A stretch of 64,000 bases of DNA from Heptranchias perlo (taxonomy: Eukaryota): the NCBI RefSeq assembly GCF_035084215.1, contig NC_090331.1, positions 72,416,001 to 72,480,000 on the forward strand. Direction: 5' to 3'. Shown here piece by piece: positions 1 through 64,000 of this stretch. Every line of letters begins with the position of its first letter. Positions within the stretch are counted from its first letter, which is position 1. Below the pieces are notes generated by a model. That model made no database searches. It worked only from the letters and a program-made list of their open reading frames with translations, and was not told where the DNA came from. The position numbers were made by a program, and so were the translations under genes.

Positions 1-312
1 TGTCAGAAAGGCACCTATCTGTTAGTCTCGGACCTCCTAGCCTCCTTTCAAGTGGCAGAAAAGAGAAGACCCAGAAATCCCAGCCCCTCGGGGTTGAAAT
101 CGGAAACTGTGGAAAATTGGAGGCCTGCAGTGTGAATGAAAGGTTTTAAAGTCTGACCAGCCTCCTGGGAGTGGCTTGGCCACTGACCCCCTCATCCCAC
201 CCCGGTAAAAAGGTGGAATGGGGGTGGGTTAGGGGTGGGTCTGAAATGGTTGAGATTTTGAATGCCCCCACCAGTCCCAACCCACCCGTTTTTCATTACT
301 AAAAACGTGCCA
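1..312. mobile_element. Right-hand part of the same TIR-type insertion in intron 2 of gene 1
   Basis: Aligns to 53554-53864. Confidence 0.65.
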
Positions 313-549
313 AATATTTCACCTAGTCTTTTAAGTTTGGATAATTAAACTGTTCATAACCAAGCTGTGTATCTTCATTATCACTACAAATATCAGGTAA
401 TTTCGAAATACCACACACAAAGCCTTAATACAAGTGAAAACAGCTGAAGTGTTTTCCCAGTTGACATTGACAAACTCAATTGCTCAGCAAGTTGTCATTA
501 ACTTGTCCTCAATCTGGGTAAAATATAAAAATCATAAAAGGTAACTTAC

Positions 550-894
550 ATATGGGTATGTGCGACATGACCTGATGTTGTCATTGAATCCCATCCAGCG
601 CTGGTAGTCAGGATATTCTCCTCTGCTCAGAGCATACTGATATCCCATGTAATTGGGTCTCTCATACAACACCCACCAGTCACTCTCAACACGGATGGAG
701 TTGCAGCGACTGAAGTAAGAGGACAGGTCAGCACAGTCAGTACTGCACTCGTAGTGCCGACCCTGGAAGTTCCTGTCTTCATAAAAGATGATCTGTGAAA
801 AGATATAGATTTGCAAATTAATAAATTCTCAAATTAGGGGATTGAAGAATTCTAATACAGAGTATAAAATCTGAGTTCTCCTTGCCTTTCCCAT
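550..894 (-). CDS. cryg: Gamma-crystallin gene 1 (type A), partial: exon 1 886-894 (MGK), exon 2 550-792; exon 3 lies outside the window
   Basis: ATG GGA AAG, then a 93-nt intron ending tttcacag, then a 243-nt exon ([40 protein letters not shown]...[12 protein letters not shown], two Greek-key motifs), then a GTAAGT donor. Symbol is family-level only. Confidence 0.93.
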
Positions 895-942
895 TTTGAG
901 CTCACAGTTAGACTGAATGTTTCACTGCTTCACACAGCTTGG

Positions 943-1022
943 TATTTATATGCTGGGCAGAAAGGCCTCTCTGGGCTGTATCTTTGTTATTCTAATGATT
1001 CAGGATTGAAACTCAGCAAAAA
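943..1022 (-). promoter_or_regulatory. Gene 1 proximal promoter: TATAAATA, SOX-like AACAAAG, AT-rich half-MARE TTTTTGCTGA
   Basis: TATAAATA at 943-950 (~50 nt upstream of the ATG), ctttgtt at 982-988, tcagcaaaaa at 1013-1022. SOX and large-Maf sites are established gamma-crystallin promoter elements. Assignment here is by motif only. Confidence 0.7.
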
Positions 1023-1672
1023 TCATCAAAACGCATGTTGCATTCATTGAAAAACACCTGAAAGATGCCTGATGTGTCATTTATTCTTTCCCCTTGGCCT
1101 TCCTGTCATTTTAATTGTTGTTTGAACAAAGCACTTCTGGGACAATCACAGATACAAAGTCACTCAGGTCTGTTTCAAATAGTTTGGTGGAACCGCCTGG
1201 TTCTGCTCCCAAACTGGCAATGAAGACAGAGATATCCAGAGCATGTCGATTCGGTTATTGCCTTGTGCACATCTGGTTGATGTATAATTACGAGTGAGTT
1301 TAGTTTCCAGATTGCACCACTGCCCCCTCTCCAAATCCTTCATTCAATGATATCACGGCCGGCATCAATCTGATGACATTATTGCCTTCATGGGCAACCA
1401 TATTGTGGGTGGTGTTTATTAACACAAATTACAGATCATACATTGTTTATTTAGTTTAAACAGAGTCTTTGATAGAAACTTACTGTCTGCTTTTTTGTTT
1501 TTAAGTCAGGGACAAATAATAGGAATATTCAAATAAGGAAGAGAACGATGGAAATTTAAGATGTGGAAACCAACGTCAGAGATTGAAAGGAGCTTTCAGC
1601 TTTCTTTGTCCTGAAGGCAAAGTGTTAAAGACCGGAGCGTTCTCCTTCGGGATAACTTGGAAAAAAGGATGT

Positions 1673-1937
1673 GAGATCATTGCACTTTCCCAGATATCAC
1701 TGTGCTTTTCCATAGATCACTGTACTTTCCCAGAGATCACTGTAATTTCCCAGAGAACATTGTGCTTTTGCATGGACCATTTTAATCTCTATGGGATCAT
1801 TGTACTTTCCCAAAGATCACTGTACTTTCCCAGAGAACACTGTACTTCCCAGAGATCACTGTATTTTTCAGACATCACTGTGATCTCCCAGAGATCACTA
1901 CACTTTCCCAGAGACCACTGTACTTTCCCAGAGAACA
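1673..1937. repeat. 20-bp minisatellite, consensus GAGATCACTGTACTTTCCCA, ~13 degenerate units
   Basis: Directly visible 20-nt periodicity. Confidence 0.92.
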
Positions 1938-2652
1938 ATTTACAACGGCCTTTTCCTGTTAATTGAGGAGTGATCCAGTTCGATTTTGAGCTCCCTCAAA
2001 GCAGCGCAACTTGGGTTGGGAAGGTTGTGCAGAGGATTGTAGCTGTGATACTTTGGCCCCAAACCTTTGCTGTATTTGACCCATAAATCATGAAACTTAT
2101 ATAAGGGGGGGAAAGTAGACCAATGATTAAAAACAGATAAGAAACATTAATCATTGATCATTGTTCATGTAACTGACCTGAGGAAGATTACTTCCATAAA
2201 GAATATCAATGATGTCTTTTAATAAAAATATGACTGAGGTTGCATTCCAACAAGGAACCAGTTGCAGAGTTGTGATTGATTCAGCAAATCGTGCAAATGT
2301 GCACCTTACCTGACTGAGTGCAATAACAGAACCTCCTGTGATTCATAAATTTGTATTTTACCAAACGAGCAACCTTTGTACTCGGGGTAGTTTAGAAGCA
2401 GGACTTTCAGTTAAATCACTACCTTTTTAAAATAAATCGTGGAATAAACAAAATTTTCAGGATGGGATTGACGTTGTGCCCCTCATAAGTAAAAATAAAG
2501 AATACAGGAAGTGAAATTCGACATCTCGATTTTCAATATTGTACAATGTTAATCCACAACACACCAGTGACTTGGCCAATTGTACATTTTCTGCTCTGTA
2601 TTAAACTCTGGAAAACATTCTGTGTATTAATGGCAATAAGTGGTTCCTGAAA

Positions 2653-3035
2653 ACATACGAACATACAAAAATGAAGGGTAGGAAAAGGCCAGCAGGTCCA
2701 TCAAGGCTGCCCCACATGCATGATGGCAGGAGCATCACAACTGGACCTATCCTACCTCCCCAAAGCCATGTTATCTCCTGCTATCTCCATCAATCCACTG
2801 TGAGACCACAACTTGTCCTTCACAGTGGGGAAGAGCTCAGTGATCCAAACCTTCTCATTATTTTCACTGCCTGCTCTCTCAGGTTTCAGGGCTGGTCTCC
2901 CAGGCGATGTCGGAGCAGAGTGCACTTCAATCAAATCGACTCTCCATTAGAAGTGTCATTTTCCTGACTGCAAGATAGCCAGGATTTCGTTAAAAATCCT
3001 TCTTGCAGCCCATCCAAGAAGTACCCTGGAAATAT
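2653..3035 (-). mobile_element. Probable older LINE/SINE 3' fragment present in every spacer (also ~14500, ~26335, ~38197, ~51105, ~56201)
   Basis: Starts with acatacgaacatac, resembling the reversed tail of the CR1 fragment at 12464, followed by gtaggaaaaggccagcaggtccatc. Right edge uncertain. Confidence 0.45.
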
Positions 3036-3060
3036 TATTCCTCCTGAGTTTTGAGTTGTA

Positions 3061-6000
3061 TAAAATCTAGTTTAAAATCTTTTAAAATCTAGTGTTAATT
3101 GCTATTAACTGTTAAGTATGATCGACTGTTTCAGTTCAATTTTAAACTTTAAATTTTGAAGTTTGTCAGGCCAAAGCAGAGACAAACTGGAGAGCTGCTG
3201 TCGTTCGTTAAATGGTTCGCTGGATTAAACTGGTTTCTGAAAGAGTCGCAGAGCAGGGCTGACTCATCTGAGTCACAAACAGTGGAAATAACAGGGGCCT
3301 GTGAGTGCAACGGCACTGAGTGCAGTGAGGACGGAGTGAACAACTTGAGAGTTTGGGAAGTGTGGGAGTTCGGTGAAGTGGGGGAAGGAGGTGCTGCTTT
3401 GCCTTGCTTTTCCTAACTTTTCCACAGAGCAGCGGCGGGCCTGAGCAGCAGCAGACTGAGAATGGGATAAAAGCAGCAGCATAAGACCATAAGAACATCA
3501 GAGATAGGAGAAGGAGTAGGCCATTCGGCCCCTCGAGCCTGCTCCGCCATTTAATGAGATCATGGCTGATCTGTTTTTTACCTCAACTCCACTTTCCAGC
3601 CCTTTCCCCATATCCTTGACTACCTTGCTGATCAAAAATTTGTCCAACTCAGCCTTGATTGTATTCAATGATTCAGCCTCCACAGCTTTTTGGAGTGACC
3701 CCTTATTCTGAGATTATGAAACCCAAGTTTTAGATTCCCCCATAAGGGATAACATCCTCTCAGCATCTACACTATCGATTCCCCTCAGAATCCTGTATGT
3801 TTCAATAAGATCTCTTCTCATTCTTCCAAACTCCAATGAGTATACACCCAAGCTGTTAAATCTTTCCTCATAAGACAACCCTTCCATACCCGGAATCAAC
3901 CGAGTGAACCTTCTCTGAACTGCCTCCAATGCAAGGATATCCTTCCTTAAATAAGGGCACCAGGACTGTACGCAGTACTCCAGGTGTGGCCTCACCAGCA
4001 CCCTGTACAGTTGTAGAATGACTTCCCTGCTTTTATATTCCATCCCCCTGGAAATAATGGCCACTATTCCATTTGCCTTCCGGATTACCTGCTGCACCTG
4101 TATGTTGACTTTTTGTGTTTCATGTACGAGGACACCCAGATCCCTCTGTACCGCAGCATTTTGCAGTATTTCTCCATTCAAATAACATTTTGCTTTTATA
4201 TTTTTCCTCTCAAAGTGGATGACTTCACATTTTCCCACATTATATTCCATCTGCCAAATTTTTGCCCATTCGCTTAACCTGTCAGTATCCCTTTGCAGAC
4301 ACTTTGTGTCCTCATCGCAATTTGCTTTTCCACCTATCTTTGTATCATCAGTAAATTTGGTCACATGACACTCTGTTCCTTCATCCAAGTCATTGATATA
4401 TATTGTAAATAGTTGAGGCCCCAGCACTGATCCCTGCGGCACCTCACTAGTTACATATCACCATTTTGAAAATGACCCTTTTATTCAGACTCTTTGTTTT
4501 CTGTTAGCTAGCCAGTCTTCTATCCATGCCAGTAAATTTCCCCCAACACCATGAGCTCCTATCTTGTGCAGTAATCTTTGATGTGGCACCTTATCGAATG
4601 CCTTTAGGAAATCCAAATGTACTGCATCCATTGGTTCCCCTTTATCCACCCTGCCCGTTACTTCCTCAAAGAACTCTAATAAATTTGTCAGACATGATTT
4701 CCCCTTCATAAAACCATGTTGACTCTCCTTGATTGTATTATGAGTCGCCAAACGTCCTGCTGTGACTTCCTTAATAATGGATTCTGGCATTTTCCCAATG
4801 ACAGATGTTAGGCTAACTGGTGTATAGTTATCTGCTTTCTGTCTCACTCCCTTCTTGAATAGGGGTGTTACGTTTGCGGTTTTCCAATCCGCTGCAACCT
4901 TCCCAGAATCTAGTGAATTCTGGAAGATGACAACCAATGCATCCACTATCTCTGCAGCCACTTCCTTTGAGACCCTTGGATGCAAGCCATAAGGTCCAGA
5001 GGACTTGTCAGCCTTTAGACCCATTAGTTTCCCTAGTACTGATTCTCTCGTGATAGTGATTGTTTTTAGATCCTCCCCCCACTTTGCCCCTTGATTTTCT
5101 ACTATTATTGTGATGTTATTAGTGTCTTCTACTCTGAAGACAGATACAAAATATCTGTTCAATTCCTCTGCCATTTCCTTGTTTTCCATTATTATTTCCC
5201 CAGTCTCATCCTCTGAGGGACCAATGTTTACATTAGCTACCCTCTTCCTTTTTATATACTTGTCGAAGCTTATTTTTTTCAGAAGACCTGCAATCAGAGA
5301 AAACTGCAGTGTGACGTCACAGGTGAGGCAGGTAAGTGATTGGTAGTGACTGTGGGCTAAGTTTTGAGTTAACATACAGCATATAACTAAATTTTAAAAA
5401 CTAAACTTAATTGAAATAATCTAATAAATTAAACAAGGAAAATAATGTGTTTAACTCTAAATTAATGAAATAAATAAAATAATGGGAGAACAAGAGATGT
5501 GTTCCTGCTGCAATATGTGGGAGCTTATGGACCTTTTTGTCCAGGGTGACTACATCTGCAGTAAGTGTCTGCGGCTCGAGGAACTTCGGCCTCGAGTTGA
5601 GGAGCTGGAGTTCGAGCTGCGGATGTTACGAGACATCAGGGAGGGAGAAAGCGACCTGGACCTTTTGCTCCACGAGGTAGTCACACTCCTTAGATTAGAT
5701 ACTTTAGAACTGACACATGGTCAGGGACAGGAGGGTGTGACTGTGAGTGAGGCAGGTTCGGGGGTCCAGTAGGTAGTATTGCAGGATCCTCAGTCCCTGC
5801 GCTTGTCCAATGGATTTGAGGTTCTTGCAACCCTTGTGGACAAGCGTGGGACTGCGTGGAGTGCGAGCAAACTGACCACCGCATCGTGGCACACGAAGCC
5901 GTTCAAGTGGGGGGAATGAAAAGGAAGGTGGTTGCAGTGGGCGACAGTATAGTTAGGGGGATAGACACTGTTCTGTGCAGCCAGGAGCATGAGTCCCGAA

Positions 6001-9000
6001 GACTATGTTGTCACCCCGGTGCCAGGGTGAAGGTTATCTCCTCCGGGCTGGAGATGAACTTGGAGTGGGAGGGGGAGGACCCTGTTGTCGTGGTCCATAT
6101 TGGTGCCAATGACATTGGTTGGACTAAGAAAAAGGTTCTACTGAGAGAGTTTGAGCAGCTAGGGACTAAATTAAAAAGCAGAACTACAAAGGTAATAATC
6201 TCTGGATTGTTACCTGAGCCACGAGCAAATTGGCATAGGGTCAATTAGATCAGAGGGATGAATGCGTGGCTCAAAGATTGGTGTGGGAGAAGTGGGTTTC
6301 GATTCATGGGGCACTGGCACCAGTACTGGGGAAAGAGAGAGCTGTTCCATTGGGACGGACTACACCTGAACCATGCTGGGACCAGAGTTCTATCAAATCA
6401 AATAACTGGGGAGGTAGATAGGGCTTTAAACTAAATAAGGGGCGGAGGAAGGGTCCCGCTGGAGAGAAATCCAGAATGTCAAAGAGAAAAGACAAGGAAG
6501 AAGTGCAGGAAAGTGATTGGGGTAAGGATAACCAGATTGTGTCAGGAAGGGACAGACCGTACAAACAAAAGAGTGCACTAACAAATAGAGTCCGGGTAAG
6601 AAAAATGGTAATAAGACTAATGGGGCTAGAGTACATAAAAATGTAAAGATGTCTAAAAATGTTAAAAAGACAAATCCAAAGGTACTGTATCTGAATGCAC
6701 GAAGCATTCGTAATAGAGTAAATGAATTAACAGCACAAATAGATGTAAACGGATATGATATAATTGTAATTACAGAGACTTGGCTGCAGGATGACCAATG
6801 CTGGAAGCTTAATATCCAAGGGTATTCGATATTTAGGAAGGACAGGCAAAAAGGAAAAGGAGCTGGGGTGGCATTGTTAGTAAAGGATGAGATCAGAGCA
6901 ACAGTGAGAAAGGATAATGGCTCAGAAAATCAAGATGTAGAATCAGTCTGGGTGGAGTTATGAAGCACCAAGGGGCAGAAAACAGTGGTGGGAGTAGTCT
7001 ATCGGCCTCCAAACAGTAATGGTAATGTAGGGGATGGCATCAAACAGGAAATTAGAGGCGCATGTAACGAGGGTACTCGAGTAATCTTGGGTGACTTTAA
7101 TCTACATACAGACTGGCCAAACCAAATGAATTCCTGGAGTGTGTACGAGATGATTTTTTCGACCAGTACATTGAGGAGCCAACCAGGGAACAGGCTATCC
7201 TAGATTGGGTATTGTGCAATGAGAAGGGATTAATAAATAATCTTGTTGTGCGGGTCCTTAGGGGAAGAGTGACCTTAACATGATAGAAGTCTTCATTAAG
7301 ATGGAAAGTGAAGTAGTCCAATCTGAAACTGGGGTCCTAAATCTAAAGAAAGGAAACTATGAAGGTATGAGGAGTGAGTTGGCTCTGATAGATTGGGAAG
7401 CTTCATTAAAAGGCATGATGGTGGATAGGCAATGGCTCACATTTAAGGAACGAATGCATGAATTGCAACAATTATACATTCCTTTCTGGCGCAAAAACAC
7501 AAAAGGAAAAGCGGCCCAACCATGGCTAACAATAGAAATTAAAGATAGTATTAGATCCAATGAGGAGTCATATAAAATTGCCAGAAAAAGCAGTTTAGAA
7601 TTCAGCAAAAAAGGACCAAGGGATTGATTAAGAGGGGAAAAATAGAGTACGAGAGTGAACTTGCAATGAACATAAAAGTGGACTGTACAAGCTTCTACAA
7701 GTATGTAAAAAGAAAAAGATTAGTGAAGGCAAAGGTAGGTCCCTTACGGTCAGAAATGGGAGAATTTATAATGGGGAACAGGGAAATGGCAGAGCAATTA
7801 AACAAATACTTTGGTTCTGTCTTCACAGAAGACGACACAGAAAACTTCCCAGAAATGCTCGAGGACCAAAGGACGAGTGAGAAGGAGGAATTAAAGGAAA
7901 TTAGTATTCGTAAAAACATAGTGCTGGGGAAATTAATGGGACTGAAAGTCGATAAATCCCCAGGGCCTAATAAATTGCATTCCAGAGCACTAAAAGAGGT
8001 AGCCATGGAAATAGTGGATGCATTAGTTGTCATCTTCCTAAATTCTATAGATTATGGAACAGATCCTATGGATTGGAGGATGGCAAATGGAACCCCACTA
8101 TTTCAAAAAGGAGGGAGAGAGAAAACAGGGAACGACCGATCAGTTAGCCTAACATCAATAGAAGGGAAATTGCTAGAGTCTTTGATGAAGGATGTGTTAA
8201 CAGGACCCTTAGAAAAAATAAACGGAATTAGACAAAGTCAACGTGGATTTATGAAAGGGAAAGCATTTTTGACAAACCTACAATAGTTTTTTGAGGATGT
8301 AACTGGTAGAATAGATGAGGGAGAACCAGTGGATGTGGTTTATTTGGATTTTCAGAAGGCCTTTGATAAAGTCCCACATAAGAGGTTAGTGGGCAAAATT
8401 AAAGCACAGGGAATTGGTTGTAATATACTGGCATGGATTGAAAATTGTTTAACAGACAGGAAACAGAGAGTCGGAATAAATGGGTCTTTTTCGGGGTGGC
8501 AGGCAGTGACTAGTGGGGTACCTCAGGGATCAGTGCTCGGGCCACAGCTATTCACAATATATATCATTGATTTGCATGAGGGAAGCAAATATAATATTTC
8601 CAAGTTTGCTGACGACACAAAACTCGGTGGGATTGTCAGTTGTGAGGAGGATGCAAAGAGGCTTCAAGGCAATTTAAACAAGTTGAGCGAGTGGGCAAAG
8701 TATAATGTGGAAAAATGTGAAGTTATCCACTTCGGAAGGAAAAACAGAAAGGCAGAGTATTATTTCAATGGTGATAGATTGGGAAATGGTTGATGTACAA
8801 AGGAACCTGGGTGTCCTTGTACACCAGTCACTGAAAGCAAACATGCAGTTGCAGCAAGCAGTTAGGAAGGCAAATGGTATGTTGGCCTTCATTGCAAGAG
8901 GATTTAAATACAGGAGCAAGGATGTCTTACTGCAGTTATACAGGGCCTTGATGAGACCACACCTAGAGTATAGTGTGCAGTTTTGGTCTCCTCACTTCAG

Positions 9001-9519
9001 AAAGGATCTACTTGCCATAGAGGGAGTACAGCGAAAGTTCACCAGACTGATTCCTGGGATGGCAGAACTGTCATATGAGGAGAGATTGGGTCGACTCGGC
9101 CTGTATTCACTCGAGTTTAGAGTGAGAGCGGATCTCATTGATACGTATAAAATTCTGATAGGGCGAGACAGACTGGATGCAGGGAGGATGTTTCCCCTGG
9201 CTGTGGGATCCAGAACGAGGGGTCACAGTCTCAGGATACGGGGTAGGACATTTAGGACTGAGATGAGGAGAAATTTCTTCACTCAGAGGGTGGTGAACCT
9301 GTGGAATTCTCTACGACAGAAGACTGTGCAGGCCAAGTCACTGAATATATTTAAGAAGGAGCGAGATAGATTTCTAGATGCAAAAGGCATCAAGGGGTAT
9401 GGAGAGAGAGCGGGAATATGGTATTGAAGTAGAGGATCAGCCATGATCATATTGAATGGCAGAGCAGGCTCGAACGACCGAACGGCCTACTCCTGCCCCT
9501 TTTTCTATGTTTCTCTGTT
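3061..9519 (+). mobile_element. Decayed full-length CR1-clade LINE (5' UTR, ORF1 zinc-finger/esterase, ORF2 APE-RT) hosting a nested antisense CR1; copy 1
   Basis: Edges defined by the empty site at ~51513. ORF1 at 5482-6432 (CxxC pairs, GDSIVRG, HIGANDI, DGLH). ORF2 at ~6649-9427 (YLNARS, ITETW, GDFN, YLDFQKAFD, GVPQGSVLGP, FADD). 3' tail ttctatgtttctctgtt. Multiple stops and frameshifts. Confidence 0.93.
3480..5279 (-). mobile_element. Nested 5'-truncated CR1 LINE (RT half of ORF2 plus 3' tail), copy 1
   Basis: RT ORFs 4485-5375 and 3714-4442. The 3' tail reads cataagaccataagaacat on the plus strand. Flanked by cagcag (3474-3479) and cagaag (5280-5285). Confidence 0.92.
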
Positions 9520-10103
9520 AACCGACTTATATTAAGAACCATGAGCGTGTGTACAGTTACAGCATTGAATCAAATGAGATTTTTCATATACACCTGAGCA
9601 ATATATCCACTTCTTCACTGAAAGTGGTGAACATTGGAAATGGATTTCACTATAATTTTGTTTTCTGATGTGATTTTCAATGTTTTTACTTTAAAAAGCA
9701 GTTACATTCTCTTGGAGTTGAGGACGAGAGTGAAGCTGGACTAAATGCTGTGGATATTTTTACTTTAAAAGTGCCTGATTCTTATTCCAGGTTTCCTTTA
9801 GTCAACTGAGATGATATAGAAATGAGAACCTTGGATATCATTCATGGGACAAGCAGCCCTCATTCATAGTGACTTACATTTTGATGCTCACTTTCATGAA
9901 GTCCGTGCATTGTATTGTCAGTCTCATGGACAACGTTCATTCTTAAATCTGCATTTACTGAATTGAAATCAATTCATTAGCTGAGATCAAAGAGGTACAA
10001 TACTCGGCATGAGACACCAGCCTGAGATTTCCATGAGATTTCTCTATGATTTCCACCATTATCCAAATATAAATGACAAACTAGTTTGTTAAGTAGAGGA
10101 GAT

Positions 10104-10109
10104 TTTATT
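10104..10109 (-). terminator. Polyadenylation signal AATAAA of gene 2 (equivalents at 21940, 33803, 45660, 52099, 63667)
   Basis: AATAAA ~50 nt after the TAG, at the same position in all six copies that include exon 3. Confidence 0.8.
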
Positions 10110-10158
10110 AATGTTAAGACCATTTCAGAGAGACAAAATCATGTTTCTCAAGAACAAT

Positions 10159-11937
10159 CTAGAAGTCCCTCATGCGCCTGAATGATCCGATAGTTGATCT
10201 GTAGCCACCCCAGTCACTGAATCTCCTGTATTCACCGGGTCTCATGAAGTACTGTCGGCCTCTATAGTTGGGATGTTCATAGAAGGTCCAGTAACCGTCC
10301 ATCACATGGCAGGAGTGAATGTCACGGTAGCGGAAACAATCGTAGACAGATGGACAGTCATCCATGAATTCCATCATCTGTCCTCCAAAGTCAGGCCTCT
10401 CGTAAATCCTCATTCTGTAGTTTCCACCTCTGTACTGTAATATAAAAAGATCATATTAGTGAAGAAACTATAAATGTTCAGTGTCTAGAAAGACAGCCTC
10501 CTGGTGAGAAGGGAGCTTAAGAAAGGTTGCAGATGATGTTTCTGAAAAGCAAGAGACCGTTCAGTGACATCTATTGAAGCAGCAGATTCTCTCCTAACTG
10601 AAGTCACCAAGCAGCTCTTGTGTAAATGATAAGATAAGATGCCTAAGTTCTGAGTCTCACTGCAGGTGGTGTTTTTACATTCCAAACTTCCAATCAAACA
10701 ATTAGGCATTCAATTCTAATTGGTTAATTATTGTGAACTAATTCATCCAATTATATTCCCGTTTTTTATTGAAACTTTAGACTGTTGCACAGATCACATG
10801 TTACCCAGTTTTTTTTATATTGGTTCATAGATATAGGCATCGTTGGCAAGGCCAGCATTTATTAACAATCCCTAATTGCCCTTGAGAAGGTAGTGGTGAG
10901 CCGCCTTCTCAAAACGCTGCAATCCGTGTGGTGAAGGTTCTCTCACAGTGCTGTTATGAATGTTACTTGCCACTGAATAGCCCCAACCTGGATGTTGTCC
11001 AGTCCTTGCTGCATGCGGGCTCGGACTGCATCATTATCTGAGGGGTTGCAAATGGAACTGAACACTGTGCAATCATCAGCGAACATCACCATTTCTGACC
11101 TTATGGTTGAGGGAAGGTCACTGATGAAGCAGTTGAAGATGGTTGGGCGCACGACACTGCCCTGAGGAACTCATGCAACAATGACCTGGGGCTGAGATGA
11201 TAAGCCTCCAACAACCACTACTATCTTCTTTTGTGCCAGGCATGACTCCAGCCACTGCAGAATTTTCCCCTGATTCCCATTGACTTCTATTTTACTCGGG
11301 CTCCTTGGTGCCACGCTCGGTTAAATGCTGCCTTGATGTCAAGGGCTATCATCACCTCTGGAATTCAGCTCTTTTAAGTTTGCATAATTATGCTCTTAAG
11401 AACCAAGCTGTGTATCTTTATTATTATAAGAAATATCAGGTCATTTAGATATAACACGCACAAAGCTTTACTACATGTGAAAAAAGCTGAAGTGTTTTCC
11501 CAGTTGACATTGACAAACTCAATTGCTCAGCAAGTTGTCATTAACTTGTCCTCAATCTGGGTAAAATATACAAACCATCAAAGGTAACTTACATATGGGT
11601 AGGTGCGACATGACCCGATGCTGTCATTGAATCCCATCCAGCGCTGGTAGTCAGGATATTCTCCCCTGCTCAGAACATACTGGTATCCCATGTAATTGGG
11701 TCTCTCATACAGCACCCACCAGTCACTCTCAACACGGATGGAGTTGCAGCGGCTGAAGTAAGAGGACAGGTCAGCATAGTCAGTACTGCACTCGTAGTGC
11801 CGACCCTGGAAGTTCCTGTCTTCATAAAAGATGATCTGTGGAAAGATGTAGATTTGCAAATTAATATTTTCTCAAACTAGGAGATTGAAGAGTTATAATA
11901 CAAAGTATAAAATCTGAGTTCTCCTTGCCTTTCCCAT
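10159..11937 (-). CDS. cryg: Gamma-crystallin gene 2 (type B), 175 aa; exons 11929-11937, 11593-11835, 10159-10434
   Basis: Classic gamma-crystallin 9/243/276-nt coding exon layout with phase-0 introns. Exon 3 acceptor is ttacag|TAC AGA GGT. Four Greek-key motifs and no in-frame stops. Resembles chondrichthyan gamma-crystallin S-1-like proteins (from recall, not searched). Confidence 0.95.
10809..11369 (-). mobile_element. LINE fragment (RT piece plus A-rich 3' end, internally deleted) in intron 2 of gene 2
   Basis: Minus strand encodes ..[26 protein letters not shown]. The plus strand starts with a T run followed by ggcaaggccagcatttatt, a LINE/SINE-type 3' end. Absent from the type-A intron. 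Confidence 0.85.
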
Positions 11938-11996
11938 TTTGAGCTCACAGTTAGATTAGTAACTGACTGAATGTTTCACTGCTTCACACAGCTTGG

Positions 11997-12076
11997 TATT
12001 TATCTGCTGGGCAGAAAGGCCACTCTGGGCTGTATCTTTGTTATTCTAATGATTCAGGATTGAAAATCAGCAAAAA
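11997..12076 (-). promoter_or_regulatory. Gene 2 proximal promoter with TATA box changed to GATAAATA
   Basis: Aligns with the gene 1 promoter. Plus strand reads tatttatc at 11997-12004. SOX-like and half-MARE motifs retained. Confidence 0.65.
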
Positions 12077-12463
12077 GCAACAAAGCACATGTTGCATTCA
12101 TTGTAGAAAAACACCTGAAAGATGCCTGATATGTCATTTATTCTTTCCTCTTTGCCTTCCTGTCATTTTAATTGTTGCTGAACAAAGCAGTTCTGGAACA
12201 AGCTCAGATCCAAAGTGACCCAGGTCTCTTTCAAATAGTTTGATGTAACTGCCTGGTTCTGCTCCCAAACTGGCCGAGATAAAGACAAACGTATCCAGAG
12301 CATGTTCCTTCGTTTATTGCCTTGTACACATCTGATTGATGTATAATTGCGAGTGAGTTTAGTTTCCAGATTGCGCCACTGCCCCCTCCCAAAAACCTTC
12401 AGACAATGATATCACAGCCAGCACCAATCTGATGATATTATTACCTTCATGTGCAGCCATATT

Positions 12464-13284
12464 AATACAAACATACGAATTAAGAGCAGGATTAGGCCAT
12501 TCGGCCTCTCGAGCCTGCTCTGCCATTTGATAAGATCATGGCTGATCTGATTGCGACCTCAACACTAATTTCCTATCTACCTACTATAACCTTTGACACC
12601 CTTCTTCATCAGGAATCCATCCAACTCAGCCTTAAAAATATTCAATGACCCTGCCTCCACCGCTCTCTGAGGAAGGGAGTCCCACAGACTCATTACCCTC
12701 TGCGAGATAAAAATTCTCCTCATCTCTGTCTTAAATGGGAGACCCCTTATCTTTAAACGGTGGCCCCGAGTTCGAGTCTCTCCCACAAGGGGATACATCC
12801 TCTCAGCTTCTGCCCCTTCTGCTCCCCTCAGGATCTTACATGTTTCAATATGACCACCTCTCATTCTTCTAAACTCCAGTCTATACAGGCCCAACTTGTC
12901 CAACCTTTCCTCATAAACATAAGATAACCCCCTCATCCCAGGAATCTGTTGAGTGAACCTTCTCTGAACCGCCACTAAAGCAATTATGTCCTTTCTTAAA
13001 TAAGGAGACCAAAACTGCACAAGGTATTCTAGATGTGGTCTCACCAATGCCCTGTACAACTGTAGCAAAACATCTCTACTTTTATATTCCATTCCCCTTG
13101 CAATAAATGACAATATTCCATTTGCCTTCCTGATCACTTGCTGCACCTGCATACTCACTTTGAGATTCATGTACTTGGACACCCAGATCCCTCTGCACCT
13201 CAGAGTTCTGCAATCTCTCTCCATTTAAATAATATACTGCTTTTCTATTCCTCCTGCCAAAGTGGACAAGTTCACCTTTTCCCA
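12464..13284 (-). mobile_element. 5'-truncated CR1 (~0.82 kb) upstream of type-B promoter, gene 2
   Basis: ORF2 C-terminus (RPHLEY..QFWSPYLRKD). CATATT duplicated at 12458-12463 and 13285-13290. Absent from type-A flanks, which have a single catatt (~1399, ~54946). Confidence 0.92.
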
Positions 13285-13556
13285 CATATTGTGGGTGGTG
13301 TTTTTAATACAAATTACAGATCATACTTTGTATATTTGGTTTACACAGTTTCTTGAAAAGAAACTTCCTGTCTCCTTTTTATTTTAACGTTCAGGACAAC
13401 AAATAGGAAAATTCAAATAAGTAAGAGAACAATAGAAAGTTATGATGTGGAAAACAACGTCAGAGATTGAAAGTAGCTTTCAGCTTTGTTTGTCCCGACG
13501 GCAAAGTGTTAAAGACCAGATAGGTCTCCTTGGAGATAACTTGGAAAAAAGGATGT

Positions 13557-13797
13557 GAGATCACTGTACTTTCCCAGAGATCACTGTGCTTTTCCATAGA
13601 TCACTGTACTTTCCGAGATAACACTATGCTTCTGCATTGACCGTTTTAATCTCGATGGGATCATTCGACTTTCCCAGAGAACACAATACTTTCCCAGAGA
13701 ACACTGTATTTTTCCAGAGATCGCTGTGAACTCCCAGAGATCACTATACTCTCCCAGAGATGGCTGTAGTTTCCCAGAGAACACTGTAATTTCCCAC
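13557..13797. repeat. 20-bp minisatellite, ~12 units
   Basis: Same consensus as 1673-1937. Confidence 0.9.
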
Positions 13798-14907
13798 TGC
13801 CTTTTCCTGTTAATTGAGGAGTGATCCAGTTCGATTTTGAGCTCCCTCAAAGCAGCACAACTTGGGTTGGGAACAAGGTTGTGCAGAGGATTGTAGCTGT
13901 GATACTTTGGCCCCAAACCTTTGCTGGATTTGACCCATAAATCTTGAAGCTTTTATAACGGGGGGAAAGTAGACCAATGATTAAAAACAGATAAGAAACA
14001 TTAATCATTGATCATTGTTAATGTCACTGACCCGAGGAATGTCACTTCCACACAGAATATCAATTATGTATTTTAATAAAAATATTATTGAGGTTGCATT
14101 CCAAAAAGGAACCAGTTGCAGAGTTGTGATTGATTTGGTAAATCGTGCAAATGTGCACCTTACCTGACTGAGTGCAATAACAGAACCTCCTGTGATTCAT
14201 AAATTTGTATTTTACCAAACGAGCAACCTTTGTACTCGGGGTAGTTGAGAAGCAGCTCTGTCAGTTACATCACTACATTTTTAAAATAAATCGTGGAATA
14301 AACAAAATACTGAGGGTGGAATTGACTTTCTGCACCTGATAAGTAAAAATAAAGAATACATGAAGTGAAATTCGTTATCTAGATTTTTAATATCGTAAAA
14401 TGTTAATGCACGACAGACTCATGATGTGACCAATTGTATATACTCTGCTGTGTGTTAAACCATGTTCTATGTATTAATGGCAATAAGTGGTTTCTGAAAA
14501 CATACGAACATACAAAAATGAAGGGTAGGAAAAGGCCAGCAGGTCCATCAAGGCTGCCCCACATGCATGATGGCTGGAGCATCACAACTGGACCTATCCT
14601 ACCTCCCCAAAGCCATGTTATCTCCTGCTATCTCCATCAATCCACTGTGAGACCACAACTTGTCCTTCACAGTGGAGAAGAGCTCAGTGATCCAAACCTT
14701 CTCATTATTTTCACTGCCTGCTCTCTCAGGTTTCAGGGCTGGTCTCCCAGGCGATGTCGGAGCAGAGTGCACTTCAATCAAATCGACTCTCCATTAGAAG
14801 TGTCATTTTCCTGACTGCAAGATAGCCAGGATTTCGTTAAAAATCCTTCTTGCAGCCCATCCTAGAAGTACCCTGGAAATATTATTCCTCCTTGGTTTTG
14901 ACTTGTA

Positions 14908-17900
14908 TAAAATCTAGTTTAAAATCTTTTAAAATCTAGTGTTAATTGCTATTAACTGTTAAGTATGATCGACTGTTTCAGTTCAATTTTAAACTTTAAA
15001 TTTTTAAGTTTGTCAGGCTGAAGCAGAGACAAACTGGAGAGCTGCTGTCGTTCGTTAAATGGTTCGCTGGATTAAACTGGTTCCTGAAAGAGTCGCAGAG
15101 CAGGGCTGACTCATCTGAGTCACAAACAGTGGAAATAACAGGGGCCCGTGAGTGCAACGGCACTGAGTGCAGTGGGGACGGAGTGAACAACTTGAGAGTT
15201 TGGGAAGTGTGGGAGTTCGGTGAAGTGGGGGAAGGAGGTGCTGCTTTGCCTTGCTTTTCCTAACTTTTCCACAGAGCAGCGGAAGACCTGAGCAGCAGCA
15301 GACTGAGAACGGGATAGAAGCAGCAGCATAAGAACCATATGAACATCAGAGATAGGAGAAGGAGTAGGCCATTCGGCCCCTCGAGCCTGCTCCGCCATTT
15401 AATGAGATCATGGCTGATCTGATTTTTACCTCAACTCCACCTTCCTGCACTTTCCCCATATCCTTGACTACCTTGCCGATCAAAAATTTGTCTAACTCAA
15501 CCTTGATTGTGTTCAATGATTCAGCCTCCACAGCTTTTTGGAGTGACCCCTTATTCTGAGATTATGAAACCCAAGTTTTAGATTCCCCCATAAGGGATAA
15601 CATCCTCTCAGCATCTACACTATCGAGTCCCCTCAGAATCTTGTATGTTTCAATAAGATCTCCTCTCATTCTTCCAAACTCCAATGAGTATACACCCAAC
15701 CTGTTCAATCTTTCCTCATAAGACAACCCTTCCATACCCGGAATCAACCTCGTGAACCTTCTTTGAACTGCCTCCAATGCAAGGATATCCTTCCAGTACT
15801 CCAGGTGTGGCCTCACCAGCACCCTGTACAGTTGTAGAATGACTTCCCTGCTTTTATACTCCATCCCCCTGGAAATAAAGGCAACTATTCCGTTTGCCTT
15901 CCGGATTACCTGCTGCACCTGTATGTTGACTTTTTGTGTTTCATGTACGAGGACACCCAGATCCCTCTGTACCGCAGCATTTTGTAGTATTTCTCCATTC
16001 AAATAATATTTTGCTTTTTTATTTTTCCTCCCAAAGTGGATGACTTCACATTTTCCCACATTATATTCCATCTGCCAAATTTCTGCCCATTCGCGTAACC
16101 TGTCAGTATCCCTTTGCAGACACTTTGTGTCCTCATCGCAACTTGCTTTTCCACCTATCTTTGTATCATCAGCAAATTTGGTCACATGACACTCTGTTCC
16201 TTCATCCAAGTCATTGATATATATTGTAAATAGTTGAGGCCTCAGCACTGATCCCTGCGGCACCTCAATAGTTCCAGATAACCATTTTGAAAATGACCCT
16301 TTTATTCCGACTCTTTGTTTTCTGTTAGCTAGCCAGTCTTCCATCCATGCCAGTAAATTTCCCCCAACACCATGAGCTCCTATCTTGTGCAGTAATCTTT
16401 GATGTGGCACCTTATCGAATGCCTTTAGGAAATCCAAATATACTGCATCCATTGGTTCCCCTTTATCCACCCTGCCCGTTACATCCTCAAAGAACTCCAA
16501 TAAATTTGTCAGACATGATTTCCCCTTCATAAAACCATGTTGACTCTCCTTGATTGTATTATGAGTCTCCAAATGTCCTGCTACTACTTCCTTAATCATG
16601 GATTCTCGCATGTTCCCAATGACAGATGTTAGGCTAAGTGGTCTGTAGTTACCTGCTTTCTGTCTCACTCCCTTCTTGAATAGGGGTGTTACATTTGCGG
16701 TTTTCCAATCCGCTGGGACCTTTCCAGAATCTAGTGAATTCTGGAAGATGACAACCAATGCATCCACTATCTCTGTAGCCACTTCCTTTAAGACCCTTGG
16801 ATGCAAGCCATAAGGTCCAGGGGACTTGTCAGCCTTTAGACTCATTAGTTTCCCTAGTACTTTTTCTCTCGTGATAGTGATTGTTTTTAGATCCTCCCCC
16901 CACTTTGCCCCTTGATTTTCTACAATTATTGTGATGTTATTAGTGTCTTCTACTCTGAAGACAGATACAAACTATCTGTTCAATTCCTATGCCATTTCCT
17001 TGTTTTCCATTATTATTTCCCCAGTCTCATCCTCTAATGGACCAATATTTACTTGAGCTACCCTCTTCCTTTTTATATACTTGTCGAAGCTTATTTTTTT
17101 CAGCAGACCTGCAATCAGAGAAAACTGCAGTGTGACGTCACAGGTGAGGCAGGTAAGTGATTGGTAGTGACTGTGGGCTAAGTTTTGAGTTAACATATAG
17201 CATATAACTAAATTTTAAAAACTAAACTTAATTGAATTAATCTAATAAATTAAACAAGGAAAATAATTTGTTGAACTCTAAATTAATGAAATAAATAAAA
17301 TAATGGGAGAACAAGAGATGTGATGCTGCTGCAATATGTGGGAGCTTATGGACCTTTTTGTCCAGGGTGACTACATCTGCAGTAAGTGTCTGCGGATCGA
17401 GGAATTTTGGCCTCGAGTTGAGGAGCTGGAGTTCGAGCTGCGGATGTTGTGAGACATCAGGGAGGGAGAAAGCGACCTGGACCTTTTGCTCCAGGAGGCA
17501 GTCACACCCCTTAGATTAGATACTTTAGAACTGACACGTGGTCAGGGACAGGAGGGTGTGACTGTGAGTGAGGCAGGTTCGGGGGTCCAGGAGGTCGTAT
17601 TGCAGGATCCTCAGTCCCTGCGCTTGTCCAATGGATTTGAGGTTCTTGCAACCCTTGTGGACAAGCGTGGGACTGCGTGGAGGACGAGCAAACTGACCAC
17701 GGCATCGAGGTGCACAAAGCCGTTCAAGTGGGGGGAGTAAAAAGGAAGGTGGTTGCAGTAGGAGACAGTATAGTTAGGGGGATAGACACTGTTCTCTGCA
17801 GCCAGGAGCATGAGTCCCGAAGTCTATGTTGCCAACCCGGTGCCAGGGTTAAGGTTATCTCCTACGGGCTGGAGAAGAACTTGGAGTGGAAGGGGGAGGA

Positions 17901-20900
17901 CCTTGTTGTCGTGGTCCATATTGGTGCCAATGACATTGGTTGGACTAAGAAAAAGGTTCTACTGAGAGAGTTTGAGCAGCTAGGGACTAAATTAAAAAGC
18001 AGAACTACAAAGGTAATAATCTCTGGATTGTTACCTGAGCCACGAGCAAATTGGCATAAGGTCAATAAGATCAGAGGGATGAATGCGTGGCTCAAAGATT
18101 GGTGTGGGAGAAGTGGGTTTCGATTCATGGGGCACTGGCACCAGTACTGGGGAAAGAGAGAGCTGTTCCATTGGGTCAGACTACACCTGAACCATGCTGG
18201 GACCAGAGTTCTATCAAATCAAATAACTGGGGAGGTAGATAGGGCTTTAAACTAAATAAGGGGCGGAGGAAGGGTCCCGCTGGAGAGAAATCTAGAATGT
18301 CAAAGAGAAAAGACAAGGAAGCAGTGCAGGAAAGTGATTGGGGTAAGGATAACCAGATTGTGTCAGGAAGGGACAGACCGTACAAACAAAAGAGTGCACT
18401 AACAAATAGAGTCCGGGTAAGAAAAATGGTAATAAGACTAATGGGGCTAGAGTACATAAAAATGTAAAGATGTCTAAAAATGTTAAAAAGACAAATCCAA
18501 AGGCACTGTATCTGAATGCACGAAGCATTCGTAATAAAGTTGATGAATTAACAGCACAAATAGATGTAAACGGATATGATATAATTGCAATTACAGAGAC
18601 TTGGCTGCAGGGTGTCCAAGGCTGGAAGCTTAATATCCAAGGGTATTCGATATTTAGGAAGGACAGGCAAAAAGGAAAAGGAGGTGGGATGGCATTGTTA
18701 GTAAAGGATGAGATCAGAGCAACAGTGAGAAAGGATAATGGCTCAGAAAATCAAGATGTAGAATCAGTCTGGGTGGAGTTATGAAGCAACAAGGGGCAGA
18801 AAACACTGGTGGGAGTAGTCTATAGGCCTCCAAACAGTAATAGTAATGTAGGGCATCAAACAGGAAATTAGAGGCGCATGTAACGAGGGTACTCGAGTAA
18901 TCATGGGTGACTTTAATCTACATACAGACTGGCCAAACCAAATGAATTCCTGGAGTGTGTACGAGATGATTTTTTAGACCAGTACATTGAGGAGCCAACC
19001 AGGGAACAGGCTATCCTAGATTGGGTATTGTGCAATGAGAAGGGATTAATAAATAATCTTGTTGTGCGGGTACTTAGGGGAAGATTGACCTTAACATGAT
19101 AGAAGTCTTCATTAAGATGGAAAGTGAAGTAGTCCAATCTGAAACTGGGGTCCTAAATCTAAAGAAAGGAAACTATGAAGGTATGAGGAGTGAGTTGGCT
19201 CTGATAGATTGGGAAGCTTCATTAAAAGGCATGATGGTGGATAGGCAATGGCTCACATTTAAGGAACGAATGCATGAATTGCAACAATTATACATTCCTT
19301 TCTGGTGCAAAAACACAAAAGGAAAAGCGGCCCAACCATGGCTAACAATAGAAATTAAAGATAGTGCTAGATCCAATGAGGAGTCATATAAAGTTGCCAG
19401 AAAAAGCAGCAAGCCTGAGGATTGGGAGCAGTTTAGAATTCAGCAAATAAGGGACAAGGGATTGATTAAGAGGGGAAAAATAGAGTACGAGAGTGAACTT
19501 GCAATGAACATGAAAGTAGACTGTACAAGCTTCTACAAGTATGTAAAAAGAGAAAGATTAGTGAAGGCAAAGGTAGGTCCCTTACGGTCAGAAACGGGAG
19601 AATTTATAATGGGGAACAGGGAAATGGCAGAGCAATTAAACAAATACTTTGGTTCTGTCTTCACAGAAGACGACACAGAAAACTTCCCAGAAATGCTCGA
19701 GGACCAAAGGACGAGTGAGAAGGAGGAATTAAAGGAAATTAGTATTCGTAAAAACATAGTGCTGGGGAAATTAATGGGACTGAAAGTCGATAAATCCCCA
19801 GGGCCGAATAAACTGCATTCCAGAGCACTAAAAGAGGTAGCCATGGAAATAGTGGATGCATTAGTTGTCATCGTCCTAAATTCTATAGATTATGGAACAG
19901 TTCCTGCACGTTGGAGGATGGCAAATGGAAACCCACTATTTCAAAAAGAAGGGAGAGAGAAATCAGGGAACGACAGATCGGTTAGCCTAACATCAATAGC
20001 AGGGAAATTGCTAGAGTCTTTGATGAAGGATGTGTTAACAGGACCCTTAGAAAAAATAAACGGAATTAGACAAAGTCAACATGGATTTATTAAAGGGAAA
20101 GCATTTTTGACAAACCTACAAGAGTTTTTTGAGGATGAAACTGGTACAATAGATAAGGGAGAACCAGTGGATGTGGTTTATTTGGATTTTCAGAAGGCCT
20201 TTGATAAAGTCCCACATAAGAGGTTAGTGGGCAAAATTAAAGCACAGGGAATTGGTTATAATATACTGGCATGGATTGAAAATTGGTTAACAGACAGGAA
20301 AGAGAGTCGGAATAAATGGGTCTTTTTCGGGGTGGCAGGCAGTGACTAATGGGGTACCTCAGGGATCAGTGCTCGGGCCCCAGATATTCACAATATATAT
20401 CAATGATTTGGATGAGGGAAGCAAATATAATATTTCAAAGTTTGCTGACGACACAAAACTCGGTGGGATTGTCAGTTGTGAGGAGGATGCAAAGAGGCTT
20501 CAAGGCAATTTAAACAAGTTGAGCGAGTGGGCAAAGTATAATGTGGAAAAATGTGAAGTTATCCACTTCGGAAGGAAAAACAGAAAGGCAGAGTATTATT
20601 TCAATGGTGATAGATTGGGAAATGGTTGATGCACAAAGGAACCTGGGTGTCCTTGTACACCAGTCACTGAAAGCAAACATGCAGTTGCAGCAAGCAGTTA
20701 GGAAGGCAAATGGTATGTTGGCCTTCATTGCAAGAGGATTTAAATACAGGAGCAAGGATGTCTTACTGCAGTTATACAGGGCCTTGATGAGACCACACCT
20801 AGAGTATAGTGTGCAGTTTTGGTCTCCTTACTTAAGAAAGGATCTACTTGCCATGGAGGGAGTGCAGCAAAAGTTCACCAGACTGATTCCTGGGATGGCA

Positions 20901-21355
20901 GAACTGTCATATGAGGAGAGATTGGGTCGACTCGGCCTGTATTCACTCGAGTTTAGAGTGAGAGCGGATCTCATTGAAACGTATAAATTTCTGATAGGGC
21001 GAGACAGACTGGACGCAGGGAGGATGTTTCCCCTGGCTGTGGGATCCAGAACGAGGGGTCACAGTCTCAGGATACGGGGTAGGACATTTAGGACTGAGAT
21101 GAGGAGAAATTTCTTCACTCAGAGGGTGGTGAACCTGTGGAATTCTCTACGACAGAAGACTGTGCAGGCCAAGTCACTGAATATATTTAAGAAGGAGCGA
21201 GATAGATTTCTAGATGCAAAAGGCATCAAGGGGTATGGAGAGAGAGCGGGAATATGGTATTGAAGTAGAGGATCAGCCATGATCATATTGAATGGCAGAG
21301 CAGGCTCGAACGACCGAATGGCCTACTCCTGCTCCTTTTTCTATGTTTCTATGTT
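14908..21355 (+). mobile_element. CR1 LINE composite, copy 2
   Basis: Same junctions and shared disablements as copy 1. (TTCTATGT)n tail. Confidence 0.93.
15327..17100 (-). mobile_element. Nested antisense CR1, copy 2
   Basis: 427-aa RT ORF at 15562-16845 with FADD. Perfect CAGCAG duplication at 15321-15326 and 17101-17106. Confidence 0.92.
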
Positions 21356-21994
21356 AACCGACTTACATTGAGAACCATGAGCGTGTGTACAGTTACAGCA
21401 TTGAATCAAATGAGATTTTTCATGTACACCTGAGCAATATATCCACTTCTTCACTGAAAGTGGTGAACATTGGAAATGGATTTCACTATAATATTGTTTT
21501 CTGATGTGATTTTCAATGTTTGTACTTTAAAAAGCAGTTACATTCTCTTGGAGTTGAGGACGAGAGTGAAGCTGGACTAAATGCTGTGGATATTTTTACT
21601 TTAAAAGTGCCTGATTCTTATTCCAGGTTTCCTTTAGTCAACTGAGATGATATAGAAATGAGAACCTTGGATATCATTCATGGGACAAGCAGCCCTCATT
21701 CATAGTGACTTACATTTTGATGCTCACTTTCATGAAGTCCGTGCATTGTATTGTCAGTCTCATGGACAACGTTCATTCTTAAATCTGCATTTACTGAATT
21801 GAAATCAATTCATTAGCTGAGATCAAAGAGGTACAATACTCGGCATGAGACACCAGCCTGAGATTTCCATGAGATTTCTCTGTGATTTCCACCATTATCC
21901 AAATATAAATGACAAACTTGTTTGTTAAGTAGAGGAGATTTTATTAATCTTAAGACCATTTCAGAGAGACAAAATCATGTTTCTCAAGAACAAT

Positions 21995-23773
21995 CTAGAA
22001 GTCCCTCATGCGCCTGAAAGATCCGATAGTTGAGCTGTAGCCACCCCAGTCACTGAATCTCCTGTATTCACCGGGTCTCATGAAGTACTGTCGGCCTCTG
22101 TAGTTGGGATGTTCATAGAAGGTCCAGTAACCGTCCATCACATGGCAGGAGTGAATGTCACGGTAGCGGAAACAATCGTAGACAGATGGACAGTCATCCA
22201 TGAATTCCATCATCTGTCCTCCAAAGTCAGGCCTCTCGTAAATCCTCATTCTGTAGTTTCCACCTCTGTACTGTAATATAAAAAGATCATATTAGTGAAG
22301 AAACTATAAATGTTCAGTGTCTAGAAAGACAGCCTCCTGGTGAGAAGGGAGCTTAAGAAAGGTTGCAGATGATGTTTCTGAAAAGCAAGAGACCGTTCAG
22401 TGACATCTATTGAAGCAGCAGATTCTCTCCTAACTGAAGTCACCAAGCAGCTCTTGTGTAAATGATAAGATAAGATGCCTAAGTTCTGAGTCTCCCTGTA
22501 GGTGGTGTTTTTACATTCCAAACTTCCAATCAAACAATTAGGCATTCAATTCTAATTGGTTAATTATTGTGAACTAATTCATCCAATTATATTCCCGTTT
22601 TTTATTGAAACTTTAGACTGTTGCACAGATCACATGTTACCCAGTTTTTTTTATATTGGTTCATAGATATAGGCATCGTTGGCAAGGCCAGCATTTATTA
22701 ACAATCCCTAATTGCCCTTGAGAAGGTAGTGGTGAGCCGCCTTCTCAAAACGCTGCAATCCGTGTGGTGAAGGTTCTCTCACAGTGCTGTTATGAATGTT
22801 ACTTGCCACTGAACAGCCCCAACCTGGATGTTGTCCAGTCCTTGCTGCATGCGGGCTCGGACTGCATCATTATCTGAGGGGTTGCAAATGGAACTGAACA
22901 CTGTGCAATCATCAGCGAACATCACCAATTCTGACCTTATGATTGAGGGAAGGTCACTGATGAAGCAGTTGAAGATGGTTGGGCCCACGACACTGCCCTG
23001 AGGAACTCATGCAACAATGACCTGGGGCTGAGATGATAAGCCTCCAACAACCACTACCATCTTCTTTTGTGCCAGGCATGACTCCAGCCACTGCAGAGTT
23101 TTCCCCTGATTCCCATTGACTTCAATTTTACTCGGGCTCCTTGGTGCCACGCTCGGTTAAATGCTGCCTTGATGTCAAGGGCCATCATCACCTCTGGAAT
23201 TCAGCTCTTTTAAGTTTGCATAATTATGCTCTTAAGAACCAAGCTGTGTATCTTTATTATTATAAGAAATATCAGGTCATTTAGATATAACACGCACAAA
23301 GCTTTACAACGTGTGAAAAAAGCTGAAGTGTTTTCCCAGTTGACATTGACAAACTCAATTGCTCAGCAAGTTGTCATTAACTTGTCCTCAATCTGGGTAA
23401 AATATACAAACCATCAAAGGTAACTTACGTATGGGTAGGTGCGACATGACCCGATGCTGTCATTGAATCCCATCCAGCGCTGGTAGTCAGGATATTCTCC
23501 TCTGCTCAGAACATACTGGTATCCCATGTAATTGGGTCTCTCATACAGCACCCACCAGTCACTCTCAACACGGATGGAGTTGCAGCGGCTGAAGTAAGAG
23601 GACAGGTCAGCATAGTCAGTACTGCACTCGTAGTGCCGACCCTGGAAGTTCCTGTCTTCATAAAAGATGATCTGTGGAAAGATATAGATTTGCAAATTAA
23701 TATTTTCTCAAACTAGGAGATTGAAGAGTTATAATACAAAGTATAAAATCTGAGTTCTCCTTGCCTTTCCCAT
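21995..23773 (-). CDS. cryg: Gamma-crystallin gene 3 (type B), 175 aa; exons 23765-23773, 23429-23671, 21995-22270
   Basis: Same structure as gene 2 at offset 11836. The protein differs from gene 2 only by R163S. Confidence 0.95.
22645..23205 (-). mobile_element. Intron 2 LINE fragment, gene 3
   Basis: Copy of 10809-11369. Confidence 0.85.
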
Positions 23774-23832
23774 TTTGAGCTCACAGTTAGATTAGTAACT
23801 GACTGAATGTTTCACTGCTTCACACAGCTTGG

Positions 23833-23912
23833 TATTTATCTGCTGGGCAGAAAGGCCACTCTGGGCTGTATCTTTGTTATTCTAATGATTCAGGATTGAA
23901 AATCAGCAAAAA
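23833..23912 (-). promoter_or_regulatory. Gene 3 proximal promoter with TATA box changed to GATAAATA
   Basis: Plus strand reads tatttatc at 23833-23840. Other motifs retained. Confidence 0.65.
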
Positions 23913-24299
23913 GCAACAAAGCACATGTTGCATTCATTGTAGAAAAACACCTGAAAGATGCCTGATATGTCATTTATTCTTTCCTCTTTGCCTTCCTGTC
24001 ATTTTAATTGTTGCTGAACAAAGCAGTTCTGGAACAAGCTCAGATCCAAAGTGACCCAGGTCTCTTTCAAATAGTTTGATGTAACTGCCTGGTTCTGCTC
24101 CCAAACTGGCCGAGATAAAGACAAACGTATCCAGAGCATGTTCCTTCGTTTATTGCCTTGTACACATCTGATTGATGTATAATTGCGAGTGAGTTTCGTT
24201 TCCAGATTGCGCCACTGCCCCCTCCCAAAAACCTTCAGACAATGATATCACAGCCAGCACCAATCTGATGATATTATTACCTTCATGTGCAGCCATATT

Positions 24300-25120
24300 A
24301 ATACAAACATACGAATTAAGAGCAGGATTAGGCCATTCGGCCTCTCGAGCCTGCTCTGCCATTTGATAAGATCATGGCTGATCTGATTGCGACCTCAACA
24401 CTAATTTCCTATCTACCTACTATAACCTTTGACACCCTTCTTCATCAGGAATCCATCCAACTCAGCCTTAAAAATATTCAATGACCCTGCCTCCACCGCT
24501 CTCTGAGGAAGGGAGTCCCACAGACTCATTACCCTCTGCGAGATAAAAATTCTCCTCATCTCTGTCTTAAATGGGAGACCCCTTATCTTTAAACGGTGGC
24601 CCCGAGTTCGAGTCTCTCCCACAAGGGGATACATCCTCTCAGCTTCTGCCCCTTCTGCTCCCCTCAGGATCTTACATGTTTCAATATGACCACCTCTCAT
24701 TCTTCTAAACTCCAGTCTATACAGGCCCAACTTGTCCAACCTTTCCTCATAAACATAAGATAACCCCCTCATCCCAGGAATCTGTTGAGTGAACCTTCTC
24801 TGAACCGCCACTAAAGCAATTATGTCCTTTCTTAAATAAGGAGACCAAAACTGCACAAGGTATTCTAGATGTGGTCTCACCAATGCCCTGTACAACTGTA
24901 GCAAAACATCTCTACTTTTATATTCCATTCCCCTTGCAATAAATGACAATATTCCATTTGCCTTCCTGATCACTTGCTGCACCTGCATACTCACTTTGAG
25001 ATTCATGTACTTGGACACCCAGATCCCTCTGCACCTCAGAGTTCTGCAATCTCTCTCCATTTAAATAATATACTGCTTTTCTATTCCTCCTGCCAAAGTG
25101 GACAAGTTCACCTTTTCCCA
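24300..25120 (-). mobile_element. Type-B upstream CR1 fragment, gene 3
   Basis: Same element with CATATT flanks. Confidence 0.92.
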
Positions 25121-25392
25121 CATATTGTGGGTGGTGTTTTTAATACAAATTACAGATCATACTTTGTATATTTGGTTTACACAGTTTCTTGAAAAGAAAC
25201 TTCCTGTCTCCTTTTTATTTTAACGTTCAGGACAACAAATAGGAAAATTCAAATAAGTAAGAGAACAATAGAAAGTTAAGATGTGGAAAACAACGTCAGA
25301 GATTGAAAGTAGCTTTCAGCTTTGTTTGTCCCGACGGCAAAGTGTTAAAGACCAGATAGGTCTCCTTGGAGATAACTTGGAAAAAAGGATGT

Positions 25393-25633
25393 GAGATCAC
25401 TGTACTTTCCCAGAGATCACTGTGCTTTTCCATAGATCACTGTACTTTCCGAGATAACATTATGCTTCTGCATTGACCGTATTAATCTCGATGGGATCAT
25501 TCGACTTTCCCAGAGAACACAATACTTTCCCAGAGAACACTGTATTTTTCCAGAGATCGCTGTGAACTCCCAGAGATCACTATACTCTCCCAGAGATGGC
25601 TGTAGTTTCCCAGAGAACACTGTAATTTCCCAC
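25393..25633. repeat. 20-bp minisatellite, ~12 units
   Basis: Same consensus. Confidence 0.9.
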
Positions 25634-26742
25634 TGCCTTTTCCTGTTAATTGAGGAGTGATCCAGTTCGATTTTGAGCTCCCTCAAAGCAGCGCAACTTG
25701 GGTTGGGAACAAGGTTGTGCAGAGGATTGTAGCTGTGATACTTTGGCCCCAAACCTTTGCTGGATTTGACCCATAAATCTTGAAGCTTTTATAACGGGGG
25801 GAAAGTAGACCAATGATTAAAAACAGATAAGAAACATTAATCATTGATCATTGTTAATGTCACTGACCCGAGGAATGTCACTTCCACACAGAATATCAAT
25901 TATGTATTTTAATAAAAATATTATTGAGGTTGCATTCCAAAAAGGAACCAGTTGCAGAGTTGTGATTGATTTGGTAAATCGTGCAAATGTGCACCTTACC
26001 TGACTGAGTGCAATAACAGAACCTCCTGTGATTCATAAATTTGTATTTTACCAAACGAGCAACCTTTGTACTCGGGGTAGTTGAGAAGCAGCTCTGTCAG
26101 TTACATCACTACATTTTTAAAATAAATCGTGGAATAAACAAAATACTGAGGGTGGAATTGACTTTCTGCACCTGATAAGTAAAAATAAAGAATACATGAA
26201 GTGAAATTCGTTATCTAGATTTTTAATATAGTAAAATGTTAATGCACTACAGACCCATGATGTGACCAATTGTATATATTCTGCTGTGTGTTAAACCATG
26301 TTCTATGTATTAATGGCAATAAGTGGTTTCTGAAAACATATGAACATACAAAAATGAAGGGTAGGAAAAGGCCAGCAGGTCCATCAAGGCTGCCCCACAC
26401 GCATGATGGCTGGAGCATCACAACTGGGCCTATCCAACTCCCCAAAGCCATGTTATCTCCTGCTATCTCCATCAATCCACTGTGAGACCACAACTTGTCC
26501 TTCACAGTGGAGAAGAGCTCAGTGATCCAAACCTTCTCATTATTTTCACTGCCTGCTCTCTCAGGTTTCAGGGCTGGTCTCCCAGGCGATGTCGGAGCAG
26601 AGTGCACTTCAATCAAATCGACTCTCCATTAGAAGTGTCATTTTCCTGACTGCAAGATAGCCAGGATTTCGTTAAAAATCCTTCTTGCAGCCCATCCTAG
26701 AAGTACCCTGGAAATATTATTCCTCCTTGGTTTTGACTTGTA

Positions 26743-29700
26743 TAAAATCTAGTTTAAAATCTTTTAAAATCTAGTGTTAATTGCTATTAACTGTTAAGTA
26801 TGATCGACTGTTTCAGTTCAATTTTAAACTTTAAATTTTTAAGTTTGTCAGGCTGAAGCAGAGACAAACTGGAGAGCTGCTGTCGTTCGTTAAATGGTTC
26901 GCTGGATTAAACTGGTTCCTGAAAGAGTCGCAGAGCAGGGCTGACTCATCTGAGTCACAAACAGTGGAAATAACAGGGGCCTGTGAGTGCAACGGCACTG
27001 AGTGCAGTGGGGACGGAGTGAACAACTTGAGAGTTTGGGAAGTGTGGGAGTTCGGTGAAGTGGGGGAAGGAGGTGCTGCTTTGCCTTGCTTTTCCTAACT
27101 TTTCCACAGAGCAGCGGCAGACCTGAGCAGCAGCAGACTGAGAACGGGATAAAAGCAGCAGCATAAGAACCATAAGAACATCAGAGATAGGAGAAGGAGT
27201 AGGCCATTCGGCCCCTCGAGCCTGCTCCGCCATTTAATGAGATCATGGCTGATCTGATTTTTACCTCAACTCCACCTTCCTGCACTTTCCCCATATCCTT
27301 GACTACCTTGCTGATCAAAAATTTGTCTAACTCAACCTTGATTGTGTTCAATGATTCAGCCTCCACAGCTTTTTGGAGTGACCCCTTATTCTGAGATTAT
27401 GAAACCCAAGTTTTAGATTCCCCCATAAGGGATAACATCCTCTCAGCATCTACAATATCGAGTCCCCTCAGAATCTTGTATGTTTCAATAAGATCTCCTC
27501 TCATTCTTCTAAACTCCAATGAGTATACACCCAACCTGTTCAATCTTTCCTCATAAGACAACGCTTCCATACCCGGAATCAACCTCGTGAACCTTCTTTG
27601 AACTGCCTCCAATGCAAGTATATCCTTCCTGAAATAAGGGCACCAGGACTGTACGCAGTACTCCAGGTGTGGCCTCACCAGCACCCTGTACAGTTGTAGA
27701 ATGACTTCCCTGCTTTCATACTCCATCCCCCTGGAAATAAAGGCCACTATTCCGTTTGCCTTCCGGATTACCTGCTGCACCTGTTGACTTTTTGTGTTTC
27801 ATGTACGAGGACACCCAGATCCCTCTGTACCGCAGCATTTTGTAGTATTTCTCCATTCAAATAATATTTTGCTTTTTTATTTTTCCTCCCAAAGTGGATG
27901 ACTTCACATTTTCCCACATTATATTCCATCTGCCAAATTTCTGCCCATTCGCTTAACCTGTCAGTATCCCTTTGCAGACACTTTGTGTCCTCATCACAAC
28001 TTGCTTTTCCACCTATCTTTGTATCATCAGTAAATTTGGCCACATGACACTCTGTTCCTTCATCCAAGTCATTGATATATATTGTAAATAGTTGAGGCCT
28101 CAGCACTGATCCCTGCGGCACCCCACTAGTTACAGATAACCATTTTGAAAATGACCCTTTTATTCCGACTCTTTGTTTTCTGTTAGCTAGCCAGTCTTCT
28201 ATCCATGCCAGTAAATTTCCCCCAACACCATGAGCTCCTATCTTGTGCAGTAATCTTTGATGTGGCACCTTATCGAATGCCTTTAGGAAATCCAAATACA
28301 CTGCATCCATTGGTTCCCCTTTATCCACCCTGCCCGTTACTTCCTCAAAGAACTCCAATAAATTTGTCAGACATGATTTCCCCTTCATAAAACCATGTTG
28401 ACTCTCCTTGATTGTATTATGAGTCTCCAAATGTCCTGCTGTTACTTCCTTAATCATGGATTCTCGCATTTTCCCAATGACAGATGTTAGGCTAAGTGGT
28501 CTGTAGTTACCTGCTTTCGATCTCACTCCCTTCTTGAATAGGGGTGTTACATTTGCGGTTTTCCAATCCGCTGGGACCTTTCCAGAATCTAGTGAATTCT
28601 GGAAGATGACAACCAATGCATCCACTATCTCTGTAGCCACTTCCTTTAAGACCCTTGGATGCAAGCCATAAGGTCCAGGGGACTTGTCAGCCTTTAGACC
28701 CATTAGTTTCCCTAGTACTTTTTCTCTCGTGATAGTGATTGTTTTTAGATCCTCCCCCCACTTTGCCCCTTGATTTTCTACAATTATTGTGATGTTATTA
28801 GTGTCTTCTACTCTGAAGACAGATACAAACTATCTGTTCAATTCCTCTGCCATTTCCTTGTTTTCCATTATTATTTCCCCAGTCTCATCCTCTAAGGGAC
28901 CAATGTTTACTTTAGCTACCCTCTTCCTTTTTATATACTTGTCGAAGCTTATTTTTTTCAGCAGACCTGCAATCAGAGAAAACTGCAGTGTGACGTCACA
29001 GGTGAGGCAGGTAAGTGATTGGTAGTGACTGTGGGCTAAGTTTTGAGTTAACATATAGCATATAACTAAATTTTAAAAACTAAACTTAATTGAATTAATC
29101 TAATAAATTAAACAAGGAAAATAATTTGTTGAACTCTAAATTAATGAAATAAATAAAATAATGGGAGAACAAGAGATGTGTTGCTGCTGCAATATGTGGG
29201 AGCTTATGGACCTTTTTGTCCAGGGTGACTACATCTGCAGTAAGTGTCTGCGGATCGAGGAATTTTGGCCTCGAGTTGAGGAGCTGGAGTTCGAGCTGCG
29301 GATGTTGTGAGACATCAGGGAGGGAGAAAGCGACCTGGACCTTTTGCTCCAGGAGGCAGTCACACCCCTTAGATTAGATACTTTAGAACTGACACGTGGT
29401 CAGGGACAGGAGGGTGTGACTGTGAGTGAGGCAGGTTCGGGGGTCCAGGAGGTCGTATTGCAGGATCCTCAGTCCCTGCGCTTGTCCAATGGATTTGAGG
29501 TTCTTGCAACCCTTGTGGACAAGCGTGGGACTGCGTGGAGGACGAGCAAACTGACCACGGCATCGAGGTGCACAAAGCCGTTCAAGTGGGGGGAGTAAAA
29601 AGGAAGGTGGTTGCAGTAGGAGACAGTATAGTTTGGGGGATAGACACTGTTCTCTGCAGCCAGGAGCATGAGTCCCGAAGTCTATGTTGCCAACCCGGTG

Positions 29701-32700
29701 CCAGGGTTAAGGTTATCTCCTACGGGCTGGAGAAGAACTTGGAGTGGGAGGGGGAGGACCTTGTTGTCGTGGTCCATATTGGTGCCAATGACATTGGTTG
29801 GACTAAGAAAAAGGTTCTACTGAGAGAGTTTGAGCAGCTAGGGACTAAATTAAAAAGCAGAACTGCAAAGGTAATAATCTCTGGATTGTTACCTGAGCCA
29901 CGAGCAAATTGGCATAACGTCAATAAGATCAGAGGGATGAATGCGTGGCTCAAAGATTGGTGTGGGAGAAGTGAGTTTCGATTCATGGGGCACTGGCACC
30001 AGTACTGGGGAAAGAGAGAGCTGTTCCATTGGGTCAGACTACACCTGAACCATGCTGGGACCAGAGTTCTATCAAATCAAATAACTGGGGAGGTAGATAG
30101 GGCTTTAAACTAAATAAGGGGCGGAGGAAGGGTCCCGCTGGAGAGAAATCTAGAATGTCAAAGAGAAAAGACAAGGAAGCAGTGCAGGAAAGTGATTGGG
30201 GTAAGGATAACCAGATTGTGTCAGGAAGGGACAGACCGTACAAACAAAAGAGTGCACTAACAAATAGAGTCCGGATAAGAAAAATGGTAATAAGACTAAT
30301 GGGGCTAGAGTACATAAAAATGTAAAGATGTCTAAAAATGTTAAAAAGACAAATCCAAAGGCACTGTATCTGAATGCACGAAGCATTCGTAATAAAGTAG
30401 ATGAATTAACAGCACAAATAGATGTAAACGGATATGATATAATTGCAATTACAGAGACTTGGCTGCAGGGTGTCCAAGGCTGGAAGCTTAATATCCAAGG
30501 GTATTCGATATTTAGGAAGGACAGGCAAAAAGGAAAAGGAGGTGGGGTGGCATTGTTAGTAAAGGATGAGATCAGAGCAACAGTGAGAAAGGATAATGGC
30601 TCAGAAAATCAAGATGTAGAATCAGTCTGGGTGGAGTTATGAAGCAACAAGGGGCAGAAAACACTGGTGGGAGTAGTCTATAGGCCTCCAAACAGTAATA
30701 GTAATGTAGGGGATGGCATCAAACAGGAAATTAGAGGCGCATGTAACGAGGGTACTCGAGTAATCATGGGTGACTTTAATCTACATACAGACTGGCCAAA
30801 CCAAATGAATTCCTGGAGTGTGTACGAGATGATTTTTTCGACCAGTACATTGAGGAGCCAACCAGGGAACAGGCTATCCTAGATTGGGTATTGTGCAATG
30901 AGAAGGGATTAATAAATAATCTTGTTGTGCGGGTACTTAGGGGAAGATTGACCTTAACATGATAGAAGTCTTCATTAAGATGGAAAGTGAAGTAGTCCAA
31001 TCTGAAACTGGGGTCCTAAATCTAAAGAAAGGAAACTATGAAGGTATGAGGAGTGAGTTGGCTCTGATAGATTGGGAAGCTTCATTAAAAGGCATGATGG
31101 TGGATAGGCAATGGCTCACATTTAAGGAACGAATGCATGAATTGCAACAATTATACATTCCTTTCTGGTGCAAAAACACAAAAGGAAAAGCGGCCCAACC
31201 ATGGCTAACAATAGAAATTAAAGATAGTGCTAGATCCAATGAGGAGTCATATAAAGTTGCCAGAAAAAGCAGCAAGCCTGAGGATTGGGAGCAGTTTAGA
31301 ATTCAGCAAATAAGGGACAAGGGATTGATTAAGAGGGGAAAAATAGAGTACGAGAGTGAACTTGCAATGAACATGAAAGTAGACTGTACAAGCTTCTACA
31401 AGTATGTAAAAAGAGAAAGATTAGTGAAGGCAAAGGTAGGTCCCTTACGGTCAGAAACGGGAGAATTTATAATGGGGAACAGGGAAATGGCAGAGCAATT
31501 AAACAAATACTTTGGTTCTGTCTTCACAGAAGACGACACAGAAAACTTCCCAGAAATGCTCGAGGACCAAAGGACGAGTGAGAAGGAGGAATTAAAGGAA
31601 ATTAGTATTCGTAAAAACATAGTGCTGGGGAAATTAATGGGACTGAAAGTCGATAAATCCCCAGGGCCGAATAAACTGCATTCCAGAGCACTAAAAGAGG
31701 TAGCCATGGAAATAGTGGATGCATTAGTTGTCATCGTCCTAAATTCTATAGATTATGGAACAGATCCTATGGATTGGAGGATGGCAAATGGAACCCCACT
31801 ATTTCAAAAAGAAGGGAGAGAGAAATCAGGGAACGACAGATCGGTTAGCCTAACATCAATAGCAGGGAAATTGCTAGAGTCTTTGATGAAGGATGTGTTA
31901 ACAGGACCCTTAGAAAAAATCAACGGAATTAGACAAAGTCAACGTGGATTTATTAAAGGGAAAGCATTTTTGACAAACCTACAAGAGTTTTTTGAGGATG
32001 AAACTGGTACAATAGATAAGGGAGAACCAGTGGATGTGGTTTATTTGGATTTTCAGAAGACCTTTGATAAGGTCCCACATAAGAGGTTAGTGGGCAAAAT
32101 TAAAGCACAGGGAATTGGTTGTAATATACTGGCATGGATTGAAAATTGGTTAACAGACAGGAAAGAGAGTCGGAATAAATGGGTCTTTTTCGGGGTGGCA
32201 GGCAGTGACTAGTGGGGTACCTCAGGGATCAGTGCTCGGGCCCCAGATATTCACAATATATATCAATGATTTGGATGAGGGAAGCAAATATAATATTTCC
32301 AAGTTTGCTGACGACACAAAACTCGGTGGGATTGTCAGTTGTGAGGAGGATGCAAAGAGGCTTCAAGGCAATTTAAACAAGTTGAGCGAGTGGGCAAAGT
32401 ATAATGTGGAAAAATGTGAAGTTATCCACTTCGGAAGGAAAAACAGAAAGGCAGAGTATTATTTCAATGGTGATAGATTGGGAAATGGTTGATGTACAAA
32501 GGAACCTGGGTGTCCTTGTACACCAGTCACTGAAAGCAAACATGCAGTTGCAGCAAGCAGTTAGGAAGGCAAATGGTATGTTGGCCTTCATTGCAAGAGG
32601 ATTTAAATACAGGAGCAAGGATGTCTTACTGCAGTTATACAGGGCCTTGATGAGACCACACCTAGAGTATAGTGTGCAGTTTTGGTCTCCTTACTTAAGA

Positions 32701-33218
32701 AAGGATCTACTTGCCATGGAGGGAGTGCAGCGAAAGTTCACCAGACTGATTCCTGGGATGGCAGAACTGTCATATGAGGAGAGATTGGGTCGACTCGGCC
32801 TGTATTCACTCGAGTTTAGAGTGAGAGCGGATCTCATTGAAACGTATAAATTTCTGATAGGGCGAGACAGACTGGACGCAGGGAGGATGTTTCCCCTGGC
32901 TGTGGGATCCAGAACGAGGGGTCACAGTCTCAGGATACGGGGTAGGACATTTAGGACTGAGATGAGGAGAAATTTCTTCACTCAGAGGGTGGTGAACCTG
33001 TGGAATTCTCTACGACAGAAGACTGTGCAGGCCAAGTCACTGAATATATTTAAGAAGGAGCGAGATAGATTTCTAGATGCAAAAGGCATCAAGGGGTATG
33101 GAGAGAGAGCGGGAATATGGTATTGAAGTAGAGGATCAGCCATGATCATATTGAATGGCAGAGCAGGCTCGAACGACCGAATGGCCTACTCCTGCTCCTT
33201 TTTCTATGTTTCTATGTT
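26743..33218 (+). mobile_element. CR1 LINE composite, copy 3
   Basis: Same junctions and shared disablements as copy 1. Confidence 0.93.
27162..28958 (-). mobile_element. Nested antisense CR1, copy 3
   Basis: RT ORFs 27768-28703 and 27397-27780, with CAGCAG flanks. Confidence 0.92.
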
Positions 33219-33857
33219 AACCGACTTACATTGAGAACCATGAGCGTGTGTACAGTTACAGCATTGAATCAAATGAGATTTTTCATGTACACCTGAGCAA
33301 TATATCCACTTCTTCACTGAAAGTGGTGAACATTGGAAATGGATTTCAATATAATATTGTTTTCTGATGTGATTTTCAATGTTTGTACTTTAAAAAGCAG
33401 TTACATTCTCTTGGAGTTGAGGACAAGAGTGAAGCTGGACTAAATGCTGTGGATATTTTTACTTTAAAAGTGCCTGATTCTTATTCCAGGTTTCCTTCAG
33501 TCAACTGAGATGATATAGAAATGAGAACCTTGGATATCATTCATGGGACAAGCAGCCCTCATTCATAGTGACTTCCATTTTGATGCTCACTTTCATGAAG
33601 TCCGTGCATTGTATTGTCAGTCTCATGGACAACGTTCATTCTTAAATCTGCATTTACTGAATTGAAATCAATTCATTAGCTGAGATCAAAGAGGTACAAT
33701 ACTCGGCATGAGACACCAGCCTGAGATTTCCATGAGATTTCTCTGTGATTTCCACCATTATCCAAATATAAATGACAAACTTGTTTGTTAAGTAGAGGAG
33801 ATTTTATTAATCTTAAGACCATTTCAGAGAGACAAAATCATGTTTCTCAAGAACAAT

Positions 33858-35635
33858 CTAGAAGTCCCTCATGCGCCTGAAAGATCCGATAGTTGAGCTG
33901 TAGCCACCCCAGTCACTGAATCTCCTGTATTCACCGGGTCTCATGAAGTACTGTCGGCCTCTGTAGTTGGGATGTTCATAGAAGGTCCAGTAACCGTCCA
34001 TCACATGGCAGGAGTGAATGTCACGGTAGCGGAAACAATCGTAGACAGATGGACAGTCATCCATGAATTCCATCATCTGTCCTCCAAAGTCAGGCCTCTC
34101 GTAAATCCTCATTCTGTAGTTTCCACCTCTGTACTGTAATATAAAAAGATCATATTAGTGAAGAAACTATAAATGTTCAGTGTCTAGAAAGACAGCCTCC
34201 TGGTGAGAAGGGAGCTTAAGAAAGGTTGCAGATGATGTTTCTGAAAAGCAAGAGACCGTTCAGTGACATCTATTGAAGCAGCAGATTCTCTCCTAACTGA
34301 AGTCACCAAGCAGCTCTTGTGTAAATGATAAGATAAGATGCCTAAGTTCTGAGTCTCCCTGTAGGTGGTGTTTTTACATTCCAAACTTCCAATCAAACAA
34401 TTAGGCATTCAATTCTAATTGGTTAATTATTGTGAACTAATTCATCCAATTATATTCCCGTTTTTATTGAAACTTTAGACTGTTGCACAGATCACATGTT
34501 ACCCAGTTTTTTTTATATTGGTTCATAGATATAGGCATCGTTGGCAAGGCCAGCATTTATTAACAATCCCTAATTGCCCTTGAGAAGGTAGTGGTGAGCC
34601 GCCTTCTCAAAACGCTGCAATCCGTGTGGTGAAGGTTCTCTCACAGTGCTGTTATGAATGTTACTTGCCACTGAACAGCCCCAACCTGGATGTTGTCCAG
34701 TCCTTGCTGCATGCGGGCTCGGACTGCATCATTATCTGAGGGGTTGCAAATGGAACTGAACACTGTGCAATCATCAGCGAACATCACCATTTCTGACCTT
34801 ATGATTGAGGGAAGGTCACTGATGAAGCAGTTGAAGATGGTTGGGCGCACGACACTGCCCTGAGGAACTCATGCAACAATGACCTGGGGCTGAGATGATA
34901 AGCCTCCAACAACCACTACCATCTTCTTTTGTGCCAGGCATGACTCCAGCCACTGCAGAGTTTTCCCCTGATTCCCATTGACTTCAATTTTACTCGGGCT
35001 CCTTGGTGCCACGCTCGGTTAAATGCTGCCTTGATGTCAAGGGCCATCATCACCTCTGGAATTCAGCTCTTTTAAGTTTGCATAATTATGCTCTTAAGAA
35101 CCAAGCTGTGTATCTTTATTATTATAAGAAATATCAGGTCATTTAGATATAACACGCACAAAGCTTTACAACGTGTGAAAAAAGCTGAAGTGTTTTCCCA
35201 GTTGACATTGACAAACTCAATTGCTCAGCAAGTTGTCATTAACTTGTCCTCAATCTGGGTAAAATATACAAACCATCAAAGGTAACTTACATATGGGTAG
35301 GTGCGACATGACCCGATGCTGTCATTGAATCCCATCCAGCGCTGGTAGTCAGGATATTCTCCTCTGCTCAGAACATACTGGTATCCCATGTAATTGGGTC
35401 TCTCATACAGCACCCACCAGTCACTCTCAACACGGATGGAGTTGCAGCGGCTGAAGTAAGAGGACAGGTCAGCATAGTCAGTACTGCACTCGTAGTGCCG
35501 ACCCTGGAAGTTCCTGTCTTCATAAAAGATGATCTGTGGAAAGATATAGATTTGCAAATTAATATTTTCTCAAACTAGGAGATTGAAGAGTTATAATACA
35601 AAGTATAAAATCTGAGTTCTCCTTGCCTTTCCCAT
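33858..35635 (-). CDS. cryg: Gamma-crystallin gene 4 (type B), 175 aa; exons 35627-35635, 35291-35533, 33858-34133
   Basis: Same exon structure and splice sites. Protein identical to gene 3. Confidence 0.95.
34507..35067 (-). mobile_element. Intron 2 LINE fragment, gene 4
   Basis: Copy of 10809-11369. Confidence 0.85.
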
Positions 35636-35694
35636 TTTGAGCTCACAGTTAGATTAGTAACTGACTGAATGTTTCACTGCTTCACACAGCTTGG

Positions 35695-35774
35695 TATTTA
35701 TATGCTGGGCAGAAAGGCCACTCTGGGCTGTATCTTTGTTATTCTAATGATTCAGGATTGAAAATCAGCAAAAA
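35695..35774 (-). promoter_or_regulatory. Gene 4 proximal promoter (intact TATAAATA)
   Basis: tatttata at 35695-35702, with SOX-like and half-MARE motifs. Confidence 0.7.
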
Positions 35775-36161
35775 GCAACAAAGCACATGTTGCATTCATT
35801 GTAGAAAAACACCTGAAAGATGCCTGATGTGTCATTTATTCTTTCCTCTTTGCCTTCCTGTCATTTTAATTGTTGCTGAACAAAGCAGTTCTGGAACAAT
35901 CTCAGATCCAAAGTGACCCAGGTCTCTTTCAAATAGTTTGATGTAACTGCCTGGTTCTGCTCCCAAACTGGCCGAGATGAAGACAAACATATCCAGAGCA
36001 TGTTCCTTCGTTTATTGCCTTGTACACATCTGATTGATGTATAATTGCGAGTGAGTTTAGTTTCCAGATTGCGCCACTGCCCCCTCCCAAAAACCTTCAG
36101 ACAATGATATCACAGCCAGCACCAATCTGATGACATTATTACCTTCATGTGCAGCCATATT

Positions 36162-36982
36162 AATACAAACATACGAATTAAGAGCAGGATTTGGCCATTC
36201 GGCCTCTCGAGCCTGCTCTGCCATTTGATAAGATCATGGCTGATCTGATTGCGACCTCAACACTAATTTCCTGTCTACCTACTATAACCTTTGACACCCT
36301 TGATCATCAGGAATCCATCTCACTCAGCCTTAAAAATATTCAATGACCCAGCCTTCACCGCTCTCTGAGGAAGGGAGTCCCACAGACTCATGACCCTCTG
36401 CGAGATAAAAATTCTCCTCATCTCTGTCTTAAATGGGAGACCCCTTATCTTTAAACGGTGGCCCCGAGTTCGAGTCTCTCCCACAAGGGGATAAATCCTC
36501 TCAGCTTCTGCCCCTTCTGCTCCCCTCAGGAACTTACATGTTTCAATATGACCACCTCTCATTCTTCTAAACTCCAGTCTATACAGGCCCAACTTGTCCA
36601 ACCTTTCCTCATAAACATAAGATAACCCCCTCATCCCAGGAATCTGTTGAGTGAACCTTTTCTGAACCGCCACTAAAGCAATTATGTCCTTTCTTAAATA
36701 AGGAGACCAAAACTGCACAAGGTATTCTAGATGTGGTCTCACCAATGCCCTGTACAACTGTAGCAAAACATCTCTACTTTTATATTCCATTCCCCTTGCA
36801 ATAAATGACAATATTCCATTTGCCTTCCTGATCACTTGCTGCACCTGCATACTCACTTTGAGATTCATGTACTTGGACACCCAGATCCCTCTGCACCTCA
36901 GAGTTCTGCAATCTCTCTCCATTTAAATAATATACTGCTTTTCTATTCCTCCTGCCAAAGTGGACAAGTTCACCTTTTCCCA
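36162..36982 (-). mobile_element. Type-B upstream CR1 fragment, gene 4
   Basis: Same element with CATATT flanks. Confidence 0.92.
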
Positions 36983-37254
36983 CATATTGTGGGTGGTGTT
37001 TTTAATACAAATTACAGATCATACTTTGTATATTTGGTTTACACAGTTTCTTGAAAAGAAACTTCCTGTCTCCTTTTTATTTTAACGTTCAGGACAACAA
37101 ATAGGAAAATTCAAATAAGTAAGAGAACAATAGAAAGTTAAGATGTGGAAAACAACGTCAGAGATTGAAAGTAGCTTTCAGCTTTGTTTGTCCCGACGGC
37201 AAAGTGTTAAAGACCAGATAGGTCTCCTTGGAGATAACTTGGAAAAAAGGATGT

Positions 37255-37495
37255 GAGATCACTGTACTTTCCCAGAGATCACTGTGCTTTTCCATATATC
37301 ACTGTACTTTCCGAGATAACATTATGCTTCTGCATTGACCGTATTAATCTCGATGGGATCATTCGACTTTCCCAGAGAACACAATACTTTCCCAGAGAAC
37401 ACTGTATTTTTCCAGAGATCGCTGTGAACTCCCAGAGATCACTATACTCTCCCAGAGATGGCTATAGTTTCCCAGAGAACACTGTAATTTCCCAC
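37255..37495. repeat. 20-bp minisatellite, ~12 units
   Basis: Same consensus. Confidence 0.9.
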
Positions 37496-38604
37496 TGCCT
37501 TTTCCTGTTAATTGAGGAGTGATCCAGTTCGATTTTGAGCTCCCTCAAAGCAGCGCAACTTGGGTTGGGAACAAGGTTGTGCAGAGGATTGTAGCTGTGA
37601 TACTTTGGCCCCAAACCTTTGCTGGATTTGACCCATAAATCTTGAAGCTTTTATAACGGGGGGAAAGTAGACCAATGATTAAAAACAGATAAGAAACATT
37701 AATCATTGATCATTGTTAATGTCACTGACCCGAGGAATGTCACTTCCACACAGAATATCAATTATGTATTTTAATAAAAATATTATTGAGGTTGCATTCC
37801 AAAAAGGAACCAGTTGCAGAGTTGTGATTGATTTGGTAAATCGTGCAAATGTGCACCTTACCTGACTGAGTGCAATAACAGAACCTCCTGTGATTCATAA
37901 ATTTGTATTTTACCAAACGAGCAACCTTTGTACTCGGGGTAGTTGAGAAGCAGCTCTGTCAGTTACATCACTACATTTTTAAAATAAATCGTGGAATAAA
38001 CAAAATACTGAGGGTGGAATTGACTTTCTGCACCTGATAAGTAAAAATAAAGAATACATGAAGTGAAATTCGTTATCTAGATTTTTAATATAGTAAAATG
38101 TTAATGCACTACAGACTCATGATGTGACCAATTGTATATATTCTGCTGTGTGTTAAACCATGTTCTATGTATTAATGGCAATAAGTGGTTTCTGAAAACA
38201 TATGAACATACAAAAATGAAGGGTAGGAAAAGGCCAGCAGGTCCATCAAGGCTGCCCCACATGCATGATGGCTGGAGCATCACAACTGGACCTATCCAAC
38301 TCCCCAAAGCCATGTTATCTCCTGCTATCTCCATCAATCCACTGTGAGACCACAACTTGTCCTTCACAGTGGAGAAGAGCTCAGTGATCCAAACCTTCTC
38401 ATTATTTTCACTGCCTGCTCTCTCAGGTTTCAGGGCTGGTCTCCCAGGCGATGTCGGAGCAGAGTGCACTTCAATCAAATCGACTCTCCATTAGAAGTGT
38501 CATTTTCCTGACTGCAAGATAGCCAGGATTTCGTTAAAAATCCTTCTTGCAGCCCATCCTAGAAGTACCCTGGAAATATTATTCCTCCTTGGTTTTGACT
38601 TGTA

Positions 38605-41600
38605 TAAAATCTAGTTTAAAATCTTTTAAAATCTAGTGTTAATTGCTATTAACTGTTAAGTATGATCGACTGTTTCAGTTCAATTTTAAACTTTAAATTT
38701 TTAAGTTTGTCAGGCTGAAGCAGAGACAAACTGGAGAGCTGCTGTCGTTCGTTAAATGGTTCGCTGGATTAAACTGGTTCCTGAAAGAGTCGCAGAGCAG
38801 GGCTGACTCATCTGAGTCACAAACAGTGGAAATAACAGGGGCCTGTGAGTGCAACGGCACTGAGTGCAGTGGGGACGGAGTGAACAACTTGAGAGTTTGG
38901 GAAGTGTGGGAGTTCGGTGAAGTGGGGGAAGGAGGTGCTGCTTTGCCTTGCTTTTCCTAACTTTTCCACAGAGCAGCGGCAGACCTGAGCAGCAGCAGAC
39001 TGAGAACGGGATAAAAGCAGCAGCATAAGAACCATAAGAACATCAGAGATAGGGGAAGGAGTCGGCCATTCGGCCCCTCGAGCCTGCTCCGCCATTTAAT
39101 GAGATCATGGCTGATCTGATTTTTACCTCAACTCCACCTTCCTGCACTTTCCCCATATCCTTGACTACCTTGCTGATCAAAAATTTGTCTAACTCAACCT
39201 TGATTGTGTTCAATGATTCAGCCTCCACAGCTTTTTGGAGTGACCCCTTATTCTGAGATTATGAAACCCAAGTTTTAGATTCCCCCATAAGGGATAACAT
39301 CCTCTCAGCATCTACAATATCGAGTCCCCTCAGAATCTTGTATGTTTCAATAAGATCTCCTCTCATTCTTCTAAACTCCAATGAGTATACACCCAACCTG
39401 TTCAATCTTTCCTCATAAGACAACGCTTCCATACCCGGAATCAACCTCGTGAACCTTCTTTGAACTGCCTCCAATGCAAGGATATCCTTCCTGAAATAAG
39501 GGCACCAGGACTGTACGCAGTACTCCAGGTGTGGCCTCACCAGCACCCTGTACAGTTGTAGAATGACTTCCCTGCTTTTATACTCCATCCCCCTGGAAAT
39601 AAAGGCCACTATTCCGTTTGCCTTCCGGATTACCTGCTGCACCTGTTGACTTTTTGTGTTTCATGTATGAGGACACCCAGATCCCTCTGTACCGCAGCAT
39701 TTTGTAGTATTTCTCCATTCAATTAATATTTTGCTTTTTTATTTTTCCTCCCAAAGTGGATGACTTCACATTTTCCCACATTATATTCCATCTGCCAAAT
39801 TTCTGCCCATTCGCTTAACCTGTCAGTATCCCTTTGCAGACACTTTGTGTCCTCATCGCAACTTGCTTTTCCACCTATCTTTGTATCATCAGTAAATTTG
39901 GTCACATGACACTCTGTTCCTTCATCCAAGTCATTGATATATATTGTAAATAGTTGAGGCCCCAGCACTGATCCCTGCGGCACCCCACTAGTTACAGATA
40001 ACCATTTTGAAAATGACCCTTTTATTCCGACTCTTTGTTTTCTGTTAGCTAGCCAGTCTTCCATCCATGCCAGTAAATTTCCCCCAACACCATGAGCTCC
40101 TATCTTGTGCAGTAATCTTTGATGTGGCACCTTATCGAATGCCTTTAGGAAATCCAAATACACTGCATCCATTGGTTCCCCTTTATCCACCCTGCCCGTT
40201 ACTTCCTCAAAGAACTCCAATAAATTTGTCAGACATGATTTCCCCTTCATAAAACCATGTTGACTCTCCTTGATTGTATTATGAGTCTCCAAATGTCCTG
40301 CTGTTACTTCCTTAATCATGGATTCTCGCATTTTCCCAATGACAGATGTTAGGCTAAGTGGTCTGTAGTTACCTGCTTTCGATCTCACTCCCTTCTTGAA
40401 TAGGGGTGTTACATTTGCGGTTTTCCAATCCGCTGGGACCTTTCCAGAATCTAGTGAATTCTGGAAGATGACAACCAATGCATCCACTATCTCTGCAGCC
40501 ACTTCCTTTAAGACCCTTGGATGCAAGCCATAAGGTCCAGGGGACTTGTCAGCCTTTAGACCCATTAGTTTCCCTAGTACTTTTTCTCTCGTGATAGTGA
40601 TTGTTTTTAGATCCTCCCCCCATTTTGCCCCTTGATTTTCTACAATTATTGTAATGTTATTAGTGTCTTCTACTCTGAAGACAGATACAAACTATCTGTT
40701 CAATTCCTCTGCCATTTCCTTGTTTTCCATTATTATTTCCCCAGTCCCATCCTCTAAGGGACCAATGTTTACATTAGCTACCCTCTTCCTTTTTATATAC
40801 TTGTCGAAGCTTATTTTTTTCAGCAGACCTGCAATCAGAGAAAACTGCAGTGTGACGTCGCAGGTGAGGCAGGTAAGTGATTGGTAGTGACTGTGGGCTA
40901 AGTTTTGAGTTAACATATAGCATATAACTAAATTTTAAAAACTAAACTTAATTGAATTAATCTAATAAATTAAACAAGGAAAATAATTTGTTTAACTCTA
41001 AATTAATGAAATAAATAAAATAATGGGAGAACAAGAGATGTGTTCCTGCTGCAATATGTGGGAGCTTATGGACCTTTTTGTCCAGGGTAATGACATCTGC
41101 AGTAAGTGTCTGCTGATCGAGGAACTTCGGCCTCGAGTTGAGGAGCTGGAGTTCGAGCTGCGGATGTTGCGAGACATCAGGGAGGGAGAAAGCGACCTGG
41201 ACCTTTTGCTCCAGGAGGCAGTCACACCCCTTAGATTAGATACTTTAGAACTGACACATGGTCAGGGACAGGAGGGTGTGACTGTGAGTGAGGCAGGTTC
41301 GGGGGTCCAGGAGGTCGTATTGCAGGATCCTCAGTCCCTGCGCTTGTCCAATGGATTTGAGGTTCTTGCAACCCATGTGGACAAGCGTGGGACTGCGTGC
41401 AGGATGAGCAAACTGACCACGGCATCATGGTGCACAAAGCCGTTCAAGTGGGGGGAGTAAAAAGGAAGGTGGTTGCAGTAGCCGACAGTATAGTTAGGAG
41501 GATAGACACTGTTCTCTGCAGCCAGGAGCATGAGTCCCGAAGTCTATGTTGCCAACCCGGTGCCAGGGTTAAGGTTATCTCCTACGGGCTGGAGAAGAAC

Positions 41601-44600
41601 TTGGAGTGGGAGGGGGAGGACCTTGTTGTCGTGGTCAATATTGGTGCCAATGACATTGGTTGGACTAAGAAAAAGGTTCTACTGAGAGAGTTTGAGCAGC
41701 TGGGGACTAAATTAAAAAGCAGAACTACAAAGGTAATAATCTCTGGATTGTTACCTGAGCCACGAGCAAATTGGCATAAGGTCAATAAGATCAGAGGGAT
41801 GAATGCGTGGCTCAAAGATTGGTGTGGGAGAAGTGAGTTTCGATTCATGGGGCACTGGCACCAGTACTGGGGAAAGAGAGAGCTGTTCCATTGGGTCAGA
41901 CTACACCTGAACCATGCTGGGACCAGAGTTCTATCAAATCAAATAACTAGGGAGGTAGATAGGGCTTTAAACTAAATAAGGGGCGGAGGAAGGGTCCCGC
42001 TGGAGAGAAATCTAGAATGTCAAAGAGAAAAGACAAGGAAGCAGTGCAGGAAAGTGATTGGGGTAAGGATAACCAGATTGTGTCAGGAAGGGACAGACCG
42101 TACAAACAAAAGAGTGCACTAACAAATAGAGTCCGGGTAAGAAAAATGGTAATAAGACTAATGGGGCTAGAGTACATAAAAATGTAAAGATGTCTAAAAA
42201 TGTTAAAAAGACAAATCCAAAGGCACTGTATCTGAATGCACGAAGCATTCGTAATAAAGTAGATGAATTAACAGCACAAATAGATGTAAACGGATATGAT
42301 ATAATTGCAATTACAGAGACTTGGCTGCAGGGTAACCAAGGCTGGAAGCTTAATATCCAAGGGTATTCGATATTTAGGAAGGACAGGCAAAAAGGAAAAG
42401 GAGGTGGGATGGCATTGTTAGTAAAGGATGAAATCAGAGCAATAGTGAGAAAGGATAATGGCTCAGAAAATCAAGATGTAGAATCAGTCTGGGTGGAGTT
42501 ATGAAGCAACAAGGGGCAGAAAACACTGGTGGGAGTAGTCTATAGGCCTCCAAACAGTAATAGTAATGTAGGGCATCAAACAGGAAATTAGAGGCGCATG
42601 TAACGAGGGTACTCGAGTAATCATGGGTGACTTTAATCTACATACAGACTGGCCAAACCAAATGAATTCCTGGAGTGTGTACGAGATGATTTTTTCGACC
42701 AGTACATTGAGGAGCCAACCAGGGAACAGGCTATCCTAGATTGGGTATTGTGCAATGAGAAGGGATTAATAAATAATCTTGTTGTGCGGGTCCTTAGGGG
42801 AAGAGTGACCTTAACATTATAGAAGTCTTCATTAAGATGGAAAGTGAAGTAGTCCAATCTGAAACTGGGGTCCAAAATCTAAAGAAAGGAAACAATGAAG
42901 GTATGAGGAGTGAGTTGGCTCTGATAGATTGGGAAGCTTCATTAAAAGGCATGATGGTGGATAGGCAATGGCTCACATTGAAGGAACGAATGCATGAATT
43001 GCAACAATTATACATTCCTTTCTGGTGCAAAAACACAAAAGGAAAAGCGGCCCAACCATGGCTAACAATAGAAATTAAAGAAAGTGCTAGATCCAATGAG
43101 GAGTCATATAAAGTTGCCAGAAAAAGCAGCAAGCCTGAGGATTGGGAGCAGTTCAGAATTCAGCAAATAAGGGACAAGGGATTGATTAAGAGGGGAAAAA
43201 TAGAGTACGAGAGTGAACTTGCAATGAACATGAAAGTGGACTGTACAAGCTTCTACAAGTATGTAAAAAGAAAAAGATTAGTGAAGGCAAAGGTAGGTCC
43301 CTTACGGTCAGAAACGGGAGAATTTATAATGGGGAACAGGGAAATGGCAGAGCAATTAAACAAATACTTTGGTTCTGTCTTCACAGAAGACGACACAGAA
43401 AACTTCCCAGAAATGCTCGAGGACCAAAGGATGAGTGAGAAGGAGGAATTAAAGGAAATTAGTATTCGTAAAAACATAGTGCTGGGGAAATTAATGGGAC
43501 TGAAAGTCGATAAATCCCCAGGGCCGAATAAACTGCATTACAGAGCACTAAAAGAGGTCGCCATGGAAATAGTGGATGCATTCGTTGTCATCGTCCTAAA
43601 TTCTATAGATTATGGAACAGTTCCTGCAGATTGGAGGATGGCAAATGGAAACCCACTATTTCAAAAAGAAGGGAGAGAGAAATCAGGGAACGACAGATCG
43701 GTAAGCCTAACATCAATAGCAGGGAAATTGCTAGAGTCTTTGATGAAGGATGTGTTAATAGGACCCTTAGAAAAAATCAACGGAATTAGACAAAGTCAAC
43801 GTGGATTTATTAAAGGGAAAGCATTTTTGACAAACCTACAAGAGTTTTTTGAGGATGAAACTGGTCGAATAGATAAGGGAGAACCAGTGGATGTGGTTTA
43901 TTTGGATTTTCAGAAGGCCTTTGATGAAGTCCCACATAAGAGGTTAGTGGGCAAAATTAAAGCACAGGGAATTGGTTGTAATATACTGGCATGGATTGAA
44001 AATTGGTTAACAGACAGGAAAGAGAGTCGGAATAAATGGGTCTTTTTCGGGGTGGCAGGCAGTGACTAGTGGGGTACCTCAGGGATCAGTGCTCGGGCCC
44101 CAGATATTCACAATATATATCAATGATTTGGATGAGGGAAGCAAATATAATATTTCCAAGTTTGCTGACGACACAAAACTCGGTGGGATTGTCAGTTGTG
44201 AGGAGGATGCAAAGAGGCTTCAAGGCAATTTAAACAAGTTGAGCGAGTGGGCAAAGTATAATGTGGAAAAATGTGAAGTTATCCACTTCGGAAGGAAAAA
44301 CAGAAAGGCAGAGTATTATTTCAATGGTGATAGATTGGGAAATGGTTGATGTACAAAGGAACCTGGGTGTCCTTGTACACCAGTCACTGAAAGCAAACAT
44401 GCAGTTGCAGCAAGCAGTTAGGAAGGCAAATGGTATGTTGGCCTTCATTGCAAGAGGATTTAAATACAGGAGCAAGGATGTCTTACTGCAGTTATACAGG
44501 GCCTTGATGAGACCACACCTAGAGTATAGTGTGCAGTTTTGGTCTCCTTACTTAAGAAAGGATCTGCTTGCCATGGAGGGAGTGCAGCGAAAGTTCACCA

Positions 44601-45075
44601 GACTGATTCCTGGGATGGTAGAACTGTCATATGAGGAGAGATTGGGTCGACTCGGCCTGTATTCACTCGAGTTTAGAGTGAGAGCGGATCTCATTGAAAC
44701 GTATAAAATTCTGACAGGGCTAGACAGACTGGATGCAGGGAGGATGTTTCCCCTGGCTGTGGGATCCAGAACGAGGGGTCACAGTCTCAGGATACGGGGT
44801 AGGACATTTAGGACTGAGATGAGGAGAAATTTCTTCACTCAGAGAGTGGTGAACCTGTGGAATTCTCTACGACAGAAGACTGTGCAGGCCAAGTCACTGA
44901 ATATATTTAAGAAGGAGCGAGATAGATTTCTAGATGCAAAAGGCATCAAGGGGTATGGAGAGAGAGCGGGAATATGGTATTGAAGTAGAGGATCAGCCAT
45001 GATCATATTGAATGGCAGAGCAGGCTCGAACGACCGAATGGCCTACTCCTGCTCCTTTTTCTATGTTTCTATGTT
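38605..45075 (+). mobile_element. CR1 LINE composite, copy 4
   Basis: Same junctions and shared disablements as copy 1. Confidence 0.93.
39024..40820 (-). mobile_element. Nested antisense CR1, copy 4
   Basis: RT ORFs 39723-40565 and 39259-39642, with CAGCAG flanks. Confidence 0.92.
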
Positions 45076-45714
45076 AACCGACTTACATTGAGAACCATGA
45101 GCGTGTGTACAGTTACAGCATTGAATCAAATGAGATTTTTCATGTACACCTGAGCAATATATCCACTTCTTCACTGAAAGTGGTGAACATTGGAAATGGA
45201 TTTCACTATAATATTGTTTTCTGATGTGATTTTCAATGTTTGTACTTTAAAAAGCAGTTACATTCTCTTGGAGTTGAGGACGAGAGTGAAGCTGGACTAA
45301 ATGCTGTGGATATTTTTACTTTAAAAGTGCCTGATTCTTATTCCAGGTTTCCATTAGTCAACTGAGATGATATAGAAATGAGAACCTTGGATATCATTCA
45401 TGGGACAAGCAGCCCTCATTCATAGTGACTTCCATTTTGATGCTCACTTTCATGAAGTCCGTGCATTGTATTGTCAGTCTCATGGACAACGTTCATTCTT
45501 AAATCTGCATTTACTGAATTGAAATCAATTCATTAGCTGAGATCAAAGAGGTAAAATACTCGGCATGAGACACCAGCCTGAGATTTCCATGAGATTTCTC
45601 TGTGATTTCCACCATTATCCAAATATAAATGACAAACTTGTTTGTTAAGTAGAGGAGATTTTATTAATCTTAAGACCATTTCAGAGAGACAAAATCATGT
45701 TTCTCAAGAACAAT

Positions 45715-47493
45715 CTAGAAGTCCCTCATGCGCCTGAATGATCCGATAGTTGATCTGTAGCCACCCCAGTCACTGAATCTCCTGTATTCACCGGGTCTCA
45801 TGAAGTACTGTCGGCCTCTGTAGTTGGGATGTTCATAGAAGGTCCAGTAACCGTCCATCACATGGCAGGAGTGAATGTCACGGTAGCGGAAACAATCGTA
45901 GACAGATGGACAGTCATCCATGAATTCCATCATCTGTCCTCCAAAGTCAGGCCTCTCGTAAATCCTCATTCTGTAGTTTCCACCTCTGTACTGTAATATA
46001 AAAAGATCATATTAGTGAAGAAACTATAAATGTTCAGTGTCTAGAAAGACAGCCTCCTGGTGAGAAGGGAGCTTAAGAAAGGTTGCAGATGATGTTTCTG
46101 AAAAGCAAGAGACCGTTCAGTGACATCTATTGAAGCAGCAGATTCTCTCCTAACTGAAGTCACCAAGCAGCTCTTGTGTAAATGATAAGATAAGATGCCT
46201 AAGTTCTGAGTCTCCCTGTAGGTGGTGTTTTTACATTCCAAACTTCCAATCAAACAATTAGGCATTCAATTCTAATTGGTGAATTATTGTGAACTAATTC
46301 ATCCAATTATATTCCCGTTTTTTATTGAAACTTTAGACTGTTGTACAGATCACATGTTACCCAGTTTTTTTTATATTGGTTCATAGATATAGGCATCGTT
46401 GGCAAGGCCAGCATTTATTAACAATCCCTAATTGCCCTTGAGAAGGTAGTGGTGAGCTGCCTTCTCAAAACGCTGCAATCCGTGTGGTGAAGGTTCTCTC
46501 ACAGTGCTGTTATGAATGTGACTTGCCACTGAACAGCCCCAACCTGGATGTTGTCCAGTCCTTGCTGCATGTGGGCTCGGACTGCATCATTATCTGAGGG
46601 GTTGCAAATGGAACTGAACACTGTGCAATCATCAGCGAACATCACCATTTCTGACCTTATGATGGAGGGAAGGTCACTGATGAAGCAGTTGAAGATGGTT
46701 GGGCGCACGACACTGCCCTGAGGAACTCATGCAACAATGACCTGGGGCTGAGATGATAAGCCTCCAACAACCACTACCATCTTCTTTTGTGCCAGGCATG
46801 ACTCCAGCCACTGCAGAGTTTTCCCCTGATTCCCATTGACTTCAATTTTACTCGGGCTCCTTGGTGCCACGCTCGGTTAAATGCTGCCTTGATGTCAAGG
46901 GCCATCATCACCTCTGGAATTCAGCTCTTTTAAGTTTGCATAATTATGCTCTTACGAACCAAGCTGTGTATCTTTATTATTATAAGAAATATCAGGTCAT
47001 TTAGATATAATATGCACAAAGCTTTACAACGTGTGAAAAAAGCTGAAGTGTTTTCCCAGTTGACATTGACAAACTCAATTGCTCAGCAAGTTGTCATTAA
47101 CTTGTCCTCAATCTGGGTAAAATATACAAACCATCAAAGGTAACTTACATATGGGTAGGTGCGACATGACCCGATGCTGTCATTGAATCCCATCCAGCGC
47201 TGGTAGTCAGGATATTCTCCTCTGCTCAGAACATACTGGTATCCCATGTAATTGGGTCTCTCATACAGCACCCACCAGTCACTCTCAACACGGATGGAGT
47301 TGCAGCGGCTGAAGTAAGAGGACAGGTCAGCATAGTCAGTACTGCACTCGTAGTGCCGACCCTGGAAGTTCCTGTCTTCATAAAAGATGATCTGTGGAAA
47401 GATGTAGATTTGCAAATTAATATTTTCTCAAACTAGGAGATTGAAGAGTTATAATACAAAGTATAAAATCTGAGTTCTCCTTGCCTTTCCCAT
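45715..47493 (-). CDS. cryg: Gamma-crystallin gene 5 (type B), 175 aa; exons 47485-47493, 47149-47391, 45715-45990
   Basis: Same exon structure and splice sites. Protein identical to gene 2. Confidence 0.95.
46365..46925 (-). mobile_element. Intron 2 LINE fragment, gene 5
   Basis: Copy of 10809-11369. Confidence 0.85.
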
Positions 47494-47552
47494 TTTGAGC
47501 TCACAGTTAGATTAGTAACTGACTGAATGTTTCACTGCTTCACACAGCTTGG

Positions 47553-47632
47553 TATTTATATGCTGGGCAGAAAGGCCTCTCTGGGCTGCATCTTTGTTAT
47601 TCTAATGATTCAGGATTGAAAATCAGCAAAAA
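47553..47632 (-). promoter_or_regulatory. Gene 5 proximal promoter (intact TATAAATA)
   Basis: tatttata at 47553-47560, with SOX-like and half-MARE motifs. Confidence 0.7.
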
Positions 47633-48019
47633 GCAACAAAGCACATGTTGCATTCATTGTAGAAAAACACCTGAAAGATGCCTGATGTGTCATTTATTCT
47701 TTCCTCTTTGCCTTCCTGTCATTTTAATTGTTGCTGAACAAAGCAGTTCTGGAACAATCTCAGATCCAAAGTGACCCAGGTCTCTTTCAAATGGTTTGGT
47801 GCAACTGCCTGGTTCTGCTGCCAAACTGGCCGAGATAAAGACAAACGTATCCAGAGCATGTTCCTTCGTTTATTGCCTTGTACACATCTGATTGATGTAT
47901 AATTGCGAGTGAGTTTAGTTTCCAGATTGCGCCACTGCCCCCTCCCAAAAACCTTCAGACAATGATATCACAGCCAGCACCAATCTGATGATATTATTAC
48001 CTTCATGTGCAGCCATATT

Positions 48020-49888
48020 AATACAAACATACGAATTAAGAGCAGGATTAGGCCATTCGGCCTCTCGAGCCTGCTCTGCCATTTGATAAGATCATGGCTG
48101 ATCTGATTGTGACCTCAACACTAATTTCCTGTCTACCTACTATAACCTTTGACACCCTTGTTCATCAGGAATCCATCCAACTCAGCCTTAAAAATATTCA
48201 ATGACCCTGCCTCCACCGCTCTCTGAGGAAGGGAGTCCCACAGACTCATGACCCTCTGCGAGATAAAAATTCTCCTCATCTCTGTATTAAATGAGAGACC
48301 CCTTATCTTTAAACTGTGGCCCTTAGATCGAGTCTCTCTCCCAAGGGGATACATCCTCTCAGCTTCTACCCCTTCTGCTCCCCTCAGGATCTTACATGTT
48401 TCAATAAGACCACCTCTCATTCTTCTATACTCCAGTCTATACAGGCCCAACTTGTCCAACCTTTCCTCATAAGATAACCCCCTCATCCCAGGAATCTGTT
48501 GAGTGAACCTTCTCTGAACCGCCTCCAAAGCAATTATGTCCTTTCTTAAATAAGGAGACCAAAACTGCACACGGTATTCTAGATGTGGTCTGTAAGGGGT
48601 TTATTTTTTTACTGTTTCTCGGGCTTATAATAGGTCAGCCAGTTATGTTTTCCTGAGCTGCCCTGCCCGCAGTGCGGTTGCGAATCGCTTACCCCTTCCT
48701 GATTCTGAGCTGAGTACTTATCGAGTGGTAACAAAGACAGACAAACAGACCAGTGGATTGGTACAAGGAAAAACCAATGTTTATTAATAAGAAAAAAAAA
48801 CTAAAACTACAAGGTAAACAGTATAACACAGAAGATAAAGAAATCGCTATGGATGTAATAGAGTCTTACACTTATCGGGTTGAAAGAAAACGGACACATC
48901 GAGGGAAAATTCTAAAATCACAAGTTTAGCAATATCCCCTTTAACCCCCAACCTTACACCTATGCTAAGCTGTCTTGTGGCAGCCAGAAAATTAATGCTC
49001 ACCGGTGAAAACAGATGAAAAGGCCTGGCCCCTGTGCCTGCTGTTGCCGTCGACATGTGGTTGCGAGTTTTACTGAATGGCCTTCCTTCTTAGTTGCGAG
49101 CAGGCAGCAGGATGGGGCCAAGAGGCGAAGAGAGAAGCTAAAGAGAGATACTGGGCAGCCCCAGTTATACCCTCTTGGTAACAGGTTTTTTTTTCATACC
49201 TTATCAGCTTGCTTCATTGTTTGATTTAAGCACGAAACGTAAGATAAAGGACCCCATCTCTGGCCCATTAACATTAATGGCCATTTCCTGTATCAATCTG
49301 TTCGCTAACTGCTTTACCATTGTTCCGAATGTACCTTGATGGTTCACCTTTTGTCCTGCGATCACTTCCTGCTCGAATTTTGATGTGTTGGCCGGCCATG
49401 TTGATAGCTTGCCTCAGGGCGAGAATGCAGCTGCATTGTTTAAAGAAACCTGTCTGAGACACGAAGCCTGCCGAGTTGTTGAGAATGCAATTTCAAATCT
49501 GCCAGTCCTCGGCCATGTGTCTGACTGCAGCCATTTTGAGAGACCTTGGATTTTTTAAAACAGTCACACCAGGGTTTCTTTAATAACTCCAATAAATCTT
49601 CGGGGTGGGGGGAACATGTGAAATTTTGCGAATCCCTTCAGGTCTCACCAATGCCCTGTACAACTGTAGCAAAACATCTCTACTTTTATATTCCATTCCC
49701 CTTGCAATAAATGACAATATTCCATTTGCCTTCCTGATCACTTGCTGCACCTGCATACTCACTTTGAGATTCATGTCTTTGGACACCCAGATCCCTCTGC
49801 ACCTCAGAGTTCTGCAATCTCTCTCCATTTAAATAATATACTGCTTTACGATTCCTCCTGCCAAAGTGGACAAGTTCACCTTTTCCCA
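48020..49888 (-). mobile_element. Type-B upstream CR1 fragment, gene 5, interrupted by a solo LTR
   Basis: Same element with CATATT flanks, split at ggtc by the 48591-49640 insertion. Confidence 0.9.
48591..49640 (-). mobile_element. Solo LTR (1050 bp) of an ERV or LTR retrotransposon
   Basis: TG...CA termini with imperfect inverted ends (TGTAAGGGGTT / AATCCCTTCA). 4-bp GGTC duplication at 48587-48590 and 49641-49644. Absent from the other B units. Orientation inferred from a minus-strand TATAA (~49165) followed by AATAAA (~48780). Confidence 0.8.
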
Positions 49889-50161
49889 CATATTGTGGGT
49901 GGTGTTTTTAACACAAATTACAGATCATACTTTGTATATTTGGTTTACACAGTGTCTTGAAAAGAAACTTACTGTCTACTTTTTTATTTTAACGTTCAGG
50001 ACAACAAATAGGAAAATTCAAATAAGTAAGAGAACAATAGAAAGTTAAGATGTGGAAAACAACGTCAGAGATTGAAAGTAGCTTTCAGCTTTGTTTGTCC
50101 CGACGGCAAAGTGTTAAAGACCAGATAGGTCTCCTTAGAGATAACTTGGAAAAAAGGATGT

Positions 50162-50401
50162 GAGATCACTATAATTTCCCAGAGATCACTGTGCTTTTCC
50201 ATAGATCACTGTACTTTCCGAGATAACATTATGCTTCTGCATTGACCGTTTTAATCTCGATGGGATCATTCGACTTTCCCAGAGAACACAATACTTTCCC
50301 AGAGAACACTGTATTTTTCCAGAGATCGCTGTGAACTCCCAGAGATCACTATACTCTCCCAGAGATGGCTGTAGTTTCCCAGAGAACACTGTAATTTCCC
50401 A
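50162..50401. repeat. 20-bp minisatellite, ~12 units
   Basis: Same consensus. Confidence 0.9.
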
Positions 50402-52153
50402 CTGCCTTTTCCTGTTCATTGAGGAGTGATCCAGTTCGATTTTGAGCTCCCTCAAAGCAGCGCAACTTGGGTTGGGAACAAGGTTGTGCAGAGGATTGTA
50501 GCTGTGATACTTTGGCCCCAAACCTTTGCTGGATTTGACCCATAAATCTTGAAGCTTTTATAAGGAGGGGAAAGTAGACCAATGATTAAAAACAGATAAG
50601 AAACATTTATCATTGATCATTGTTAATGTCACTGACCCGAGGAATGTCACTTCCACACAGAATATCAATTATGTCTTTTAATAAAAATATTATTGAGGGT
50701 GCATTCCAAAAAGGAACCAGTTGCAGAGTTGTGATTGATTTGGTAAATCGTGCAAATGTGCACCTTACCTGACTGAGTGCAACAACAGAACCTCCTGTGA
50801 TTCATAAATTTGTATTTTATCAAACGAGCAACCTTTGTACTCGGGGTAGTTTAGAAGCAGCACTGTCAGTTACATCACTACATTTTTAAAATAAATCGTG
50901 GAACAAACAAAATACTGAGGGTGGAATTGACTTTCTGCACCTGATAAGTTAAAATAAAGAATACATGAAGTGAAATTCGTTATATAGATTTTTAATATAG
51001 TAAAATGTTAATGCACTACAGACTCATGATGTGACCAATTGTATATATTCTGCTGTGTGTTAAACCATGTTCTATGTATTAACAGCAATAAGTGGTTTCT
51101 GAAAACATACGAGCATACAAAAATGAAGGGTAGGAAAAGGCCAGCAGGTCCATCAAGCCTGCCCCACATGCATGATGGCTGGAGCATCACAACTGGACCT
51201 ATCCTACCTCCCCAAAGCCATGTTATCTCCTGCTATCTCCATCAATCCACTGTGAGACCACAACTTGTCCTTCACAGTGGAGAAGAGCTCAGTGATCCAA
51301 ACCTTCTCATTATTTTCACTGCCTGCTCTCTCAGGTTTCAGGGCTGGTCTCCCAGGCGATGTCGGAGCAGAGTGCACTTCAATCAAATCGACTCTCCATT
51401 AGAAGTGTCATTTTACTGACTGCAAGATAGCCAGGATTTCGTGAAAAATCCTTCTCACAGTCCATCCAATAAGTACACTGGAAATATTCTTCCTACTGAG
51501 TTTTGAGTTGTACAACCGACTTACATTGAGAACCACGAGCGTGTGTACAGTTACAGCATTGAATCAAATGTGTTTGTTGCATTTCCACAATGAGCAATAT
51601 ATCCACTTCTTCACTGAATGTGCTGAACATTGGAAATGGATTTCACGATAATTTTGTTTTCTGATGTGATCTTCAATGTTTTTACTTTAAAAAGGAGTTA
51701 CATTCTCTTGGAGTTGAGGACGAGAGTGAAGCTGGACTAAATGCTGTGCATATTTTCACTTTAAAAATGCCTGATTTTTATTCCAGGTTTCCTTTAGTCA
51801 ACTAAGATGATATAGAAATGAGAACCTTGGATTTCATTCATGGGACATGCAGCCCTCATTCACAGTGACTTACATTTTGATGCTCACTTTCATGAAGTCC
51901 ATGCATTGTATTGTCAATATCATGGACAACGTTCATTCCTAAATCTGCATTTACTGAATTGAAATAAATTCATTACCTGAGATCAAAGAATAAAATAATC
52001 GGCCTGAGACCCCGGCCTTGGATTTCCGTGAGATTTCTCTGTGATTTCCACTATATTCCAAAAGTAAGTGACAAACTCGGTTGTTAAGTAGGGGAGATTT
52101 TATTAATCTTAAGACCATTTCAGAGAGACAAAATCATGTTTTTCAAGAACAAT

Positions 52154-54440
52154 CTAGAAGTCCCTCATGCGCCTGAAAGATCCGATAGTTGAGCTGTAGC
52201 CACCCCAGTCACTGAATCTCCTGTATTCACCGGGTCTCATGAAGTGCTGTCGGCCTCTGTAGTTGGGATGTTCATAGAAGGTCCAGTAACCGTCCATCAC
52301 ATGGCAGGAGTGAATGTCACGGTAGCGGAAACGATCGTAGACAGATGGACAGTCATCTGTGAATTCCATCATCTGTCCTCCAAAGTCAGGCCTCTCGTAA
52401 ATCCTCATTCTGTAGTTTCCACCACTGTACTGTAATATAAATAAGATCATATTAGTGAAGAAACTATAAATGTTCAGTGTCTAGTAAGACTGCCTCCTTG
52501 TGAGAAGAGAGTATAGTAAGGGTTACAGATGATGTTTCTGAAAAGCAAGAGACCGTTCAGTGACATCTATTGAAGCAGCAGATTCTCTGCTCACTGAAGT
52601 CACCAAGCAGCTCATGTGTGAATGATAAGATAAGATGCCTAAGTTCTGAGACTCGCTGTAGGTGGTATTTTTACATTCCAAACTTCCAATCGAACAATTA
52701 GGCTTTAAGTTCTAATTGGTTAATTATTGTGAAATAATTCATCCAATTATATTCCTGTATTTTATTGAAACTTTGGACTGGTGCACAGATCATGGGCATC
52801 ATTTTGACTCCCAGCCGGGAATTGGGCGGGGGGCTCAAATTGCGGAAAGAAAACCCAGAAGTACGGCTTCCCTGGACATCCTCACGATATTGACGTAAGG
52901 ACGTCTTTTTTTGTTGGTTTGCCGTCCGACTGACTCGCCTGATTGACAGGCTGGTGTCAATCAGATGGGAAAACAGCCAGGGAGAGGATGTGTTCAGGTA
53001 AGTCTTCAGGTAAGTCTTTATTTGTATGGGTGGAGGGGAACATAAGGGACAGGGTTGGCACAGGGGGCATTCGAGCACAGGAGCATGGGGGCACAGCATC
53101 ATGGGGCACAGGGGCACGGGGACTCAGGGGCCATGGGTTGGAATGAGGCATGGGTTGGCACATGGACATGGGTTGGCATGGTGCATGCATTGGCAAGGGG
53201 GCAAGGGTTGGCAGGGGACGCCTGAGGGCAGTCAGTCATGGGCGGGAGGGATCGGGGGTCAGTCACAGACATCCACGAACTTTGGAGGGGTCAGGGGTCA
53301 TCCTGGGCGTCCGTGATTGTTGGGGGCAGGATCGTGGTTGGGGGTTGGGGGTCTGCGATTGTTGAGGGTGAGCGGAGATCGGGGGCAGGGATTCCTGACT
53401 GTGGGGAGGGGTCGGGGTTCGGGGGCACGTGTCCGCTATCATTGGGAGACGGGTCGGGATCATCGCGGGGGTTCAGTGATCATTGGGGGTTCGCTGCAGG
53501 TAGGCTGGTTGGGCCTGGGGGAAGCACTCCTGCTCCTCCGAACCCACAAGCTGTGTCAGAAAGGCACCTATCTGTTAGTCTCGGACCTCCTAGCCTCCTT
53601 TCAAGTGGCATAAAAGAGAAGCCCGGAAATCCCAGCCCCTCGGGGTTGAAATCGGAAACTGTGGAAAATTGGAGGCCTGCAGCGTCAATGAAAGGTTTTA
53701 AAGTCTGACCAGCCTCCTGGGAGTGGCTTGGCCACCCAGCCCCTCATCCCACCCCGGTAAAAAGGTGGAATGGGGGTGGGTTAGGGGTGGGTCTGAAATG
53801 GTTGAGATTTTGAATGCCCCCACCACTCCCAACCCACCCGTTTTTCATTACTGAAAGCGTGCCCGATATGTCACCTAGTCTTTTAAGTTTGGATAATTAA
53901 ACTGTTCATAACCAAGCTGTGTATCTTCACTATCACTACAAATATCAGGTCATTTCGATATACAAAGCCTTAATACAAGTGAAAACAGCTGAAGTGTTTT
54001 CCCAGTTGACATTGACAAACTCAATTGCTCAGCAAGTTGTCATTAATTTGTCCTCAATCTGGGTAAAATATAAAAATCATAAAAGGTAACTTACGTATGG
54101 GTATGTGCGACATGACCTGATGTTGTCATTGAATCCCATCCAGCGCTGGTAGTCAGGATATTCTCCTCTGCTCAGAACATACTGATATCCCATGTAATTG
54201 GGTCTCTCATACAGCACCCACCAGTCACTCTCAACACGGATGGAGTTGCAGCGGCTGAAGTCAGAGGACAGGTCAGCACAGTCAGTACTGCACTCGTAGT
54301 GCCGACCCTGGAAGTTCCTGTCTTCATAAAAGATGATCTGTGGAAAGATATAGATTTGCAAGTTAATAATTTCTAAAAATTAGGAGATTGAATAATTATA
54401 ATAAAAAGGATAAAATCTGAGTTCTCCTTGCCTTTCCCAT
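52154..54440 (-). CDS. cryg: Gamma-crystallin gene 6 (type A), 175 aa; exons 54432-54440, 54095-54337, 52154-52429
   Basis: Intact three-exon gene with A-type residues C23, N75, R77, plus D29, S86, T108, R117, H146. Its longer intron 2 contains a GC-rich insertion. Confidence 0.94.
52794..53864. mobile_element. G-rich non-coding insertion (~1.07 kb) with short imperfect terminal inverted repeats in intron 2 of gene 6; probable non-autonomous DNA transposon
   Basis: Begins GGGCATCATTTT and ends AAAGCGTGCCC. Flanks cat and gat (possible degenerate 3-bp TSD). Absent from type-B introns. Confidence 0.65.
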
Positions 54441-54488
54441 TTTGAGCTCACAGTTAGACTGAATGTTTCACTGCTTCACACAGCTTGG

Positions 54489-54568
54489 TGTTTATATGCT
54501 GGGCAGAAAGGCCACTCTATTCTATATCTTTGTTATTCTAATGATTCAGGATTGAAACTCAGCAAAAA
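54489..54568 (-). promoter_or_regulatory. Gene 6 proximal promoter (TATAAACA)
   Basis: tgtttata at 54489-54496, with SOX-like and half-MARE motifs. Confidence 0.68.
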
Positions 54569-55218
54569 TCATCAAAGCACATGTTGCATTCATTGTAGAA
54601 AAACACCTGAAAGATGCCTGATGTGTCATTTATTCTTTCCCCTTGGCCTTCCTGTCATTTTAATTGTTGTTTGAACAAAGCACTTCTGGGACAATCACAG
54701 ATACAAATCACTCAGGTCTGTTTCAAATAGTTTGGTGTAACCGCCTGGTTCTGCTCCCAAACTGGCAATGAAGACAGAGATATCCAGAGCATGTCGATTC
54801 GGTTATTGCCTTGTACACATCTGGTTGATGTATAATTACGAGTGAGTTTAGTTTCCAGATTGCACCACTGCCCCTCTCCAAATCCTTCATTCAATGATAT
54901 CACGGCCGGCATCAATCTGATGACATTATTGCCTTCATGTGCAACCATATTGTGGGTGGTGTTTATTAACACAAATTACAGATCACACATTGTTTATTTA
55001 GTTTATCAGAGTCTTTGATAGAAACTTACTGTCTGCTTTTTTGTTTTTAAGTCAGGGACAACTAATAGGAATATTCAAATAAGTAAGAGAACGATGGAAA
55101 TTTAAGATGTGGAAACCAACGTCAGAGATTGAAAGGAGCTTTCAGCTTTCATTGTCCTGAAGGCAAAGTGTTAAAGACCGGAGCGGTCTCCTTCGGGATA
55201 ACTTGGAAAAAAGGATGT

Positions 55219-55481
55219 GAGATCATTGCACTTTCCCAGATATCACTGTGCTTTTCCATAGATCACTGTACTTTCCCAGAGATCACTGTAATTTCCCAGA
55301 GAACATTGTGCTTTTGCATGGACCATTTTAATCTCTATGGGATCATTGTACTTTCCCAAAGATCACTGTACTTCCCAGAGAACACTGTACTTCCCAGAGA
55401 TCACTGTATTTTTCAGACATCACTGTGATCTCCCAGAGATCACAACACTTTCCCAGAGACAACTGTACTTTCCCGGAGAAC
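55219..55481. repeat. 20-bp minisatellite, ~13 units (A-type)
   Basis: Same consensus. Unit pattern matches 1673-1937. Confidence 0.9.
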
Positions 55482-57027
55482 AATTTAAAACGGCCTTTTC
55501 CTGTTAATTGAGGAGTGATCCAGTTCTATTTTGAGCTCCCTCAAAGCAGCGCAACTTGGGTTGAGAACAAGGTTGTGCAGAGGATTGTAGCTGTGATACT
55601 TTGGCCCCAAACCTTTGCTGTATTTGACCCATAAATCATGAAACTTATATAAGGGGGGGAAAGTAGACCAATGATTAAAAACAGATAAGAAACATTAATC
55701 ATTGATCATTGTTAATGTCACTGACCTGAGGAAGATTACTTCCATAAAGAATATCAATTATGTCTTTTAATAAAAATATGACTGAGGTTGCATTCCAACA
55801 AGGAACCAGTTGCAGAGTTGTGATTGATTCAGCAAATCGTGCAAATGTGCACCTTACCTGACTGAGTGCAATAACAGAACCTCCTGTGATTCATAAATTT
55901 GTATTTTACCAAACGAGCAACCTTTGTACTCGGGGTAGTTTAGAAGCAGCTCTGTCAGTTACATCACTACATTTTTAAAATAAATCGTGGAATAAACAAA
56001 ATTTTCAGGATGGGATTGACGTTGTGCCCCTCATAAGTAAAAATAAAGAATACAGGAAGTGAAATTCGACATCTCGATTTTCAAAATTGTACAATGTTAA
56101 TCCACTACACACCAGTGACTTGGCCAATTGTACATTTTCTGCTCTGTATTAAACTCTGGAAACCATTCTGTGTATTAATGGCAATAAGTGGTTCCTGAAA
56201 ACATACGAACATACAAAAATGTAGGGTAGGAAAAGGCCAGCAGGTCCATCAAGCCTGCCCCACATGCATGATGGCTGGAGCATCACAACTGGACCTATCC
56301 TACCTCCCCAAAGCCATGTTATCTCCTGCTATCTCCATCAATCCACTGTGAGACCACAACTTGTCCTTCACAGTGGAGAAGAGCTCAGTGATCCAAACCT
56401 TCTCATTATTTTCACTGCCTGCTCTCTCAGGTTTCAGGGCTGGTCTCCCAGGCGATGTCGGAGCAGAGTGCACTTCAATCAAATCGACTCTCCGTTAGAA
56501 GTGTCATTTTCCTGACTGCAAGATAGCCAGGATTTCGTTAAAAATCCTTCTTGCAGCCCATCCAAGGAGTACCCTGGAAATATTATTCCTCCTTGGTTTT
56601 GACTTGTATAAAATCTAGTTTAAAATCTTTTAAAATCTAGTGTTAATTGCTATTAACTGTTAAGTATGATCGACTGTTTCAGTTCAATTTTAAACTTTAA
56701 ATTTTTAAGTTTGTCAGGCTGAAGCAGAGACAAACTGGAGAGCTGCTGTCGTTCGTTAAATGGTTCGCTGGATTAAACTGGTTCCTGAAAGAGTCGCAGA
56801 GCAGGGCTGACTCATCTGAGTCACAAACAGTGGAAATAACAGGGGCCTGTGAGTGCAACGGCACTGAGTGCAGTGGGGACGGAGTGAACAACTTGAGAGT
56901 TTGGGAAGTGTGGGAGTTCGGTGAAGTGGGGGAAGGAGGTGCTGCTTTGCCTTGCTTTTCCTAACTTTTCCACAGAGCAGCGGCAGACCTGAGCAGCAGC
57001 AGACTGAGAACGGGATAAAAGCAACAG

Positions 57028-58827
57028 CATAAGACCATAAGAACATAAGAGACAGGAGAAGGAGTAGGCCATTCGGCCCCTCGAGCCTGCTCCGCCATTT
57101 AATGAGATCATGGCTGATCTGATTTTTACCTCAACTCCACCTTCCTGCACTTTCCCCATATCCTTGACTACCTTGCCGATCAAAAATTTGTCTAACTCAG
57201 CCTTGATTGTGTTCAATGATTCAGCCTCCACAGCTTTTTGGAGTGACCCCTTATTCTGAGATTATGAAACCCAAGTTTTAGATTCCCCCATAAGGGATAA
57301 CATCCTCTCAGCATCTACACTATCGAGTCCCCTCAGAATCTTGTATGTTTCAATAAGATCTCCTCTCATTCTTCCAAACTCCAATGAGTATACACCCAAC
57401 CTGTTCAATCTTCCCTCATAAGACAACCCTTCCATACCCGGAATCAACCTCGTGAACCTTCTTTGAACTGCCTCCAATGCAAGGATATCCTTCCTGAAAT
57501 AAGGGCACCAGGACTGTACGCAGTACTCCAGGTGTGGCCTCACCAGCACCCTGTACAGTTGTAGAATGACTTCCCTGCTTTTATACTCCATCCCCCTGGA
57601 AATAAAGGCCACTATTCCGTTTGCCTTCCGGATTACCTGCTGCCCCTGTATGTTGACTTTTTGTGTTTCATGTACGACGACACCCAGATCCCTCTGTACC
57701 GCAGCATTTTGTAGTATTTCTCCATTCAAATAATATTTTGCTTTTTTATTTTTCCTCCCAAAGTGGATGACTTCACATTTTCCCACATTATATTCCATCT
57801 GCCAAATTTCTGCCCATTCGCTTAACCTGTCAGTATCCCTTTGCAGACACTTTGTGTCCTCATCGCAACTTGCTTTTCCACCTATCTTTGTATCATCAGT
57901 AAATTTGGTCACATGACACTCTGTTCCTTCATCCAAGTCATTGATATATATTGTAAATAGTTGAGGCCCCAGCACTGATCCCTGCGGCACCTCACTAGTT
58001 ACAGATAACCATTTTGAAAATGACCCTTTTATTCCGACTCTTTGTTTTCTGTTCGCTAGCCAGTCTTCTATCCATGCCAGTAAATTTCCCCCAGCTCCAT
58101 GAGCTCCTATCTTGTGCAGTACTCTTTGATGTGGCACCTTATCGAATGCCTTTAGGAAATCCAAATATACTGCATCCATTGGTTCACCTTTATCCACCCT
58201 GCCCGTTACTTCCTCAAAGAACTCCAATAAATTTGTCAGACATGATTTCCCCTTCATAAAACCATGTTGACTCTCCTTGATTGTATTATGAGTCTCCAAA
58301 TGTCCTGCTGTTACTTCCTTAATCATGGATTCTCGCATTTTCCCAATGACAGATGTTAGGCTAAGTGGTCTGTAGTTACCTGCTTTCGATCTCACTCCCT
58401 TCTTGAATAGGGGTGTTACATTTGCGGTTTTCCAATCCGCTGCAACCTTCCCAGAATCTAGTGAATTCTGGAAGATGACAACCAATGCATCCACTATCTC
58501 TGCAGCCACTTCCTTTAAGACCCTTGGATGCAAGCCATAAGGTCCAGGGGACTTGTCAGCCTTTAGACCCATTAGTTTCCCTAGTACTTTTTCTCTCGTG
58601 ATAGTGATTGTTTTTAGATCCTCCCCCCATTTTGCCCCTTGATTTTCTACAATTATTGTAATGTTATTAGTGTCTTCTACTCTGAAGACAGATACAAACT
58701 ATCTGTTCAATTCCTCTGCCATTTCCTTGTTTTCCATTATTATTTCCCCAGTCTCATCCTCTAAGGGACCAATGTTTACTTTAGCTACCCTCTTCCTTTT
58801 TATATACTTGTCGAAGCTTATTTTTTT
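57028..58827 (-). mobile_element. Nested antisense CR1, copy 5
   Basis: 436-aa RT ORF at 57262-58572 (FTDD). Flanks caacag and cagcag. Confidence 0.92.
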
Positions 58828-59029
58828 CAGCAGACCTGCAATCAGAGAAAACTGCAGTGTGACGTCGCAGGTGAGGCAGGTAAGTGATTGGTAGTGACTG
58901 TGGGCTAAGTTTTGAGTTAACATATAGCATATAACTAAATTTTAAAAACTAAACTTAATTGAATTAATCTAATAAATTAAACAAGGAAAATAATTTGTTT
59001 AACTCTAAATTAATGAAATAAATAAAATA

Positions 59030-59982
59030 ATGGGAGAACAAGAGATGTGTTCCTGCTGCAATATGTGGGAGCTTATGGACCTTTTTGTCCAGGGTAATGA
59101 CATCTGCAGTAAGTGTCTGCTGATCGAGGAACTTCGGCCTCGAGTTGAGGAGCTGGAGTTCGAGCTGCGGATGTTGCGAGACATCAGGGAGGGAGAAAGC
59201 GACCTGGACCTTTTGCTCCAGGAGGCAGTCACACCCCTTAGATTAGATACTTTAGAACTGACACATGGTCAGGGACAGGAGGGTGTGACTGTGAGTGAGG
59301 CAGGTTCGGGGGTCCAGGAGGTCGTATTGCAGGATCCTCAGTCCCTGCGCTTGTCCAATGGATTTGAGGTTCTTGCAACCCATGTGGACAAGCGTGGGAC
59401 TGCGTGCAGGATGAGCAAACTGACCACGGCATCATGTTGCACAAAGCCGTTCAAGTGGGGGGAGTAAAAAGGAAGGTGGTTGCAGTAGGCGACAGTATAG
59501 TTAGGAGGATAGACACTGTTCTCTGCAGCCAGGAGCATGAGTCCCGAAGTCTATGTTGCCAACCCGGTGCCAGGGTTAAGGTTATCTCCTACGGGCTGGA
59601 GAAGAACTTGGAGTGGGAGGGGGAGGACCTTGTTGTCGTGGTCAATATTGGTGCCAATGACATTGGTTGGACTAAGAAAAAGGTTCTACTGAGAGAGTTT
59701 GAGCAGCTGGGGACTAAATTAAAAAGCAGAACTACAAAGGTAATAATCTCTGGATTGTTACCTGAGCCACGAGCAAATTGGCATAAGGTCAATAAGATCA
59801 GAGGGATGAATGCGTGGCTCAAAGATTGGTGTGGGAGAAGTGAGTTTCGATTCATGGGGCACTGGCACCAGTACTGGGGAAAGAGAGAGCTGTTCCGTTG
59901 GGTCAGACTACACCTGAACCATGCTGGGACCAGAGTTCTATCAAATCAAATAACTAGGGAGGTAGATAGGGCTTTAAACTAA
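59030..59982 (+). pseudogene. CR1 ORF1 (Cys-rich zinc finger, coiled coil, SGNH/GDSL esterase), one frameshift; representative copy
   Basis: ORFs 59030-59467 (CSCC...ICSKC, LEFELRML) and 59404-59982 (VGDSIVRR, IGANDI, VRLHLN) overlap in different frames. Esterase-type ORF1 is established for some CR1-clade LINEs. Confidence 0.85.
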
Positions 59983-60196
59983 ATAAGGGGCGGAGGAAGG
60001 GTCCCGCTGGAGAGAAATCTAGAATGTCAAAGAGAAAAGACAAGGAAGCAGTGCAGGAAAGTGATTGGGGTAAGGATAACCAGATTGTGTCAGGAAGGGA
60101 CAGACCGTACAAACAAAAGAGTGCACTAACAAATAGAGTCCGGGAAAGAAAAATGGTAATAAGACTAATGGGGCTAGAGTACATAAAAATGTAAAG

Positions 60197-62990
60197 ATGT
60201 CTAAAAATGTTAAAAAGACAAATCCAAAGGCACTGTATCTGAATGCACGAAGCATTCGTAATAAAGTAGATGAATTAACAGCACAAATAGATGTAAACGG
60301 ATATGATATAATTGCAATTACAGAGACTTGGCTGCAGGGTAACCAAGGCTGGAAGCTTAATATCCAAGGGTATTCGATATTTAGGAAGGACAGGCAAAAA
60401 GGAAAAGGAGGTGGGATGGCATTGTTAGTAAAGGATGAAATCAGAGCAATAGTGAGAAAGGATAATGGCTCAGAAAATCAAGATGTAGAATCAGTCTGGG
60501 TGGAGTTATGAAGCAACAAGGGGCAGAAAACACTGGTGGGAGTAGTCTATAGGCCTCCAAACAGTAATAGTAATGTAGGGCATCAAACAGGAAATTAGAG
60601 GCGCATGTAACGAGGGTACTCGAGTAATCATGGGTGACTTTAATCTACATACAGACTGGCCAAACCAAATGAATTCCTGGAGTGTGTACGAGATGATTTT
60701 TTCGACCAGTACATTGAGGAGCCAACCAGGGAACAGGCTATCCTAGATTGGGTATTGTGCAATGAGAAGGGATTAATAAATAATCTTGTTGTGCGGGTCC
60801 TTAGGGGAAGAGTGACCTTAACATTATAGAAGTCTTCATTAAGATGGAAAGTGAAGTAGTCCAATCTGAAACTGGGGTCCTAAATCTAAAGAAAGGAAAC
60901 TATGAAGGTATGAGGAGTGAGTTGGCTCTGATAGATTGGGAAGCTTCATTAAAAGGCATGATGGTGGATAGGCAATGGCTCACATTTAAGGAACGAATGC
61001 ATGAATTGCAACAATTATACATTCCTTTCTGGTGCAAAAACACAAAAGGAAAAGCGGCCCAACCATGGCTAACAATAGAAATTAAAGATAGTGCTAGATC
61101 CAATGAGGAGTCATATAAAGTTGCCAGAAAAAGCAGCAAGCCTGAGGATTGGGAGCAGTTCAGAATTCAGCAAATAAGGGACAAGGGATTGATTAAGAGG
61201 GGAAAAATAGAGTACGAGAGTGAACTTGCAATGAACATGAAAGTGGACTGTACAAGCTTCTACAAGTATGTAAAAAGAAAAAGATTAGTGAAGGCAAAGG
61301 GAGGTCCCTTACAGTCAGAAACGGGAGAATTTATAATGGGGAACAGGGAAATGGCAGAGCAATTAAACAAATACTTTGGTTCTGTCTTCACAGAAGACGA
61401 CACAGAAAACTTCCCAGAAATGCTCGAGGACCAAAGGATGAGTGAGAAGGAGGAATTAAAGGAAATTAGTATTCGTAAAAACATAGTGCTGGGGAAATTA
61501 ATGGGACTGAAAGTCGATAAATCCCCAGGGCCGAATAAACTGCATTACAGAGCACTAAAAGAGGTAGCCATGGAAATAGTGGATGCATTCGTTGTCATCG
61601 TCCTAAATTCTATAGATTATGGAACAGTTCCTGCAGATTGGAGGATGGCAAATGGAAACCCACTATTTCAAAAAGAAGGGAGAGAGAAATCAGGGAACGA
61701 CAGATCGGTAAGCCTAACATCAATAGCAGGGAAATTGCTAGAGTCTTTGATGAAGGATGTGTTAATAGGACCCTTAGAAAAAATCAACGGAATTAGACAA
61801 AGTCAACGTGGATTTATGAAAGGGAAAGCATTTTTGACAAACCTACAAGAGTTTTTTGAGGATGAAACTGGTCGAATAGATAAGGGAGAACCAGTGGATG
61901 TGGTTTATTTGGATTTTCAGAAGGCCTTTGCTAAAGTCCCACATAAGAGGTTAGTGGGCAAAATTAAAGCACAGGGAATTGGTTGTAATATACTGGCATG
62001 GATTGAAAATTGGTTAACAGACAGGAAAGAGAGTCGGAATAAATGGGTCTTTTTCGGGGTGGCAGGCAGTGACTAGTGGGGTACCTCAGGGATCAGTGCT
62101 CGGGCCCCAGATATTCACAATATATATCAATGATTTGGATGAGGGAAGCAAATATAATATTTCCAAGTTTGCTGACGACACAAAACTCGGTGGGATTGTC
62201 AGTTGTGAGGAGGATGCAAAGAGGCTTCAAGGCAATTTAAACAAGTTGAGCGAGTGGGCAAAGTATAATGTGGAAAAATGTGAAGTTATCCACTTCGGAA
62301 GGAAAAACAGAAAGGCAGAGTATTATTTCAATGGTGATAGATTGGGAAATGGTTGATGTACAAAGGAACCTGGGTGTCCTTGTACACCAGTCACTGAAAG
62401 CAAACATGCAGTTGCAGCAAGCAGTTAGGAAGGCAAATGGTATGTTGGCCTTCATTGCAAGAGGATTTAAATACAGGAGCAAGGATGTCTTACTGCAGTT
62501 ATACAGGGCCTTGATGAGACCACACCTAGAGTATAGTGTGCAGTTTTGGTCTCCTTACTTAAGAAAGGATCTGCTTGCCATGGAGGGAGTGCAGCGAAAG
62601 TTCACCAGACTGATTCCTGGGATGGCAGAACTGTCATATGAGGAGAGATTGGGTCGACTCGGCCTGTATTCACTCGAGTTTAGAGTGAGAGCGGATCTCA
62701 TTGAAACGTATAAAATTCTGACAGGGCTAGACAGACTGGATGCAGGGAGGATGTTTCCCCTGGCTGTGGGATCCAGAACGAGGGGTCACAGTCTCAGGAT
62801 ACGGGGTAGGACATTTAGGACTGAGATGAGGAGAAATTTCTTCACTCAGAGAGTGGTGAACCTGTGGAATTCTCTACGACAGAAGACTGTGCAGGCCAAG
62901 TCACTGAATATATTTAAGAAGGAGCGAGATAGATTTCTAGATGCAAAAGGCATCAAGGGGTATGGAGAGAGAGCGGGAATATGGTATTGA
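60197..62990 (+). pseudogene. CR1 ORF2 (APE endonuclease plus reverse transcriptase), fragmented; representative copy
   Basis: Fragments 60197-60511, 60844-62076, 62069-62356 and 62268-62990 carry successive APE and RT motifs separated by stops and frameshifts. Confidence 0.9.
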
Positions 62991-63721
62991 AGTAGAGGAT
63001 CAGCCATGATCATATTGAATGGCAGAGCAGGCTCGAACGACCGAATGGCCTACTCCTGCTCCTTTTTCTATGTTTCTATGTTAACCGACTTACATTGAGA
63101 ACCATGAGCGTGTGTACAGTTACAGCATTGAATCAAATGAGATTTTTCATGTACACCTGAGCAATATATCCACTTCTTCACTGAAAGTGGTGAACATTGG
63201 AAATGGATTTCAATATAATATTGTTTTCTGATGTGATTTTCAATGTTTGTACTTTAAAAAGCAGTTACATTCTCTTGGAGTTGAGGACGAGAGTGAAGCT
63301 GGACTAAATGCTGTGGATATTTTTACTTTAAAAGTGCCTGATTCTTATTCCAGGTTTCCTTTAGTCAACTGAGATGATATAGAAATGAGAACCTTGGATA
63401 TCATTCATGGGACAAGCAGCCCTCATTCATAGTGACTTACATTTTGATGCTCACTTTCATGAAGTCCGTGCATTGTATTGTCAGTCTCATGGACAACGTT
63501 CATTCTTAAATCTGCATTTACTGAATTGAAATCAATTCATTAGCTGAGATCAAAGAGGTACAATACTCGGCATGAGACACCAGCCTGAGATTTCCATGAG
63601 ATTTCTCTGTGATTTCCACCATTATCCAAATTTAAATGACAAACTTGTTTGTTAAGTAGAGGAGATTTTATTAATCTTAAGACCATTTCAGAGAGACAAA
63701 ATCATGTTTCTCAAGAACAAT

Positions 63722-63997
63722 CTAGAAGTCCCTCATGCTCCTGAATGATCCGATAGTTGATCTGTAGCCACCCCAGTCACTGAATCTCCTGTATTCACCG
63801 GGTCTCATGAAGTACTGTCGGCCTCTGTAGTTGGGATGTTCATAGAAGGTCCAGTAACCGTCCATCACATGGCAGGAGTGAATGTCACGGTAGCGGAAAC
63901 AATCGTAGACAGATGGACAGTCATCCATGAATTCCATCATCTGTCCTCCAAAGTCAGGCCTCTCGTAAATCCTCATTCTGTAGTTTCCACCTCTGTA
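63722..63997 (-). CDS. cryg: Gamma-crystallin gene 7 (B-like), exon 3 only; exons 1-2 lie beyond the window end
   Basis: Acceptor CAG at 63998-64000. 276-nt exon [16 protein letters not shown]...FRSMRDF* with B-type C117 and a private R171S. Confidence 0.92.
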
Positions 63998-64000
63998 CTG

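What the first reader, a model, noticed from the sequence alone, without database searches (positions are those of the whole stretch)
1..64000. Recently amplified gamma-crystallin array in which decayed transposons were copied along with each gene
Seen: at least 7 genes, with all five complete ones intact. B proteins are identical or differ by one residue (gene 2 = gene 5, gene 3 = gene 4). Subtracting TE inserts leaves a ~4.0-kb core, both for an 11.85-kb B unit and for the 6.44-kb unit 45715-52154. LINE junctions and disablements (e.g. TGA after VWVEL, the ORF1 frameshift, the frameshift after RLGNG) are shared by all copies, so the LINEs inserted once and were duplicated with the gene. Known: gamma-crystallin families are expanded in fishes with hard, high-index lenses. 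Inference: a young dosage amplification by unequal crossing-over, possibly helped by the long LINE homology.
Basis: partly seen in the sequence, partly recalled or inferred. Interest (0 to 1): 0.7.

Follow-up and report, generated by a model that had tools for sequence, protein, structure and literature searches.

The report
Shark lens-crystallin array with hybrid units
This is the youngest corner of a roughly 50-gene shark eye-lens protein cluster, a kind already described: three near-identical 11.85-kb repeats are hybrids of two older repeat types, likely joined by a misaligned crossover just outside a dead transposon that was then copied along as a passenger.

Summary
In detail: seven gamma-crystallin genes, five complete and open; gene 2 = gene 5, gene 3 = gene 4; TE-free cores 4006 and 4002 bp. 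The window is part of a 0.86-Mb shark cluster (53 of 74 exon-2 loci intact), a kind published as a duplication hotspot (PMC11979771). The scan noted a similar skate array before.
Corrections: (1) The LINE block is absent from the 6.44-kb unit. (2) The three 11.85-kb units are hybrids: B-type up to 14493, A-type from 14810. The founding crossover lay outside the long LINE; a later exchange lies inside it. (3) Units differ by 92-149 substitutions, so they are unlikely to be assembly duplicates, but may be millions of generations old. (4) Dosage is untested: amino-acid changes are depleted (2 seen, 12 expected), but genes 2 and 3 carry TATA-to-GATA, and 21 loci are broken.
Beyond a 250-kb block, introns align no better than shuffled DNA while fourfold sites differ about 10%, pointing to exon-limited gene conversion on an old array. 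Intron 1 has a GC donor in 27 intact genes; three public models of such genes have wrong N-termini. An LTR family is about 100-fold enriched locally, unexplained.

The parts
550..894 (-). gene 1 (A type; g33): exon 2 550-792, exon 1 886-894; exon 3 lies left of the window
3062..9519 (.). LINE block, copy 1 (A-long unit)
10159..11937 (-). gene 2 (B type; g34): exon 3 10159-10434, exon 2 11593-11835, exon 1 11929-11937, GC donor on 93-nt intron 1
   Evidence: intron ends match joints of a spliced paralog contig
10810..11369 (.). high-copy repeat in intron 2, at this place in all B genes of the window
11997..12004 (-). TATA box changed to GATAAATA (also gene 3, at 23840)
12465..13287 (-). 823-bp 3' LINE fragment upstream of B genes (copies 24301-25123, 36163-36985, 48021-49891)
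14494..14809 (.). tract holding the founding crossover of the B-long unit: B-type left of it, A-type right of it; made of two short old dispersed-repeat remnants
14909..21355 (.). LINE block, copy 2: 430-bp left piece, minus-strand RT LINE piece (15341-17100), plus-strand decayed CR1-type LINE (about 17100-21355; esterase ORF1, endonuclease, RT)
21995..23773 (-). gene 3 (B; g35): exons 21995-22270, 23429-23671, 23765-23773
26744..33218 (.). LINE block, copy 3
33858..35635 (-). gene 4 (B; g36): exons 33858-34133, 35291-35533, 35627-35635
38606..45075 (.). LINE block, copy 4; like copy 3 at its left end, like copy 5 over its right 4.6 kb
45715..47493 (-). gene 5 (B; g37): exons 45715-45990, 47149-47391, 47485-47493
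48591..49640 (.). solo LTR, 1050 bp, TG...CA ends, 4-bp target duplication, inside the LINE fragment
51505..51520 (.). empty (pre-insertion) site of the LINE block in the 6.44-kb unit
52154..54440 (-). gene 6 (A; g38): exons 52154-52429, 54095-54337, 54432-54440; TATAAACA
56610..63082 (.). LINE block, copy 5 (A-long unit)
63722..63997 (-). exon 3 of gene 7 (B; g39); rest right of the window, intact

Best explanation
The window is the youngest part of a shark gamma-crystallin gene cluster, and its three 11.85-kb repeats are hybrids of two older unit types that were likely joined by one unequal crossover just outside a dead LINE and then likely multiplied by further unequal crossovers, carrying the LINE as a passenger. 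Steps: (1, shown) a 250-kb block (C7:72.40-72.63 Mb) is built from an A gene + LINE block + B gene dimer repeated several times. (2, inferred from filled and empty sites) the LINE block inserted once, into the spacer between an A gene and the next B gene. (3, breakpoint shown, mechanism inferred) the upstream spacer of a B gene mispaired with that of an A gene and crossed over within 14494-14809, giving B gene + B spacer + A-type LINE block. (4, mosaic shown, mechanism inferred) the new unit went to three copies and kept exchanging with neighbours, once within the LINE block, which is the only long near-identical stretch that A-long and B-long units share. (5, inferred) purifying selection keeps the proteins near-identical; many copies are probably kept for protein quantity in the lens, but turnover is birth-and-death. 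(6, inferred) in the older outer cluster the exons alone are likely homogenised by gene conversion.
For: Self-alignment and unit table. Cluster map: 74 exon-2 loci in 860 kb, 53 intact, one more gene at 71.98 Mb, none in 72.86-72.90 Mb. TE junction map of the dimer. Switch: 29 of 30 diagnostic sites B-type left of 14500, 9 of 9 A-type right of 14800 (same result with window units alone). Exchange inside the LINE: unit 4 vs unit 3 differ at 2, 5, 3 sites per 600 bp in 14959-16758, then unit 4 vs unit 6 at 1-5 sites while 3 vs 4 reach 18. Selection: 2 nonsynonymous vs 6 synonymous segregating changes among the 5 window B genes; 11.8 expected from non-coding rates, Poisson p=0.0006. Published cluster with the same layout, gamma-S gene 1-2 Mb away (PMC11979771 sections 15, 22).
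Against: No read spans two units, so tandem order rests on the assembly. No lens RNA: the one spliced contig from a matching sample fits a GT-donor paralog (g55, 11 of 14 listed differences), not a window gene. The crossover tract is low in divergence across all units (2-3%), so the breakpoint cannot be narrowed and a long conversion tract would look the same. The eya4-like gene reported inside the catshark cluster was not found on this contig.
Confidence: 0.8

Rival explanations
1. One reading: the long LINE homology drove the amplification, and selection for dosage fixed the new B copies.
For: TEs are 66% of a B-long unit and one exchange maps inside the LINE block; amino-acid changes are depleted; PMC11979771 argues for selection on quantity.
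Against: Founding crossover is outside the LINE. LINE-free units duplicate too (genes 5 and 7 units, 32 differences in 6438 bp). Genes 2 and 3 have GATAAATA; a consensus TATA is missing in 6 of 11 broken genes but 6 of 53 intact ones (Fisher p=0.004). 6 of 22 loci in the young block are broken.
Confidence: 0.3
2. The B-long triplication is a near-neutral by-product of a recombination-prone array, and the new copies are on their way to becoming pseudogenes.
For: TATA change in 2 of 3 copies; 21 of 74 loci broken; B proteins carry changes rare elsewhere in the cluster.
Against: All frames, splice sites and poly(A) signals intact; nonsynonymous deficit even among the three B-long genes (1 vs 4 synonymous, binomial p=0.005), though part of that variation predates the triplication.
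Confidence: 0.3
3. The B units are assembly duplications or merged haplotypes.
For: No spanning reads available; contigs from a matching sample show only majority alleles at several B-specific sites.
Against: Three B-long units differ pairwise by 92, 111 and 149 substitutions in 11.8 kb with mosaic sharing, more than two haplotypes allow and above the 0.2% diversity reported for another shark (PMC10587355, passage); no N gaps in 860 kb; short-read contigs cross the LINE left junction with 0 differences (possibly the assembly's own sample, so not independent).
Confidence: 0.04
4. Low synonymous divergence in the outer cluster comes from strong constraint on synonymous sites, not gene conversion.
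For: Spliced contigs from two other organisms differ from gene 2 at only 12 of 430 and 24 of 487 exon letters, so these exons are slow between species as well.
Against: Fourfold sites differ at 19 of 37 for the outlier paralog g17 but 1 of 50 for g3, 421 kb away with unalignable flanks; GC at fourfold sites is only 0.37-0.47.
Confidence: 0.2

Closest known systems
Chondrichthyan gamma-crystallin 'duplication hotspot' cluster (PMC11979771; sections 15 and 22 read whole, passages; supplements not seen)
   Same: One dense cluster of about 1 Mb, tens of near-identical genes, pseudogenes, gamma-S gene 1-2 Mb away on the same chromosome, no sign of protein diversification.
   Different: 53 intact loci here against 40 in catshark; no eya4-like gene found; that paper gives no unit-level mechanism and its main text does not discuss gene conversion or unequal crossing-over (term search).
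Concerted evolution of mammalian gamma-crystallin genes (Plotnikova et al. 2007; title seen in a reference list only, paper not held)
   Same: Gene conversion among clustered gamma-crystallin paralogs.
   Different: Four to seven genes (recalled) against more than 50; here whole-unit duplication and exon-only homogenisation sit in one cluster.
Teleost gammaM-crystallins (PMC13643694, passages)
   Same: Expanded fish lens gamma-crystallins, 174-175 aa; zebrafish gammaM7 is among the top PDB hits.
   Different: Methionine is only 5.7%; the shark genes belong to a separate chondrichthyan clade per PMC11979771.
CR1 LINEs of elasmobranchs (PMC13343379, passages)
   Same: Esterase-type ORF1, endonuclease and RT domains; CR1-group elements cover 22-34% of elasmobranch genomes.
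   Different: These copies are dead and multiplied by DNA duplication, not retrotransposition; no RT tree was built.

Membership tests
Vertebrate gamma-crystallin | Two Greek-key domains, each on one exon, behind a 3-codon exon 1 | tested here: met
   Pfam Crystall on exons 2 and 3; exon structure; joints of a spliced paralog contig at both intron ends
Vertebrate gamma-crystallin | Lens expression | not testable with these tools
   No lens-labelled run; RNA contig fits another paralog
Gamma-S crystallin (public name 'S-1-like') | Closest to gamma-S rather than gamma-B/M | tested here: not met
   Exon 3 ranks gamma-B and gammaM7 above gamma-S; a separate gene at C7:70.90 Mb ranks gamma-S first
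Teleost gammaM | High methionine content | tested here: inconclusive
   9-10 Met of 175; the review gives no threshold
Chondrichthyan duplication-hotspot cluster | Tens of genes in one cluster of about 1 Mb | tested here: met
   74 exon-2 loci in 0.83 Mb plus one gene at 71.98 Mb
Chondrichthyan duplication-hotspot cluster | Gamma-S gene on the same chromosome 1-2 Mb away | tested here: met
   C7:70.897-70.899 Mb
Chondrichthyan duplication-hotspot cluster | eya4-like gene inside the cluster | tested here: not met
   EYA domain hits on 4 other contigs only; reported for catshark alone, so not clearly defining
Chondrichthyan duplication-hotspot cluster | Species-specific clade of recent copies | tested here: inconclusive
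   Quick protein tree, careful search unfinished, 5 of 75 branches well supported
CR1 LINE | Esterase ORF1 plus endonuclease and RT in ORF2 | tested here: met
   PF13472, PF03372 (below curated cut-off not an issue: 29 vs 24.5 bits), PF00078
CR1 LINE | RT phylogeny within the CR1 clade | not tested
   no tree built

The most novel reading that the evidence does not exclude
Most of the shark gamma-crystallin 'duplication hotspot' is an old array whose exons are kept alike by gene conversion, so species-specific clades overstate recent duplication; only a 250-kb block really turns over, by hybrid-forming crossovers, and it spread a GC splice donor, weakened TATA boxes and attracts one LTR family about 100-fold.
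Probability: 0.5. Interest if true: 0.5.

Novelty: new member of a known kind. Interest (0 to 1): 0.3.

Why it matters
The cluster type is published, so the headline is not new. What this locus adds is a nucleotide-level record of how a unit is born (a hybrid crossover beside, not within, the long LINE), a caution that exon trees misdate such arrays (803 of 1176 gene pairs have intron ends near shuffled-level similarity yet 10.3% fourfold-site divergence), and an annotation point: 3 of 3 public models checked that match GC-donor genes have invented N-termini. Copy-specific SNPs and a natural TATA variant make the dosage hypothesis directly testable with lens RNA.

Tried and rejected
No RNA holder listed on record; guessed-RNA contigs show splicing of paralogs only, so use of the GC donor is inferred, not shown. 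Contig depth was not used as copy number. Contigs cannot phase the 316-bp crossover tract. Target-site preference of the LTR family for the CR1 motif: rejected genome-wide; none evident in the first 100 of 899 listed ends, and junction patterns gave no CR1-motif hit outside the array (one search excluded a quarter of flanks by design). One search found nothing because of a mistyped pattern. Internal frames of the neighbouring full-length LTR element: no Pfam match, class unknown. The idea that the crossover tract is a conserved enhancer: not supported, it matches dispersed repeats and another 100-bp bin is as low in divergence. Protein tree poorly resolved. Literature: no relevant paper for Heptranchias + crystallin, crystallin + GC-AG intron, gamma-crystallin + pseudogene + TATA + promoter, crystallin + conversion + unequal crossing; the library lacks most subscription journals, and supplements of PMC11979771 (gene trees) were not seen and may bear on the conversion claim. 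No earlier scan notes near this place.
Full report
Observation. A self-comparison shows an 11.85-kb period at 96-98% identity across 1.4-48.6 kb and its return at 53.5-64 kb. Seven minus-strand gamma-crystallin genes touch the window; genes 2-6 are complete and open. The LINE disablements named are shared by the five window copies; the VWVEL stop is missing from three older copies further right.

Context. The window is C7:72416001-72480000 of a 3.25-Gb genome. Exon 2 is 100% identical to a public protein labelled gamma-crystallin S-1-like of Heptranchias perlo, and most top hits are sharks and rays. In 860 kb around it (no N) there are 74 exon-2 loci; 50 passed a frame-and-splice test and 3 more on recheck, 21 are broken or partial. 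One more gene lies at 71.98 Mb and none in 72.86-72.90 Mb. A gamma-S gene lies 1.1 Mb to the left. This matches the cluster published for catshark: 40 genes in 1 Mb, gamma-S 2 Mb away, called a duplication hotspot kept for protein quantity (PMC11979771, sections 15 and 22 read whole; also cited as a known cluster in 10.1101/2025.06.08.657570, passages). The eya4-like gene of that cluster was not found here.

Anatomy of the young block. From 72.40 to 72.63 Mb the array is a repeated dimer: A gene, spacer, 6.4-kb LINE block, B gene, 823-bp LINE fragment, spacer with the empty LINE site. The block holds a decayed CR1-type LINE (esterase, endonuclease, RT; compare PMC13343379, passages). Same junctions in all filled copies and an empty site in others show one insertion, later duplicated (inference).

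Birth of the 11.85-kb unit. Genes 2-4 are B genes followed by the A-type LINE block. With four A and four B reference spacers, 29 of 30 diagnostic sites left of 14500 are B-type and 9 of 9 right of 14800 are A-type; with window units alone the last B site is 14493 and the A run starts at 14810. The crossover therefore lies 100-400 bp left of the LINE, in a tract of short old repeat remnants that differs by only 2-3% among units. Later exchange did use the LINE: unit 4 resembles unit 3 up to about 16.7 kb and unit 6 beyond (0.4% over the plus-strand LINE). LINE-free units also duplicate (genes 5 and 7, 32 differences in 6438 bp). So the LINE is a passenger and at most a later facilitator.

Real or artefact. 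The three B-long units differ by 92, 111 and 149 substitutions with mosaic sharing. Two haplotypes cannot give three such copies, and diversity in another shark is 0.2% (PMC10587355, passages). Short-read contigs of one sample cross the left LINE junction without a difference but cannot phase the hybrid, show only majority alleles at several B-specific sites, and may come from the assembled animal.

Age. At 7e-10 per generation (CI 1.4-14.1e-10; PMC10587355) 0.8-1.3% would be 6-9 million generations if all differences arose after duplication. That is an upper bound, because exchange imports older variants; identical tracts (0 of 823 bp between units 2 and 3; 0.1% between the LTRs of units 5 and 7) show the latest exchanges are much younger.

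Selection and dosage. Among the five window B genes there are 6 synonymous and 2 nonsynonymous segregating changes; non-coding DNA predicts 11.8 nonsynonymous (p=0.0006). pN/pS is 0.09 there and 0.34 over 50 genes. Against a simple dosage reading: genes 2 and 3 read GATAAATA, and loss of a consensus TATA marks 6 of 11 broken genes with a locatable exon 1 against 6 of 53 intact (p=0.004). No lens expression could be tested; the one spliced contig from the matching sample fits g55 best.

GC donor. Intron 1 starts with GC in 27 of 53 intact genes, including all window genes. Retention would stop the frame, and these genes show purifying selection (ratio 0.31, p=4e-9), so the donor is likely used (inferred). 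Public models P0039, P0045, P0052 equal g46, g25-27 and g59 over the last 172 residues but carry other N-termini.

The outer cluster. Prompted by an earlier scan note on a skate array, I compared exons with flanks. Outside the young block flanks and introns differ from gene 4 by 22-38% (shuffled control 36%), synonymous differences by 5-17%. Over 49 genes (g17 left out, and three intact genes found later not included), 803 of 1176 pairs have intron-2 ends near shuffled level yet 10.3% fourfold-site divergence; g3, 421 kb away, differs at 1 of 50 such sites. Exon-limited gene conversion is the likely cause; constraint on synonymous sites is not excluded, since transcripts of two other organisms differ by only 3-5%. 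PMC11979771 does not discuss conversion in its main text.

Unexplained. The solo LTR at 48591-49640 sits at the same nucleotide of the LINE fragment as a full-length element of opposite orientation at g32, and a third copy sits at the homologous motif of another LINE. Twelve exact LTR ends fall in 250 kb, about 100 times the genome mean. No genome-wide preference for that motif was found.

Verdict. Real, a new member of a known kind; first reading partly supported; interest 0.3.

Noticed in passing
window 48591-49640; G000:C7:72403096-72410308; C7:72492251-72493297: Three apparently independent insertions of one LTR family at one CR1 motif, two at the same paralogous nucleotide in opposite orientations; family about 100-fold enriched in 72.40-72.65 Mb; no genome-wide motif preference; internal frames have no Pfam match.
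   Followed up: partly
window 11836-11928 and paralogs: GC-AG intron 1 in 27 of 53 intact genes; three public protein models of such genes have other N-termini.
   Followed up: yes
window 12004, 23840, 54496: TATA box altered in genes 2, 3 (GATAAATA) and 6 (TATAAACA); TATA loss is enriched in broken genes.
   Followed up: partly
G000:C7:72302795-72337624: Second young triplet (g25-g27) with identical proteins; two 11.61-kb units differ at 18 sites; candidate copy-number variant or haplotype artefact.
   Followed up: partly
G000:C7:72041751-72154712: Block of 12 exon-2 loci on the opposite strand, with its own intron family and higher pN/pS (0.59).
   Followed up: partly
G000:C7:72172981-72175775: Divergent old paralog (g17) inside the cluster, groups with bony-fish sequences in the quick tree.
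   Followed up: no
window 13557-13796 and copies: Degenerate 20-bp minisatellite in every upstream spacer, 12-13 copies; one LTR element further right is inserted in it.
   Followed up: no
G000:C49:1971829-1973118; C7:70897244-70899173: Single gamma-type genes outside the cluster: a gamma-S gene on C7 (tested) and another on C49 (type not tested).
   Followed up: partly
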